This document shows positions 1 through 37,720 of a stretch of DNA of 37,720 nucleotides, in pieces. The number at the start of each line of letters is the position of its first letter. The first letter of the stretch is position 1. Below the pieces are notes generated by a model. That model was not told the DNA's origin. It ran no database searches and was given only the letters and a program-made list of their open reading frames with translations. This DNA comes from a virus (lineage: Duplodnaviria > Heunggongvirae > Uroviricota > Caudoviricetes), in the IMG/VR virus record IMGVR_UViG_3300012943_000001, positions 167,743 to 205,462 of that record. The stretch is one strand, 5' to 3'. The translations under genes and the position numbers were made by a program.

Positions 1-81
1 GTAGAATCTTGGAAGACTCAGATGACAAAATCTGGATAGAGCTTATGTATCACCTTGCACCTTTGAAGATTTTTAGCGGAG

Positions 82-537
82 TTGAGAAGATGGAAGAGAT
101 TGGATTTGACTAACATGAACAGCGAACAGCAACTACTAGACGAAATCTTCGGCACCAATAAGTATTGGAGAGGTCGCAAAGTTAAATGGTGTGATTCGTG
201 TGACGTTTGGACGGTTGGCTGTAATACATGTCAAGGTTCGACGTGCAACTCAATGCAGTGCGACAAGTGCAAAGAAGACCAAGCTACATTCCACGCTCTC
301 AAAGCGTATCCAGAAGTTCATATGACAGATGCGGAGCTTAAAGCGTTGTACAAATACAAACGTCTGAAGCAGCTTATCTACATTCTACTTACAGAGAGCG
401 TTCACACTTTAGATGCCGCAGGTTGGGAATGGCTTTACCGCTATGGTAGACTCTGCGACAACGATTGGGCGACTTTCAAACTCAAGTTCCTTCCTTATGA
501 CATCGCTGAGATGGAAGGTGAAGAGTTCTATTTTTAA
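82..537 (+). CDS. Hypothetical protein with Cys-rich (CxxC) segment
   Basis: ORF track; CDSCDVWTVGCNTCQGSTCNSMQCDKC; start codon uncertain. Confidence 0.55.
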   Translation: MRRWKRLDLTNMNSEQQLLDEIFGTNKYWRGRKVKWCDSCDVWTVGCNTCQGSTCNSMQCDKCKEDQATFHALKAYPEVHMTDAELKALYKYKRLKQLIYILLTESVHTLDAAGWEWLYRYGRLCDNDWATFKLKFLPYDIAEMEGEEFYF

Positions 538-542
538 TTTTC

Positions 543-618
543 GGGTATGTATTTCATCGGTTAGACGGTCTCATTGACATTGAGAAGGTAGCAGGTTCGA
601 TTCCTGCCATGCCCACCA
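543..618 (+). tRNA. tRNA-Val(GAC)
   Basis: Acceptor GGGTATG/CATGCCC, anticodon arm TCTCA-TTGACAT-TGAGA, T-loop TTCGATT, encoded CCA. Confidence 0.95.
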
Positions 619-666
619 AATTTAGTTCTTGACAAGGTTCAAGGCGTCTGTATCGTGGTTCTCGTT

Positions 667-1074
667 ATGCGAGATTCCCAACGACAAAAACTCTATGACG
701 CAGAAATCCTAGCGTTACAAGTCAAACCGGCTCCATACTCCGAAAGAAGTTGGAAGAACAGGCAAGCCCGCCACTTCAATCATATCAAAGTTCGCCTCCA
801 AGAACGATATAATCAAGTGCAGGTCTCAGGAAATCAACTCCGTGAGATTCGCCATGATATTGAAAGCGGCTTACTCTTCTGCTATGGAAAGTTTTTCGAG
901 AAGAATCGTAAGTTCGACAGTTGGTATCGAGCCTTCTTGAATGCGGCTGAAGTGATAGTCATCTTCAACGAGGGAGTCATAAAGACCGTGTTCCCCATCG
1001 AAGCCAAGACGCGGGTTACGCGGGCACTAAAGGAAGAGTACGGCCTAGAGAAAGCACTGAGAATTTTAATTTAG
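667..1074 (+). CDS. Hypothetical protein
   Basis: ORF track 655..1074; ATG 667 follows promoter TTGACA(629)-N16-TATCGT. Confidence 0.65.
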   Translation: MRDSQRQKLYDAEILALQVKPAPYSERSWKNRQARHFNHIKVRLQERYNQVQVSGNQLREIRHDIESGLLFCYGKFFEKNRKFDSWYRAFLNAAEVIVIFNEGVIKTVFPIEAKTRVTRALKEEYGLEKALRILI

Positions 1075-1109
1075 CTTGACGAATCAGAAAATTCGTTAAC
1101 AATGGTTTT

Positions 1110-1186
1110 TGCAGAGTAGAGCAATCCGGTAGCTCGTCACGCTCATAACGTGGAGGTTTCAGGTTCAAATCCTGACTCTGCACCCA
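1110..1186 (+). tRNA. tRNA with CAT anticodon (Met or Ile2)
   Basis: Acceptor TGCAGAG/CTCTGCA, anticodon arm TCACG-CTCATAA-CGTGG, T-loop TTCAAAT, CCA. Confidence 0.9.
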
Positions 1187-1192
1187 ATTTAT

Positions 1193-1387
1193 ATGTTCGA
1201 CAAAGAAGAAATTCAAGAAATGATAGAGCAAAAGGCCAACGCAAATGAGGTCTTTTTGAAGCATCCGACTCTTATTGAGAGTACGGCTAAAATCGACAGA
1301 AGACTTTATCAAGAATTGATGGCGACAGGGTTCAATGCGGACCAAGCCCTCATACTTGTCGCCGCTCATATCCAAGCGTCGAAATAA
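1193..1387 (+). CDS. Small hypothetical protein
   Basis: ATG right after the tRNA; co-oriented ORF. Confidence 0.65.
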   Translation: MFDKEEIQEMIEQKANANEVFLKHPTLIESTAKIDRRLYQELMATGFNADQALILVAAHIQASK

Positions 1388-1507
1388 TTTAGGTGAGTGA
1401 GAGACGGGCTAGCACCGACTCATTCTACTCTAAGACTCGCCCACTCGCACGTAATTAATGCGGGTTCGGTTCAAGGGACAGGAAGATACTCGTGAGTCTT
1501 CCACTAT

Positions 1508-1584
1508 GGTAGCGTAGCACAACTGGTTGGTGCAGCACCCTCATAAGGTGAAGGTTGAGGGTTCAAGTCCCTCCGCTACTTCCA
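1508..1584 (+). tRNA. tRNA with CAT anticodon (Met or Ile2)
   Basis: Acceptor GGTAGCG/CGCTACT, anticodon arm GCACC-CTCATAA-GGTGA, T-loop TTCAAGT, CCA. Confidence 0.9.
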
Positions 1585-1703
1585 ATTTTCTGAGAATTGT
1601 TAATAAAATGTAGGGGTTACCCCTAATGCAAGTAAAATGCCAATTTTTGGCTTTACTTTTGGAAAAAGGAGTAGATAATGATGGTCGTTAAATAAAAACA
1701 ACT

Positions 1704-2354
1704 ATGATTATCAAAGCCCTCTCCTCCAAAAACGTAGCGTTCGGTTCCGGCAGCTCTTCTGCCCGCAATTCGGACTTTTTCCTCTCCTCTGTTGACTACT
1801 CCTTCGTTGGACGTGTCCAAGGAGCTTCGGTCACCAAGCTTGTTACCGCTATCAGCGACACGTACGTAGTCGCGGCAAAGCATTATAAAGTCGTCGTAGG
1901 CGACGTAATCGCTTTCGTCAACAAGCTCAACGAAGCGGTCTACGTTAAGGTTGCTCGCATTGTCCGTGCGACAGGCGACGTTCAGGTTGTCGAAGTTGAC
2001 CAGAGCCTTTCCAGCCTCGGCATTTCCTATGCCGAAGTCACGGAAATCAATCCGGGCATCATCTCCCAATTCCTGAACAAGCTCGGCCTCTTCCGCAAGC
2101 AGGCTGTGGCTTTCGGCGTCAATCTCGCCACTAACGAGGTCACCGCAGCAAATGCGACGGTTTACTCTTTAGTGCGTGCAAATCCCGCAAACATCGCCAA
2201 CTTCCGCCAAGGCACTGACGGTGTTACGCTCCAGCCGGGAGATAGCGGAGCACCAGACTTCATTCTCGAAAACGGCAAGCTCAAGCTCGTTGGCGTCCAT
2301 TCTGCTATCAATGCCGCAGCGTGGATTACGTCCTCAGCTTATTGGGCCGTCTAA
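1704..2354 (+). CDS. Trypsin-like serine protease domain protein
   Basis: His motif VVAAKHY, Asp in TGDVQVVEV, catalytic Ser motif LQPGDSGAP, followed by LVGVHS. Confidence 0.75.
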   Translation: MIIKALSSKNVAFGSGSSSARNSDFFLSSVDYSFVGRVQGASVTKLVTAISDTYVVAAKHYKVVVGDVIAFVNKLNEAVYVKVARIVRATGDVQVVEVDQSLSSLGISYAEVTEINPGIISQFLNKLGLFRKQAVAFGVNLATNEVTAANATVYSLVRANPANIANFRQGTDGVTLQPGDSGAPDFILENGKLKLVGVHSAINAAAWITSSAYWAV

Positions 2355-2391
2355 TCCAAACAATTTTCCTCAAAAATAGGAATACTAAAAC

Positions 2392-3159
2392 ATGAAAACG
2401 TTCAAACTGCTAACTATCGCGGGCCTCTTCTTGGCGTCGCTTGCTGTTGCTTCGGCCCAGCTTATCACCACCACGGTCGCCACATCCGCCGCGAACATCA
2501 GTCTCCATAACGAGAGTCCGCATGTTCTCAATACGGGTGCGTTGCATCTCGGTTCGGAGTTCGTTTCTTCTACGGACATCGGAGTAGTCTTTGACTCTCC
2601 AATCCCGTTCAAGCACGCTCAGTACCTTGCCGCAGCCTCCGACCCGTCCGCACTTCTCTGGACGAAGACAAACGACGCTCCACTCATTTCCCTGTCACAG
2701 GGTTACGCAGTAGATGTCACGTTCCTTCGCGGTGTCGGTGCGACGCTCTTTAACACCTTCGGCGTGAAGTATACTGACGAGGACAACCACGTTGGTAACA
2801 AAAATCTCTTTACGTCATACAACGCTTCTACAAACCTGAAGACGATTCGTCTCACGTCCAATGAAGATTTGAGCCTCGACTTTTGGGGTTTCAATTTGAA
2901 TATCGGTAAAGAATATCTCGACACCTCGTACTTCGATGTCTACACCGCGTTCGACTTCACGACCTTCTCAACACACTACATCGTCGGTGCAAACAACCTC
3001 CTCTCTGAGCAGGGTTATTGTTTCGGTGACGGTTTGTTCGAGATTACGGTCTACGGCGAGCCAATCAATCCTCCAAATCCAGTACCAGAACCGTCCACGT
3101 ACGGCCTGATTGGTGCGGCGGTCCTTTTGGGTGCAGTTGCGTATCGTCGTAAGAAATAA
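2392..3159 (+). CDS. PEP-CTERM sorting domain surface protein
   Basis: N-terminal signal peptide MKTFKLLTIAGLFLASLAVASA; C-terminus VPEPSTYGLIGAAVLLGAVAYRRKK (VPEP, TM helix, basic tail). Confidence 0.93.
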   Translation: MKTFKLLTIAGLFLASLAVASAQLITTTVATSAANISLHNESPHVLNTGALHLGSEFVSSTDIGVVFDSPIPFKHAQYLAAASDPSALLWTKTNDAPLISLSQGYAVDVTFLRGVGATLFNTFGVKYTDEDNHVGNKNLFTSYNASTNLKTIRLTSNEDLSLDFWGFNLNIGKEYLDTSYFDVYTAFDFTTFSTHYIVGANNLLSEQGYCFGDGLFEITVYGEPINPPNPVPEPSTYGLIGAAVLLGAVAYRRKK

Positions 3160-3187
3160 GCTTTGATATAGTTGTAAGTAACCAATA

Positions 3188-3216
3188 GTGGGGTCATGCA
3201 AATGGCCCCACTTTTT
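3188..3216 (+). terminator. Intrinsic terminator
   Basis: GTGGGGTCAT-GCAA-ATGGCCCCAC followed by TTTTT. Confidence 0.85.
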
Positions 3217-3228
3217 ATTACCCTCGTT

Positions 3229-3819
3229 ATGCGTAACACAATTAAAAGGACTCTAGATATCTCGGTCGCTCTACCTATGGTTGTTGGCGTTCTGCCCTTC
3301 CTTGTGGTACTCACCTACATATTTCAATCTATTCAGTCTCGCGGCCCCATCTTTTATTTTCAGAAGCGTGTGGGTAAAGACAGGCGGACTTTTACCATTC
3401 TCAAGTTCAGGTCTATGCACGTGAACGATAGCGAAGCTGTGCAAGCCACTCAGAACGATAGTAGAGTCTACGCGTTCGGCCACTTCCTTAGAAAGACCAG
3501 CCTCGACGAATTTCCTCAATTTCTTAATGTCTTGTTCGGCCATATGAGCATCAGCGGACCCCGCCCCGTCCTCGCAGAACACGACAAACAGTTTTCTAGG
3601 GTCTCGACCCGCTACATGTCGCGATACGCCGTTAAACCGGGCATAACGGGCCTTGCTCAGGCTTACGGTTTACGAGGCGAAGTGCGTTGTCCTACAGACG
3701 TACGTAGTCGTTTGGCCCATGACCTTGTGTTTGTAAAACGTTGGTCGCTCCGCATGGAACTTATGATTCTAGTGCTGACAGCTTTACAAGTGATTCGCCC
3801 CGCAAAGACCGCGTACTGA
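3229..3819 (+). CDS. Monotopic phosphoglycosyl transferase (bacterial sugar transferase, WcaJ/PglC catalytic domain)
   Basis: IKRTLDI, KFRSM, RKTSLDEFPQFLNVLFGHMSISGPRP, KPGITGLAQ; start moved to ATG 3229 because the longer ORF overlaps the terminator. Confidence 0.93.
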   Translation: MRNTIKRTLDISVALPMVVGVLPFLVVLTYIFQSIQSRGPIFYFQKRVGKDRRTFTILKFRSMHVNDSEAVQATQNDSRVYAFGHFLRKTSLDEFPQFLNVLFGHMSISGPRPVLAEHDKQFSRVSTRYMSRYAVKPGITGLAQAYGLRGEVRCPTDVRSRLAHDLVFVKRWSLRMELMILVLTALQVIRPAKTAY

Positions 3820-3901
3820 TGCAAGTAATTGTGATTTAGACCGTAGGCTCAGAATTTTCTTGTAAAAAGAAAAAATGCCGCTTTGATGGTCTGTATCGCA
3901 C

Positions 3902-4192
3902 ATGACAATTGACTATCACCTAATCGTCCAAGCCGAGAATCGAGCCACCGGAGCGGTCATCCACGACCTGAAGGGCCTACTTGGATACTACACTTTATAC
4001 ATTGGCCTCATAGAAAAAGGTCACACCAAATTCACGCCATTGGTTGAATACTTTGAAGTAGTCATCCGTCGTTTTATAAAGACGGGTAAGTTCCCAAAGG
4101 ATTGGGCGACGTGTGAAGAACGGCCAAAAATATCAGCCCGCGACTTCGTACATAAAGGTGATACGTGCTTGCTTACGAGTGGGAACTCCTGA
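3902..4192 (+). CDS. Hypothetical protein
   Basis: ORF track; no recognised motif. Confidence 0.6.
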   Translation: MTIDYHLIVQAENRATGAVIHDLKGLLGYYTLYIGLIEKGHTKFTPLVEYFEVVIRRFIKTGKFPKDWATCEERPKISARDFVHKGDTCLLTSGNS

Positions 4193-4333
4193 GCGTGGAA
4201 AATTGTTTGCAATATTCGTTGCGGTATTTTTCCATTTTCATTTTCATCTGTGTAAATATACATAGTCCGATATTCCACTAACCAAGCTCTTAAGCATAGA
4301 GATATTTCATATCCTATACCACTATAAAAGAGC

Positions 4334-4428
4334 GAGGGGAGAGTAAGTGGATAAGCGGGCTCCAGTCATTGTAATAATCTCTCCCCTCTTATGGGCTAAT
4401 CGGGTTCATCCCCGGTTAGCTCACCTTT
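4334..4428 (+). other. Two-hairpin structured intergenic element / terminator
   Basis: GAGGGGAGAG(4334-4343)/CTCTCCCCTC(4379-4388); GGGCTAATCGGG/CCCGGTTAGCTC(4393-4422), then a short T run. Confidence 0.5.
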
Positions 4429-4467
4429 TACTTGACAATTCGGACATTTGCACCATAATAAGGTAGC

Positions 4468-4707
4468 ATGAAGCAGAAGAATATAGTCAAAACTTACCGT
4501 AATGGGCAGAGCGTGTTTCTCCTGCCATGCATCGTATTCTTGTCCAAGAATATCCTCGGTACGGAGCATTACGTGAGAGAGCAGAGAGTTGGCTTCAAAG
4601 ATGACAAAATCGTCTTCAAAAGCAAGACGGAACAAGAGGCGGTCGAAGCGTATAACGCAACTGTCTCAGCGACATACTTTGCAAAAGCAAAAAATTATCT
4701 AGCTTAA
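4468..4707 (+). CDS. Hypothetical protein
   Basis: ORF behind promoter TTGACA(4432)-N16-CATAAT. Confidence 0.65.
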   Translation: MKQKNIVKTYRNGQSVFLLPCIVFLSKNILGTEHYVREQRVGFKDDKIVFKSKTEQEAVEAYNATVSATYFAKAKNYLA

Positions 4708-4710
4708 GCC

Positions 4711-5196
4711 GTGGATACTACACTCAAAAAGATTGACGCCCTTTTTCGTCATATCGAGGGTGTGCAGAGCAATTGTCGCATCCTTGGGGAGAGGCTAATT
4801 GAATTGGGACGTACAGATTTGGGCGTTCAACTTATTAGAAACGCACTTATTCACGACCAAAGTAAGTTTAGCGGTATTGAGTGGGACAATCTTTCTAATG
4901 AAGTGGAGACTGCCGAGTCTAAACTTCTTCTTCAAGAAGCGATTTCACATCATAACCGCACCAATCCGCACCACCCTGAATTCTGGGGAGGTATTAAAAA
5001 TATGCCTCCAGTCTACATAGCGGAGATGGTTTGCGATTGGAAGGCTCGCTCAAGTGAGTTCGGGACTTCATTGCAGGAATGGATTGACGAGTCAGCTACC
5101 GTGCGTTTCGCGTTCACGAAGCGGGACAAAATCTACAAGGACATCAAAGCGTTCTTATCGCTCTTATTAGAGAAACCATTTAAGCCAGTGACGTAA
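4711..5196 (+). CDS. HD-superfamily protein (DUF5662-like)
   Basis: IHDQSKF, HHNRTNPHHPEFW, EMVCDWKARS motifs; GTG start. Confidence 0.8.
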   Translation: MDTTLKKIDALFRHIEGVQSNCRILGERLIELGRTDLGVQLIRNALIHDQSKFSGIEWDNLSNEVETAESKLLLQEAISHHNRTNPHHPEFWGGIKNMPPVYIAEMVCDWKARSSEFGTSLQEWIDESATVRFAFTKRDKIYKDIKAFLSLLLEKPFKPVT

Positions 5197-5204
5197 CAGT
5201 TTTT

Positions 5205-5281
5205 GGATACGTAGCCCAACTGGCAGAGGCAGCAGACTTAAAATCTGTTCAGTGTGGGTTCGAATCCCATCGTATCTACCA
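5205..5281 (+). tRNA. tRNA-Leu(TAA) with short variable arm
   Basis: Acceptor GGATACG/CGTATCT, anticodon arm GCAGA-CTTAAAA-TCTGT, 5-nt variable loop, T-loop TTCGAAT, CCA. Confidence 0.92.
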
Positions 5282-5284
5282 TTT

Positions 5285-5554
5285 ATGACAATCAAACCAG
5301 TAGGAAATAGAGTGTTAGTCAGTCAGGTCGAAGAGACCGAAAAACAAGTTGGTGGCCTTTTCGTACCATCTTCCGCTCAGAACTCAGGTACATTGCGTGC
5401 AAACGTCGTTGCCGTAGGTAATAAAGACATTCCAGAAGACATCGTAGTAGGTGCAATTGTACTTGTGCCATATCTTGCCAGCCCAATCGTCATGGACGGC
5501 AAGAAGGTTTATATTATGAGCGTCGAAGATATTATTGGCGTCGTATCGGAATGA
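5285..5554 (+). CDS. groES: Co-chaperonin GroES (Cpn10)
   Basis: IKPVGNRVLV, GGLFVP, VVAVG, EDIIGVV; ATG 5285 directly after the tRNA. Confidence 0.9.
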   Translation: MTIKPVGNRVLVSQVEETEKQVGGLFVPSSAQNSGTLRANVVAVGNKDIPEDIVVGAIVLVPYLASPIVMDGKKVYIMSVEDIIGVVSE

Positions 5555-5769
5555 GAGAGACTAGAGAGCAGACCCAGAAGCGTCTCAACAAGTTCTTTGA
5601 GAGGCGAAGCCCCAGCTTCCACGTAAGGGTAGCTATGGGTGTTCGTCAGTTTAAGGGTAGGTTCTGTTATGTAAATTGCGACTGCCACTTCCGCCCTAAA
5701 AAGGGTTGGCTTGGAGGCTATGAAGAATATCGAGTTCGGCTTTCAAAAGAAGGTATATTTATCGTATGA
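5551..5769 (+). CDS. Hypothetical protein
   Basis: ATGA-coupled to groES. Confidence 0.6.
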   Translation: MRETREQTQKRLNKFFERRSPSFHVRVAMGVRQFKGRFCYVNCDCHFRPKKGWLGGYEEYRVRLSKEGIFIV

Positions 5770-6215
5770 AAGTTCTTGTCACAGGTCATCGTAAGTTCAA
5801 ACTAGAGAACTACGATTGTGGCTGGATTAGACTCGCTCTACAGCAAGCTATCTACGACCTCAAGCAGAAGCACGGCGGCTTTCTAGGCTATGCAGGAATG
5901 GCCTCTGGCGTTGATTTATGGTTCTGTGCTGAGTGCGAGAATCAGGACGTATCGTTTGTCGCCTGTATTCCTTTCGAGGAGCAGGCAGAAACTATGGATA
6001 AAGAAGACGCGGAGATGCGTGAGCACTGGATTGGGGCCGCAGGCTTCGTTAAGCACGTAAAGAATTCATGGATGGTCGAAGAGTGCGATATGGGAATTGT
6101 CGTTTGGGATGGAAACAAAGGCGGCACTCACAACGTAGTCCAACAGCTTATTGAGAAGAAAAAATCCTTCATTTGGATTAACCCGGTCGCTCAGAAAGTT
6201 TGGGATTGTTCTTGA
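5766..6215 (+). CDS. SLOG/YspA-like (DUF1273) nucleotide-binding protein
   Basis: VTGHR, GMASGVDLW, VACIPF, VVWDGNKGGTHNVV. Confidence 0.8.
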   Translation: MKVLVTGHRKFKLENYDCGWIRLALQQAIYDLKQKHGGFLGYAGMASGVDLWFCAECENQDVSFVACIPFEEQAETMDKEDAEMREHWIGAAGFVKHVKNSWMVEECDMGIVVWDGNKGGTHNVVQQLIEKKKSFIWINPVAQKVWDCS

Positions 6216-6245
6216 CAGTTGTTAGAAGAGTCTTACTCTGGCGTC

Positions 6246-6482
6246 ATGATTCTCTCTCTTGTCCAAATTCAAATCAGCAACGTCCTCGAAACTCCCACAG
6301 CTCGTCAAGCGTTCAACAGCATTCAAGCGGTCTTGGAAGCGTCCGACCTGAAGCTTGAAAGTCTCAGGCGGCAACAACCAGAAGGTACGAATCTGAACGC
6401 TTTGGCTCTCGTCTCCTCGCCACTCAAACATCCATTCGAAATCCTTAAGGGCGACGTTTCCATTCGGTCGATTCCGTACTGA
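6246..6482 (+). CDS. Hypothetical protein
   Basis: ORF track 6219..6482; ATG 6246 preferred. Confidence 0.55.
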   Translation: MILSLVQIQISNVLETPTARQAFNSIQAVLEASDLKLESLRRQQPEGTNLNALALVSSPLKHPFEILKGDVSIRSIPY

Positions 6483-6522
6483 TTCGCCTTGACTTTCCCG
6501 ACAGGACGGAGAAAATATCCCG

Positions 6523-7128
6523 ATGCTTACAAGATATTTCGGCCCCACTCCCTACTCAGTTTTCGGCTCTCTAGGCGGCACACGAGATGACAAGTACGTT
6601 ATTTTTGGCGTTGACAATAAACTTTACGCCTATCATCTTGTAGGTGGAAGTATTAAGTGCCTTACTCATTGGAAAGAGGCGGAAGTCGCAAAGACGCTCA
6701 AAAACCAACTCTGGCACCAATTCACTGTAGCTGAGTTGGAAACGTTTATTCCCGGACAAATTGTAGGTGTAGAAATTGCGGGCGTCAAGTCGTTCTTCGA
6801 AAGCTCGCCGAACGCGAAATTTTTAATTGACAAGCCTACCGTCGATGGTCAAGGCTTCATCAAAGTCAAATCCAAACAAAAAACTAAAATGGCAGTCATC
6901 GGTCAACAACCAGTATCCCAAAACGTCGTGGACACAACTCCACGCACAGTCACCAGAGGTCAGCTCTACTATAATCTCGCAGAGAAGCAGGTTCAGCGTA
7001 TCATCGAAATCCAAGGTCACCTTTATTGGGCGTCCTATCACAAACAAGCAGCAAAGCCATACGGCATCAAATCTTTCCGCAAGGCAACAAAGGCTGAGGT
7101 AGATTCCTATCTCGCTAACGCCAACTAA
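6523..7128 (+). CDS. Hypothetical protein
   Basis: ORF with ATG 34 nt from TTGACT(6489). Confidence 0.7.
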   Translation: MLTRYFGPTPYSVFGSLGGTRDDKYVIFGVDNKLYAYHLVGGSIKCLTHWKEAEVAKTLKNQLWHQFTVAELETFIPGQIVGVEIAGVKSFFESSPNAKFLIDKPTVDGQGFIKVKSKQKTKMAVIGQQPVSQNVVDTTPRTVTRGQLYYNLAEKQVQRIIEIQGHLYWASYHKQAAKPYGIKSFRKATKAEVDSYLANAN

Positions 7129-7426
7129 TTTTCAAAAGCACGTCTACGCTGCCATAGGTAGGGAAGTCTCTGTTCGGTTAAGTCCGGCCCTGAGTCCTAT
7201 GGTAGAGGAAGTTCGCCGCTTCTTAACACGCCGCAGGCAGACCTAGTAACTGGGAAACCAGCAGAACAGTCGTTATGACCTCATGGAAGAAGCAACCCTA
7301 AAGTTCCTAGAGTGAGTGTTACTCGACAATGGTAAGGTTGGGGCAGTTTGCTATTAACACGCAACCAGACGCAAGTCTGAGACAAATGTAGACCTAATAC
7401 AGAACGGCGGCTATTACTTTTGAAAA
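7129..7426 (+). ncRNA. rnpB: RNase P RNA (reduced specificity domain)
   Basis: P1 TTTTCAAAAG/CTTTTGAAAA; P2 GTCTAC/GTAGAC; P3 CTGCCATAGG/CCTATGGTAG; CR-I GAGGAAGTTCGCC; P4 AGT(T)CGCC/GGCGGCT with bulged U; P5 GCTTCTT/AAGAAGC; L15 GGTA; CR-IV AGACAAATG; CR-V ATACAGAAC..GGCTA. Confidence 0.85.
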
Positions 7427-7806
7427 CTCAACTCTCCCGAGTGTATGCCCCTGTGGCAATTTGCACAGAGGAGAGTTGTTTTATCTAGCTCTTTCTTGAT
7501 ACGTTCGAACGAATGATTTTTCGCCATAGCGATAGCAATCGAATTTTCCTTGACTTCTGGGTCAAGATGGTGAAACTCTAAAGCAGATAGAAATTTATTG
7601 AATCCGCAGCACTGGCAAGCTCCACCTTTATAAGCGACCGCTTTTACTTTCATTTCCCTACGTTTCTTCTGAAGTCGCTCACGTCGATTATTCAGTACGG
7701 ACGCTCCGCAATAGTAAGCTATCGTTCCACGATTAACTCCCGTCTTTTTCTCAATCTCTCTGTAACTTAAACCCTCTGACCTAAGCTTCAATAGTATGTC
7801 TTTCAT
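7414..7806 (-). CDS. HNH endonuclease with N-terminal HTH
   Basis: GLSYREIEKKTGVNRGTIAYY HTH; GGACQCCGF, LEFHHLDP, LLCANCHRGIH; ATG at 7806. Confidence 0.9.
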   Translation of the reverse strand: MKDILLKLRSEGLSYREIEKKTGVNRGTIAYYCGASVLNNRRERLQKKRREMKVKAVAYKGGACQCCGFNKFLSALEFHHLDPEVKENSIAIAMAKNHSFERIKKELDKTTLLCANCHRGIHSGELSFQK

Positions 7807-7833
7807 ACTTTGATTTACACAGGTTGGACTTTT

Positions 7834-8100
7834 ATGGGAACACAACCATACAACCTCGCAGAAAATAAAAGAGTGGCGAACGCGGCAGTTCTTGCGTTCC
7901 TCCAAGCGAATCCTTCATGGGTTTTCGCAGGCTATGTATTAGTCGATACTGATACAGCTAACATGCGAATCTTTGCGGATGGTAAAGAGCGTATGCTTAT
8001 TACGCCCGAGCGTAATGAGTTGATGGACCCGAAGCTTCCATGCTTCCAAGTCAATATGGACAATCTCAGGAAACAGATGGAGCAGAGCGGACACGACTAA
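7834..8100 (+). CDS. Hypothetical protein
   Basis: ORF track 7810..8100; ATG 7834 preferred. Confidence 0.6.
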   Translation: MGTQPYNLAENKRVANAAVLAFLQANPSWVFAGYVLVDTDTANMRIFADGKERMLITPERNELMDPKLPCFQVNMDNLRKQMEQSGHD

Positions 8101-8405
8101 TGATATACTCTAGAAGAAAAACAATCGCTCGAATCATTTACTTGCTGAATAGTCCGACTTTTCTATTCATGTCTCAAGGCTTCGCGTTTCGAGGAAAAAG
8201 ACTTCGAATCCGCTATGTAAATCGCAAGGCGAGCCACACAGAGTTGAATAAGCTTGACACCACGACTCTTCGCCTTCTTCATGACTGCATGATTATAACT
8301 GAGTCCATAGCTCCTAATCTCAAAAGAACTTTAGGCAACAACGTCTCAAAAAGAGGATACGAATGGAACGTCCCATTTACTCCTCGCAACCGCTTTTCAA
8401 AGTGA
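8100..8405 (+). CDS. Hypothetical protein
   Basis: TAATG coupling to the upstream gene. Confidence 0.55.
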   Translation: MIYSRRKTIARIIYLLNSPTFLFMSQGFAFRGKRLRIRYVNRKASHTELNKLDTTTLRLLHDCMIITESIAPNLKRTLGNNVSKRGYEWNVPFTPRNRFSK

Positions 8406-9205
8406 GTAACATTCTTTCAGGTAAATCTATCGAACTCCTCTGTGAATTTCACGGAGGCTCGCATCTTTACGGGCTCAATACGCCTGCCAGCGACATCGAC
8501 GTTCGAGGCGTGTACGCAAATACGGACTACACGTCCATCCTTGGTACGAAACGCTTTGACGAAGAGCGTAGGCAAACGGCGAGCATCCAAGAGGATATCG
8601 TCTACAAAGAGGTGAGTCACTTTATCCGTCTTCTTAAACAGTCGAATACGGAGGCGTTGGAAATTCTTTTTGCGTCTGAGTCTGCGTTCTCTATACTCTC
8701 CGACTCCATGAAGTTGATTCGTTCCTACCACGAGTCTCTTGTCGATTCTGAGCGTCTATACAAATGCCTTTGCGGATATATGCAGGGCGAGTATCGTCTT
8801 GCTATTGGAGAACGTAAAGGCCAGATTGGCGGCAAACGCTACGAGTCTGTACAGAAGTACGGGTTTAGTCCGAAAAACTTTACGCAGCTCTTCCGCCTCG
8901 CCTATGCAGGCCAGATGTTCTTTGAGCAAAATCGCTTCCCAGTTAACATTAAAGAAGAAAAAGACCCTGACATTTGGAACGCTTTGATGAATATCAAAAC
9001 GAAGCCAGAACTCTTCACGAAAGACGAGCTTACGCTTAAATATGCTGAGGCTGAGTTGGCCCTTGAACAGGCTTACGAAAACCGCGTCGTAGAGCGTAAG
9101 TTTGATGAAGACAAAGCGAATGAGCTTCTATTTGATGTCTATATGCCGCACCTCGTCAATGGCTATCAGGAAGCGTTGTCGAAGCGAATTAAGAGTCGCG
9201 AATGA
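8402..9205 (+). CDS. Pol-beta superfamily nucleotidyltransferase (RlaP / RNA-repair-associated type)
   Basis: GGSHLYGLNTPASDIDVRGVY, NTEALEILF, YGFSPKNFTQLFRL; GTG 8402 coupled to the upstream stop. Confidence 0.8.
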   Translation: MSNILSGKSIELLCEFHGGSHLYGLNTPASDIDVRGVYANTDYTSILGTKRFDEERRQTASIQEDIVYKEVSHFIRLLKQSNTEALEILFASESAFSILSDSMKLIRSYHESLVDSERLYKCLCGYMQGEYRLAIGERKGQIGGKRYESVQKYGFSPKNFTQLFRLAYAGQMFFEQNRFPVNIKEEKDPDIWNALMNIKTKPELFTKDELTLKYAEAELALEQAYENRVVERKFDEDKANELLFDVYMPHLVNGYQEALSKRIKSRE

Positions 9206-9474
9206 ATTGGTTCATTACCATTCTCCATAGGGAGGGTGCGGACATCACACGCACCTTCTTTATTGATAAGATTGAGGCTCAAAAGGCGTGGCACAAAATC
9301 ATAGCGGAAAAGAAAGGATATAAGAGCGAAACCTACAAGATTTGGTCAAAGAAGATGGTGACTGAATGGGGAGTAACGCTTATACAGAATCAGGATAGTT
9401 CAAGCGTGTATGCTATCGAACTTTGGGACCGCTCCCTATGGTCAAAAGATGCACCAGAAACAATTTCCGGTTAA
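9202..9474 (+). CDS. Hypothetical protein
   Basis: ATGA-coupled ORF. Confidence 0.6.
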   Translation: MNWFITILHREGADITRTFFIDKIEAQKAWHKIIAEKKGYKSETYKIWSKKMVTEWGVTLIQNQDSSSVYAIELWDRSLWSKDAPETISG

Positions 9475-9658
9475 CAATCCGAACCGTCTGTGGCCGTACC
9501 AAGCTAACCCTTGACTGCCCGCCCAAGAAAATAACAGAGTGGCACAAAGCGAAGGTCCAAACTGAGTGAGTAAGCCGCTAGTAATAAAAGGATTACATTT
9601 TCTTCGAAAAGGTCTTGACTTTCAGAAACCAGCAGTCATTGTCCATCTCGTAAGTTAT

Positions 9659-9674
9659 CGTTCTTTCAAAATTT
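9659..9674 (+). promoter_or_regulatory. boxA-like antitermination motif
   Basis: CGTTCTTTCAAAATTT between promoter TTGACT(9615) and a structured RNA. Confidence 0.55.
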
Positions 9675-9976
9675 TGTTCGTTGCTGGTAGGTAGGATTAA
9701 TAGTGTCCATCCTTTAATAAGTCGCCAGTGGAATGAGTTAAAAGCGTCAGCTACTTCGATTCGGGTAAAAGCGATAGCCCGACGTAAATCCACACGGGAA
9801 GGAAGTAAAGGGAGGCTCATGCTCGGCATGAGAGGTGCCCTCGAACGCAGTATACGCGGTATGATAAAGGGGTGAAGCCCTTCATCCAAGTCATGGGGAG
9901 ATACGCAAAGTCCCTAGAAACAAAGCGGCGTATGACCGAAAGAGCGTTTAGTGTCTAAACAAGCCAGCAGCGAACA
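9675..9976 (+). ncRNA. Unassigned ~300-nt structured RNA
   Basis: 13-bp terminal helix TGTTCGTTGCTGG/CCAGCAGCGAACA; internal hairpins; flanked by promoter and boxA upstream and a new promoter downstream. Confidence 0.65.
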
Positions 9977-10038
9977 GATTTTTTCGAAAAGTTCTTGACG
10001 AACGCAAAAGAGTCTGTATTATAGTTCGTATAGTTAGT

Positions 10039-10054
10039 TGTTCTTTAATAATTT
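10039..10054 (+). promoter_or_regulatory. boxA-like motif
   Basis: TGTTCTTTAATAATTT after promoter TTGACG(9995)-N16-TATTAT, immediately before the tRNA-like cluster. Confidence 0.6.
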
Positions 10055-10055
10055 C

Positions 10056-10168
10056 GGGGAAGTAGCTCAGAGGTGGCGAGACGCAAGTCTTGTAGACTAG
10101 AGTCAAATCTAGGTAGAGCGAGCGATAACTTCGCTAGGTCGGTGGTTCGAATCCATCCTTCCCCACCA
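10056..10168 (+). tRNA. Non-canonical tRNA with expanded D-loop and 5-nt anticodon loop
   Basis: Acceptor GGGGAAG/CTTCCCC-A-CCA, D-stem GCTC/GAGC enclosing two extra hairpins, arm AGCGA-TAACT-TCGCT, T-arm GGTGG-TTCGAAT-CCATC. Confidence 0.8.
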
Positions 10169-10174
10169 ATTTAT

Positions 10175-10246
10175 GCCGCGTCGTCTAAGCACTAGGACGC
10201 CACCTTACCCGGTGGAAATGCAGATTCGTAACCTGCTGCGGCACCA
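10175..10246 (+). tRNA. Degenerate tRNA with 6-nt anticodon loop
   Basis: GCCGCG/TGCGGC-A-CCA, D-stem GTCT/GGAC, arm CCACC-TTACCC-GGTGG, T-loop TTCGTAA. Confidence 0.65.
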
Positions 10247-10249
10247 ATT

Positions 10250-10335
10250 TAGCGGTCGTCTAATATAGGACACTTGAGGCGTAAAAAGCATCAAGGAATG
10301 CAGGTAGCCACGCCCGGTTACTTCGCCCGCTAGCA
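10250..10335 (+). other. Highly degenerate tRNA-like element
   Basis: TAGCGG/CCGCTA, D-arm GTCT-AATATA-GGAC, arm CTTGA...TCAAG; no TTC T-loop; ends GCA. Confidence 0.4.
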
Positions 10336-10389
10336 AATTTTGCAGACGTATTCTGCAAGTCGGGGTAGGTAAGCCTGAGAGTCTATCTG

Positions 10390-10565
10390 GGCTCCCCGTC
10401 TCTATACATCAGTACGAAGTAGACTTCAGCTTCGTAAAGTTGATTGAGGTGAGGCGAAAAACCGAATTTTGTTCTTTGTTAGATTATACGACTCTCTAGG
10501 AAAACGTTAATCCGCTTGGCTCGCAAGGCTAAGAGAACTCTGTTCAATTCGGAGGGGAGCCTCCA
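10390..10565 (+). tRNA. tRNA-Cys(GCA)-like RNA with ~100-nt expansion replacing the D-arm
   Basis: Acceptor GGCTCCC/GGGAGCC-T-CCA; arm TTGGC-TCGCAAG-GCTAA; T-arm CTCTG-TTCAATT-CGGAG; 119 nt between acceptor and anticodon arm. Confidence 0.65.
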
Positions 10566-10804
10566 ATTTTGTGAGCGGTCAGTAGGCCACTGACGCAGCA
10601 AATCGGGTCAAACCGTAGCTCACAGAACAAGCCAGTGTTCGCATATCGACTATAAGCTGATATTGACCCCGCAAAGGCGATATTAAGACAGGGTGAATAA
10701 TAAGTCGCTCCTACGTATACTAAAGAGAAATGCGGCTCCCGCCCGCTATGCGAATCCAATTTCCAATCCAATATATGAAAACTGAAATGTAGCAATGTCG
10801 CGAG

Positions 10805-11032
10805 GTGGTCTTCCACTTCAATAAGTTTAGCATAGTCGATACTACGGTCCCGCCGTGGGTCATTAAAGCAAAGGGTCAAACCTTCTATGTTAAACATGTT
10901 GAATGTTGTGCCGCTTGGTCAACAAAGGAAACACCAGACAACCCTCATACAAAGGGTAGCCTCAAGTTCAAAAACGTAGACCTCCGTATAGAAGATGAGG
11001 TCGCATACATCACGCAAGCCACCCCACCATGA
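10805..11032 (+). CDS. Hypothetical phage protein (possible upstream extension to ATG 10775 through TAG)
   Basis: ORF track; FHFNK...STKETPDNPHTKGSLKFK. Confidence 0.7.
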   Translation: MVFHFNKFSIVDTTVPPWVIKAKGQTFYVKHVECCAAWSTKETPDNPHTKGSLKFKNVDLRIEDEVAYITQATPP

Positions 11033-11250
11033 TTTTCTTTTTGACAGTTATCTATGTCCTAGCTAGTCTAGGAATTGCTTTTTTGCTTGTAGACCTGCAT
11101 TTTTTTCTCGCCGACCCTAGCTCGGCTAAGGTGGTATGGACACTTATCCTGTTCTTTCTTTTTTGGCCGCTTATCTTTGTGTGGTTTGGGCTTATTGTCA
11201 TCAAAGATTTGCTGGCAGAGTTCTTTAACAATCTCAAAAGTAAATCTTGA
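11029..11250 (+). CDS. Small membrane protein
   Basis: Two hydrophobic stretches; ATGA coupling. Confidence 0.65.
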   Translation: MIFFLTVIYVLASLGIAFLLVDLHFFLADPSSAKVVWTLILFFLFWPLIFVWFGLIVIKDLLAEFFNNLKSKS

Positions 11251-11283
11251 CTTTCCATTCGTGGCGTATCAATCTCGCCTCAT

Positions 11284-11359
11284 GCTTGGGTAGCTCAATG
11301 GCAGAGCAGGCGTCTCTAAAACGCGTCGGTTGTGGGTTCGACTCCCACCCCTTGCACCA
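11284..11359 (+). tRNA. Amber suppressor tRNA (anticodon CTA)
   Basis: Acceptor GCTTGGG/CCCTTGC (two U-U), D-arm GCTC/GAGC, arm GGCGT-CTCTAAA-ACGCG, T-loop TTCGACT, A73, CCA; own promoter TTGACT(11247)-N17-CAATCT. Confidence 0.88.
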
Positions 11360-11450
11360 CTTAGGTTCGACATTTTCTTACCGTTTTGGCCGTAACCTTA
11401 ATACGGGGCGATAAACGGAACAGGTTGGAGCGTTCCAGTAAATACGCTCT

Positions 11451-11465
11451 TGTTCTTTAACATTT
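11451..11465 (+). promoter_or_regulatory. boxA-like motif preceded by a boxB-like hairpin
   Basis: TGTTCTTTAACATTT (E. coli rrn boxA is TGCTCTTTAACA), directly after hairpin GAGCGT...ACGCTC. Confidence 0.65.
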
Positions 11466-11590
11466 GGGCGGACTTAGCGGTTCGCCTTCCCTACTCTGGT
11501 ATCAGCAATGGTGTCGGGCTCACAGAGAGTAATCACAGCCTTCCCGAAGGTCGTAACGCTCGGGTGGACTATGAAGTAGGGAGAATTTAT

Positions 11591-11723
11591 TGGAGAGTAT
11601 GGGGTAACGTCATCCCCACCCGCGTGGGAGCGGGAGAAGGTAATACTACTAGCGTTATGGGTCTAATTAACCTACCCGCAGGAATAACTTTAGCTGTAGG
11701 TTTAAGTCCTACCTCTCTGACCA
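11591..11723 (+). tRNA. tRNA-Pro(GGG)-like RNA with 6-nt anticodon loop and 61-nt variable region
   Basis: Acceptor TGGAGAG/CTCTCTG-A-CCA; D-arm TGGGG/CCCCA; arm CCCGC-GTGGGA-GCGGG; T-arm GTAGG-TTTAAGT-CCTAC. Confidence 0.65.
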
Positions 11724-11859
11724 TTTTAGGCTCCGCGAAATGCATCTAGTGGAGCCTGTCTGTTGTAGTATGCCGGGGTAATCTGTATAGTTCCCGCTTA
11801 GTCGCACGTCATTGCAGAAGACCATTGCGAGCCGCAGACGAATTTCTTTTATTACGTAC

Positions 11860-11928
11860 AGGTATGTAGTCTAATGGTAAAACACGAGGCTATTTCCGAG
11901 TATCTTGGTTCGAATCCAAGCGTACCAG
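11860..11928 (+). pseudogene. tRNA-like element lacking a proper anticodon arm
   Basis: GGTATG/CGTACC, D-loop AATGGTAA, intact T-arm CTTGG-TTCGAAT-CCAAG; no 5-bp anticodon stem. Confidence 0.55.
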
Positions 11929-11939
11929 TGCGTAAGTTT

Positions 11940-12030
11940 ATAAAGAGGGCTCAGACCAACTGAGTTGTAAGCTCGAATCAGTAAAACGGACATGAGCAGG
12001 TTCGTTCTGGACGCAAGTCCGCCTCTTTAT
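11940..12030 (+). ncRNA. Small structured RNA candidate
   Basis: Closing helix ATAAAGAGG/CCTCTTTAT; hairpins CTCAG/CTGAG and GGAC-GCAA-GTCC. Confidence 0.45.
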
Positions 12031-12032
12031 TA

Positions 12033-12517
12033 AAATCCCTTTTGACTTAGTGGAGGAACATACCTCTATGAAGATGGGCGAAATACTGCCTTCCTAAACC
12101 TCCGATTGTTGTTGTAGTGGCAGCGAAGATGCAGATTCGTATCGACTGTCGTTGGTCTTGAGGTCGATGGGTTATACTCGCTCATAGAACGACTCCATAG
12201 AAAGAGCGGCCTCGCGAACCGCAGCCTCTATGCAGTTCAAGAGGAGATTGGCTATAACTTAAGCCGCGATGAGTGGCCCACTTTAACTTTCCGTTCTTTT
12301 CATTTTCCCGGTCTTAAATACCTTAGCATTCGTCGTGCTATTTGTCGAGTAGACCATCCGTCCCGCGTTAGCTCAGGGTAACGCAACTATTCTTTCTGTC
12401 TGCAATCCTACGTAACGGTTCAGGTTGTGGAGTTAGGACAGGGGATTTGATGGTGAAAGAGGAGCCCACCCTACAGGGCCATTCAGTGAGATGACCAACT
12501 CAACACGTAGGGCGGGA
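12033..12517 (+). ncRNA. Long structured non-coding region (one or more RNAs)
   Basis: No credible + strand ORF; many helices (GGAGG/CCTCC, ATCGAC/GTCGAT, TAGCA/TGCTA, GCGTTA/TAACGC, AAATCCCTT/AGGGGATTT); internal boxA-like motif at 12292. Confidence 0.45.
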
Positions 12518-12518
12518 A

Positions 12519-12896
12519 TTATTTTTCTAAGAAGTGTATTTCTCTATGGCAATTAGAGCACACGAGGATACATTTCTTTATCTCTTTGAGACCTTTATTC
12601 AAGCTATCAAAGAATGGAGTAGGGTCTTTTTCTTCAGGGTTTACATGATGAAAGTCTAAAGAGGCAACGCATTTATCATACCCACACTTCACGCACTTTC
12701 CTCCAGCCGCTTTAACGAGTTCTCTTTTGATACTGTTACGGCGAGCTTGTCTAGTCTCGTTCTTTTTAAGTCTATATTTCTCTTCCCTGTGGTATAGAAC
12801 AGTGCTCATAGATACGTTGAGAGCGTCGCTTATTTGTCTATTTGTTTTACCGTCGTTTATAAGTGTGGTAATCTTTTCTTTTATAGTTGACTCCAT
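12519..12896 (-). CDS. HNH endonuclease with N-terminal HTH
   Basis: GKTNRQISDALNVSMSTVLYH HTH; GGKCVKCGY, LDFHHVNP, LVCSNCHREIH. Confidence 0.9.
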   Translation of the reverse strand: MESTIKEKITTLINDGKTNRQISDALNVSMSTVLYHREEKYRLKKNETRQARRNSIKRELVKAAGGKCVKCGYDKCVASLDFHHVNPEEKDPTPFFDSLNKGLKEIKKCILVCSNCHREIHFLEK

Positions 12897-13059
12897 GTCT
12901 TAGTTACACACTAAGGGAGCCATCGGGAAGTTCCTTTCGATTTTCCTTAGCAGGTCAGGGATTAAGGGCTAATTAGTTTGCTCCGTTGCGTTTGCAACCC
13001 AGCTTACTTTTTAGCCCTTTTTTCTTGACAAAACGGAAGACGCGTGCATCGTAAGAGAC

Positions 13060-13239
13060 ATGAAACGAACCACCTACATGTTTGCCCATCCCGAATCCGA
13101 AATCGGGCGTCTCTACCGCCACGCGGAACAAGGAACTGATGGCGACGGACACCCCGATTGGAAGCTGATAGCTATTAACCAAATCGGTCTTTACGTCCTC
13201 AAACGCAAGAACTGGCTAGAAAAACTTTTCCGTCTATAA
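13060..13239 (+). CDS. Hypothetical protein, 59 aa (not in ORF track)
   Basis: MKRTTYMFAHPESEIGRLY...WLEKLFRL; ATG 35 nt from TTGACA(13025). Confidence 0.65.
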   Translation: MKRTTYMFAHPESEIGRLYRHAEQGTDGDGHPDWKLIAINQIGLYVLKRKNWLEKLFRL

Positions 13240-13240
13240 C

Positions 13241-13543
13241 ATGAGTTTCGACAAATACGCCACTCACGCCTCTTCCGTAGCTAAGGCCGCATCCGCATCG
13301 CCCAAACCAATCACAACCCAGCTCCACGCCACCACCCTTACCATTGGCGAGAACTTTGCAGTTCGTATTGGCGACGGCTACACTGTCATCTCCGATGTTG
13401 TTAAAGTGGACGGAAAGCCCGCTACAGGGCCTAACTCGTACCAAATCAAAACCGCAAAGCTTGACGAGCTGATTCGAACAATAGTTTGTGCGGAGACCGC
13501 GTTCAAAGCGGCCAAGACTCTTGAAGAAGGATTCCCTAAGTGA
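13241..13543 (+). CDS. Hypothetical protein
   Basis: Co-oriented ORF. Confidence 0.65.
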   Translation: MSFDKYATHASSVAKAASASPKPITTQLHATTLTIGENFAVRIGDGYTVISDVVKVDGKPATGPNSYQIKTAKLDELIRTIVCAETAFKAAKTLEEGFPK

Positions 13544-13800
13544 TTCCGTTCGGTCGTTGCACCCTAGTTGAATCTGGCAAAAGAATTCTTCAATGCCGTT
13601 GCGATGGTTCGACCTTAGTTCTCACTCTGCCCGCTCCCTTCCCCGGCTCGTTCTGTCAATACTGCGACCTGACTAAGTATAAAAATGAAAAATCTATACA
13701 GACGCTTTCTACTCTTCCTCTGGGTTCTCAAGACGGACAAGTTGGAACTAGTTCATATAGTGATAGCTCTCAGCCTTCGTCAGGCGAACGGACGCAGTAA
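13540..13800 (+). CDS. Hypothetical protein with Cys pairs
   Basis: GTGA coupling; CRC and CQYC; 3' part overlaps the next ORF. Confidence 0.4.
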   Translation: MIPFGRCTLVESGKRILQCRCDGSTLVLTLPAPFPGSFCQYCDLTKYKNEKSIQTLSTLPLGSQDGQVGTSSYSDSSQPSSGERTQ

Positions 13801-13879
13801 TATCAAACCGTATAACGATGCCAAGCAGCTCGTAGAAACAATTCCATACGTAAACTCATACGCCAAACTGCACGATTAA
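13685..13879 (+). CDS. Hypothetical protein
   Basis: A-rich leader; ends 1 nt before the next ATG. Confidence 0.5.
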   Translation: MKNLYRRFLLFLWVLKTDKLELVHIVIALSLRQANGRSNIKPYNDAKQLVETIPYVNSYAKLHD

Positions 13880-13880
13880 A

Positions 13881-14309
13881 ATGAAAACGGTAAAAATTCC
13901 TTTCACTTACGCTCGCGTTCCCAATGGTGAACCTCTGAAGTTTGGAGACCTGTACGATTGGAATGGAAGTTGGCTTCCCGTTACGATTGGTAACGAGACA
14001 GACCATTTGGCGGTCGAACCTTACGTCTACATTCGTTTGAAGCAAGACCTTGTGTCTTGTATCATGCGGGGTCTTATTCGGGCATTTGTTTGGTGCCTCA
14101 GCTTTCGCTTCGTGGAGATTCCGCTCAGGACTCTCATGATGACGTGCATTCTTATGACGAGCACTATGTTTTTCATTGGCCTAATAAGCCTAGTCAATGG
14201 AGACTCTGTAGAGCGGGTTCAGCAAATGCTATCAGTAACTCCTCGGACCATCGCCTTGTTTGTTCTCCTGCTTATCCCGGGCTATATCTCTCAAAGAAAT
14301 CTTGTATGA
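13881..14309 (+). CDS. Hypothetical membrane protein
   Basis: C-terminal hydrophobic helices. Confidence 0.6.
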   Translation: MKTVKIPFTYARVPNGEPLKFGDLYDWNGSWLPVTIGNETDHLAVEPYVYIRLKQDLVSCIMRGLIRAFVWCLSFRFVEIPLRTLMMTCILMTSTMFFIGLISLVNGDSVERVQQMLSVTPRTIALFVLLLIPGYISQRNLV

Positions 14310-14926
14310 ACTTGTTCGACCTAGACTGGCCTAAGCTTGCCACACACTATTGCCCACTCTCGGGCACGTTCTACATGGCAGACAGGGGTTTCATGTACTT
14401 GTGGAGTCCCGAGCAAAAACTTTGGTTGGAGGCTGGCGTCGCCCAACTCAATATGTTTATGCGGCGTCCGGCCCCGGTCGAATTTAACAATCGCTACAAG
14501 GACGAGTTGATTCACAAAATTTCCGTCGCGACTCAGACTGGTACTGGTCCTACTGGATTCCCAGAAGGTCAAAAGGGTATCTCAGACCGCTATGACATGG
14601 TTCGTGCGGCAATGCTCGAATACGACATGAAGCTCTGTGTACTTATGGGCCTGTCTAAATACAGTCCGGGCCAAAAAGTTCGCATAGACCTCAACGCTCA
14701 TATCAAGAAGGTTCGGTATGGCTGGGTCGATTCCGTCAGTACAATTGGCGGCTATTGCGGTGCAAGTGGCGTCAAGGTGGAGAGTGGCGAACACCTCTAC
14801 TACGTTCGCATGAAGCAACAAAAACACGTGCGTCCTTTCCTATACACTTTCTGTGAAGCCGCACTAACCCCTATGCTTGAAAAAGCTTCTGCCACAGTCA
14901 AATTCACCGCACTCGCACCTGTTTAA
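14306..14926 (+). CDS. Hypothetical protein
   Basis: ATG 14306 coupled (ATGA) to the upstream stop; 5' extension in the track overlaps the previous gene. Confidence 0.65.
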   Translation: MNLFDLDWPKLATHYCPLSGTFYMADRGFMYLWSPEQKLWLEAGVAQLNMFMRRPAPVEFNNRYKDELIHKISVATQTGTGPTGFPEGQKGISDRYDMVRAAMLEYDMKLCVLMGLSKYSPGQKVRIDLNAHIKKVRYGWVDSVSTIGGYCGASGVKVESGEHLYYVRMKQQKHVRPFLYTFCEAALTPMLEKASATVKFTALAPV

Positions 14927-14927
14927 T

Positions 14928-15347
14928 ATGAACGTTCTATCTATTCATCAACTCGCCGTTATCTACAAAGCTTTGAAGTTTGCGGGTCACTGGTATATTG
15001 TATACGTTGGGCCTTGGAGTCACCCACTCAATACAACTCCTAACTGTCTCGCGATTCTCTTTGACGGCTTTGTACAGTGTAAGTTTTCTGTAGGTGAAGA
15101 TGGAACACTCATGGTTGCAGAGAAAAAGAGCGAGCATTATCTATCTCTTACAGCTATGGGGTTTGCTATCGGGCAGACCATTACTATAAATCAGCTCGTA
15201 GACGGTATCGTCAAACATCGTAGAGAGGGTAACCACGGCATAAACGTAACACAAAGAGTTCCCCTCTCTCAATGTAGGGAACTTGTTATTAAGGGTATTC
15301 GTAGGATGGGCGAGGACCAATACTACGAGGAGTTGTCGCCAACATGA
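14928..15347 (+). CDS. Hypothetical protein
   Basis: ATG 1 nt after the upstream stop. Confidence 0.6.
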   Translation: MNVLSIHQLAVIYKALKFAGHWYIVYVGPWSHPLNTTPNCLAILFDGFVQCKFSVGEDGTLMVAEKKSEHYLSLTAMGFAIGQTITINQLVDGIVKHRREGNHGINVTQRVPLSQCRELVIKGIRRMGEDQYYEELSPT

Positions 15348-15598
15348 CCACAACGAAATGCCCCGAGTGTCTATCATTGTGGACCGCCCATTTAGATGTC
15401 ATACTTTCTAATGAGCGGGTGTGTGTCGCGTGCAGACCTCGCGTCGAACCTAATCCCGATAAAGATTTACTCGACTGGATTCAACGCTCTCCAAATCCCC
15501 GACTACATCAAGTGGTGCGGGCGTGGACTCAAAACAAAGGCGGCTTGTCTCTCCGCTCTGCAATAGCCCATTGTGCATTAAACTCTCGACCCGACTAA
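15344..15598 (+). CDS. Hypothetical protein with CxxC pairs (possible Zn finger)
   Basis: CPEC and CVAC. Confidence 0.6.
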   Translation: MTTTKCPECLSLWTAHLDVILSNERVCVACRPRVEPNPDKDLLDWIQRSPNPRLHQVVRAWTQNKGGLSLRSAIAHCALNSRPD

Positions 15599-15599
15599 T

Positions 15600-15812
15600 A
15601 TGCCACGTGAAACCAAAAAAGATTTAGAAGATAAACTGAAGGCTTCGTCACTGAAGCTTCTTCCTATTGCCGTTTTCTTTTTCTCATTCAGCTTTATTTT
15701 TTGCGTCAACGCCAAGACGGGTACGCAAGGTTTCTTTGGGTTCGTAGGTATCCTGCTATCAGTGCATATCGCTCAGACCTCGCTTAAAAATCTGAATAGG
15801 TACTACAAGTAA
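15600..15812 (+). CDS. Small membrane protein
   Basis: Two hydrophobic segments. Confidence 0.55.
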   Translation: MPRETKKDLEDKLKASSLKLLPIAVFFFSFSFIFCVNAKTGTQGFFGFVGILLSVHIAQTSLKNLNRYYK

Positions 15813-15853
15813 AGCTTGACTTATTCAAAACCTTCCCTCACCCTACCCTTGTC

Positions 15854-16438
15854 ATGAAAAACTTCTTCCTCTTCCTCGTATCTCTCGTGGCGTTCTCGCC
15901 ACTGTTTGCCCAAACAGCAATTCCGCCAGCTCCCCAGCCTCAACAGCAAGAGGTCATCGTTCGCATTCAAAACGAACAACCCAAGGCCATTCCTCAATCC
16001 ACCGTGGTTGAAAAGGCTCACGAATGGGTACAGTTTGGCGAGCACGTAGGCAAGGCAATCGACGCTGGCCTTGGCAGTCTCACTGAGCACGCTAATAAAT
16101 TTGCAGATACCGATGCGGGCCGCTTTACAATGCTCGTCATTGCGTGGAAGGTTGCGGGTCAGGACGCCATGACGTTGCTTGACAGGTTTACGGGAGTGGC
16201 TGTTGGCGTTCCTTCGCTTATTGCATGGTGTGCCTTGTGTATTTGGTATATTCGACGCATGTTTGTCCGTCACACCATCGTCATCGAGAAGTCCGGCTTC
16301 CTTTGGTGGGGGACAAAGAAGTATAAAGTCGTTAACGACGAACATGAGTGGGGCTCCGATAAGACCGCAGGTATGTTTGTTGCCGCAATTGTATTTATCA
16401 TTGGCTGTGCGGTCCTCGTCTTTGCGGTCATCCTCTAA
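15854..16438 (+). CDS. Exported/membrane protein
   Basis: Signal peptide MKNFFLFLVSLVAFSPLFA and C-terminal TM helices. Confidence 0.7.
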   Translation: MKNFFLFLVSLVAFSPLFAQTAIPPAPQPQQQEVIVRIQNEQPKAIPQSTVVEKAHEWVQFGEHVGKAIDAGLGSLTEHANKFADTDAGRFTMLVIAWKVAGQDAMTLLDRFTGVAVGVPSLIAWCALCIWYIRRMFVRHTIVIEKSGFLWWGTKKYKVVNDEHEWGSDKTAGMFVAAIVFIIGCAVLVFAVIL

Positions 16439-16638
16439 TGCAATTCACGCTCAAAATCAAAGGCGTCACCGTATTCTGCCCCACGTTCAGGCGTCTACTC
16501 GCCTCAGCGTGGCACTTTACTAGTGTGTGGCCGGGTTCTGGATACAGGATTTGGTTTGCTCCTAGCTGGAACTACGAAAGGCTCAATAGATTCATTCTTG
16601 AAGCGTCACGAGTCGAACCTATAAACCCGGTCATCTGA
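16438..16638 (+). CDS. Hypothetical protein
   Basis: TAATG coupling. Confidence 0.55.
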   Translation: MQFTLKIKGVTVFCPTFRRLLASAWHFTSVWPGSGYRIWFAPSWNYERLNRFILEASRVEPINPVI

Positions 16639-16724
16639 TTTTATTCTGCGTCAGGCCATTAAAACCTGATGTCTGACTAGCTGTGGGTTCAGCGACCACC
16701 ACAATAAAAACGGGCAGACTATTT

Positions 16725-17192
16725 ATGTACGTTTTCCATCTGTTAATTAGCGTCTACGCCCTCGGCCTAATACAATTAACCATTCACGAACTCGGTCACG
16801 TCTTCACTGCCCGCAGCTTCAAATGGAATGTCGTTGGGCTTAGGTTGGGCATTGGACCTAAAGTTTGGTACGGATGGTTTCTTGGTACAATCAGGTTCGA
16901 GCTTAATCTCATTCCTCTCAGCGGAGATACGGTCTACATTGAGTCGTATGGGTTTGACGCGGGCTCAAACGAGGGTCGAAAGAAGTTAATCAAGTTCTAT
17001 CTTTCGGGCCTTATTCCCGAAATAATTTTTATGGTAGGGTCGTTCTTACTGTTCCTAAAGCTAGGTATTGGCGTCTTGTGTATTGCGTCAGGCTTCGTTG
17101 CCCTCGTGACCATCGTAAGCCTACTCTTCAGTTTGAAAGAGGCGTGCTCAGACCTTCGCAGACTCGCAAGCCTATTGAGTAGCAACAAGTAA
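16725..17192 (+). CDS. M50 family (site-2) intramembrane metalloprotease-like protein
   Basis: IHELGH in a TM context, LRLGIGP, LIPLSG, LSG..PE. Confidence 0.75.
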   Translation: MYVFHLLISVYALGLIQLTIHELGHVFTARSFKWNVVGLRLGIGPKVWYGWFLGTIRFELNLIPLSGDTVYIESYGFDAGSNEGRKKLIKFYLSGLIPEIIFMVGSFLLFLKLGIGVLCIASGFVALVTIVSLLFSLKEACSDLRRLASLLSSNK

Positions 17193-17311
17193 CGAATTTT
17201 CCAGAAAAAGCTTGAAACTCACGTTCGAATCTGCACCTTCCACGTCGCCATAGTTTGCAATCAGGGGTGATTGCAGCTAGCATCGGAAGTCAGTGACCGT
17301 TACTACGGATT

Positions 17312-17345
17312 GAGGTCCGCTCGAAAGGGCGGGCCTCTTTTCTTT
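17312..17345 (+). terminator. Intrinsic terminator
   Basis: GAGGTCCGCTC-GAAA-GGGCGGGCCTC followed by a T run. Confidence 0.85.
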
Positions 17346-17388
17346 AGAAAATACTTGACTTTTCAGAACGGGTAGGCAGCCTCTTTGT

Positions 17389-17598
17389 ATGAACTCTGAA
17401 AAAGCTCTTCATGCAGCAATCATGGATTCTCCCGGCCACTGTGCGGACTGGAAAGGTCGTATCCAACTCCGTTGGTATGTCATTCCTCGCCGTCGCAAAG
17501 GCAAGTGGGTGTGGAGTGAATGGGGCCGCTGGTGTTATATCACAGACTGTCATGGTGATGAGGTTCGCGTGTGGTGGGAGCCTGAAATTGTCAAATGA
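17389..17598 (+). CDS. Hypothetical Trp-rich protein
   Basis: ATG 34 nt from TTGACT(17355). Confidence 0.65.
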   Translation: MNSEKALHAAIMDSPGHCADWKGRIQLRWYVIPRRRKGKWVWSEWGRWCYITDCHGDEVRVWWEPEIVK

Positions 17599-18029
17599 GC
17601 CTCTTCCGTAAAACTTCGGGTTTCACCCCGCCTCAGCCGTCGCGTCGTCAGGTATCTACTCGTAAAGTACCTTCGACCCGCTTTGTCAAGACGCCTTCCC
17701 AGCATCCTCTCTCTACACCAAAGCGTCAGCCTTTCGAACCTAACTCTGCCCGCTTTGTAATCAAAAGCGTCGCTGAATATAGGAAGGTGACCGCAACAGG
17801 AAATTACCTTCTTGTCGTCATCAATTACCCTGACTGCACAAACTTTGAAGGAAACAAGATTCTCGTCTTCGAAAACCTTTCCGAACGTGAGCTTAAGCTC
17901 ATGCGTAACATCGACCCTCACTTCTTTAACGATTCACGATATAAAACACCTATCGCTAGATTCGAGCCCTCGCGTAATGGTATGCGGGCAGCAAAGGACT
18001 TCTGCGATATGATGGCACGGAGAAATTAA
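17595..18029 (+). CDS. Hypothetical protein
   Basis: ATGA coupling. Confidence 0.65.
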   Translation: MSLFRKTSGFTPPQPSRRQVSTRKVPSTRFVKTPSQHPLSTPKRQPFEPNSARFVIKSVAEYRKVTATGNYLLVVINYPDCTNFEGNKILVFENLSERELKLMRNIDPHFFNDSRYKTPIARFEPSRNGMRAAKDFCDMMARRN

Positions 18030-18030
18030 A

Positions 18031-18711
18031 ATGCACGCCGAATATCTTCACGCGATTAACGTCAACAAACGTAAACGCTCCGTCGATTTCGTATTAGAGG
18101 AAATCAAAACGAAGGGCATTGAGTTTGATACTATCGCCGTTCGTGGGTTTAGTGGGACCAGCGTCGGTAGTATGGTGGCATATCTACTAGACAAACCTCT
18201 CTGCTACATTCGTAAGAAAGAAGAGCTTTGCTGTTCATGTAATCGCGTTGAGTTTGACGATAACGATAAAATTGGGAGGTTCCTAATCATAGATGACCTG
18301 ATTGACTCAGGAAACACTGCGACTCAAATCATCAAATCTGTAATGGAGCACGATTCAGAAGCCGAATGCGTGGGTAGCGTATTGTACAGGACACGCTATT
18401 ACTATCCTCGCAAAAACCTATTTGAGTTAATCGGTATGGAGCTTGCCCCACCTCCACCCAAGCCCGAAGAAAAGCTACCAGAAACACTAAACGACTTAGA
18501 CTTCTCGGTTCGTTCTATGGTCGCACTTGACTTCGAAACGTGCTCCTTAAATAGCTCTTATCCTCCATATATCACATCAGGACCAATAACAGTTCGAGAC
18601 TTTAGATACACCCCTCCAGATTTTATAAAGCAGGATTCAGACTTTAGCGACACCTTTTCTAACTACGATAAAGTAAGTAAGCTGCTCAAAGACAACTTCA
18701 CAAAGAAATAA
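18031..18711 (+). CDS. Type I phosphoribosyltransferase domain protein with C-terminal extension
   Basis: PRPP-binding motif FLIIDDLIDSGNT; AVRGFSG, YIRK. Confidence 0.85.
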   Translation: MHAEYLHAINVNKRKRSVDFVLEEIKTKGIEFDTIAVRGFSGTSVGSMVAYLLDKPLCYIRKKEELCCSCNRVEFDDNDKIGRFLIIDDLIDSGNTATQIIKSVMEHDSEAECVGSVLYRTRYYYPRKNLFELIGMELAPPPPKPEEKLPETLNDLDFSVRSMVALDFETCSLNSSYPPYITSGPITVRDFRYTPPDFIKQDSDFSDTFSNYDKVSKLLKDNFTKK

Positions 18712-18717
18712 AACATC

Positions 18718-19284
18718 ATGAGTCAATATCATAACCTCGCGGGCCAACGCAATCGTGACGCAGAAATCAAACGTGAGTTGATTCGTGTAGGCGTAGAGCC
18801 TTTGCAGCTCATGCAGCCCGCAGAGCATACAGAGGTGCCGCATACCGTCATTGGCGAAATCAAGACTCGTCACTTCGGAACATTCCGCTTTCACAGGGCT
18901 TGGCGTTATTGGATTGTCGAAGGGCTCATGCCTTTAGCCGTAGCTGAGAAGATTTACGCAAATCCAATCATGAAGGAGGAGGCGAGGGCGGGCGGAGATT
19001 GCGGATGCCGTAAGCCTTCTACATGGTCCAAGAGAATGAGGGAGGGGAAGGTAGTACCCTCTCCCGGAGAATTACAAACTGTAAAGGCGGCACTTAAAGA
19101 TGGGTCCGAGATTTATCAAATGGTCTATGACGACCCCAAATTCTACTGGACTGAATCAGAGGAAGAATTTCTTTCTTATCCTCAGTTCGTTAGTACGTAT
19201 CATATCGACTCAGAACTCGCCATGTATCTATTCGTTGAGATTCTGAAGCAGGAAGGCAACGCACTAACCAACGACGAATTATGA
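18718..19284 (+). CDS. Hypothetical protein
   Basis: Co-oriented ORF. Confidence 0.7.
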   Translation: MSQYHNLAGQRNRDAEIKRELIRVGVEPLQLMQPAEHTEVPHTVIGEIKTRHFGTFRFHRAWRYWIVEGLMPLAVAEKIYANPIMKEEARAGGDCGCRKPSTWSKRMREGKVVPSPGELQTVKAALKDGSEIYQMVYDDPKFYWTESEEEFLSYPQFVSTYHIDSELAMYLFVEILKQEGNALTNDEL

Positions 19285-19541
19285 AACAGGAAATTATTCA
19301 GGCGGATAATCGTACGCGTGATGGGCTGACAACTCCCGAGTTCACCGCCGTATCCGAGACAGAGTACAAGGCCGCAGACGGCTCCACGCTTAAACGTGAA
19401 TATGGGAAGACGCCTAACGGCAATGATATGAATGGTCGCTGGGTTCTTAGAAATCCCGAAGGAAAGTTCTTGACTTTCGACCAATACCGTAGTGACATCG
19501 CAGAAGAATACAGTCTCAAACTCATTCCTCTCAAAACATGA
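19281..19541 (+). CDS. Hypothetical protein
   Basis: ATGA coupling. Confidence 0.65.
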   Translation: MKQEIIQADNRTRDGLTTPEFTAVSETEYKAADGSTLKREYGKTPNGNDMNGRWVLRNPEGKFLTFDQYRSDIAEEYSLKLIPLKT

Positions 19542-20374
19542 ACTTCGAAACGGTCAAACTTCTCCACACGAGCGACGCGGTACACGATTACGTTGAAGAC
19601 CTCTGGAAAACAGACATCTTCCGCTTCCTGCATAAGCGTGGCCGTCCCGGTCAATTCGTCTTCGACATCGTAGACCAATTCGCCAAGCTCCCCCGCTTCT
19701 TCTTTGAGATGACGGACAAGAAGCTTGAACACGCTCATTTTTCTACGTGGTGGGGCGGCATTCCATATCGCGAATACGACAATCCCTACATTCATGACTT
19801 GTACTTGATTCATGAATTTGCTCATGCGGGCACTATGGTATATCTGCCCGACATGAATTACGAGAACTTCCTTCGCGAGATGACGGACAATGAGCTTTAT
19901 GCCAGTGTCGTTTCGGAGATTCAAGTCTACTTTGAAATTCCTGAGCTTCGTGAACTTTCGTTCAATCATCCTATCTACGCGGACCGTTTCTTGCAGGACA
20001 AGGATTTCATGCGTCGTTATCAATATGATAAGCGTTCGGCATTTCGCGAAATGAAGGTTCGTCGCCGCAATACGATGATGAACTCGAATGCAGACAACGT
20101 AACCGATTTCTGGATTCACCGCTTCTACAATCAAAATGCGGCGTGGGGTGCGTGCTGGGCTCATAACTTCAACAAGGTGGAGAAGGCTATGGCATTTCTT
20201 CGTGACAAGTCGCTCAACGCAACGGACGCACAAAGAGCTGACGCACTGACGGTCTTTATTCACTGGTTAGAGAATCAATCGACCAACAACATTCCATTCC
20301 TTCGTGAAGCTGAAGCGTTTGCCGGTATCTACTGGGGTAATCGCGGCCACTACGACGACCAAATCAACAAGTGA
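19538..20374 (+). CDS. Hypothetical protein with HExxH motif (possible metallopeptidase)
   Basis: LIHEFAHAG with downstream ELYAS..SE. Confidence 0.6.
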   Translation: MNFETVKLLHTSDAVHDYVEDLWKTDIFRFLHKRGRPGQFVFDIVDQFAKLPRFFFEMTDKKLEHAHFSTWWGGIPYREYDNPYIHDLYLIHEFAHAGTMVYLPDMNYENFLREMTDNELYASVVSEIQVYFEIPELRELSFNHPIYADRFLQDKDFMRRYQYDKRSAFREMKVRRRNTMMNSNADNVTDFWIHRFYNQNAAWGACWAHNFNKVEKAMAFLRDKSLNATDAQRADALTVFIHWLENQSTNNIPFLREAEAFAGIYWGNRGHYDDQINK

Positions 20375-20601
20375 AAAAGTCGAAACGAGTGCCCAAAGAG
20401 GCTCCAGATAATACTATCTACTTGACCTCAAGTGGTACGCGTGTTCGCATTGTTAAGCAAAAAGAATTTGCAAACCACGCTAGACTCGAATCGGAGAATC
20501 CTCCTACCGGGATAAGCTGGCGTACGCACAACATTGTTCGCGTAAGCGACGGACATGCAATATGGTGCATATGGCAAAAAGAAGACTTAAAACCAGAATG
20601 A
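20371..20601 (+). CDS. Hypothetical protein
   Basis: GTGA coupling. Confidence 0.55.
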   Translation: MKKSKRVPKEAPDNTIYLTSSGTRVRIVKQKEFANHARLESENPPTGISWRTHNIVRVSDGHAIWCIWQKEDLKPE

Positions 20602-20924
20602 ACAACTCTCAGCTATATTTAGAGACGCTAGGCTTCGTCAATGGTGACATGAAGCAGGACTTTGGCGACCTCAGCCTTGCCAAATACGTAAAGTATTTGA
20701 TGCGTAAAGTCGTGAGCCCTTCTGGCAATCGCTTTGAGTATATCTGGCTAATTTCCTACGAGGATAATGTAGTCGAAATCGTAGGTGAGGTCTATGCGGC
20801 CAAAAAGAACACGTACAAGCCAAAGGGCGGGGTCAAGCTTGAAGACTTGATTAAGAAAGGTTTTGTCCCGGTCAAGTTGGGCATCATCCGCTCTCACGAT
20901 GAACTCGTTAAATTTTTAGCCTAA
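20598..20924 (+). CDS. Hypothetical protein
   Basis: ATG 20598 coupled to the upstream stop. Confidence 0.6.
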   Translation: MNNSQLYLETLGFVNGDMKQDFGDLSLAKYVKYLMRKVVSPSGNRFEYIWLISYEDNVVEIVGEVYAAKKNTYKPKGGVKLEDLIKKGFVPVKLGIIRSHDELVKFLA

Positions 20925-21301
20925 TGAAATCGTATATTCTCGCCACCATCGCCGCAGGCTCATTACTTTTTGGAGTAGTCACGAATATCTTCAAAAAGGA
21001 AGAGTCGCCTATGCCGTGGGTACTTACGAACAGCATGACCCGCATTCACTCCTCTCCCATCCTCGGGATTATGGCTGTGAACGTGGAGTACCATATGAAT
21101 TTGCCCCAAGAAGTCGTAGAGCCAAACGAGCTATACCCCTTTCTGGATGCGGCAGTTAGGGAGTATCGAGCCGCATATCCGGGCAATATCTTCGACGGAG
21201 ATAGACGACCGCTAGAAAATTACCTTGACAATTGTTTGAAAGCCGACTTGTCTCTTGCACGTCAAGGCTACGTCATCACTAAAGTTTACATCGTCAACTA
21301 A
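20924..21301 (+). CDS. Hypothetical exported/membrane protein
   Basis: N-terminal hydrophobic segment; TAATG coupling. Confidence 0.6.
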   Translation: MKSYILATIAAGSLLFGVVTNIFKKEESPMPWVLTNSMTRIHSSPILGIMAVNVEYHMNLPQEVVEPNELYPFLDAAVREYRAAYPGNIFDGDRRPLENYLDNCLKADLSLARQGYVITKVYIVN

Positions 21302-21302
21302 T

Positions 21303-21887
21303 ATGAACCCTTCCGAAAAGAAAACGTTTTTCTGGGTAGCTGTCGCTCTGGCAGTTGCCTTTTGCGTCGTCTCCATTTTTTATCAGTTCTTCACTTACGT
21401 CGCCCCGGAGTACGGATGGTTGAAGCGTCCTAACGGCGAGACCGCAATCGTTCTGGGTGGTAGTCGATACTTTAAGTCTCCCAACGATAAAATGACGTTC
21501 TATGCCCGCTATAATCATTTGGAGAAAAATTATGCATGTGAGCGTTCGGATTCCGCCTGCGTCAAGGCTAAAGCGTCGGTCATTTATTCTTTTGACCCCG
21601 AGCATATGTCACTTTCTCCAGAGGGTTACGCAGAGCTGATTAGCGTAATACTTAGTGACGCCATACAAGACGCCGCGTTCTGGTCTAAAGACGAAGGGGA
21701 ATTTGTACTTCACTTTAGAAACAGGTTGGAGAAGCATACCAAACACACGGGGCTTACCATTTTCTCTACTCTTGTCTCTGGGTACGAAGTTGTCGAAAGT
21801 TCTGCATCTAAACGTATCTCCGATATGAATACAGAGACGCGTCGCCGCCGAGCCTCGCGTCAAGCTCAGGTGGAGATGGCGAAGTGA
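21303..21887 (+). CDS. Membrane-anchored protein, weakly SPFH/band-7-like
   Basis: N-terminal TM; KASVIYSFDP, GLTIFSTLV and C-terminal coiled coil suggest an SPFH layout. Confidence 0.5.
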   Translation: MNPSEKKTFFWVAVALAVAFCVVSIFYQFFTYVAPEYGWLKRPNGETAIVLGGSRYFKSPNDKMTFYARYNHLEKNYACERSDSACVKAKASVIYSFDPEHMSLSPEGYAELISVILSDAIQDAAFWSKDEGEFVLHFRNRLEKHTKHTGLTIFSTLVSGYEVVESSASKRISDMNTETRRRRASRQAQVEMAK

Positions 21888-22186
21888 GAATAGGGTCCAT
21901 AATTTTAATCACGCTATTTACGTTGGCGTTATTGTTGGGCATGGTAACGTGCTCAAATAACTACGACAAAGGAAATATCTTGAAGTGGCATCGGGAACGT
22001 GGACAGGACGTATCTAATGTAGAGAGACGTTTATTCTTCGACGGTCCATATCTCATTTCCAAGAATCGCCGCATATACAAAGTTACTACTATCAAAAACG
22101 AAATCTTCTGGTGGCGTTGTGGCAATATACTCAGCAATGACGTTATCGAAGAGCTTCCTAACGGAGAATATAAAACGTGGCAATGA
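21884..22186 (+). CDS. Hypothetical membrane/lipoprotein
   Basis: N-terminal hydrophobic segment ending LGMVTC. Confidence 0.6.
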   Translation: MRIGSIILITLFTLALLLGMVTCSNNYDKGNILKWHRERGQDVSNVERRLFFDGPYLISKNRRIYKVTTIKNEIFWWRCGNILSNDVIEELPNGEYKTWQ

Positions 22187-22392
22187 CTCCTCAACGCACT
22201 CTTCAAGCAGAAATCTTTTTCGCCAAAGCTAAGTTTGTACAAATCAAGTATAAACTTGAAAAGGATTTTGCAGAAAAATTAGATACGTTCTACGAGTCAG
22301 CCTCCTTCTTTGCTTATATCGGAAACCTAGAGCGAGCCCGCGAAGAACTCGTGCTTGCAAACATTCAGGTACTACCTCACCTCACCTCATGA
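22183..22392 (+). CDS. Hypothetical protein
   Basis: ATGA coupling. Confidence 0.55.
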   Translation: MTPQRTLQAEIFFAKAKFVQIKYKLEKDFAEKLDTFYESASFFAYIGNLERAREELVLANIQVLPHLTS

Positions 22393-23450
22393 CCTCCGTT
22401 TCGTATCGTCCAGCAAACCGTTCTGTCGAAGCTCTACGGGCCGAAAGCTTGCGGGAAATTCGAGCGAGATTGGAAGTGGCTCTGAGCGACCTTAAACGGT
22501 TGCAGGGTTATGACTCCCCTTATCATATTAGAGGCGGTCAGCTAATGTACTCAATAGGTATTGAGCCTACATACGTAGCGACAGATGTCTATCCCACCGA
22601 TACCGATATTACGGACAATCACGGCGACGTTCGAAATGCAATTCTGAATAATGAGTATCGCCGCACTGAAGACAACATCACGTTCTTAAACACGTACTTC
22701 CCGCATCTAAAAGCTCATAAGGATGGTGGGTGCGTAGAATTTAGCTCGCCAGTATACAGTCATCTTGACGCACTCATGTCCTATTTTGAGTCGGTCAATA
22801 TGGCACGGTTGACTCGCCCGCTTGCTCCGCAGCACTGCTTTGATTTTAATGGGGAAAAGTATCAACTGGGTAGTGGAGGATGCCATATGCACGTAGGCTT
22901 CCCACAAGACTTCAAAGGTAAACAGCTAGAGCTATTCAAGCACAACATGTTTATCTTCGCTCACAATCATCCGTTTATGCTTTTCCTGTTCCGTAGATAC
23001 TTTATCAACCATTACGACTTGTGGAATAGGCGAAATTGTTGCGTAAAGGGGCATAAAAACATCAGGCGATATGTTAAAGACGCCATTAAGTGTGGGACTC
23101 GTTATCAACCTATAGCGGTGCGTGCAAACGTTCCTACCGCATGGAAAGGTGGCTATGACACATCGGAGTTCCGCTGTTTTGAGACGCCAGAAGATACTCA
23201 GGGTCTTATATTGATTCTGAATTTCGCAACTCTATGCACATCATACATTCAACGCGTGACTGAAAGAAGAATCGAGCTTCAGTGCTCAGATAGAATCTAC
23301 CGCTTCCGCAACAAACGTATGACGACGAAGATTGTATATCCAGAGATTCAAAACATGTTTGACAAAATCAGTCTGGACTTCACGGGCTACCGTAAGTTTC
23401 TCGTAAACATCCGCGAACGTATCGAGTATAACCCCGTATTCTTTGGTTGA
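22389..23450 (+). CDS. Amidoligase-like (COOH-NH2 ligase superfamily) protein
   Basis: SIGIEP, VEFSSPV, GGCHMHVGF, TSEFRCFE motifs. Confidence 0.7.
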   Translation: MTSVSYRPANRSVEALRAESLREIRARLEVALSDLKRLQGYDSPYHIRGGQLMYSIGIEPTYVATDVYPTDTDITDNHGDVRNAILNNEYRRTEDNITFLNTYFPHLKAHKDGGCVEFSSPVYSHLDALMSYFESVNMARLTRPLAPQHCFDFNGEKYQLGSGGCHMHVGFPQDFKGKQLELFKHNMFIFAHNHPFMLFLFRRYFINHYDLWNRRNCCVKGHKNIRRYVKDAIKCGTRYQPIAVRANVPTAWKGGYDTSEFRCFETPEDTQGLILILNFATLCTSYIQRVTERRIELQCSDRIYRFRNKRMTTKIVYPEIQNMFDKISLDFTGYRKFLVNIRERIEYNPVFFG

Positions 23451-23481
23451 CTTAATCGAAACGAAAGCGTATCCTTTAGCC

Positions 23482-23577
23482 ATGACACCAGACCTCTATC
23501 TTAAAATTATGATGGGATTCACCCTCTTAATTGCGGTCGGGACGTTTCTTCACCTCCATTTCAAAACAAGAAAATAA
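23482..23577 (+). CDS. 31-aa single-TM peptide (not in ORF track)
   Basis: MTPDLYLKIMMGFTLLIAVGTFLHLHFKTRK; ATG 35 nt from TTGACT(23447)-N17-TATCCT; TAATG-coupled to the next gene. Confidence 0.6.
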   Translation: MTPDLYLKIMMGFTLLIAVGTFLHLHFKTRK

Positions 23578-23999
23578 TGTCCGATTCAGATAAACCTATC
23601 GAGCCTCTTAAGCCTGAGAACGCACCAATCCAAATCGACGAACAGTCTGAGGCTGCAATCGTTGCAAACATTGAGAAAGTGTTTAGCAACCATGACCCTC
23701 GTACCTCTATCGTTAAATCAATGGTGGATTTCAAAGCCATCATGGTAGAGAAGGGTATGACGCCTGAGTTCGTCAACAGCTTCATTGGTAAAATGCGTTT
23801 TGACGTAGACCCAGAGCTTTACGGCACTGGCATCTATCTTAAGATGATGGAGCTTTGTGCGGATAATGCATTCAAGCTCTACGAAATCTTCCTCCAAGAC
23901 TTCGACGCCAATACCTTCGCAGACATGGCTAAAAACCTTTCTGTCCGCGTCAAACTGCCACGTATCCAACTTCCACCACCTCCCGAAGATGTCGAGTAA
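23577..23999 (+). CDS. Hypothetical acidic protein
   Basis: Co-oriented ORF. Confidence 0.65.
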   Translation: MSDSDKPIEPLKPENAPIQIDEQSEAAIVANIEKVFSNHDPRTSIVKSMVDFKAIMVEKGMTPEFVNSFIGKMRFDVDPELYGTGIYLKMMELCADNAFKLYEIFLQDFDANTFADMAKNLSVRVKLPRIQLPPPPEDVE

Positions 24000-24228
24000 A
24001 GAGGAAATTCTAGACGAGAAGGCTGAAAAGCTAACTCAAGAGAGTATCAAGTCTCTTCGCGAGGCCCATGCAAATGAGTTCAAGCAGGGACTTGGATTCA
24101 AACTTCCTATCGGTGCCGTCCTTCATGAGGAGATAAAAAGCCGCTTCTATAAACGAATGGCGGACTTGGGCTGGAAAGTCGATATGGTAACCAGTGACGG
24201 TCAATTCAGGGGATACTACGCAGAATGA
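23989..24228 (+). CDS. Hypothetical protein
   Basis: ATG 23989 preferred over the track start. Confidence 0.6.
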   Translation: MSSKEEILDEKAEKLTQESIKSLREAHANEFKQGLGFKLPIGAVLHEEIKSRFYKRMADLGWKVDMVTSDGQFRGYYAE

Positions 24229-24491
24229 AAATAGGACCGCTACAGTTTCTTTTGGGTGGAATATGCGTTCTTGCGTTTGGACTTATCATGCTCTCTATTG
24301 GGCAGGCTTCGGCCAAGGCTCGTGCTCCCGTCCGCGAGATTTATATTCCTGAGCAGTACAAGGCCGTTGCTGCCAAGTTGTACGCTGAGGTGTATGAGTC
24401 CGCAGCTAGGAATTATGCTGGGCCTATGGGCCATGTAGATAAACCCGCCGACGCTGCCCAACAGGCGGTCGAACGCATGTACGGACAATGA
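24225..24491 (+). CDS. Membrane-anchored protein, paralog 1 of 3
   Basis: N-terminal TM plus IPE..AAKLYAEVY..AVERMYG. Confidence 0.7.
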   Translation: MKIGPLQFLLGGICVLAFGLIMLSIGQASAKARAPVREIYIPEQYKAVAAKLYAEVYESAARNYAGPMGHVDKPADAAQQAVERMYGQ

Positions 24492-24829
24492 TTATGTTCT
24501 TCGAAGAGCTATTCAAAACAGTACGCATCGCAATCATTCTCACGTTTGCTTTCGGAATCTTCTATTACGTTGTCGTGCGTAAATCTAACGACCCCGAAGT
24601 CATATACAGAATACCAGAAGGCAGGCAAGAGGCCGCGACGCGTATGTATAATGAGGTGTACGCCAAAACTTTTAACGGGGCAAACCAAACGTCCGCCTCT
24701 GATTACGCCAGAGAGGCTGTCCTGAAAATTTATGGAGAGCCTATTATCGTTCCAAAGGGTCAGCCAGAAGCAGACCCATTAGAGTTTATCAAGCCAGAAA
24801 AGAAGCCGCCTAGCCGTATACAAAAATAA
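24488..24829 (+). CDS. Membrane-anchored protein, paralog 2 of 3
   Basis: N-terminal TM plus IPE..AATRMYNEVY..AVLKIYG. Confidence 0.7.
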   Translation: MIMFFEELFKTVRIAIILTFAFGIFYYVVVRKSNDPEVIYRIPEGRQEAATRMYNEVYAKTFNGANQTSASDYAREAVLKIYGEPIIVPKGQPEADPLEFIKPEKKPPSRIQK

Positions 24830-24830
24830 C

Positions 24831-25169
24831 ATGGACACCATCTCATATCGCAGGGGGATTACTCCGCTCAAAATTATCACGTGGAGCTTTACGGGATTCA
24901 TCGTATTCATTTTTGTGATTACGAGCGTGAAGTGTACGTTCTCTACTTCAGATATTCCTACTGGACCCCGTGAAGTCATTAAGTATTCTATACCGGAAGA
25001 GAAGCGTGTCGAAGCCGCAAAGCTTTATACGGAAATTTATAGGGCAGCTATGGACAATGGAAGCACGGCTGGATGGGCGACCGAATCCGCAGAGAAGGCC
25101 GTTGAGAGAGTTTATGGCATGAAAGAAGTCTCACGTGAGATTAGACAACCAGAGAAAGCCCGCAAATAA
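24831..25169 (+). CDS. Membrane-anchored protein, paralog 3 of 3
   Basis: N-terminal TM plus IPE..AAKLYTEIY..AVERVYG. Confidence 0.7.
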   Translation: MDTISYRRGITPLKIITWSFTGFIVFIFVITSVKCTFSTSDIPTGPREVIKYSIPEEKRVEAAKLYTEIYRAAMDNGSTAGWATESAEKAVERVYGMKEVSREIRQPEKARK

Positions 25170-25171
25170 AC

Positions 25172-25369
25172 ATGATTCCTAAAAAATTCTATCGTGGTGA
25201 CAATCAACCAATCGCCGAAAACGTTGGAGAATTAAAAGCTATCCTCAACGAACTGCCTGACGACCTCCGCGTAGACGGTGGATGGGGAAACCCTGTCCAA
25301 GTCGTAGTCTATAATCATGGCAAGCCTGATATGCGTTTGTCGTTCGAAGAGGCAGAGGAGCAAGATTAA
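25172..25369 (+). CDS. Hypothetical protein
   Basis: Co-oriented ORF. Confidence 0.6.
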   Translation: MIPKKFYRGDNQPIAENVGELKAILNELPDDLRVDGGWGNPVQVVVYNHGKPDMRLSFEEAEEQD

Positions 25370-25370
25370 A

Positions 25371-25688
25371 GTGAGTTTTCTTCGCGTATCTATCTTTGGG
25401 TTCCCGCCTGCAAGCTGGGCTCGCAAGCGTAAAGAGATTTGCGACCGTCGCAGGCTTGTAAATCTACGTCGTGTCACAATAGCGAAGGTAGACGTAGACA
25501 TCAGGCAGGCCGCGAAACGTCAAAACTACACCCATATCTCCATACCCGAGATTTTCTCAGAGGAAATCATTGAGAAGCTAAAGAAGCAGGGTTACATTAT
25601 AGACGTGTGGAAGGATGACTATGGATATAGTGACAGTCATAGATACGTGAAATTGTCTGTGCAATGGCATGAATGGCCCGCAGTATGA
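25371..25688 (+). CDS. Hypothetical protein
   Basis: GTG 25371 just after the upstream stop. Confidence 0.55.
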   Translation: MSFLRVSIFGFPPASWARKRKEICDRRRLVNLRRVTIAKVDVDIRQAAKRQNYTHISIPEIFSEEIIEKLKKQGYIIDVWKDDYGYSDSHRYVKLSVQWHEWPAV

Positions 25689-26035
25689 GCCTTCTATCCT
25701 ATCTCAAATCGAAAATTTTCCCAGAGACTAAGCCTATCAGGTACGTCTCTAGGCTTCCTGACGTTTCGGAGCTTCCACCCATCCATGAGAACAACATCCT
25801 GAGACGCGAGCAAGAACGCCAAGAGAGATTGAATGTAGTCTTTGACCAGACTATGGAGAAGATTACCGAAAGGGTAAGGGCGGCAATCTATAACCATGTC
25901 GTCGTATTCGTCCCTAATGTAATTGAAGATAGAGTTCGAAATGCAGTGGAGCGTAAAGGATATACCGTAACAGTCATGAATCACACCAGCCCCGAAAGGA
26001 CGCTTTGGAAGATAACATGGAAACACAAACTATAA
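25685..26035 (+). CDS. Hypothetical protein
   Basis: ATGA coupling at 25685. Confidence 0.6.
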   Translation: MSLLSYLKSKIFPETKPIRYVSRLPDVSELPPIHENNILRREQERQERLNVVFDQTMEKITERVRAAIYNHVVVFVPNVIEDRVRNAVERKGYTVTVMNHTSPERTLWKITWKHKL

Positions 26036-26316
26036 ACCTTGACCCCATTGTTGGGCCAGTGATTACCTCTAAAGAGCTTTTCGAAGTGTCTAGAAAGGCA
26101 GTCGAAGAGAGTATGGAGTATCAGGAATTTGTACAGACTCTAAATAAGAACATACTTGCTACAGCTCAAAGTGGCAGATTCTTTTTGAATGTAGACGTAC
26201 CCGTACACTGGCATTTAGTCCTTTTTATAAACTACCGAAAGAACGGTATAGACGTTCATCTAGATTCTATCGAAGACGAGCACTATAAAGCTCGCATTGC
26301 GTGGGCAAATGGATAA
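26017..26316 (+). CDS. Hypothetical protein
   Basis: ATG 26017 preferred. Confidence 0.6.
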   Translation: METQTINLDPIVGPVITSKELFEVSRKAVEESMEYQEFVQTLNKNILATAQSGRFFLNVDVPVHWHLVLFINYRKNGIDVHLDSIEDEHYKARIAWANG

Positions 26317-26359
26317 TTTACTTTGGGTAATTTAGACTACAAATACAAAATTCTACAAT

Positions 26360-26743
26360 ATGGGTCCGCTACGTAAACAATTCATCACCATAAGTCTCGT
26401 TGCTTTAGGTCTCGCCTTTAGCTTCTGGGGCTTTATCATTGCCGGACTTATCCTCATGTACAATAAGTACATATGGATTTCGCTGCTATCACTTATGCTA
26501 GGTGTTATATGCAGGGTAATTACATTGCGTCTAGCACGTCGATTGGTGGGTCTCATTCCTTATTTGCATACGGAAGACCTTTTAAGGCAAGTTAGCGTCC
26601 TCAGCCCCAATACCAATACAGTGACAGATAGTAATGGAGAGATAGTGGGTATAGTAGAAGAGAATAAGGAAGACGTAATATCAACGACTTACAAAACTAG
26701 TGAGGAAGAAGAGGGGAAGAAGGGGTATAAATTGGGCGAATAG
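26360..26743 (+). CDS. Membrane protein with acidic C-terminal tail
   Basis: Two TM helices; ends in TAG. Confidence 0.6.
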   Translation: MGPLRKQFITISLVALGLAFSFWGFIIAGLILMYNKYIWISLLSLMLGVICRVITLRLARRLVGLIPYLHTEDLLRQVSVLSPNTNTVTDSNGEIVGIVEENKEDVISTTYKTSEEEEGKKGYKLGE

Positions 26744-26992
26744 GCGGTGGTCCGACCTCTCTTTCTCTCCCAAAGCGTCCCCTTTCGCCCCATTTCAAAC
26801 CCACTTTCAAAATTCTGTCAAGACTTAAATTTTTACATAAGTATTTGGCACGTTAGCAGCTTACATCAGAAATCCCACAAAGTCAAGTGAGGAAATCTGG
26901 CATACGCGGACACAAATGAGCTTGACTTCTTAGACACATTCAGAACTATGGGCAACTTACTCGCTTGCATCAGCGGGCGGGTCACACAAAAC

Positions 26993-27394
26993 ATGAAATA
27001 CCTAAAAATGTTAGCGTTTGCGTTGGCTGCGTTCTTCGCGGTCAACTTTTCTCAGGCAGCAATCGTAGACTACACTTATCGTAGTGGGTCTTTGCCGGGT
27101 GGCGAGGGTTGGTATACCACGGAAACTACGTGGAACTGGTTCTATGCGACCTCGTACTCATTCGAATACTATCATGACGACGCGACTGGTATCTCCTACC
27201 ATTCGTATCAAGTCTCTGATGGCACCACGACCCTCTACATGGACTCACAGTGGACTTCGACCACGTTCTCCATTACTTCGTACAATCATTTCTCGTTTTA
27301 TAACGCGGAATTTATGGCAGAACTGTGGCCGGTAGCGGACAGCTTTTACGCTTTGCACCCTGTCCCCGCTCCGCCCCCACCCCCAGAGTGGTAA
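26993..27394 (+). CDS. Secreted Tyr/Ser/Thr-rich protein
   Basis: Signal peptide MKYLKMLAFALAAFFAVNFSQA; C-terminus HPVPAPPPPEW. Confidence 0.75.
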   Translation: MKYLKMLAFALAAFFAVNFSQAAIVDYTYRSGSLPGGEGWYTTETTWNWFYATSYSFEYYHDDATGISYHSYQVSDGTTTLYMDSQWTSTTFSITSYNHFSFYNAEFMAELWPVADSFYALHPVPAPPPPPEW

Positions 27395-27424
27395 TCGAGG
27401 CCATCACTTCACCTCAGACCCTCG

Positions 27425-27449
27425 GCCCACTGTAAAAGGTGGGCTTTTT
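27425..27449 (+). terminator. Intrinsic terminator
   Basis: GCCCACT/GGTGGGC followed by TTTTT. Confidence 0.75.
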
Positions 27450-27687
27450 AGTGCCCAAATTTGAGCGGGTTTTGGCGTAATAAACCCATATCTGAGCGTG
27501 TAAAGTCTTAATAAACATGATTTTATAGCAAAAAACGCCTCTTAAACCCGAATCAGGAACGCAAAATTTACTGTGGGCGGGCATTCGGCCTTATTCGTAT
27601 AATTTTCGACGCATTTTATGTCAAGAAATCGCTCTGCCCCGCGTTTTACATCTTGACTTTGAGAGAAGATTGCGATTAACTGTCCTC

Positions 27688-27753
27688 ATGCTCCTGATTC
27701 TTCTTGTTTTAGGCGGGATTGCCTATTGGCAGTTCTTAGAGCATCACTATTAA
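27688..27753 (+). CDS. 21-aa hydrophobic peptide (not in ORF track)
   Basis: MLLILLVLGGIAYWQFLEHHY; ATG 35 nt from TTGACT(27653). Confidence 0.5.
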   Translation: MLLILLVLGGIAYWQFLEHHY

Positions 27754-27772
27754 CTTTTGACCCCCTCTTTGT

Positions 27773-28297
27773 ATGGAAAATAAATGGATAGCAGACAGAG
27801 GCTACGGTACGGGCATGTCGCTCGCCTTCCAAGGTGACGAGGAATTTGTCCGCCGTAGCATGAACTTTGCTGCGAACTTTCTTTTGTCAAGTAAGGCTCA
27901 GGCCCGCCAACAAACACCAAACTTCGCCCTCGTCAATACAACGATGGCAGAGCTTGAAGACGCATTTCGAGCGGAGGGTTACGTAATAAAGATGCGTGAA
28001 CTCTATGCAGCTCGCCCGCGTGTGCGTCTGGAGGCTGAGGATTTTCCTGACGATTTCGACGAGCAGGTTCGTAAATATACCCATGAACTCCTATCCGGGA
28101 ATGAAAATGCTGTGGACCCGACACAGTACATGATGGATGAGGAGACAGATGAAATGCGGGAAATTTCCACACAATACGGTGAGGAGCACGCTAAACGCGA
28201 GATGGCTAAGTTGGAGTTCGACGCCTACATGCGTTTGGTTTCGCCCGCATCAGTTGTAACGCACGCTGTTGTTGAAAGTTTCGAAAAAGGTTCTTGA
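27773..28297 (+). CDS. Hypothetical protein
   Basis: Co-oriented ORF. Confidence 0.65.
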   Translation: MENKWIADRGYGTGMSLAFQGDEEFVRRSMNFAANFLLSSKAQARQQTPNFALVNTTMAELEDAFRAEGYVIKMRELYAARPRVRLEAEDFPDDFDEQVRKYTHELLSGNENAVDPTQYMMDEETDEMREISTQYGEEHAKREMAKLEFDAYMRLVSPASVVTHAVVESFEKGS

Positions 28298-28371
28298 CTT
28301 TCCTAACAGATATGCGATAATCGCCTTCGTAATCGGAAAACATTCCAAATATAACTCAACCCACTAATACA

Positions 28372-28464
28372 ATGCCCATCAAAAAGTCCTCCGCCAAGAA
28401 AAAGACCGTCGCCAAGAAACCAGCCGTCAAAAAGGCCAAGGTCGTCGCCGTCAAGTCTGAATAA
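28372..28464 (+). CDS. 30-aa Lys/Ala-rich histone-H1-like peptide (not in ORF track)
   Basis: MPIKKSSAKKKTVAKKPAVKKAKVVAVKSE; C-ending codon bias; promoter TTGACT(28294)...GATAAT upstream. Confidence 0.65.
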   Translation: MPIKKSSAKKKTVAKKPAVKKAKVVAVKSE

Positions 28465-28469
28465 GTTTC

Positions 28470-28930
28470 GAGTCAGGAGCCCTAACACCTAGACAGTTAA
28501 AAGAGTAGATGGTGGTAAGCTCTTAGACGAAAACGCACATCCTTGACTTCCTGTTGGAAGCTGGGTGGTTAATGTGCCCGCTAATCGTTCCTGACTCAGG
28601 TTAATAACCCTTGGATTAGCAAGAAATTTCGTAATAACAAAGCTCCATGTGGCTGAACCTCTGGGCCTCTCAGATGCCCGTCCCTACCCGGTGAGATTGA
28701 GAAGTAAGGGGCTCTTGGAGTTAAGGAACAAAGCCAAGTATTTAACAGGGTGTCCTTAATAAGACATAGACCTGAATGACAAAAGTGAATTCTGTATAAT
28801 CGAGCAATAGGCACAGCTACACGCCCATAGGAAACGCTTAAGTCTTAATAAGACTAAGGTGCCCGGTTCCTTTGAGGGGCGACGAATCCTGCCAGCAATG
28901 GTTCAGGTACAGAGCGTGATTCGTGAATTC
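28470..28930 (+). ncRNA. Unassigned long structured RNA candidate
   Basis: No + strand ORF; helices GAGTCAGGA/TCCTGACTC, ACCTGAAT/GTTCAGGT, GGCAC/GTGCC; repeat CTTAATAAGAC twice; ends at a terminator. Confidence 0.5.
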
Positions 28931-28937
28931 TTTTATG

Positions 28938-28971
28938 GAAGCCATCTTTAACCGGGTGGCTTTCTTTTTTT
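28938..28971 (+). terminator. Intrinsic terminator
   Basis: GAAGCCATCT/GGGTGGCTTT followed by a T run. Confidence 0.75.
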
Positions 28972-29007
28972 ATTGACTTTTTGCAAACGAGTGAACTCTT
29001 TCGTAAT

Positions 29008-30237
29008 ATGAACATCATAGACACAATCGAAGCTGGCGTAGAGGTATGTGAGAAACTTCAAGAAGCGGGTCACCAAGCAGTATTTGCAGGTGGTTGTGTA
29101 CGCGATTTTCTATTGGGTGTAGAACCCACGGACATCGACATTGCTACGAGTGCGACGCCAGACCAAGTTGAAGCCCTCTTTCCCAAGACTGTAGCTGTGG
29201 GCAAAAGTTTTGGTGTCATCCGCGTAATACATGACGAGGAGGAGTTCGAAGTGGCTACCTTCCGCAAAGATTCCAAAGAGGGTGACGGTCGCAGACCTGA
29301 CTCTGTAGAATTTTCCTCAATGGAGGAAGATGCCAAGCGTCGTGACCTTACGATTAACGCAATCTTTTTCGACCCAATCAGTGACAAGTTCCATGACTTT
29401 GTAAATGGTCAGCGGGACTTGCATCACAAAATTATCTGCATGGTGGGTGACCCTGCCGAACGTATCAAAGAAGATAAGCTGAGAATCCTTCGTGTGATTA
29501 GGTTTGCTGCCCGGTACAAGGGTGCAGTCATCGAATCAGAGACGGGTCAAGCCGTACTTGAACATGCGAAAGAAGTTCTCGAAGTCTCCCATGAACGCAT
29601 TGGAGATGAATTGACGAAAATTCTCACGCATAAGAGTGCGGCTGTGGGCCTAGTCCACCTAAAGAACTACGGTTTGGATTTTCTGGTGCAGCCAAGTACG
29701 CTAATGGGCCGCAATCATATCCGTAACGCTATCGAAGTGTTTACGTTCGCATCGAAGCATACGGCTGGTAATAAATCGCTGGCGTGGGCCGCAGCTCTCC
29801 ACGAGTACGGCTACGACGCAATCGTACAACACCTCAAGTTCCTTCGCTTCGACACGAAGACGATTGACCGTGTGGTAGGCATCACGGATTTGCTCAAAGG
29901 CTTCCCCGGATTCAAAACGCTCCCTGTATCTAGCAGAACGAAAATGCTAGCGACGGAGTATTTTGATGACACATTCCGTCTTTTCTCCTGCCTGCCTAAT
30001 ACGAAAGAAAGCCTCTGTGATTTTATCCTTCACTTTCAGGCTTCAACGCCTCTTTCGCAGGTAAAACCAGAGCGTCTTGTAAATGGTAATGACCTGATTG
30101 CTATGGGAATGAAGCCCGGTAAGAAATTCAAGGAAATCCTTGAAGTCATTGATACCCAGCAGCGTGAGGGTATTGTTACCTCGCGTGACGAAGCTATGGA
30201 AATCGCCAAAGCAATGGTGGCGAAAATTTCTGCATAA
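29008..30237 (+). CDS. cca: CCA-adding tRNA nucleotidyltransferase (class II)
   Basis: GGCVRDFLLG..DIDIAT, EVATFR, DGRRP flexible loop, RRDLTINA, EDKLRILRVIRFAAR, VNGNDL..GMKPG; ATG 35 nt from TTGACT(28973). Confidence 0.88.
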   Translation: MNIIDTIEAGVEVCEKLQEAGHQAVFAGGCVRDFLLGVEPTDIDIATSATPDQVEALFPKTVAVGKSFGVIRVIHDEEEFEVATFRKDSKEGDGRRPDSVEFSSMEEDAKRRDLTINAIFFDPISDKFHDFVNGQRDLHHKIICMVGDPAERIKEDKLRILRVIRFAARYKGAVIESETGQAVLEHAKEVLEVSHERIGDELTKILTHKSAAVGLVHLKNYGLDFLVQPSTLMGRNHIRNAIEVFTFASKHTAGNKSLAWAAALHEYGYDAIVQHLKFLRFDTKTIDRVVGITDLLKGFPGFKTLPVSSRTKMLATEYFDDTFRLFSCLPNTKESLCDFILHFQASTPLSQVKPERLVNGNDLIAMGMKPGKKFKEILEVIDTQQREGIVTSRDEAMEIAKAMVAKISA

Positions 30238-30331
30238 ATATTCGAAATGATGCTTGACTTTTGATTAAACATAGTATCTTCTCTTCCTCGTTCAATCGAA
30301 CAAACAACTCAAAACTCAAATACATACTAAC

Positions 30332-30733
30332 ATGTCTGCTACCGCCTCCTCCGCCGTCTCCGCCACCGCAACCGACTCCTCCCTCTCGTCCATGATGAGC
30401 GAGATGCAGTCCGCCGAACAGAAAGCCACCGCCCTCCGCGAAGCCTTCAATGCTGAACGCACCAAACGCATCGCCGGTCTCCATGCCGAACTCGGCTTCG
30501 AGAACAGTGAAGCCCTCATCCTCGCCATCCGTGCTGCCAATGGCAAGGGTCGCAAGGCTCGCAAGGCGGGCGGAACCCGCAAGGCCCGCACCGAAGTCAC
30601 CTCCGACATCAAAAAGGCCATCATCGCCGACGCCAAGGAAGGCAAGCTGACCGGCCTCGAAATCGCCAACAAGCACAAGGTCTCCATCGGCACCGTGCAG
30701 AACATCAAGAAAGCCGCCAACCTCGTTGGTTAA
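30332..30733 (+). CDS. Nucleoid-associated-like protein with C-terminal HTH
   Basis: N-terminal coiled coil, basic linker KGRKARKAGGTRKAR, LTGLEIANKHKVSIGTVQNIKK HTH; strong C-ending codon bias. Confidence 0.7.
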   Translation: MSATASSAVSATATDSSLSSMMSEMQSAEQKATALREAFNAERTKRIAGLHAELGFENSEALILAIRAANGKGRKARKAGGTRKARTEVTSDIKKAIIADAKEGKLTGLEIANKHKVSIGTVQNIKKAANLVG

Positions 30734-30757
30734 TCATTTTCTCGGGGTTCATTGAAT

Positions 30758-30788
30758 AGGGGTCGGGCGTTATTGCTCGGCCCCTTTT
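30758..30788 (+). terminator. Intrinsic terminator
   Basis: AGGGGTCGGGC/GCTCGGCCCCT followed by TTT. Confidence 0.8.
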
Positions 30789-30835
30789 CGTGCATATACG
30801 CTTGACTTTTTACAAAAAGTCGCTAGTATTAGGAT

Positions 30836-31081
30836 ATGTTGAAGCCCGACTTTATTCCTGAAGACGCAGCCCCACTAGAGAGCGTCGAAGACTTGACTCC
30901 ATCCCAGATGATTAGCTACAACTCCTTCGTCGCACATAAGAATAGAAATATTTACGTGGAATTAAATGATGGGAGCACGTACACTGGGCTACTCAACGGT
31001 ATTCGCGGCTTCGATTTCTATGTAGGCTCGAAGTCTCCCAAACTCAAGTACGTAAATGTAAAGAAGTACAGAGTGACATGA
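30836..31081 (+). CDS. Hypothetical protein (possible Sm/LSM-like beta fold)
   Basis: IYVELNDGSTYTGLLNGI resembles an Sm1 motif; ATG 34 nt from TTGACT(30802). Confidence 0.55.
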   Translation: MLKPDFIPEDAAPLESVEDLTPSQMISYNSFVAHKNRNIYVELNDGSTYTGLLNGIRGFDFYVGSKSPKLKYVNVKKYRVT

Positions 31082-31147
31082 CCATCTACCACGTAACCAA
31101 CTTTTTATTGCAGCGTTTCATTGACGTGTGCATATTCCTTTCATACT

Positions 31148-31423
31148 ATGCAATCTGAAAATAAAATCCTTGTCGCGGATGATTCTACATCCCTTCCTCC
31201 AAACGTAATCGCTGAGGCTAACGCAGCGGCCCAGACTGGCAAGAAAGAGATTAGTCCTATCGAGCGTGCCAAGATTATGGAATACTTCCGTTACGAGGCA
31301 CAGAAGAAGCACAAGAATCGCCACAACACCCCATTCGACGCACAGCTCCGTAATAAAAAGCGTGCCAAGGTGAAGCGGTCTCGTAGAGCGAATTTGGACA
31401 GATTGCTTAGAGATAAGCGTTGA
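31148..31423 (+). CDS. Hypothetical basic protein
   Basis: ATG 31148 preferred; Lys/Arg-rich C-terminus. Confidence 0.6.
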   Translation: MQSENKILVADDSTSLPPNVIAEANAAAQTGKKEISPIERAKIMEYFRYEAQKKHKNRHNTPFDAQLRNKKRAKVKRSRRANLDRLLRDKR

Positions 31424-31445
31424 CATTCTTAGCAGGCAGGGTATA

Positions 31446-31477
31446 AAGGCGGGTCTAGAAATAGGCTCGCCTTTTTT
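31446..31477 (+). terminator. Intrinsic terminator
   Basis: AAGGCGGGTCT/AGGCTCGCCTT followed by a T run. Confidence 0.75.
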
Positions 31478-31481
31478 ATTT

Positions 31482-31910
31482 ATGAAATTCTTAATAGCAT
31501 TCATCCTGTCTTGTTCGTTATGCTTTGGTGTGACCGATAATGAAAAGGTTGCCGCCGTAATAATCGGTGAGGCTGGAGGCGAAGGGGAAATCGGTATGCA
31601 AGCCGTGGCGAACGTAATAGCGAATCGAAAGGGAACGCCGTTTGAGGTAATATCAAAGCGTTACCAGTTTTGTGCGGCTCGCTCCGTAATAGTAGACAAG
31701 ACTGAGACTTGGCAGCAGCTTGTTGACAGGCGTAAACGTCATCCACGCTGGGGACTCGCACTTGAAATGGTAGAAAAAATCTACGAATTACCTGATGTGA
31801 CCAATGGGGCGACTCACTTCCATACGCCTGCCGTGAATCCTAAATGGGCAAAAGTTCTTGCGTTTAAGAAAAGAATCGGGAATCACTTGTTTTATCGAGA
31901 AGGGGCTTGA
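31482..31910 (+). CDS. SleB-family cell wall hydrolase (Hydrolase_2)
   Basis: Signal peptide; IIGEAGGEG..GMQAVANVIANR, YQF, TNGATHFH, IGNHLFY. Confidence 0.9.
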   Translation: MKFLIAFILSCSLCFGVTDNEKVAAVIIGEAGGEGEIGMQAVANVIANRKGTPFEVISKRYQFCAARSVIVDKTETWQQLVDRRKRHPRWGLALEMVEKIYELPDVTNGATHFHTPAVNPKWAKVLAFKKRIGNHLFYREGA

Positions 31911-31941
31911 CTTTCCTAAAACGACTGGTCAACGTGATGGC

Positions 31942-32220
31942 ATGAACTCCTACACGTTGGAACGAGCTATCGAACTTCTGGAAAACGCCTCAGCGGTCAT
32001 TATCGACAATGACGTGTTGATTTATCCTCGCGTTGACGATGGTGACGACGAAGAATTCCTCACCTTGTCTTGGGACACTGAAGGCGAAGAATACACCTAC
32101 AATTTTCTCCGCAAGGATAATCGCGTCGTTAACATCAAAGACAATCAGCTTGTTTTGGTGGCCGACGAAGGCACCGAATTCAACGTCACTCTTCTCGAAC
32201 CTCAGACACTTAAATCGTGA
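31942..32220 (+). CDS. Hypothetical acidic protein
   Basis: ATG 35 nt from TTGACT(31907). Confidence 0.65.
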   Translation: MNSYTLERAIELLENASAVIIDNDVLIYPRVDDGDDEEFLTLSWDTEGEEYTYNFLRKDNRVVNIKDNQLVLVADEGTEFNVTLLEPQTLKS

Positions 32221-32462
32221 AACTTACCGCTACAGTTTCGAACTGCGAGGAAATCGAAGACGGCATCAAAGTAAGCCTTGTCACTAACGGACAGACGGTG
32301 CAGGTTTATGATGCTACCAAATTCGATTTACTCGTCACCTTGGAGCGTATTGAAATGCGTTTCCATATGGACGACGATAAGACCGATATGACCCTTACAG
32401 GCTATCGTTGTGTAAATGTCAAACGTGGCTTTTGGGAACTCGTAACCATCGACCTAACCTAA
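32217..32462 (+). CDS. Hypothetical protein
   Basis: GTGA coupling. Confidence 0.6.
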   Translation: MKLTATVSNCEEIEDGIKVSLVTNGQTVQVYDATKFDLLVTLERIEMRFHMDDDKTDMTLTGYRCVNVKRGFWELVTIDLT

Positions 32463-32567
32463 CGTGCTAATTCTAGGAATCATTTTCCTATCCATCCTCT
32501 ACGCAATCCACCTAACATACCGAAATCCTCCTTGACAATTTAGAAAACGTCCCTCAGCGTCTCGTAC

Positions 32568-32918
32568 ATGAACTTATTCGCTCTCTACCAACTCGCAAAA
32601 GTCTCCGGTTATAACGCTCAGAACAAAGAGATTTATCGCCGCGAAGCTCTCAAACAGCTAAAGAAATTCGCAGATACAATGTCTCTAAAGCCTGAGACGT
32701 TCAATGTTCGATTCAATGCGGGTGGTATCGCTGTGGCAGGCGAAGCAATTCTTCATCACGACAAATTCTACTTGCAAATTAACGAGTACGGCGTATATTG
32801 GCGTACAGTTAAAAGTCAAAAGGATTACTTGGGTGGGCCTAATCGCTGGCTCATCTCTATGACAGGTGCAGACGACTCTCAGGGATTCGAAAAACAAATC
32901 ATCAAACTGCTATCATGA
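32568..32918 (+). CDS. Hypothetical protein
   Basis: ATG 36 nt from TTGACA(32532). Confidence 0.65.
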   Translation: MNLFALYQLAKVSGYNAQNKEIYRREALKQLKKFADTMSLKPETFNVRFNAGGIAVAGEAILHHDKFYLQINEYGVYWRTVKSQKDYLGGPNRWLISMTGADDSQGFEKQIIKLLS

Positions 32919-33241
32919 AAATCGTCATTTCTCAACATGAGGTGGAAAGCCTCATTCGCTATCACTATAAGCTTAATGGTGGTGACCGCATTATCATCAG
33001 TCGCCCGCGTAAGCGTAAAGCCGCTACTGACATCAAAGTTTTTACGGCTAAACTGCCCGAACCTATCAAAGGAGTCGTTCAGAGTGTTGACGAATTCCTC
33101 GCCTCCGGTCAAATGATTGGTGCAATCAAAGCGTATCGCACCGCTACCATGCTCGGTCTCAAGGAAGCGAAGGACGCAATTGAGGACTGGCAGCGGGTTC
33201 GTGCGTTCATCATCACTAACGCCCGCTATCCTCATCAATGA
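32915..33241 (+). CDS. Protein with ribosomal L7/L12 C-terminal-like domain
   Basis: MIGAIKAYRTATMLGLKEAKDAIE resembles KI.AIK..R..T.LGLKEAKD.VE. Confidence 0.7.
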   Translation: MKIVISQHEVESLIRYHYKLNGGDRIIISRPRKRKAATDIKVFTAKLPEPIKGVVQSVDEFLASGQMIGAIKAYRTATMLGLKEAKDAIEDWQRVRAFIITNARYPHQ

Positions 33242-33411
33242 GCTTGTCGAAAGAAATCAAGGATAAGGCTCACCAGACCGCGACAGAGCTTTTAGCCGCG
33301 TCAAAATCTGGCCGCTCAATTGTCCTTAGTTTCGATTCGCTCAGACTCTTAATAGAGAATTGTATGGTAGACGGTATGGCTTTGTATAGAGACAAGCTTA
33401 CTGGTAAGTAA
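33238..33411 (+). CDS. Hypothetical protein, 57 aa (not in ORF track)
   Basis: ATGA coupling; ends just before a terminator. Confidence 0.55.
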   Translation: MSLSKEIKDKAHQTATELLAASKSGRSIVLSFDSLRLLIENCMVDGMALYRDKLTGK

Positions 33412-33436
33412 TTTTTCAGGTTTGTTTATGGGAATC

Positions 33437-33463
33437 GGCCACCTCGAAAGGGGTGGCCTTTTT
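33437..33463 (+). terminator. Intrinsic terminator
   Basis: GGCCACCTC-GAAA-GGGGTGGCC followed by TTTTT. Confidence 0.85.
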
Positions 33464-33686
33464 ATTTGAAAACGAACTAATAATTCGCTAATAAGGTAAA
33501 TTGAAAAATGAGCTTGACACGCTTAATAAAAGAATAGGGCGAGAGATGTCGGTCTCGCGGGCTCGTGCGTACGCGGGCGTGAGTATCTAGGAAACTGTTA
33601 CTGGTACGCTATTTGTAAAAAGATTGTAAACAAAAATAATTCAAAAAAGCTATTGACGCGTTTTTCGTGCGTGCTATTGTTTGCGT

Positions 33687-33854
33687 ATGGTTAAAACCAA
33701 AAAGTCGATTTCAGTAGTGCAGGTGGGAGAGATTTACCGCCTCACCAAAGCAACAAACCTTTTAGACTTTCGCATGGGGAAAACATTCACCAAAGCAGAG
33801 TTGCAAAAAGTTATTGACTCTGACATCATGGTAACGGTAACAAATAACAAATGA
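33687..33854 (+). CDS. Hypothetical protein, 55 aa (not in ORF track)
   Basis: MVKTKKSISVVQVGEIYRL...; ATG 34 nt from TTGACG(33653); ATGA-coupled to the next gene. Confidence 0.6.
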   Translation: MVKTKKSISVVQVGEIYRLTKATNLLDFRMGKTFTKAELQKVIDSDIMVTVTNNK

Positions 33855-34132
33855 ACGCTTTCATTTTGGCCGCGTCCCTCGTCTCCGCCACCTATTGCAC
33901 AGGCAAAGCTATCGAATCTCTTTTAGGTTTCTACCTTTACAGACTTGACCAACAAAGAACTTCCCGCGATTCAGTGTTAAAGCGTCGCAAGAAATTCAAG
34001 TGGCCGCAGTATATTTTTCTTGCCGTTATTTGTTGGGCAATTTTCTTTTCCCGTATCACCACTAATAAAACGACAAACAACCCTTTGTTAGATTCATCAA
34101 TTCAACTCAATCAAATCTCCTCCCATGAATAA
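33851..34132 (+). CDS. Hypothetical membrane protein
   Basis: Two hydrophobic segments. Confidence 0.55.
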   Translation: MNAFILAASLVSATYCTGKAIESLLGFYLYRLDQQRTSRDSVLKRRKKFKWPQYIFLAVICWAIFFSRITTNKTTNNPLLDSSIQLNQISSHE

Positions 34133-34412
34133 AGCAGACCGTCTAAACCTTATCCGCTCCGCCTTCAAACGCAAACCCGCTTTGACTGAGCAAGCATCCG
34201 CAATCATCGAAGAGCTACAGAAAGAGGATGCAGACCTCGGGGGCGTTGCCTCTTATGGCGAATGCCTAGCCGCTGACAATGTGAAGGTTTCCCGCGTCGA
34301 ATCCGACGACGACGAAAGCGAGGCAAACACTGAGATTGTTTCCCCTTTCATGCGTGAGATTCAACAGGAAGAGGCACGCGAGCGGAAAACCTTTGAATCC
34401 GCCCTTGCGTGA
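34125..34412 (+). CDS. Hypothetical protein
   Basis: Co-oriented ORF. Confidence 0.6.
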   Translation: MNKADRLNLIRSAFKRKPALTEQASAIIEELQKEDADLGGVASYGECLAADNVKVSRVESDDDESEANTEIVSPFMREIQQEEARERKTFESALA

Positions 34413-34609
34413 GTCAGCAACAGCAAAACGAAATTGCCGAGGAGTTAAAAGCCCTCGGCTTTAATCTAAAGCGAAATATCCATCGCCGTTTTATAGTATG
34501 GAGCGGCGTTGTTGGTGACGTAGAAATAAAAAAGTTCGTGACAATAAAGGCAATCCGTGCGTTTATAGCAGAGAAGAAAGCAGAATCCCTAAATAAACAA
34601 ACCAAATGA
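34409..34609 (+). CDS. Hypothetical protein
   Basis: GTGA coupling. Confidence 0.55.
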   Translation: MSQQQQNEIAEELKALGFNLKRNIHRRFIVWSGVVGDVEIKKFVTIKAIRAFIAEKKAESLNKQTK

Positions 34610-34791
34610 AAATCTCCGCCCTTGTAGTTTATCGCCTGACCGTCGAAATGGACGTTGACGAAAGCAAACTCAACGATTCGCAATACGTGGAGGAAATCCG
34701 CGACGCTATCAAAACCCGTGCCGAAAAGGATTTGATTGACGGCGTGCAAGGCGTCATTCACGAATGCGATGCCCCTGAGCTAGTAGAATAA
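34606..34791 (+). CDS. Hypothetical protein
   Basis: ATGA coupling. Confidence 0.6.
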   Translation: MKISALVVYRLTVEMDVDESKLNDSQYVEEIRDAIKTRAEKDLIDGVQGVIHECDAPELVE

Positions 34792-34822
34792 TTCAAAAAC
34801 AAATACGTAAACGCCTAATAAC

Positions 34823-35149
34823 ATGACGACGAAACAAGTCAAAGACCTCCGCGAACAATTGCAGGAAGATTTACGCACTGCCCTTGACGGAGCCCCGCAA
34901 GCTATGATTGACGCGGCTTGTCAGGTAGTGGTGAATCGACTACAGCCAACAAAGAAAGGGCGGACTTTCATCCTCACTTTCAAAAACCCGGACGCAATCG
35001 ACAATTCCCTTGTGGATGAGCCGACAGCGGTGCAAAAGGCCGCAAAGGCGTTTCTCCCTAAGTATGTCAGAGATGGGGAATACTTGGATTTAGAGGTGGA
35101 CGTGGACAACAAAACGTTTGAAGTTTTGAAGACTCCACGCGGCTATTGA
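34823..35149 (+). CDS. Hypothetical protein
   Basis: A-rich leader; followed by a terminator. Confidence 0.65.
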   Translation: MTTKQVKDLREQLQEDLRTALDGAPQAMIDAACQVVVNRLQPTKKGRTFILTFKNPDAIDNSLVDEPTAVQKAAKAFLPKYVRDGEYLDLEVDVDNKTFEVLKTPRGY

Positions 35150-35173
35150 TAGAAAAAGTCATTCGTAAGTGTC

Positions 35174-35205
35174 AGCCCTTCGCCTAGTTACGCGAGGGGC
35201 TTTTT
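35174..35205 (+). terminator. Intrinsic terminator
   Basis: AGCCCTTCGC/GCGAGGGGCT followed by a T run. Confidence 0.75.
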
Positions 35206-35256
35206 ATTCTGCGAATTTTTCTTGCGTTTAAGAAACGTCCTGCCATTCCTTATGGC

Positions 35257-36138
35257 ATGAACTCGACTCTCACCGCTCCCTCCCCTGTCAAACGCAAAAA
35301 ACTAGTCCGCAAGGTTTCTCTCCGCTTCTTTGAAGACCAAGCAAATGGCGAATACGGCCTTGCACACGTCGAAACGTTGCAGGGTCAAGACGGCAACGAC
35401 GGATTCAACGCATTTTGGAGCGGTCAAGGTTTATTCCATGACGTGTTTGAGCACGCACACGAGCACACGGACAAACATTTCAAAGGCTGGTTTGCAATGA
35501 ATGCGGGCGGGGAAGTTGCGGCAATGGGGGCAATGTGGTTTTATTATTCACAGTGCGGCATGTCGAATCGCTTAAATTCAAGCTATCACTCCCCGGATGA
35601 AATCACGATTTCAGGCACTTGCGAAATGATGAAAGAAAGCATTCAGGAAGGTTATTGCAATTTTGGTGACACGTTAGAAAGCAACGTTCCGAACCAAAAA
35701 CCAGTAAACGACGGGACGCTTGAATGGATGATTGAGGAGCATTTTGACCGCATCCAAGCAACAGAGCCGAAAGGGCACGATGAAAGAGACGTTGAACGCG
35801 GGCAGGCGTACAAGGCAAGTGTGACCCGTGAAAAGCTGGCAAACCTTTATCGCTACGGCTACCGCATGGCGGAAAAGCTTGTAAGCACGGAAACCTCATG
35901 GAATGGAGATGCGTTGACGACGTTCAAAGCGTTTTGGGATAAGTTTTGCACTCAGCACAAGGCGGAAGAGTTGGCAATGCGGTTTCGCGGTCTTGACTTT
36001 TCAATCTATCGCAATGCGGAAGGGTTGATTGAATGGAAAGCGGAATTCACAAAGCACGCGGGCGACTACGAATTTACGCCTGTCCGTATCGTCGCAAAAG
36101 CAAATCAAAACCCCTATATCGACGGAGAACTTTTTTAA
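35257..36138 (+). CDS. Hypothetical protein (HDVFEH motif)
   Basis: 293-aa ORF; ATG 35 nt from TTGCGT(35222). Confidence 0.7.
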   Translation: MNSTLTAPSPVKRKKLVRKVSLRFFEDQANGEYGLAHVETLQGQDGNDGFNAFWSGQGLFHDVFEHAHEHTDKHFKGWFAMNAGGEVAAMGAMWFYYSQCGMSNRLNSSYHSPDEITISGTCEMMKESIQEGYCNFGDTLESNVPNQKPVNDGTLEWMIEEHFDRIQATEPKGHDERDVERGQAYKASVTREKLANLYRYGYRMAEKLVSTETSWNGDALTTFKAFWDKFCTQHKAEELAMRFRGLDFSIYRNAEGLIEWKAEFTKHAGDYEFTPVRIVAKANQNPYIDGELF

Positions 36139-36193
36139 GCTGACTTGAAAGATTTTTCTTGCGTTTCACCTCTTCCCGCTCATTCTCCCTCTC

Positions 36194-36460
36194 ATGAAGC
36201 TTGAAAACTTTCACGAAACCCTGTCCTCTGCTTTGAATAACGCTCTCGCATATCACGCTGCGGAAGGCGTTAAAATGTCGGAGGCGGAAGAGTATAACCT
36301 ACGCGAAAAATTCGCTTTTGATGGGGTCAAGTACGAACAAACCAAACAAGCAAGCGGACCGATTGAAAGCATCAAAGGAAAAGCAACTAAAAAGTGGTTG
36401 CATATCTCAATTTATCGCATGTCATCCGGTCGTTACGAGTTGACGACGTATTGCCTTTAA
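36194..36460 (+). CDS. Hypothetical protein
   Basis: ATG 35 nt from TTGCGT(36159)-N16-CATTCT. Confidence 0.65.
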   Translation: MKLENFHETLSSALNNALAYHAAEGVKMSEAEEYNLREKFAFDGVKYEQTKQASGPIESIKGKATKKWLHISIYRMSSGRYELTTYCL

Positions 36461-36508
36461 TCGAAGATTTTTCTTGCAAGTAAACTTTCACCCTCTACTC
36501 TCCACCCG

Positions 36509-36910
36509 ATGAAACTCTATTCTCTCAACCGCTCCCGCCTCTTTGAAATCATTGCGAGCCTTCCGCAAGTTCCCTTCCAATTCGCTCACGTCGGGGAATT
36601 GTTCGTTGACGTTTATCTGTCAGACTCTCACGCCTTGACGATTCAAGCCAACTTTAGCCATTCAATCTCCCTTATCCGTCCCGAGGTGGGGCAGAAATTC
36701 AAGCTCACGAAATCGGGCTTGCGTACCATATCGGACTCTTGCCGCTCAATCCACGCTTATCCCTCGCAGAATTTTGTTGACAAAATTTCGGACTATGTGG
36801 GGCAAATTGGTATTGCTTCCCATACCTTCCCGCCCGGCTTTGATATAACATTGCAGTTTTCAGACGGTCAATCATTCCACGCAAAAACGCATTGGTTAGA
36901 GTTTGCTTGA
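36509..36910 (+). CDS. Hypothetical protein
   Basis: ATG 35 nt from TTGCAA(36474)-N16-TACTCT. Confidence 0.6.
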   Translation: MKLYSLNRSRLFEIIASLPQVPFQFAHVGELFVDVYLSDSHALTIQANFSHSISLIRPEVGQKFKLTKSGLRTISDSCRSIHAYPSQNFVDKISDYVGQIGIASHTFPPGFDITLQFSDGQSFHAKTHWLEFA

Positions 36911-36969
36911 AGATTTTTCTTGCCTTTCAAGTTTCCCCTCTCATTCTCTCACTCGTAACTCCCTCCCAT

Positions 36970-37302
36970 ATGAACCTAAAAGAAATCACTGCAATCAATG
37001 GCAAGAAACTGAAAAAGTCTCATGTCAATCTCCTCGTGAAGCTGGCGGACAAATTCAATGTCACCGCTTCCGACGTTAAGGAAGTCCGCTCTAATCCGTT
37101 CACCGGGGCACGTAAAGAGCTTGAACCGCTCGCCGTTGCCCTTTTTGATTTCATTGTCCCGAACTATCACAAAGGACTAGTCAAAGGCTCCACGGCTGAA
37201 AGCATGTTAAACCCCAACGCAATCCCGACGCAAATCTGGGACTCCTCCCGCCATTTCTTTCTGGAGTATTGGCCGGAAGAATACTTTGCACTGATTGACT
37301 AA
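36970..37302 (+). CDS. Hypothetical protein
   Basis: ATG 36970 downstream of the repeated promoter GATTTTTCTTGCCT. Confidence 0.65.
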   Translation: MNLKEITAINGKKLKKSHVNLLVKLADKFNVTASDVKEVRSNPFTGARKELEPLAVALFDFIVPNYHKGLVKGSTAESMLNPNAIPTQIWDSSRHFFLEYWPEEYFALID

Positions 37303-37321
37303 GCAAACGGCTTATCATATC

Positions 37322-37349
37322 GCCCGCCCTCACAAGGGGCGGGTTTTTT
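37322..37349 (+). terminator. Intrinsic terminator
   Basis: GCCCGCCCT/GGGGCGGGT followed by a T run. Confidence 0.85.
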
Positions 37350-37720
37350 GTTTGTTCCACGTGGAACTTTATTCGCGGAAAACTTTTTCAAAATAAAGTG
37401 TTGACGCGTTCGCGGTCGTTTGTTCTCCTCATGTCATCGAAAGGGCTTGCGGAACGCTCCCCTTGAAGAGTTGAAGGTGATTCCCCGAGGGGTGGCCTAA
37501 GAGTGGGGGACCAAGGGGCGGGCTCAAAACTAACTTCCTCGTTTTTACAATTCTTTTACATTGACAAAAAGAAATTTCCACCTGTCAAGCGAAAAGCAAA
37601 AACCTGATTCGATTTATTTTTAACTTAGTGCGGAATTTTTCTTGCGTTTCAAAAAACGCTCCTCATCGTCTAGCTCGTTAGATTAAACCATAAACAAAAC
37701 TAAATCGCACTCATATGAAA

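Follow-up and report, generated by a model that had tools for sequence, protein, structure and literature searches.

An RNase P RNA homolog with a type-A catalytic domain and a reduced specificity domain in phage tRNA arrays

The window under study, a stretch of viral DNA 37,720 nucleotides long, contains on its plus strand a real, non-coding gene for an RNase P RNA homolog, present in a single copy in its 205-kb genome and occupying 298 nt (positions 7129-7426). Computation shows that this RNA carries a complete catalytic domain of the bacterial type A, comprising P1-P6, P15-P18, both pseudoknots, the bulged U and the joining regions. RNase P RNA is the ribozyme that trims the 5' ends of new tRNAs in cells; it belongs to the few universal ribozymes and, to our knowledge, has counted as a housekeeping gene of cells (and organelles) only. 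The reading favored here, at a probability of about 0.7, is that the phage gene supplies the RNA subunit of a phage-made RNase P, which would act together with host RnpA in cleaving the 5' leaders of phage pre-tRNAs.

The original prediction was of an RNase P ribozyme with a minimised specificity domain (S-domain). Its core is borne out by covariation, by agreement with the conserved blocks of type-A RNAs, by a match of one homolog to the Rfam model RF00010, by the viral origin of the DNA and by the location of homologs in tRNA arrays, whereas two of its details, a B-like layout and the placement of a GGUA motif, had to be abandoned.

Locus and homologs

The window constitutes the last 38 kb of a complete virus record of 205,462 bp with direct terminal repeats, which indicates a viral origin. 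The gene fills the gap between a plus-strand ORF of no Pfam family (6523-7128) and a minus-strand ORF (7414-7905). No credible ORF is present within 7129-7426 under translation table 11 or with TAG read as glutamine, a reassignment tested in view of a CUA-anticodon tRNA in the window. The lack of a visible rnpA, pointed out for the window from the start, holds for the whole 205-kb genome searched with PF00825, in which canonical rnpB was not found either, and the same PF00825 search returned no RnpA in five further carrier records (six in all, including the genome of the window). A promoter and terminator scan of the window around the element gave nothing over shuffle expectation, and a synteny search with the upstream 201-aa ORF found no relatives.

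The minus-strand ORF encodes an HNH endonuclease (PF01844, with an HTH) and overlaps the last bases of P1. Since a contig of a related strain (run X2) tracks the window to 7425 and diverges directly after, the HNH gene looks like a mobile insertion at the exact 3' end of the RNA gene. Directly 3' of P1, at 7431-7482, CAACTCTCC and GGAGAGTTG form a 9-bp inverted repeat that encloses a large loop and has TTTT after it; a simple terminator scan did not report this repeat, which overlaps the C-terminal end of the opposite-strand HNH ORF. A run labelled “RNA-Seq cDNA” that shares words with the window was rejected as evidence of expression, being probably DNA; moreover, contigs cannot show transcript ends.

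Homologs were sought by sequence patterns. An exact 18-mer from the CR-I-like block gave seven matches in IMG/VR, of which one was truly homologous and six were due to chance, and gapped patterns built from the junction blocks recovered further members from viral contigs and metagenomes, where two matches (L021 and L022) were rejected as chance. After removal of duplicates the family comprises 15 distinct homologs of 234-302 nt each, all on phage or metagenome contigs, the largest of which reaches 279 kb. The same gapped pattern found no homolog in 185,579 prokaryote species, each represented by one genome; four matches there were rejected as chance occurrences inside coding DNA and without Rfam signal. 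With blastn against GenBank phages the element remained unmatched, and the tRNAs alone produced matches.

Two members are divergent, L033 (L033:3499-3789, minus strand), which is GC-rich, and L035 (L035:8052-8319, minus strand); in both, J2/4 is enlarged by a small hairpin that separates the P2 3' strand from ACAGAA, and CR-I has a 2-nt insertion (GAGGNNAAGUUC). The GC-rich composition of L033 means that the family covers phages of quite different base composition. On the minus strand of L024, a second, isolated CR-I-like block (AGAGGAAGCTCAGGAC) stands about 70-85 nt upstream of the element, and in L036 (2100-2125, plus strand) the stretch TTGACATAAGCGACTCTATG, found just upstream, resembles the P1-P2 5' end of L011-type RNAs and may be a recombination scar left when the 5' part was replaced.

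Helices of the catalytic domain

The helices of the original prediction are supported far beyond chance, and this by covariation in 10-15 homologs, not by folding energy, which is uninformative relative to shuffled sequences (MFE z-score -0.95 on the plus strand and -0.36 on the minus strand). Pairs were counted across 15 members in a register fixed from invariant anchors, without per-sequence optimisation. P4 was paired in 120/120 cells, P15 in 45/45, P5 in 60/60 over its inner 4 bp, P3 in 73/75 and P2 in 88/90, compared with 24-45 of 90 when the partner of P2 was slid; such slid-partner controls gave about 30-48% of cells paired over all helices, and 20-53% for P4 and P2. In ten members, with P2 written as a pseudoknot crossing P4, the pair-count tool found 97.4% of 381 cells paired versus 31-44% after the 3' partners had been slid by 1-3 columns. 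Both sides had changed in 27 of 39 pairs, the covariation score of 0.738 compares with maxima of 0.129 (slid partners) and 0.20 (shuffles), and none of 500 shuffles reached the observed values on any measure. RNAalifold, run on ten members without prior structure, recovered P3, P5, P15 (3 bp, YCC/GGR), P16, hairpin X and P18, together with the long-range P4, in which a single base bulged and every pair was intact. Each of the ten members tested has a P1, 6-15 bp long and different in sequence each time; its length was reached in no more than 3% of shuffles for nine of them and in 6.7% for L009, whose P1 has 6 bp.

These counts bear directly on the suspicion that a captured host rnpB is decaying here or that the element is a functionless chance look-alike, to which one might be led by the window alone, with no significant Rfam match and a folding energy like that of shuffles. 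In fifteen diverged copies, compensatory changes have preserved every helix (97% paired versus about 35-45% in controls), many members have promoters of their own, and tRNA-Ala synteny is seen in 9/15. The covariation effectively refutes this reading, which is accordingly hardly credible.

Table 1. Elements of the phage RNA in window coordinates.
Feature	Position	Strand	Remarks
P1	7129-7138 / 7417-7426	+	10-bp terminal helix
P2	7142-7147 / 7388-7393	+	crosses P4, forming a pseudoknot
P3 hairpin	7150-7204, stem 7150-7159 / 7195-7204	+	6/7 pairs doubly changed
CR-I-like GAGGAAGUUC and P4 5' strand, with bulged U7213	7205-7218	+	
P4	7210-7218 (bulged U7213) / 7405-7412	+	3 bp, bulged U, 5 bp
P5	7219-7224 / 7287-7292	+	3-4 pairs covary
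P6	7225-7229 / 7316-7320 (P17 loop)	+	pseudoknot, J5/7 to P17 loop
Mini S-domain	7230-7286, about 57 nt	+	P7/P10-like stem (..AGG / CCU..), internal loop (CAG / GUUAUGA), distal hairpin
P5 3' strand and J5/15 (CAA)	7287-7295	+	
P15	7296-7298 / 7340-7342	+	outer pair alternates U-A / C-G
P16	7304-7307 / 7331-7334	+	
P17	7310-7313 / 7321-7324	+	
L15 GGUU	7336-7339	+	15/15, directly 5' of P15 3' strand
Hairpin X, family-specific extra between P15 and P18	7346-7365	+	5/6 pairs doubly changed
P18 hairpin	7366-7370 / 7375-7379	+	GCAA tetraloop; 4/5 pairs doubly changed
J18/2 (GAGACAAAUG) and P2 3' strand	7379-7393	+	GAGAnAAAUG in 15/15
J2/4 ACAGAA, P4 3' strand (7405-7412) and GCUA (CR-V-like)	7399-7413	+	

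The positions predicted earlier for P1 to P5 and for the GNRA hairpin agree with those of Table 1 within +/-1 nt, and the compensatorily changed P4 with its bulged U, proposed at the same time, is now seen in 10 sequence versions among 15 members, with four positions variable and the bulged U kept in 15/15. A switch between U.G and C-G beside the bulge identifies the invariant second U as the bulged one. The geometry of P4 is the same in the real bacterial sequences compared. The related strain adds two paired substitutions, G7142A with C7393U in P2 and A7369U with U7376G in P18. The loop of P18 is of the GNRA type in eight of the first ten members, UUCG in L013 and 6 nt long in L011. For P6, fixed-register counting was used because a free best-helix search does not discriminate at 5 bp and a definition based on MFE failed; nine members gave 45/45 cells paired, versus 10-20 of 45 with slid partners, three of the five pairs covary, and further P6 variants are visible by eye in newer members. 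The GGUA at 7331-7334, formerly assigned to a P15 loop, proved to form the 3' side of P16 and lacks conservation, the invariant motif being the GGU(U) of L15.

Relation to known RNase P RNAs

Three authentic type-A RNAs, from a Steroidobacterales MAG, Pedobacter and Flavobacterium, aligned to the structure line of RF00010, served as the reference, and every landmark of the phage family is matched in them in the same order and register. P2 is joined to P3 by CGC in both groups, P5' is joined to P15 by CAA in both (CAA in 13/15 phage members and UAA in 2/15; CAA or AAA in real type-A RNAs), P18 is GNRA-capped in the type-A RNAs and mostly so in the phage family, and the 3' end is formed by P1' in each. 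CR-I reads GAGGAAAGUCCGG in the type-A RNAs and GAGGAAGUUC-N4 in the phage family, which is shorter by one A than the consensus of bacteria and has a U.G pair beside the bulge. In the P15/P16 loop, the 5' side is AAAUAG in type A and UAAAGn in the phages, and the 3' side before P15' is GGGUA and (A/U)RGGUU, respectively. J18/2 is AGAUAAAUG followed by P2' in the type-A RNAs, and the phage 9-mer occurs identically in the Flavobacterium RNA. From J2/4 to P4' the type-A sequence ACAGAAYCCGGCUUA corresponds to the phage consensus ACARAA-N4-GGCUA, found in 15/15 members. The CR-I, CR-IV (J5/15-P15) and CR-V-like blocks recognised in the original prediction are thus all in place, with small differences (GAGGAAGUUC, UAAAG, ACARAA and GGCUA). 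Since A replaces G at position four of ACAGAA in 6/15 members (ACAAAA) and CR-I is one A short, full catalytic competence cannot be assumed.

The whole catalytic domain therefore resembles that of type A (E. coli M1 RNA, rnpB; RF00010), including P1-P5, the P2/P4 pseudoknot and the pairing of P6 with the P17 loop. The phage RNA differs from type A in being virus-encoded, in its size (234-302 nt versus about 320-400), in the loss of P8, P9, P12-P14 and the CR-II/CR-III module that reads the T-loop, and in the extra hairpin X, which is missing from the Rfam type-A consensus. With type B (B. subtilis; RF00011) it shares the common catalytic core. Type-B RNAs are not known to contain P6, P16 or P17 and possess P5.1, P15.1 and P10.1. 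P6, P16 and P17 are present and covarying in the phage RNAs, so the “B-like” label given to their layout fails; as read from the sequences, the layout is that of type A plus one extra hairpin between P15 and P18.

The S-domain had been described as much shortened, and it indeed measures only about 57 nt in the window. Its plan is common to all members: a short stem (..UGG / CCA..), an asymmetric loop in which RAG is opposite GUUAWNA, and a hairpin of variable length. The P7/P10-like stem encloses 22-51 nt across members and is paired in 38/50 cells, a modest level of support. The complete specificity domain, P7-P14 including the CR-II/CR-III that read the T-loop, is not seen in these RNAs, and the Rfam alignment of L024 placed nothing in the S-domain. 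By eye, the P10/P11 strands of real RNAs (GGAAAG ... GCAAACCCCAC) look like the loop with its flanking sequence (GG-GAG-G ... GUUAAUACCAC), and this suggests that the mini S-domain could be a vestige of P7/P10/P11 from which P8, P9 and P12-P14 have been removed.

The nearest natural case of S-domain loss is type T of the Thermoproteaceae (Pyrobaculum; Lai et al. 2010, cited in PMC7191817), which is found in archaeal cells and acts with archaeal proteins, whereas the phage RNA has a bacterial type-A catalytic domain with L15 GGU and P6/P16/P17. Rfam scans of the window and of members matched no RNase P family beyond RF00373, RF00010 and RF00011 and gave no match to an archaeal-type core of the type-T kind, which has its own Rfam model.

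The original prediction had proposed covariance-model searches as a check, with the lack of a significant hit to be counted against it, and the outcome differs between the window and the family. At gathering thresholds, the whole window yielded seven tRNAs and no RNase P RNA. A permissive scan of 6950-7600 gave a single match, to RNaseP_arch (RF00373) at 7.6 bits and E=8.8, in an alignment spanning P1 and the ACAGAACGGCGGCUA stretch, and the window sequence did not match RF00010; for the window alone, then, the result was the unfavorable one. In contrast, L024, which aligns throughout with the window element, matched RF00010 when scanned alone, over model positions 1-367 with 38.4 bits and E=9.3e-11, the positions of the S-domain being deleted. 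L016 gave a marginal full-span match to RF00011 (E=0.019), the sole match to that model, and L033 gave no RNase P match in Rfam. None of the members reaches the curated gathering score of RF00010 (100 bits), the best being L024; the scores lie below it because about 150 model positions of the S-domain are deleted. A reverse search of bacterial RNase P loci with R1, a covariance model of the 3' half of the phage RNAs, was not significant, the true bacterial sites scoring E=0.65-2.4 and one off-target site E=0.06. Homology to RNase P RNA may be considered established at the level of the family, while the family falls outside RF00010 as curated.

This class of phage-encoded RNase P RNAs appears to be unpublished. 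Full-text searches outside the subscription journals turned up no report of an RNase P RNA encoded by a phage, and a review of the RNase P field from 2024 names phages only as sources of substrates. The only earlier virus-encoded RNase P-like RNA found in the literature is the one claimed for camelpox virus and orthopoxviruses, for which a review gives “some secondary structure similarity” and no cleavage of pre-tRNA in vitro (PMC3001073). The camelpox RNA, which comes from a eukaryotic virus, stands apart from the phage family with its full conserved core, covariation and tRNA-gene setting.

tRNA-array setting and proposed function

Thirteen of 15 members are co-oriented inside phage tRNA arrays, which number as many as 26 tRNA genes within 15 kb; these phages carry 5-26 tRNA genes beside the element, and L024 is one of the two members without a tRNA gene in the flank examined. 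The next co-oriented downstream tRNA is tRNA-Ala in 9/15 (L004, L009, L010, L011, L013, L015, L034, L036 and L037), mostly with the anticodon CGC and at a gap of only 9-17 nt in L004, L037 and L034; cleavage by RNase P where this tRNA starts could define the 3' end of the RNA. tRNA-Leu(GAG) is often found upstream. A perfect TTGACA -35 box stands 45-55 nt upstream in eight members. Such a box is missing upstream of the window copy, whose transcription may continue from the gene that precedes it. Seven loci (L004, L010, L011, L015, L034, L036 and L037) share a conserved box, GTTCTTTGA, situated between P1 and the sigma-70-like promoter; its 10-nt form AGTTSTTTGA also occurs at window position 5591 and a second time in L010 and L034, and the box may represent a phage promoter or leader motif.

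In these loci 74 of 79 tRNA genes encode the 3'-CCA, which fits the conservation of the L15 GGU. On the favored reading, the phage RNA would recruit host RnpA during infection, its L15 GGU would pair with the genomically encoded 3'-CCA of phage pre-tRNAs, and it would cleave off their 5' leaders, giving the phage its own capacity for tRNA 5' maturation to serve a large tRNA array. With the T-loop-reading module gone, recognition would proceed mainly through the acceptor stem, the CCA and the leader. RnpA in bacteria binds the catalytic domain only. The borrowing of host RnpA is a plausible assumption, given that no rnpA was found in the six carrier records and that the RnpA-binding regions of the catalytic domain are conserved.

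The same two observations, that the partner protein must be the host's when no phage rnpA is found and that the RnpA-binding regions (P2-P3, J18/2 and the J2/4 area) are conserved, could also be invoked for a decoy, a homolog that soaks up host RnpA or pre-tRNAs and thereby throttles or redirects host tRNA maturation. Such a role would also accommodate the loss of the S-domain, which gives efficient tRNA binding, and the camelpox virus precedent, the only earlier viral RNase P-like RNA, inactive in vitro (PMC3001073). However, an RnpA decoy needs no elements that contact substrate or metal, and yet the bulged U, the J5/15 adenosines, the L15 GGU and P6 are kept in all members; furthermore, the adjoining 5-26 phage tRNA genes need RNase P, so that blocking it would hurt the phage. 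Because the contact elements are invariant and the phage tRNAs depend on the activity, the decoy is disfavored and seems quite unlikely.

It is also conceivable that the RNA is catalytic without host RnpA, either alone or with an unrecognised phage protein, hairpin X and the loop of the mini S-domain serving as binding sites. Hairpin X and the RAG / GUUAWNA loop are indeed family-specific and conserved, and RNA-handling genes whose function is unknown abound in the phage genome, but the loci share no protein gene that accompanies the RNA; only homing endonucleases and scattered small ORFs recur in them. Bacterial-type RNase P RNAs, moreover, are established to depend on protein in vivo. A phage enzyme independent of RnpA is thus rather unlikely, and maturation of phage pre-tRNAs with the aid of host RnpA is retained as the preferred function.

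What the stripped S-domain would contribute to such an enzyme is a more tentative matter. The idea, raised in the original prediction, that it is tuned to odd tRNA-like substrates or resistant to host shut-off is a speculation. In a fuller form, the reduction of the S-domain would relax or change the choice of substrates, and a hybrid of phage RNA and host RnpA would mature phage pre-tRNAs and non-canonical tRNA-shaped RNAs that the host handles poorly, even when the expression of host rnpB, or its RNA, is shut down or attacked; this proposal may be considered possible but doubtful.

Should the preferred function prove true, the translation-related functions brought by phages would extend to tRNA 5' maturation. 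The family would offer a natural RNase P of the bacterial type consisting of a C-domain plus a stub, a ready test of the need for the S-domain in vivo that invites comparison with archaeal type T, as well as a compact ribozyme scaffold of 230-300 nt for engineering. It would likewise raise questions about hybrid enzymes of phage RNA and host protein and about competition for RnpA during infection.

Homologous ORFs of about 200 aa start a few bases from the 3' end of the RNA in L010 (3161-3775, minus strand), L015 (1701-2393, plus strand) and L016 (2052-2636), with an N-terminus (MN.GVYAIRN..NGK) that is GIY-YIG-like by eye. Since these ORFs, as well as the HNH gene of the window, adjoin the RNA gene, their distribution suggests repeated targeting of this conserved gene by free-standing homing endonucleases.

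The window contains several further elements related to RNA. A tRNA with the anticodon CUA, of amber-suppressor type and called “Pyl” by ARAGORN, lies at 11284-11359; a 110-nt match to a tRNA model is located at 10056-10165, a tRNA-Cys found by ARAGORN only at 10490-10565, and a weak tRNA match of 37 bits at 11860-11928. Among the protein genes, a DUF5662 protein (4711-5196), a YpsA/SLOG-like protein (5766-6215) and an RlaP-family nucleotidyltransferase annotated with “RNA repair pathway” (8363-9205) add to the RNA-centred gene content of the phage.

Follow-up and report, generated by a model that had tools for sequence, protein, structure and literature searches.

Features of the locus

The window, which is the whole stretch of DNA analysed here, comprises 37,720 nucleotides (positions 167,743 to 205,462 of IMG/VR record IMGVR_UViG_3300012943_000001) of the 205-kb genome of an uncultured phage that carries 48 tRNA genes. 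An initial annotation, made from the sequence of the window, had described positions 7129–30237 as a self-contained tRNA maturation and repair toolkit. The features identified there are as follows (window coordinates).

7129–7426, plus strand: miniaturised phage-type RNase P-like RNA (covariation, helix layout, shared descriptor)
7414–7905, minus strand: HNH homing endonuclease gene (PF01844; phrog_2255, E 1.2e-26)
8363–9205, plus strand: RlaP-family Pol-beta nucleotidyltransferase (PF10127, E 2.6e-12; phrog_388, E 3.6e-23; GGS...DID motif)
10056–10168, plus strand: tRNA-like RNA (Rfam tRNA, 46.3 bits with an insert)
10174–10245, plus strand: near-canonical tRNA-shaped RNA with a CCA end (ARAGORN at relaxed threshold only)
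10490–10565, plus strand: tRNA-Cys(GCA), atypical (ARAGORN only, without an Rfam tRNA match)
11284–11359, plus strand: tRNA with a CUA anticodon, an amber suppressor (ARAGORN; Rfam tRNA, 51.6 bits)
11860–11928, plus strand: tRNA-like RNA (Rfam tRNA, 37 bits)
29008–30237, plus strand: class II tRNA nucleotidyltransferase, predicted CCA-adding type without HD domain (PF01743, PF12627, PF13735)

A conserved RNA resembling the catalytic domain of bacterial RNase P RNA

The element at 7129–7426 is a conserved structured RNA that has every part of the bacterial RNase P catalytic domain in the usual arrangement: P1–P5, with P4 forming the pseudoknot, P15, whose loop carries GGU, and P18, which is capped by a GNRA loop. 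The 5'-processing RNA proposed in the initial annotation is real and conserved, and its helices lie where a companion note had placed them: P1 at 7129–7138/7417–7426, P2 at 7142–7147/7388–7393, P3 from 7149/7205, P5 at 7219–7222/7289–7292, and P4, which joins CR-I with CR-V, at 7210–7218/7405–7412 with U7212 bulged. The conserved blocks and joining regions are positioned as follows.

7205–7212: CR-I
7223–7288: specificity domain (reduced)
7294–7303: J5/15
7336–7347: GGU loop and P15 3' strand
7366–7379: P18-like GCAA hairpin
7379–7388: CR-IV
7399–7413: CR-V and P4 3' strand

Only about 60 nt separate the two strands of P5 in the window's RNA, and the specificity domain (P7–P14, CR-II, CR-III) is largely lost; what is left of it comprises a P7-like helix and, similar to bacterial GUAAACCCCAC, a GUUAAUACCAC block, with a GGGUGAAA-like block found in loci L049 and L053 only.

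Two motif scans of IMG/VR gave 25 matches, 20 of them distinct full RNAs, and metagenomes contributed 46 further full members with 41 distinct cores; family members measure 210–370 nt. No member was found in 185,579 prokaryote genomes or among GenBank phages, and we found no published description of the family, which was detected in viral and metagenome DNA only. In alignment A2 the structure pairs 90.6% of cells, compared with 67.5% in 500 shuffles (0/500 reach the observed value), and pairing falls to 34–46% when the structure is slid. Across the 20 distinct phage RNAs, 44 of the 53 pairs show compensatory changes on both sides, and the proportion of paired cells is 99.2% for P2, 99.1% for P3, 100% for both P5 and P15, and 96% for P18. 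The eight pairs of P4 are formed in 99.4% of cells, five of them with compensatory changes, and all eight are present in 38 of the 46 metagenome members across many sequence variants. The bulged U, AGGAAG, ACAGAA and the GGU loop are invariant in the 20 sequences, as is GGUUGG, which lies directly 5' of the P15 3' strand at the place where the bacterial counterpart has GGGUAgg. The GGU motif is retained also in the phages L016, L020 and L048, in which CCA is not encoded in the tRNA genes.

The genomic position of the RNA is constant as well. Each IMG/VR copy sits within a same-strand tRNA array, and across 24 loci all 278 tRNAs share the strand of the RNA, many at a distance of 4–30 nt. The phages that carry it have terminases that are not detectably related, and large tRNA arrays in every case.

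Comparison with other RNase P RNAs

When the RF00010 consensus structure line printed on a true bacterial rnpB is taken as the reference layout, the order and spacing of elements in bacterial RNase P RNA (type A, M1) equal those of the phage RNA. The 5' half common to both consists of P1, P2, an unpaired G, P3, P4 and P5, with P3 closed in each case by the first G of GAGGAA in the block GAGGAA(A)GU. The common 3' half begins with CAA, P15, an internal loop with GGU, P15' and a GNRA-capped P18, and ends with AGAUAAAU (CR-IV, AGAURAAU), P2', ACAGAA, P4', an A and P1', so that CR-IV directly precedes the P2 3' strand in the phage RNA as it does in its bacterial counterpart. The phage RNA likewise has the bacterial P4 with a bulged U between CR-I (GAGGAAAGU...) and CR-V (ACAGAA...GGCUUA), although this helix is one A-U pair and thus 1 nt on each strand shorter (AAG...CUA, compared with bacterial AAAG...CUUA). 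The remaining differences are that the phage RNAs span 210–370 nt, whereas bacterial RNase P RNA has about 310–400; that in most phage members a single small, variable arm stands in for bacterial P8–P14 with CR-II/CR-III; that most of the T-loop-reading specificity domain is missing; and that an additional hairpin stands between P15' and P18.

Rfam RNase P models gave no match at gathering score in the window (best RNaseP_arch, 7.6 bits, E 4.8) or in six other RNA-bearing loci, and L053 and L042 had none even when E values up to 10 were allowed. A profile HMM built on the phage RNAs, in turn, had no match in seven bacterial rnpB loci. In view of these results, homology to bacterial RNase P RNA rests on short motifs and topology, and the label 'ribozyme' on structure and motifs. 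A single structural descriptor, tuned after both the phage RNAs and the rnpB genes had been seen, matches 17 phage RNAs together with three of seven real rnpB genes; it has one match in the 205-kb genome and none in reversed/complemented decoys (757 kb).

Reduction of this kind is known from cells. The type T RNA of Pyrobaculum and the small type A RNAs of Mollicutes keep the catalytic domain with a strongly reduced specificity domain, and each is the sole cellular RNase P RNA of its organism, whereas the phage RNA is supernumerary, carried by a virus, and bacterial, not archaeal, in design. One earlier case of a virus-encoded RNase P-like RNA, that of camelpox and other orthopoxviruses, is similar to the RNase P RNA of bacteria or archaea and did not cleave pre-tRNA in vitro (PMC3001073). 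The camelpox RNA belongs to a eukaryotic virus and is unlinked to tRNA genes, in contrast to the phage RNA, which lies within tRNA arrays and has covariation support over dozens of sequences.

tRNA genes and tRNA-like RNAs

The 48 tRNAs of the genome cover nearly all amino acids, with His absent. CCA is encoded in 47 of the 48 genes, 39 have U at –1, the leader consensus is U-A-U at –3 to –1, and 15 of the tRNA spacers measure 12 nt or less. The conventional-shaped tRNAs of the initial annotation are present, but while ARAGORN finds six in the window (starting at 543, 1110, 1508, 5205, 10490 and 11284), only the last two fall within 7129–30237 at default settings. The aberrant tRNA-like RNAs described there were likewise recovered. 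The one at 10056–10168 has a D-loop insert of 41 nt and an anticodon loop of 5 nt with acceptor stem, T-arm and ACCA end all intact, the one at 11860–11928 combines a canonical D-arm and T-arm with a degenerate anticodon arm, and a further one at 11630–11723 appears at relaxed ARAGORN thresholds only. The aberrant RNAs of the window are not conserved in related loci.

Nucleotidyltransferases and repair genes

Assignment of the RlaP-like nucleotidyltransferase was borne out by a PF10127 match of 47.4 bits (cut-off 23) over profile positions 11–248 of 249. The reading frame opens at 8363, and the start given previously, 8402, is a possible GTG. RlaP is predicted to add one or two nucleotides to damaged RNA 3' ends ahead of ligation; biochemistry on the family reports a preference for damaged RNA substrates (bioRxiv 10.64898/2025.12.29.696909). 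The predicted CCA-adding enzyme was confirmed as a class II tRNA nucleotidyltransferase by PF01743 (E 2.3e-37, 128.6 bits), PF12627 and PF13735, and the motifs GGxVRD..DID, RRD and EDxxR can be read in its translation; the frame extends up to a TTG at 28981. Its best NCBIfam match, NF009814 (CCA tRNA nucleotidyltransferase), is full length at 246.5 bits, below the 290-bit cut-off, and the pcnB subfamily model scores 198 bits.

The initial annotation had suggested searching the rest of the genome for RNA ligases, and this search was positive. Just before the tRNA cluster, at 146.8–152.6 kb of the genome, lie an Rnl1-like ligase (PF09511, E 2e-16), an Rnl5/DRB0094-type ligase above its cut-off, a kinase (AAA_33, E 1.3e-21, also matching the bacterial Pnkp kinase domain) and a weakly matched phosphoesterase (Metallophos, E 3e-4). 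A 5' kinase, a 3' phosphoesterase and an Rnl1-type ligase are thus encoded together, as in T4-type heal-and-seal repair, and a Ro60 gene is found at 82.5 kb. A survey of jumbo phages that links such RNA repair enzymes to tRNA attack (Iyer et al. 2021, PMC7824862) lists a repertoire shared with this genome, namely tRNAs, ATP-dependent RNA ligases, polynucleotide kinase, phosphoesterase, RlaP, a CCA-adding enzyme and Ro60/TROVE, and never mentions RNase P. The protein side is of a kind already described in 2021; what is new is the RNase P-like RNA. Compared with the jumbo-phage and T4 systems, kinase and phosphoesterase are separate genes here, and RlaP (176.1 kb) does not neighbour the ligases (146.8 and 151.6 kb) but is 24 kb away. 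The RlaP family owes its name to a gene neighbourhood with RNA ligases; in this genome RlaP is 1 kb from the RNase P-like RNA, inside the RNA-gene region.

The toolkit is not self-contained, as RnpA (PF00825) was not found in the phage genome or in 24 related records, nor were RtcB, Thg1 and Pth found in the genome. It would not replace both ends of tRNA maturation either, with CCA already encoded in nearly every tRNA gene and 3' trailer removal needing other nucleases. Nor do its parts form one unit, with about 40 genes between RlaP and cca; a scan of larger genes among them gave no sign of an RNA function. Where other phages with the RNA have cca and rlaP, these are 16–93 kb from it; both occur in two of the three most complete relatives, and both are absent from G017, which is 89% complete and has the RNA. 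This comes close to the independent distribution of components that the initial annotation had named as evidence against its proposal.

Proposed roles and alternative explanations

To our knowledge, RNase P counts as an enzyme common to all cells, and phages, with T4 as the classic case, depend on host RNase P for tRNA maturation. From the structure of the RNA, its conservation and its place in tRNA arrays, we infer that tRNA-rich large phages probably encode their own working, minimised bacterial-type RNase P ribozyme, which would process phage pre-tRNAs, most plausibly with a host protein. The RNA most likely folds around the P4 pseudoknot and, borrowing host RnpA as we assume, would cut the 5' leaders of the 48 tightly packed pre-tRNAs; its invariant GGU loop may recognise the gene-encoded CCA ends of the tRNAs, and each cut would also free the upstream tRNA with a 3–10-nt trailer. 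RlaP may act together with the repair enzymes encoded 24–30 kb upstream (ligases of Rnl1 and Rnl5 type, kinase and phosphoesterase), restoring nucleotides lost from broken tRNAs before resealing. Because the tRNA genes already encode CCA, the CCA enzyme is likely to rebuild damaged or over-trimmed 3' ends rather than make them. Such a role of the enzymes in the repair of attacked tRNAs agrees with previous work (PMC7824862; bioRxiv 10.64898/2025.12.29.696909). In our preferred reading, which we hold with some confidence, the interval forms the downstream portion of a gene set that extends over the genome and through which the phage produces, processes and repairs its own tRNAs; the set consists of separately inherited modules and is not one system.

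Rather than cutting, the RNA could mimic RNase P, acting as a sponge for host RnpA or pre-tRNAs that would block tRNA maturation in the host, or as a scaffold or regulator. The large loss of the specificity domain, the lack of an Rfam match and of a phage rnpA, and the inactivity in vitro of the camelpox RNA (PMC3001073) are consistent with this, but all catalytic-core elements are kept, the positions on which catalysis and substrate reading depend (bulged U, AGGAAG, ACAGAA and GGU loop) are invariant, and an intact P4 geometry held by compensatory changes would be superfluous for a sponge. The constant place inside the phage's own tRNA arrays also fits array processing better than inhibition, and we regard a mimic as quite improbable. 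A single counter-defence system against host anticodon nucleases, uniting the RNA, RlaP, the CCA enzyme, the tRNAs and tRNA-like decoys as originally proposed, appears unlikely, too. All its parts do occur in one genome together with ligases, kinase, phosphoesterase and Ro60, RlaP lies 1 kb from the RNA, two of the three most complete relatives have both cca and rlaP, and the T4 precedent and the jumbo-phage analysis tie such enzymes to tRNA attack (PMC7824862). Linkage, however, is not conserved, the larger genes scanned between RlaP and cca gave no indication of an RNA function, G017 has the RNA without either enzyme, and the tRNA-like RNAs are confined to this locus among those compared. 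In addition, we know of no role of RNase P in the repair of cleaved tRNAs.

Alternatively, the repertoire may serve supply and not defence, with the phage providing its own tRNAs, their processing and end repair for late translation once it has shut down the host and degraded its RNA, and with repair enzymes handling ordinary wear or damage by the phage's own nucleases. This is a real possibility, though we would not put it at even chances. It accords with the breadth of the tRNA set, with dense arrays that need many RNase P cuts, and with the occurrence of the RNA in phages between which no terminase relationship was detectable, always beside large tRNA arrays; in L016, L020 and L048 the lack of CCA in tRNA genes, and in L016 the presence of a CCA enzyme, would reflect a plain need for maturation. 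Against it, kinase, phosphoesterase and Rnl1 make up the heal-and-seal set that classically counters anticodon nucleases, and RlaP prefers damaged RNA (bioRxiv 10.64898/2025.12.29.696909). Supply is compatible with the modular, genome-wide set that we favour, which commits to no particular purpose; any anti-defence role is conjectural.

If our interpretation is correct, the phage RNA would be the first RNase P RNA encoded by a virus that is catalytically competent, would form a new structural class next to types A and B, and would add 5' processing to the translation functions taken over by large phages. RNA biochemistry would gain a naturally minimal ribozyme of bacterial type and, for structural studies, dozens of sequences that covary; it would also follow that standard RNA annotation overlooks a family of conserved ribozymes in metagenomes of viruses. 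What the proteins show (RlaP, CCA enzyme, ligases, kinase and Ro60) is mainly context and confirms jumbo-phage comparative genomics in a new genome.

No promoter was recognised in the window directly upstream of the RNase P-like RNA. At its other end, the P1 3' strand is overlapped by 13 nt by the 3' end of the HNH homing endonuclease gene, which lies outside the tRNA toolkit.

A conserved RNase P-like RNA in the phage tRNA array

The following features of the window are referred to throughout:

7129–7426 (+), phage-type RNase P-like RNA
7414–7905 (-), HNH homing-endonuclease gene
8363–9205 (+), RlaP, a Pol-beta nucleotidyltransferase
11284–11359 (+), tRNA with a CUA anticodon
12519–12896 (-), HNH homing-endonuclease gene
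29008–30237 (+), cca, encoding a class II CCA-adding enzyme

The RNA at 7129–7426 has no significant match in Rfam, whether at the gathering score, over 6.5 kb with E allowed up to 10, or for the 351-nt region alone; its best match, to RNaseP_arch (7.6 bits, E 4.8), spans ACAGAACGGCGGCUA only. Its relatives gave no RNase P match. By eye, GAGGAAGUUCGCCG (7205–7218) and ACAGAACGGCGGCUA (7399–7413) can pair as the P4 helix of RNase P, leaving one U bulged. A 15-mer scan of IMG/VR followed by blastn, the first search for relatives, gave six contigs in which two conserved blocks are collinear. The second search used a pattern from a further conserved block (GGTTGGRGCAGT, 18–48 nt, GAGAYAAAT); it matched 25 IMG/VR stretches, all but one with a GAGGAAGT-like motif 106–237 nt upstream, and recovered 46 further full members (41 distinct cores) from metagenomes; one IMG/VR match, locus L043, was rejected as a chance match. 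By this pattern the family is absent from 185,579 prokaryote genomes, where all ten matches were rejected as chance: they lack CR-I and the hairpins, resemble ordinary coding sequence and are not near any RNase P RNA. Among GenBank phages, blastn with the window RNA region and two family members found no homologue.

The structure derived from an alignment of 20 distinct phage RNAs comprises 53 pairs in 11 helices. Pairing is observed in 90.6% of alignment cells versus 67.5% in shuffles, none of 500 attaining the observed figure, and drops to 34–46% on sliding the partner one to three columns. Changes on both sides are found in 44 of the 53 pairs. Helices P2, P3, P4 and P5 pair at 99–100%, for which independent counts were made, with P2 represented by 13 different sequences. 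The P4 pseudoknot holds although five of its eight positions vary (GC-to-AU, CG-to-GC, CG-to-UA and CG-to-AU). Minimum free energy folding does not favour the isolated RNA over shuffles (z -0.56), a result that is uninformative either way for a pseudoknotted RNA. The palindromic TTTTCAAAAG flanks were considered as the mark of a mobile element and rejected, TTTTCAAAAG being the covarying P1 stem. A AGACGCAAGUCU hairpin common to this RNA and the tRNA-like RNA at 10056 was also dropped, since in 38 kb chance alone would yield a 12-mer repeat.

Relationship to bacterial RNase P RNA

The phage RNAs were compared with seven real bacterial rnpB genes, on one of which the RF00010 consensus structure was mapped, and agree with that structure in each successive element. 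Both have P2, an unpaired G and a P3 whose closing pair takes the first G of GAGGAA; AGGAA(A)GU then leads into P4, with P5 directly after. The 3′ strand of P5 is followed by CAA and a short P15 (UCC/GGA in the phage, ggcc/ggcc in bacteria), one pair of which covaries from U-A to C-G in the window and in locus L056. The P15 internal loop is UAAAG/AAGGUU in the phage and AAAUAG/CGGGUA in bacteria, and would put an invariant GGU at the position that in bacterial RNase P recognises the CCA end of the tRNA. At the P18 position there is a hairpin with a GNRA cap, GAGAUAAAU in the phage and AGAUGAAU in bacteria lie directly 5′ of the P2 3′ strand, and a few nucleotides, ACAGAA, the P4 3′ strand, A and P1 complete the likeness. 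Each P4 strand is 1 nt shorter in the phage (AAG...CUA versus AAAG...CUUA), a matched loss of one A-U pair.

A descriptor of the shared constraints picks 17 phage RNAs, is placed correctly in three of the seven bacterial rnpB genes, matches exactly once in the 205-kb genome (window 7142–7413) and has no match in 757 kb of reversed or complemented decoys; because it was written with both sets already known, it illustrates a common design and is no blind test.

Unlike bacterial RNase P RNA, the window RNA has a specificity domain cut to about 60 nt between the P5 strands, which keeps a P7-like helix and a GUUAAUACCAC block resembling bacterial GUAAACCCCAC, and the phage RNA has an extra hairpin between P15′ and P18. 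In locus L026 (11149–11522, -) the place of the specificity domain is taken by an insert of roughly 120 nt holding an ORF of roughly 48 codons with two CxxC pairs, zinc-ribbon-like, a protein-coding insert within an RNA gene. An nhmmer search with the phage-family profile gave zero matches against the seven bacterial rnpB loci and reversed controls.

Judged from these sequence comparisons, the RNA would work like bacterial RNase P RNA and very probably derives from it. Taken separately, we regard its derivation from RNase P RNA as highly likely, and incline towards its being an active ribozyme. It lies outside the RNase P family as Rfam defines that family, and is classed here as RNase P-like or RNase P-derived because of the shrunken specificity domain, the extra hairpin and the failure of the profile HMM to find bacterial rnpB. 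No account of a phage-encoded RNase P RNA was found in the literature searched, although most subscription journals lay outside its coverage and absence is not proof; a 2024 review of RNase P mentions none. The sole viral precedent found is the RNase P-like RNA of camelpox, which is inactive (PMC3001073).

Genomic setting

The window makes up the final 37.7 kb (167,743–205,462) of its genome. The phage genome is complete (205,462 bp with direct terminal repeats, IMG/VR) and encodes a large terminase, a portal and a lambda-J-like tail protein. ARAGORN places 48 tRNA genes at 156.4–179.1 kb of the genome, every one on the + strand. The consensus of their 5′ flanks is T-A-T from -3 to -1, 39 of the 48 having T at -1, and 15 spacers between the genes measure 3–10 nt. 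The well-formed tRNA at 11284–11359 is an amber suppressor by its anticodon, yet the long ORFs of the genome read through under the standard code. TTGAC-type promoters followed by a recurring GTTCTTTNA motif lie upstream of small RNA genes (window 9612–9668, 9995–10048, 11220–11228 and 11452–11460), and in several other phages the same TAGTTCTTTGA start region lies ahead of the RNase P-like RNA; the motif count in the window is only weakly above chance, with 6 versus 2.6 expected.

The RNA sits inside a tRNA array in each of the 24 IMG/VR loci, where the 278 tRNAs found share its strand without exception. Often 4–30 nt separate it from the nearest tRNA, so that cleavage by RNase P at the next tRNA would generate the 3′ end of the RNA itself as well. 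Several copies carry a TTGACA/TATAGT-type promoter of their own. Five large RNA-bearing records have no match to this phage's TerL; with no detectable terminase common to the phage and these carriers, the RNA spans distant phages.

Both HNH genes in the window adjoin RNA genes on the opposite strand. The one at 7414–7905 shares 13 nt with the 3′ end of the RNase P-like RNA and takes the position held by the next tRNA in other phages, and HNH ORFs are near the RNA in seven loci. A search beside the RNA for a conserved protein partner showed only HNH endonucleases, fn3 proteins and a YhaM-like HD protein to recur, none of them at every locus.

Repair and processing proteins

The initial annotation had read the interval 7129–30237 as a self-contained tRNA maturation and repair toolkit. 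Its parts are borne out: the identities of RlaP and the CCA enzyme are confirmed, with catalytic motifs intact, and the RNA is structured and conserved. The search for RNA ligases across the rest of the genome, which it had suggested, was positive. Further proteins were located as follows, all but the last just upstream of the tRNA cluster:

144.9 kb (144899–145585; L008:4899–5585, in a slice of this genome), YhaM-like HD protein
146.8 kb, Rnl1-like ligase
148.8–150.2 kb, metallophosphoesterase and Pnkp-type kinase
151.6 kb, Rnl5/DRB0094 ligase
82.5 kb, Ro60/TROVE

RtcB, Thg1 and Pth were not found in the genome. The YhaM-like protein, a 3′-5′ exoribonuclease-type HD protein, is 41% identical to the products of genes in other phages (L054:409–996; L026:10276–10869), where the gene lies downstream, 0.2–2.6 kb from the RNase P-like RNA. 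Of 25 records, 12 have this protein, five of them with strong matches; it is linked to the RNA more frequently than cca or rlaP and is a candidate 3′-trailer trimming enzyme.

RlaP has been shown to extend damaged 3′ ends of RNA by one or two nucleotides and to be required for restoring tRNA function after excessive damage (bioRxiv 10.64898/2025.12.29.696909), and CCA-adding enzymes of huge phages were reported in 2020 (PMC7162821). Iyer et al. 2021 describe a jumbo-phage repertoire of tRNAs, ligases, kinases, phosphoesterases, RlaP, CCA-adding enzymes and Ro/TROVE, and read it as an answer to host tRNA attack, with RNase P unmentioned (PMC7824862). The protein set around the RNA is a fresh instance of this known repertoire. 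The item of value is the RNase P-like RNA, the protein "toolkit" being already known in kind.

One system or separate parts

The interpretation is only partly supported: the parts and the ligases are present, but they do not form one self-contained unit. No rnpA gene was found in this genome or in 24 related records, and cca and rlaP are neither constantly paired with the RNA nor close to it. Among 24 RNA-bearing records, all fragments, cca is present in four and rlaP in two, 16–93 kb from the RNA; of the three most complete, G013 (79%) and G021 (74%) carry both and G017 (89%) carries neither. The interval itself consists of the tail of the RNA-gene region and 20 kb past its end. Roughly 40 genes separate RlaP from cca, and the larger ORFs among them gave few Pfam matches, to an M50-type peptidase and, weakly, a phosphoribosyltransferase-like protein, neither RNA-related, and otherwise none. 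No close relatives came from searches with the upstream ORF, the CCA enzyme or RlaP, and TerL gave a 6-kb contig only.

That the phage replaces both ends of tRNA maturation is overstated. CCA is already encoded in 47 of the 48 tRNA genes, and the CCA enzyme is therefore read as a repair enzyme in this phage. Encoded CCA is lacking from the tRNA arrays of three relatives, L016 (0/16), L020 (0/8) and L048 (2/21), unlike those of all other RNA-bearing loci; the RNAs of these three have the J5/15 variant AAUCCAAAC in common, and the L016 genome encodes a CCA enzyme. In these relatives the CCA enzyme may be a maturation enzyme. Anti-defence and decoy roles are suggested by analogy with the T4 precedent.

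Upstream of cca, a lysine-rich ORF of 30 codons (window 28373–28463) is followed by some 500 nt without a plausible gene (28464–28960), which could be an unannotated RNA, and then, immediately ahead of cca, by a terminator-like hairpin and a promoter. Elsewhere in the window, a PEP-CTERM sorting-signal protein adjoins a bacterial sugar transferase (2392–3159 and 3196–3819), a possible sign that the host is Gram-negative and has an exosortase system.

Follow-up and report, generated by a model that had tools for sequence, protein, structure and literature searches.

A tRNA-like RNA with two D-loop hairpins and a five-nucleotide loop at the anticodon position in an uncultured phage

Does a tRNA-shaped gene with an intact body and a loop unfit for decoding still serve its phage, or is it a dead copy? 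This question is raised by a 113-nt tRNA-like RNA encoded by a 205-kb uncultured phage. It is located at positions 10056-10168 (+) of the 37,720-nt stretch of DNA analyzed here, which is called the window in the following.

Architecture of the element

For classification, the Rfam tRNA model RF00005 was applied. It matched positions 10056-10168 with 46.3 bits, which is above the gathering cut-off of 29 bits, and with an E value of 6e-7 when the whole window was searched. The alignment runs through the element end to end (model positions 1-71). It contains a 41-nt insertion in the D-loop, and four loop letters are found where the model has six. The MFE of the element is -42.6 kcal/mol versus -31.1 ± 3.4 kcal/mol for 200 dinucleotide shuffles (z = -3.4), none of which folded as well. 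ARAGORN with default settings did not call positions 10056-10168, and no ORF of at least 80 aa overlaps the element on either strand.

The acceptor stem is formed by GGGGAAG (10056-10062) and CTTCCCC (10158-10164); all seven pairs are Watson-Crick and appear in the MFE fold as well as in the covariance model (CM) alignment. Its 3' strand is followed by the discriminator A73 and an encoded CCA (10158-10168 in total). After T8 and A9, the 5' strand of the D-stem, GCTC (10065-10068), pairs with GAGC (10116-10119). This 4-bp stem, which closes the big loop, is absent from the MFE and centroid folds; its basis is the CM alignment together with perfect complementarity. The enclosed D-loop comprises 47 nt (10069-10115) and carries two hairpins, both present in the MFE and centroid folds. 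Hairpin 1 (10076-10093) has 7 bp and a GNRA tetraloop GCAA, whereas hairpin 2 (10097-10112) consists of CTAGA/TCTAG with the 6-nt loop GTCAAA. The 10-mer GACGCAAGTC of hairpin 1 occurs three times in the genome, each time in the ncRNA region of the element. The last G of hairpin 2 and the adjoining GTA plus GAGC (10113-10119) together read GGTA-GAGC, the usual G18 G19 N A21 context. G26 separates the D-stem from the arm at the anticodon position (10121-10135), in which AGCGA and TCGCT form 5 bp around the 5-nt loop TAACT (10126-10130). A class-I variable loop AGGTC (10136-10140, CM alignment) and the T-arm GGTGG-TTCGAAT-CCATC (10141-10157, CM alignment and MFE fold) complete the body. Acceptor, both hairpins, short-loop arm and T-arm are all contained in the MFE and centroid folds. 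The arm at the anticodon position ends in five nucleotides and thus cannot display an anticodon triplet in the way of the usual 7-nt loop with its U-turn.

All 21 canonical pairs are intact, and disruptive substitutions are likewise absent from the 12 base pairs of hairpins 1 and 2. The letters of the tertiary contacts are kept as well, namely U8, A14, G15/C48, the GG before A21, G26/A44, G46 and the T54-C56 context. Except for the two changes in length, nothing in the element points to decay by point mutation. These observations agree with an earlier note on this DNA. It had reported a perfect 7-bp acceptor, CCA and canonical T-arm and D-stem, all found again by direct reading and in the RF00005 alignment. 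It had also described a 47-nt D-loop containing CGAGAC-GCAA-GTCTTG and CTAGA-GTCAAA-TCTAG, both seen by reading and in the MFE fold, and an anticodon arm closing the 5-nt loop TAACT, which corresponds to the 5-bp arm described above. The possibility that the insert arose as a duplicate of the tRNA's 5' part was considered and rejected. GTAGACTAGAG and GTAGCTCAGAG share only 8 of 11 letters, and their local alignment scores no better than those of shuffles (p = 0.9).

Genomic surroundings

A predicted sigma-70-type promoter, TTGACG - 16 nt - TATTAT, was found by consensus scan at 9995-10022 (+) with 10 of 12 matches. The element lies 26-30 nt behind this site. Such sites are overall no more numerous in the scan than in shuffles, and the promoter call is therefore derived from its position. 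Between the promoter and the 5' end of the RNA, a boxA-like leader motif TGTTCTTTAATAA can be read directly at 10039-10051 (+). GTTCTTTAA occurs eight times in the genome, with about 1.6 occurrences expected, and three of the eight are located in this ncRNA region.

The element is the first of three tandem tRNA-shaped RNAs, none of which has a normal anticodon loop. The second unit (10174-10247, +) has a 6-nt loop TTACCC, a D-loop without GG and the T-loop TTCGTAA. Its cloverleaf is obtained from the MFE fold alone (z = -2.7), and ARAGORN calls it at a relaxed threshold only. The third unit (10249-10339, +; MFE fold, z = -2.9) shows a 7-bp closing stem, a D-like arm and an extended arm at the anticodon position, while a long hairpin replaces the T-arm. 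The units are arranged head to tail with spacers of 5 nt (units 1 and 2) and 1 nt (units 2 and 3). The array is part of a 2.6-kb stretch rich in structured RNA and is flanked by an RNA of approximately 300 nt and further RNAs. Rfam cmscan of window positions 7000-7550 gave no matches at E values up to 1.

Functions related to tRNAs and RNA repair are strongly represented in the genome. It contains about 48-50 canonical tRNAs, among them Val(UAC) and Val(GAC). With approximately 48 canonical tRNAs including both Val types, the element is not needed for decoding. In addition, the phage encodes two RNA ligases (T4 Rnl1-type and Rnl2-type), a CCA-adding enzyme (window positions 28981-30237) and an RlaP nucleotidyltransferase, the gene of the latter neighboring the element. 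A true tmRNA is located elsewhere, at genome positions 80775-81114 (Rfam, 87.9 bits). A 520-aa ORF at genome positions 82497-84059 was identified as a Ro60 (TROVE) protein (TROVE 39.9 bits and a weak match to the Ro60 vWA), with a full-length match to TROVE proteins in the PDB (E 1e-16). An antisense function directed at the phage's own genome was rejected, since the longest complementary stretches are 12-mers, which equals chance expectation.

Known RNAs and related phage elements

With canonical class-I elongator tRNAs the element shares the 7-bp acceptor, A73-CCA, the 4-bp D-stem, the 5-nt variable loop, the 5-bp T-stem with its TTCGAAT loop and the elbow and core letters. Elongator tRNAs, however, have a D-loop of 7-11 nt with G18 G19, compared with 47 nt and two hairpins here (the GG is present), and an anticodon loop of 7 nt with U33 and a purine at position 37, compared with 5 nt. 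If the arm is drawn with 4 bp and a 7-nt loop, position 37 is a U.

Several non-coding RNAs resemble the element in part. The T4 species 1 and 2 RNAs (rnaC and rnaD) are annotated as small stable RNAs inside the phage tRNA cluster. The location of the element in a tRNA/ncRNA region, known here from the sequence only, matches this setting. At its 3' end, T4 rnaC has a canonical T-arm (CCGGG-UUCGAAU-CCCGG) that is closed by a terminal stem, with long hairpins at the positions of the D- and anticodon arms. It lacks a D-stem and the cloverleaf core, whereas the element keeps the whole tRNA core. Sequence and model comparisons of the element with rnaC and rnaD detected no similarity; rnaC scored 17.5 bits on the tRNA-Sec model. 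To our knowledge, the function of the two T4 RNAs is still unknown.

The tRNA-like domain of tmRNA also has an acceptor and a T-arm, lacks an anticodon and acts outside normal decoding. Assignment to tmRNA was rejected: the element has G3:C70, no mRNA-like part and no pseudoknots, and neither ARAGORN nor Rfam calls it a tmRNA. Like the bacterial and phage Y RNAs (YrlA, Yrn1), the element shares its genome with a gene for a Ro60/TROVE protein. Ro60 partners are tRNA mimics, and in Yrn1 the 'anticodon' stem has 5 bp and closes a loop of 6 nt (PMC4201824). In YrlA, both ends lie in the stem bound by Ro60, which carries GNCGAA(N)G, the tRNA-like domain is closed at its 'acceptor', and the gene lies beside that of Ro60 (PMC4201824), whereas the ends of the element form an acceptor stem. 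The motif GNCGAA(N)G is absent from positions 10056-10168, Rfam Y-RNA families gave no match there, and the Ro60 gene is 95 kb away. Membership in the YrlA-type Y RNAs was rejected on the motif, the end stem and the Ro60 adjacency.

An insert inside a GCUC/GAGC D-stem, usually beside G18-G19, is also found in archaeal tRNAs with non-canonical introns, in tRNA-Glu(UUC) of Solirubrobacterales and in related phage tRNAs. Most of these D-loop-insert tRNAs carry one hairpin, whereas the element carries two, and a canonical 5-bp/7-nt arm with U33 is present in 44 of 47, as opposed to the 5-nt loop here. The claim of the earlier note that decoding needs a compact D/T elbow was too strong, as D-loop hairpins and canonical anticodon loops coexist in many cellular and phage tRNAs.

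Among cultured phages, a 'tRNA-Arg' of phiEcoM-GJ1 (Carltongylesvirus) is similar in architecture, with 95-96 nt, an insert enclosed by GCUC/GAGC, a 5-bp arm and a 5-nt loop. The gene is annotated as 'tRNA-Arg, may contain an intron', and the RNA was reported as tRNA-Arg or tRNA-Leu (PMC6266442, PMC8762354). Within the genus, its core stems are almost invariant (2/57 columns) in comparison with variable flanks (55/88). An alternative reading of this RNA is type-II tRNA-Leu(CAG), with the variable arm formed by the short-loop arm; this would explain its hypervariable 5-nt loop. As this reading is plausible, the best-sampled look-alike cannot be counted. For the element itself, the corresponding type-II reading (hairpin 2 as anticodon arm, short-loop arm as variable arm) is unworkable and was rejected. 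In a type-II tRNA, an arm with a 7-nt loop directly precedes the long variable arm, and 1-2 nt lead from there to the T-stem. Here, the loop of hairpin 2 has 6 nt and not 7, GTAGAGCG separates this hairpin from the short-loop arm, and a 5-nt class-I variable loop is present 3' of that arm. The only 17-nt stretch that resembles an anticodon arm has a mismatch and excludes hairpins 1 and 2.

No orthologue of the element was found by blastn against cultured phages, via the neighboring RlaP protein in IMG/VR, by DNA search of the records that hold the nearest elements or by an acceptor-specific pattern in metagenomes; matches were confined to the tRNA core. Homology of the insert to that of element L089 is weak (p = 0.02), and to that of L132 it is not significant. 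When all of IMG/VR was scanned for one exact tRNA core with an insert inside the D-stem, 39 loci were returned. Among distinct D-loop-insert elements, the 5-bp/7-nt arm is found in 2 of 14 viral versus 44 of 47 cellular ones (Fisher p = 2e-8; 3e-5 at family level), in scans that are anchored on exact tRNA motifs and closed acceptor stems and are thus biased towards intact bodies.

About ten phage families that are unrelated to each other combine an insert inside the D-stem with 4-6-nt loops or tetraloops on perfect stems, and nearly always all five pairs of the short-loop arm are formed. Loops of 5 nt occur in L137, L115 and L302, and 4-nt loops or tetraloops in L030 (UUCG), L040b, L306, L311, L008 and L028. 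For L137, L008 and L115, the architecture is reproduced by MFE folding alone, and most viral examples have the same GGTA-GAGC context 3' of the insert. The class is heterogeneous, with canonical loops kept in some phage members. One phage family with a D-loop hairpin (L299, L303, L304 and L326) has a conserved GAA in a 6-nt loop and covarying stems, which suggests decoding or synthetase recognition there. In the pair L132/L276, the arm at the anticodon position lacks its outer pair in one member. TROVE proteins are encoded in 3 of 11 records carrying class members, without adjacency, and this co-occurrence is only suggestive. Literature searches yielded no description of D-loop insertions or anticodon-less tRNA mimics in phages. 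One survey noted unnamed tRNA-like candidates in phages (PMC10690425).

Possible function and alternative explanations

We consider the element to be a tRNA-derived, non-decoding tRNA mimic that is matured by the tRNA pathway, a reading to which we give about an even chance. Since comparable designs are found repeatedly in unrelated phages but hardly ever in cells, a working tRNA look-alike is more likely here than a dead gene. A non-decoding role instead of decay had already been proposed in the earlier note from the intact body and the unfit loop. The 21 of 21 intact pairs, the predicted promoter and the recurrence in about ten families fit this proposal, which we retain at the strength given here. 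As candidate roles, the note had named a nuclease decoy, an aminoacyl carrier and a modulator of EF-Tu or the ribosome.

The competing explanation that the element is a decaying pseudogene, in which a duplicated phage tRNA received a D-loop insertion, lost 2 nt of its anticodon loop and is now functionless, has a modest probability. Dead tRNA copies can occur in large phage genomes, and two independent length lesions in a single gene, the missing ARAGORN call at default settings and the fact that no orthologue demonstrates conservation would all fit. The same is true for the neighboring units 2 and 3, which are progressively further from tRNA form, and for the outer arm pair lost in one of L132 and L276. 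However, a decaying copy would be difficult to reconcile with the absence of disruptive substitutions from the canonical pairs, the hairpin pairs and the tertiary-contact letters, or with the presence of a predicted promoter and an encoded CCA. Moreover, the same pair of 'lesions' is seen on perfect stems in those unrelated phage families and is nearly absent from cellular D-loop-insert tRNAs. It is rather improbable that the element is an unusual working adaptor or aminoacyl carrier. In this case, the A-U pair that closes the loop would open to give 4 bp and a 7-nt loop A-U-AAC-U-U, and the RNA might accept an amino acid and perhaps use it in decoding or pass it on in another process. The would-be position 33 is a U, and the central triplet AAC corresponds to a Val anticodon. 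The element also retains A73 and the class-I core, and the conserved GAA of the 6-nt-loop family suggests that shortened loops can stay under selection for a triplet. Yet no known decoding geometry combines an anticodon stem of 4 bp with a pyrimidine as residue 37, a U at '33' is present in only 2 of 5 members with 5-nt loops, and tRNAs Val(UAC) and Val(GAC) are already available in the genome. With respect to charging, G3:U70 together with A73 is the mark of alanine acceptors. Both are found in L132, L276 and L089, relatives of the same acceptor type, whereas the element has G3:C70. Similarity assigned its body to no amino-acid type: the best paralogue in the genome, tRNA-Ala(UGC), has low identity and the best E. 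coli match, tRNA-Met (83%, E = 0.08), is likewise uninformative.

A role as processing signal ('tRNA punctuation') is improbable. The units would recruit RNase P and RNase Z to cut a polycistronic ncRNA and would have no task after their release. Their head-to-tail order with 5-nt and 1-nt spacers in the 2.6-kb structured-RNA stretch agrees with this, as does the observation that in units 1 and 2 only acceptor and T-arm, the determinants of RNase P, are well kept. Against it, three marks in succession with nothing between them would be purposeless, unit 3 has no T-arm, the two stable D-loop hairpins are left unexplained, and short loops are also found in phages that carry such an element in isolation (L137, L112). 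The explanation to which we give the least credit, and very little of it, is a tRNA gene whose D-loop contains an intron, to be spliced out of the transcript. Introns at this place are frequent among archaeal tRNA genes, and such genes were recovered by the same pattern scan; the two phage RNA ligases could also be seen in this light. ARAGORN with introns allowed also returns a tRNA-Thr(UGU) with a 16-nt intron. That call was rejected, because it requires two mismatches and a G-U in the anticodon stem and leaves the perfect complementarity of GCTC and GAGC out of account. Without the 41-nt insert the RNA would still not be a canonical tRNA, as the loop keeps its 5 nt. The insert boundaries allow no bulge-helix-bulge, since GGTG (after a 3-nt bulge) does not pair with GGTA (before GAGC), and the phage genome encodes neither a splicing endonuclease (PF01974) nor RtcB. 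Furthermore, 41 nt is far below group I size, no intron family was matched, and the context of promoter and boxA is bacterial.

For the non-decoding tRNA mimic, the following course can be proposed. RNase P would cut the transcript at G1, and the encoded CCA would be kept or repaired by the CCA-adding enzyme of the phage. After folding into an L, from whose elbow the two hairpins would protrude, the RNA would act by binding in the manner of a tRNA but take no part in decoding. A tRNA-recognizing protein in the contest between phage and host over tRNAs may be its partner. Defence nucleases that target tRNAs are widespread and are countered by phage tRNAs (PMC10264068, PMC11555353, PMC12851939, PMC13056530, PMC12445682). 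The RNA might serve as an uncleavable competitor for such a host nuclease, or its partner might be a phage-encoded protein of RNA repair or quality control, e.g., Ro60.

More speculatively, anticodon-less and elbow-extended mimics might form a phage-specific RNA class, acting as uncleavable nuclease competitors or as the missing Y-RNA-type partners of Ro60 or RNA-repair proteins. We hold this broader idea only tentatively and think it rather doubtful. Ro60 is encoded by both this phage and the phage of L132, the most similar element, and neither has a recognizable Y RNA beside it. If the idea is correct, such RNAs would retain all features recognized by tRNA-binding proteins but no longer read codons; mimicry rather than replacement would then be a different tactic of phages against tRNA-cutting immune nucleases, and partners for phage Ro60 and RNA-repair enzymes could be indicated. 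Standard tRNA finders miss such elements or call them ordinary tRNAs, like the 'tRNA-Arg' of phiEcoM-GJ1, and phage tRNA counts and arguments from codon usage are affected as a consequence. The coliphage genus Carltongylesvirus is cultured and offers a system with a related architecture that is accessible at the bench.

Anatomy of the element and its RNA neighbourhood

The tRNA-like element at window positions 10056 to 10168 (+ strand) was read directly, and its 113 nt agree exactly with the earlier note, which had described a tRNA with two extra hairpins in a 47-nt D-loop and a 5-nt loop at the anticodon position. The Rfam tRNA model aligns it end to end with 46.3 bits (cut-off 29), with 41 nt added in the D-loop and 2 nt missing from the anticodon loop. 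It is not called by default ARAGORN. With -42.6 kcal/mol (z = -3.4 relative to 200 shuffles), the minimum free energy (MFE) fold forms the 7-bp acceptor stem, hairpin 1 (10076-10093; 7 bp, GCAA tetraloop), hairpin 2 (10097-10112; 5 bp, loop GUCAAA), the short-loop arm at the anticodon position (10121-10135; 5 bp, loop UAACU) and the T-arm. The 4-bp D-stem GCUC/GAGC, which encloses both hairpins, is absent from this fold and is based on the covariance model and on perfect complementarity. All letters of the tRNA core are kept, namely U8, A14, G15 with C48, GG beside A21, G26 with A44, G46 and the T-loop. Although it scores as a tRNA in the model, the element departs from tRNAs in two defining features, the D-loop size and the 7-nt anticodon loop. 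Therefore, it would be a tRNA for readers of the acceptor, T-arm and elbow, but not for the ribosome. The core of hairpin 1, GAC-GCAA-GUC, occurs three times in the genome (window 7368, 10080 and 12010; 0.4 expected), each time on the + strand within the ncRNA region. At E up to 1, Rfam cmscan of window 7000-7550 matched no family.

The IMG/VR record of the phage has direct terminal repeats and a length of 205,462 bp, of which the window forms the final 37.7 kb. No close cultured relative of this phage was found, and its CCA-adding enzyme (window 28981-30237) shows at most 33% identity to any GenBank phage protein. ARAGORN identified 48 canonical tRNA genes at 156-179 kb of the genome, and a few more at a relaxed threshold. 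A 92-nt tRNA-Ile(UAU) call is located at genome 162460-162551, outside the window. The element lies in a stretch of about 2.6 kb (window 9.6-12.5 kb) which is dense in structured RNA and has no long ORFs on the + strand. A promoter-like site, TTGACG-16-TATTAT (window 9995-10022), ends 33 nt upstream of it. Between this site and the element sits TGTTCTTTAATAA, one of several boxA-like motifs which are over-represented in the region.

A second tRNA-shaped unit (window 10174-10247) begins 5 nt past the CCA of the element. It is a cloverleaf with the 6-nt loop UUACCC and with D- and T-loops off consensus. Only 1 nt further, a third unit (10249-10339) follows. A 7-bp stem closes it around a D-like arm and a lengthened arm at the anticodon position, and its T-arm is replaced by a long hairpin. 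Both units adopt cloverleaf-like folds from energy alone. Another tRNA-like RNA with a 6-nt loop is located at window 11860-11928. Given these nonstandard loops, the element is a member of a cluster of tRNA-shaped RNAs, all without a standard anticodon loop, and this cluster lies apart from the main array, which holds the normal tRNAs. The 6-nt loops CUAUUU, GUUAAA and GUGGGA were found in tRNA-like genes of the phage at window 11858-11931, genome 160459-160533 (outside the window) and window 11591-11723. They share U as second letter with UUACCC and with the hairpin-2 loop GUCAAA, and this common N-U-NNN-N format looks like an anticodon loop minus one 3' letter. A well-formed tRNA with the anticodon CUA (amber suppressor type; Rfam 51.6 bits, labelled Pyl by ARAGORN) is encoded at window 11284-11359.

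The closest known kind of RNA is the group of small stable RNAs encoded in phage tRNA clusters, like T4 species 1 RNA, which has a canonical T-arm and terminal stem and carries long hairpins elsewhere. Since the 1970s, no role that we know of has been assigned to that RNA. Functional analogues are the Y RNAs and the tRNA-like domain of tmRNA, but when membership was tested, the element fell into neither group. In the literature, we found no description of tRNA-shaped phage RNAs with hairpins enclosed by the D-stem and a shortened anticodon loop.

Readings that would preserve decoding

An intron could in principle explain the extra nucleotides. The ARAGORN intron model, a tRNA-Thr with a 16-nt intron, would leave the anticodon stem badly mismatched, and excision of the whole D-loop insert leaves the 5-nt loop in place. 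No bulge-helix-bulge can be drawn at the insert, neither a splicing endonuclease nor RtcB is present in the phage genome, the element matches no intron family, and the insert is far below the size of group I introns. An intron is thus highly improbable. A type-II tRNA, in which the short-loop arm would be the variable arm, does not fit the geometry either, because 8 nt, including the 3' strand of the D-stem, part hairpin 2 from the short-loop arm and because a normal 5-nt variable loop comes after this arm. An unusual charged or decoding adaptor is a minor rival which we regard as quite unlikely: if the closing A-U pair were opened, the arm would have 4 bp and a 7-nt loop, with U at position 33 and AAC as a Val-type triplet, but position 37 would be a pyrimidine, and Val(UAC) and Val(GAC) are already encoded in the genome.

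Recurrence of the design in phages

A complete scan of IMG/VR with one exact tRNA core and 25-55 extra nt between the D-stem strands revealed 39 loci. The same scan over one genome per prokaryote species yielded at least 120 loci. Among the matches listed, the insertions in cellular genomes are either archaeal D-loop introns or, in bacterial tRNAs, single hairpins (Solirubrobacterales tRNA-Glu, CPR bacteria, Muribaculaceae), and 44 of the 47 distinct cellular sequences have an anticodon arm of the 5-bp/7-nt form in which the anticodon makes sense. Such an arm is present in only 2 of 14 viral sequences (Fisher p = 2e-8, among the matches listed). Counted by family, again among the matches listed, it occurs in about 4 of 17 viral and 20 of 22 cellular families (p = 3e-5). 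The abnormal viral arms are not ragged, as their stems are paired 5/5. They close with 5-nt loops (loci L137 and L115), with 4-nt loops or classic tetraloops (L030 with UUCG, L040b, L008, L028) or with a mini-hairpin cap (L089), and in L137, L008 and L115 MFE folding alone recovers the five-part architecture. When a different T-loop was used in a second scan, L302 (5 nt) was recovered as well as L306 and L311 (4 nt), and also a phage tRNA lineage which combines D-loop hairpins with normal loops. Further loci of that scan, L299, L303, L304 and L326, form a phage tRNA-Phe-like family with a covarying D-loop hairpin (stems TTAAG/CTTAA, GTGAAG/CTTCAC, GTGTGG/CCACAC) and a 6-nt loop keeping GAA (GUGAAA, CUGAAC). 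Within this mixed class, whose members were picked out by exact core motifs and closed acceptor stems, the comparison shows that a compact, by its sequence non-decoding cap at the anticodon position is far commoner in phage than in cellular D-loop-insert elements, with the stems intact.

Other long tRNAs were encountered as well. Solirubrobacterales and related Actinomycetes carry a chromosomal tRNA-Glu(UUC) with a GC-rich D-loop hairpin and a canonical anticodon arm (L168, L170, L185, L228, L246 and others), and phage tRNAs sharing this body have Glu, Ala, Lys and Arg anticodons. A distinct long phage class (L119, L117, L101, L024, L012, L025, L074 and others) keeps the D-arm normal and has behind it an insert of 40-60 nt with common TCATGT.CGTGA ... 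ACAGC(A/G)A motifs and, in some, CTGATGA. The viral type-II tRNAs L129 and L138 carry the anticodon loop CUCUAAA, a CUA amber-suppressor anticodon on a body with a long variable arm.

No orthologue of the element was found by blastn against cultured phages, through the neighbouring RlaP protein in IMG/VR, in the records of the nearest elements or by its acceptor pattern in metagenomes. The nearest elements are L132, in a phage of 376 kb, L276, in a metagenome contig related to it, and L089/L112/L275 in a 50-kb provirus. They share with it the acceptor GGGGAAG, the T-arm, an insert enclosed by the D-stem and an abnormal arm. The inserts align at best weakly (p = 0.02 for L089, not significant for L132). 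The element has G3:C70, but the alanine mark of the acceptor, G3:U70 with A73, is found in L132, L276 and L089.

A well-sampled look-alike occurs in coliphage phiEcoM-GJ1 and its genus, a 95-96-nt RNA recorded as "tRNA-Arg, may contain an intron" (PMC6266442; PMC8762354) and compared here at L281:1713-1807 and in 14 relatives (L122, L123, L135, L282-L293). Its stems hardly vary (changes in 2 of 57 columns, as opposed to 55 of 88 in the flanks), its 5-nt loop is hypervariable with the four alleles UUCGA, UAAGA, UUAGG and UCGAA, and its D-region insert has two alleles. In most genome records it is not annotated. A type-II tRNA-Leu(CAG), whose variable arm would carry the 5-nt loop, is an equally good reading of it, and because of this ambiguity it was left out of the class count.

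Possible role and partners

We give about even chances to the element being a functional non-decoding tRNA mimic. It would be a tRNA-derived RNA, transcribed from its own promoter-like site, presumably matured as tRNAs are and probably folded as an L with the two hairpins jutting from the elbow; unable to decode, it would act through being bound as a tRNA. Of this reading, what has been observed is the anatomy, the array with its promoter-like site, the repeated occurrence of the design and a genome rich in repair genes. A pseudogene seems unlikely, and a processing signal very unlikely. As a mimic, the element might compete for host tRNA-targeting nucleases, systems of which are widespread (PMC10264068, PMC11555353, PMC12851939, PMC13056530, PMC12445682), or serve as cofactor of phage proteins for RNA repair or quality control; we give both roles roughly equal and low weight.

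Among the candidate partners, a Ro60/TROVE protein of 520 aa is encoded at genome 82497-84059, outside the window, and a tmRNA (genome 80775-81114, likewise outside; Rfam 87.9 bits) lies 1.4 kb upstream of its gene. In bacteria and phages, Ro60 partners are tRNA-mimicking Y RNAs, one of which has a 6-nt "anticodon loop", and one is an RNase P substrate to which CCA is added (PMC4201824). No Rfam Y RNA was found beside the Ro60 gene in this phage or in the phages of L132 and L124, and the element fails all structural tests for YrlA. TROVE occurs in only 3 of 11 records with members of the mixed class above, in none of them adjacent to the class member. A link between the element and Ro60 is a lead and not a result. 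For RNA repair and tRNA maturation, the phage has, beside the CCA-adding enzyme and RlaP, a T4 Rnl1-type and an Rnl2-type RNA ligase (genome 146940-147521 and 152092-152598, both outside the window), whose genes lie shortly upstream of the tRNA array. An RlaP nucleotidyltransferase (window 8363-9205) is located 0.85 kb upstream of the RNA cluster of the element; RlaP extends damaged RNA 3' ends by 1-2 nt and aids in restoring repaired tRNAs (bioRxiv 10.64898/2025.12.29.696909).

Follow-up and report, generated by a model that had tools for sequence, protein, structure and literature searches.

A conserved, non-canonical 133-nt tRNA-shaped gene with proline identity bases in the tRNA island of an uncultured soil phage

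The stretch of DNA analysed here, which we will refer to as the window, comprises the final 37.7 kb of the 205,462-bp genome of an uncultured soil phage. The genome possesses direct terminal repeats and encodes a terminase, a portal, a DNA polymerase, and ribonucleotide reductases. Across the whole genome, ARAGORN identified 49 tRNA genes (one of them only with introns allowed); every one is on the plus strand, in the interval 156-179 kb. The phage also has genes for a CCA-adding enzyme, an RlaP nucleotidyltransferase, and an RNA ligase (Table 1), and two HNH endonuclease genes are embedded in this RNA island; neither a class IIa synthetase core nor RtcB was found in the phage genome. The gene considered here lies in a gene-poor part of the window (~9.6-12.5 kb) that is packed with tRNA and tRNA-like units, between an amber-suppressor tRNA and an odd tRNA-like gene, with one of the HNH genes further downstream.

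Table 1. Features of the 133-nt tRNA-like gene, its neighbours, and related genes of the phage (window coordinates unless marked as genome)
Feature	Coordinates	Strand	Remarks
AATTTAT leader	11584-11590	+	gaatttat immediately 5' of 11591; matches the flank consensus of the phage tRNA genes; presumed RNase P leader
Acceptor 5' strand, TGGAGAG	11591-11597	+	Pairs with 11713-11719; probability of pairs 2-7, 0.92-0.99
D-arm-like hairpin, TGGGG/CCCCA with 9-nt loop TAACGTCAT	11600-11618	+	Pair probabilities 0.73-0.97
Anticodon-position hairpin, 5-bp CCCGC/GCGGG	11619-11634	+	Pair probabilities 0.95-0.96
Variable-region insert, 61 nt	11635-11695	+	Hairpin 11652-11679 between 17-nt and 16-nt linkers (constrained fold)
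T-arm, GTAGG-TTTAAGT-CCTAC	11696-11712	+	U54, U55, A58; U56 in place of C56
Acceptor 3' strand CTCTCTG (G72), A73 (11720), encoded CCA (11721-11723)	11713-11723	+
TTTT trailer	11724-11727	+	Matches the (A/T)TTT trailer of the phage tRNA genes
Amber-suppressor tRNA	11284-11359		Upstream neighbour
tRNA-like gene with 6-nt loop CUAUUU	11860-11928		Odd tRNA-like gene; downstream neighbour
tRNA-like gene with 6-nt loop UUACCC	10175-10247
tRNA-like gene with 6-nt loop GUUAAA	genome 160459-160533
Oversized tRNA-shaped gene	10056-10168
Oversized tRNA-shaped gene, 131 nt	genome 160699-160829		Perfect acceptor GGGGAGT/ACTCCCC; T-arm GGAGG-TTCGAAT-CCTCC; ACCA
HNH endonuclease gene	7414-7905	-	Embedded in RNA island
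HNH endonuclease gene	12519-12896	-	Embedded in RNA island; downstream of the tRNA-like gene
RlaP nucleotidyltransferase	8363-9205
CCA-adding enzyme	28981-30237		PolyA_pol family, 130.7 bits
RNA ligase	genome 152092-152598

With its flanks, the gene reads gaatttat/TGGAGAG ... CTCTCTGACCA/tttt. Five of the seven acceptor pairs are Watson-Crick and two are G.U, and the loop of the D-like hairpin holds no GG. The loop at the anticodon position (GUGGGA, 11624-29) is 6 nt long, has a U33-like U as well as GGG, and is closed by a C-G pair. Within the insert, GCG/CGC (11652-54/11677-79) and UGGGU/ACCUA form a hairpin with the 7-nt loop CUAAUUA when the acceptor and T-arm are constrained. The T-arm is that of the phage's own tRNA-Gln(UUG) save for C56U. 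A preliminary description of this locus, made from the sequence, had listed the acceptor with G72, A73, and CCA, the 6-nt loop, the T-loop, and a 61-nt region containing a hairpin, and we found every one of these elements in place, coordinates included. No parent gene is recognisable in the phage genome, and a BLAST search of the gene against that genome returned neither a paralogue nor a repeat of the insert.

The 3' end of the gene belongs to a pattern that is far from random. The pattern searched for, a 5-bp stem, a 7-nt loop TTNRANN, 7 nt, one base, and CCA, occurs 47 times on the plus strand of the 205-kb genome and not once on the minus strand; 40 second-order Markov simulations gave 0.05 occurrences per strand, and none when a complementary 5' strand within 60-220 nt was also required. 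All but two of the 47 modules lie inside the tRNA island, and seven, the present gene among them, were missed by ARAGORN. Among the seven are what looks like a tRNA-His (GTG anticodon, the acceptor preceded by a G; genome 161687-161763) and a tRNA-Asn (GTT; genome 159382-159458), and once these two are added the phage tRNAs cover all 20 amino acids. Standard tRNA finders, therefore, overlook several real members of this island (7/47 modules, including tRNA-His and tRNA-Asn).

The flanks match those of the phage's tRNA genes. Upstream of the 48 ARAGORN tRNA genes used for comparison, T occupies position -3 in 41, A position -2 in 31, and T position -1 in 39, and in their trailers T is found at +2 in 42 and at +3 in 43; computed from the flank base frequencies, the chance of TTTAT at a fixed place is ~0.001. 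Nearly all tRNA genes of the island (genome 156400-179465) share a common spacer design, running from CCA through (A/T)TTT and ...ATTTAT to the next 5' end, and the entire spacer is often merely AATTTAT. This shared design is probably a processing signal.

Natural relatives were compared by aligning contigs from four public runs, each belonging to a different study, to window positions 11250-11950; the relatives, named X2, X3, and X4, come from three other studies. Only four differences from the window sequence fall within the gene: T11591C (X2 and X4), which converts the U1.G72 pair to C1-G72; a T inserted after 11609 in the D-like loop (X2 and X4); C11617T (X4), which turns a G-C pair of the D-like stem into G.U; and T11647C (X2 and X3), a linker base and the sole variation in the insert. 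The anticodon-position hairpin is invariant in all relatives compared, and the T-arm is likewise without variation. The changes are few and they keep or improve pairing; the comparators are all very close relatives (at most three changes in 133 nt) and show no real covariation.

The edges of the conserved unit are sharp. A diverged X2 contig spanning 11694-11889 carries 13 substitutions and a 2-nt deletion, all of them within 11724-11859, with zero changes in 11694-11723 and zero where the next tRNA-like gene starts (11860-11889). The first change is at 11724, the base after the CCA, and the last is the base preceding the next tRNA-like gene; if the 14 changes fell evenly over the 196 nt, such a pattern would have P ~0.006. 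On the upstream side, one X2 strain has 144 unrelated bases in place of 11363-11582, with homology returning at 11583, and in another 11360-11461 is deleted. The two X2 strains thus differ in their upstream modules and have ~10% diverged downstream spacers, and the letters through the start of the gene are identical in both; judging by its depth, which is near the sum of the two, the contig covering 11610-11723 would be common to both strains. Because the sequences upstream and downstream vary while the gene is kept in the X2 strains, we regard 11591-11723 as a conserved cassette between variable spacers. Two other candidates for the 5' acceptor strand, at 11523 (CAGAGAG) and 11577 (TAGGGAG), were rejected, as both are without the leader motif; in the X2 strains, the one at 11523 either suffers a 2-nt deletion or lies in a module that is replaced.

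The same relatives bear on the question of coding. The preliminary description had considered whether ORF 11450-11749 might be a conserved translated gene, which the indels of the relatives argue against, since they give early stops. The frame is open for 99 codons from a TTG start, but it matches neither Pfam nor PHROG families; the 1-nt insertion after 11609 in X4 leads to a stop about a dozen codons on, a 2-nt deletion at 11524 in X2 creates an immediate stop, and three substitutions just past 11723, read by hand in this frame, are all non-synonymous. That the region is a protein-coding gene is, accordingly, extremely improbable. The unit at 11591-11723 is a real gene with secure boundaries, and it is non-coding and non-canonical.

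Automated tools are of limited help with such a gene. Default ARAGORN is silent, Rfam does not call it at the gathering threshold (RF00005, 29 bits), and an Rfam scan of 2.8 kb at E<=10 gave no match to it; in a 171-nt scan, the Rfam tRNA model aligns with 11.9 bits in another register (11634-11720). When its threshold is lowered to 80%, ARAGORN reports a tRNA-Pro(ggg) with an 'intron' i(38,47) among 112 mostly spurious calls, and when the insert is removed in silico, its output at 95% of threshold is a tRNA, '(gg)', whose loop has 6 nt. We rejected the intron reading: the call appears at the 80% threshold only, and taking out the insert leaves the loop short of 7 nt. We know of no splicing machinery in bacteria for so short an insert. 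A tmRNA was also rejected, as pair 3-70 is G-C instead of G3.U70 and neither ARAGORN nor Rfam made a tmRNA call, and a Y-RNA reading is without support from either program.

Compared with a canonical tRNA, the gene has the 7-bp acceptor, the 5-bp T-stem, the 7-nt T-loop with T54, T55, and A58, the discriminator, and CCA. In other respects it departs from the canon. A 7-nt anticodon loop with U33 and a purine at 37 is absent, GUGGGA having 6 nt and CUAAUUA, the loop within the insert, having U33 but U37. The pairing of G18 and G19 with T-loop positions 55/56 (C56) is not available either, as there is no GG and position 56 is U. Natural variable arms reach about 20 nt (4-5 nt in class I tRNAs and up to ~20 nt in class II), and here the region measures 61 nt.

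The main bacterial ProRS identity set consists of G72, A73, G35, and G36, with C1-G72 a strong determinant in Escherichia coli (PMC9976931). All four bases are present in the gene, and the pair is C1-G72 in relatives. The proline flavour suggested in the preliminary description is, therefore, borne out: of the 47 modules, only this one and that of one phage tRNA-Pro(UGG) have G72, and A73 and a GGG loop accompany it. The phage has two ordinary tRNA-Pro genes, both UGG, with the loops UUUGGGG and UUUGGAA; GUGGGA equals a tRNA-Pro loop less one nucleotide, be it position 34 or one G of the run. The 6-nt loop can accordingly be numbered as GGG with A37, or as a deletion of 34 with G37 and A38, and positions 15/48, which make up the G15-C48 tertiary pair of bacterial tRNA-Pro, are ambiguous given the D-loop and the insert.

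The folded shape can be read in two ways. In layout A, 11600-18 is the D-arm, 11619-34 the anticodon arm, and 11652-79 an extra arm; the 5' half is then canonically spaced, with GGG 36-38 nt from the 5' end. In layout B, the part of the anticodon arm falls to the inner hairpin of the insert (11658-74, CUAAUUA with U33), and both 5' hairpins are assigned to an expanded D region; in alignment to class II tRNAs, this layout is favoured by Rfam and by R1, a covariance model built on the single sequence of the gene. A normal anticodon loop results in neither, since the loop has 6 nt in A, and U37 and A34 in B. We lean somewhat towards layout A because of the match to proline identity. The anticodon arm proposed in the preliminary description fits layout A, although it is not a unique solution, as the class II alignments choose the hairpin at 11658-11674 instead.

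In thermodynamic folding, the D-like and 6-nt-loop hairpins are robust, with probabilities of at least 0.95 for most pairs. The stability of the whole molecule is at shuffle level (z -0.64), as is that of the insert by itself (z about 0). A cloverleaf with an extra arm, in which the acceptor and T-arm are enforced, has -39.2 kcal/mol versus -40.6 kcal/mol for the unconstrained fold, that is, it is 1.4 kcal/mol worse; in the unconstrained fold, GTAGG (11696-11700) pairs with the upstream CCTAC (11671-75) and displaces the T-arm, whose probability is 0.14.

One may ask whether such a molecule is simply a dead gene, either a decaying tRNA gene or a fusion of a 5' tRNA-Pro half with a class II body, functionless and kept merely through recent divergence. 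The loop that is one G short fits this, the C56U change and the loss of GG resemble decay, 11634-11720 aligns with both Rfam and R1 as a weak class II-like tRNA of its own, and no distant homologue was found. Conservation argues against a dead gene: the edges at 11591 and 11723 are sharp beside spacers that have diverged by ~10%, leader, trailer, and CCA are intact, and the change from U1.G72 to C1-G72 strengthens the stem. We consider decay or fusion unlikely.

The search for more distant homologues covered several data sets. Exact and gapped DNA pattern scans of IMG/VR gave no homologue of the gene, pattern scans of JGI metagenome contigs gave none either (a single match, L022, was an unrelated chance match), and a BLAST search against the INPHARED phages matched only the neighbouring suppressor tRNA. 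When relatives were sought by way of proteins, a pattern scan with RlaP found none and TerL led to one 6-kb fragment only; most homologues of RlaP have other neighbouring genes. Of the more distant relatives compared, one, termed L012, is syntenic; it has an RlaP 62% identical to that of the phage and shares the gene order tRNA-Leu(UAA), RlaP, tRNA-Cys, suppressor tRNA, with an oversized tRNA-like gene ahead of tRNA-Cys; nothing resembling our gene follows its suppressor tRNA. As far as these sequence comparisons reach, the gene appears to be lineage-specific.

Oversized tRNA-like RNAs from the tRNA clusters of phages T4 and T5 have been known for decades without an assigned function, and they are the closest known systems. 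RNA1 (144 nt) and RNA2 (125 nt) of T5 are annotated in NC_005859.1 as 'tRNA-like stable RNA with unknown functions' and lie in the tRNA region among HNH genes. Their folds resemble that of our gene, with an enlarged middle surrounded by a terminal helix of the acceptor type, a canonical T-arm, and a D-like hairpin; the enlargement in T5 is, however, mainly in the anticodon-arm region, whereas the present gene retains an anticodon-like hairpin and has its extra RNA in the variable region, and the T5 RNAs are without the proline identity set. In T4, RNA C (species 1, 139 nt) and RNA D (species 2, 119 nt) are likewise small RNAs from the tRNA cluster; they adjoin the homing endonuclease gene segB and their roles are unknown (PMC3014915, PMC9697503). 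RNA C has a canonical T-arm, CCGGG-TTCGAAT-CCCGG, near its 3' end, but neither T4 RNA encodes CCA at its annotated 3' end or has proline-type identity. R1 did not match rnaC, rnaD, RNA1, or RNA2 at E<=10, which is a weak test given a single-sequence model. The gene has the features of this group of phage tRNA-like stable RNAs, namely a location in a tRNA cluster, a length within ~105-145 nt, a tRNA-type T-arm and terminal helix, and no normal anticodon arm. By placement and architecture, it would thus belong with the T4 and T5 RNAs, from which proline identity and the shortened loop mark it out.

Class II tRNAs (Leu, Ser, and Tyr) also possess an extra hairpin between the anticodon arm and the T-arm, and the best non-self matches of R1 were to T4 tRNA-Leu (25.6 bits) and to a tRNA-Tyr of one of the relatives (14.7 bits). 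Unlike our gene, they carry GG/C56 at the elbow and their anticodon loop has 7 nt; those encoded by the phage total 86-95 nt.

Could the gene nevertheless be an unusual working decoder, that is, a prolyl-tRNA whose 6-nt loop reads CCC/CCU, possibly by doublet decoding or with a shift of frame? The CCA end and the proline identity bases (PMC9976931) are intact, GGG would add an anticodon to a phage whose ordinary tRNA-Pro genes are both UGG, and three more 6-nt-loop genes with U at loop position 2 hint at purposeful design. A review of recoding, which discusses loops of 8-10 nt, mentions that anticodon loops of unusual size occur in phage tRNAs (PMC5009743). On the other hand, the absent GG/C56 elbow bases and the floppy 61-nt insert make normal use by the ribosome doubtful, and no frameshift site was identified. 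Frameshift-suppressor tRNAs are known to have enlarged, not shortened, loops. A suppressor with an expanded anticodon loop (8 nt or more) is excluded by the 6-nt loop. Known tRNA-Pro suppressors of the sufA6/sufB2 type likewise combine a GGG-type anticodon with a loop whose size is changed within the G run, but they have one extra nucleotide and hence an 8-nt loop (PMC5009743), whereas our gene has one fewer plus a large insert. The frameshift-promoting role proposed in the preliminary description is unsupported, and a working decoder of any kind seems to us quite unlikely.

Our preferred reading, to which we assign a probability of roughly 0.55, is that of a selectively maintained 133-nt tRNA-shaped RNA gene, likely derived from a tRNA-Pro(GGG)-type gene, that acts as a non-decoding look-alike of tRNA(Pro). 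Normal decoding is unlikely because the loop is one base short, the elbow is non-canonical, and the insert measures 61 nt. The preliminary description had already spoken of a non-decoding mimic; a tRNA-like gene with proline identity bases is what we observe, and the non-decoding part follows from the defects just named and is still the reading we favour. The RNA would be transcribed together with the plus-strand tRNA/ncRNA array of the phage. As its flanks match those of the phage tRNA genes, we infer tRNA-like processing: RNase P would cut behind the common AATTTAT leader, and the U-rich trailer would be trimmed to the encoded CCA.

The look-alike may occupy a factor that recognises tRNA; a host defence nuclease directed at tRNA is the most plausible candidate, and ProRS is a possible one. 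We rank this role first because of the toolkit of ligase, RlaP, and CCA-adding enzyme and because there are known cases in which phage tRNAs neutralise defences that target tRNA (PMC10264068, PMC11464382, PMC11555353). In jumbo phages, the RNA ligase/RlaP/CCA-adding set has been taken to counteract the anticodon nucleases of the host (PMC7824862), and a decoy RNA could form part of the large outlay of this phage on tRNA supply and repair. Among the known cases, T5 tRNA-Lys (against PARIS) and tRNA-Tyr (against retron Eco7) are comparable in that they are phage-encoded, have anticodon loops altered relative to host tRNAs, and come from large tRNA sets (PMC10264068, PMC11464382, PMC11555353); they are, however, functional decoders that have 7-nt loops and take the place of host tRNAs after cleavage, whereas the present RNA probably cannot decode. 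The gene is experimentally approachable, being conserved, with sharp boundaries, a recognisable proline identity, and a defined loop defect.

In another explanation, the tRNA shape is a mere punctuation element that recruits RNase P and the 3' trimming enzymes and thereby releases an upstream 125-nt RNA (11466-11590) and its neighbours, while the body of the RNA serves no purpose of its own. No promoter-like site was found between 11360 and 11860, so that co-transcription is likely, and the leader begins exactly where the strongly structured upstream unit (z -2.98) stops. One X2 strain, however, swaps the upstream unit yet retains the gene, and an acceptor/T-arm half would suffice for punctuation, yet strains whose spacers have diverged by ~10% show no change in the insert, the 6-nt-loop hairpin, or the D-like hairpin. 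For these reasons we think it improbable that the shape serves processing only.

The preliminary description had also suggested a family design. This was upheld only in a loose sense: other oversized tRNA-shaped genes and other 6-nt-loop genes exist in the phage (Table 1), but their inserts share no sequence. Including the present gene, there are four loops that are one base short, the other three each with U at loop position 2. It is conceivable, if rather doubtful, that the phage purposely encodes a short-loop set, whether as uncleavable decoys for anticodon nucleases, as substrates for a new cut-and-refill editing of anticodons by the nearby RlaP and the RNA ligase, or as doublet decoders that cause frame shifts; under the same tentative proposal, the short loop of our gene might have the shape left by a wobble-excising nuclease of the RloC type followed by ligation. 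The look-alike of tRNA(Pro) described above remains our favoured explanation for the individual gene.

Several further observations were made in the course of the analysis. The unit directly 5' of the gene (11466-11590, plus strand, 125 nt, -48.6 kcal/mol) begins right behind a TGTTCTTTAACATTT motif; it is kept in X2, X3, and X4, save for the one X2 strain with the 144-base replacement, and may represent a small RNA in its own right. The 131-nt oversized gene has an AT-rich interior without a recognisable D or anticodon arm and was not called by ARAGORN. Far from the island, two modules composed of T-arm, acceptor, and ACCA end at genome positions 81114 and 82352, the latter resembling an acceptor/T-arm minihelix with a TTTGAAT loop that has U56, as in our gene. 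An Rfam scan of window positions 7050-7500 at E<=1 matched no family. In the suppressor-type tRNA (11309-11325), the contigs of the relatives show clustered changes on both strands of the anticodon stem (11310-12 and 11321-26), and in one of them the anticodon itself is altered (A11318T); the contigs aligned there probably include paralogous tRNAs. Lastly, a 75-codon ORF between tRNA-Cys and the suppressor tRNA (10805-11032, plus strand) has 81% DNA identity to L012:13022-13229, with differences mainly at third codon positions, and probably encodes a real conserved small protein.
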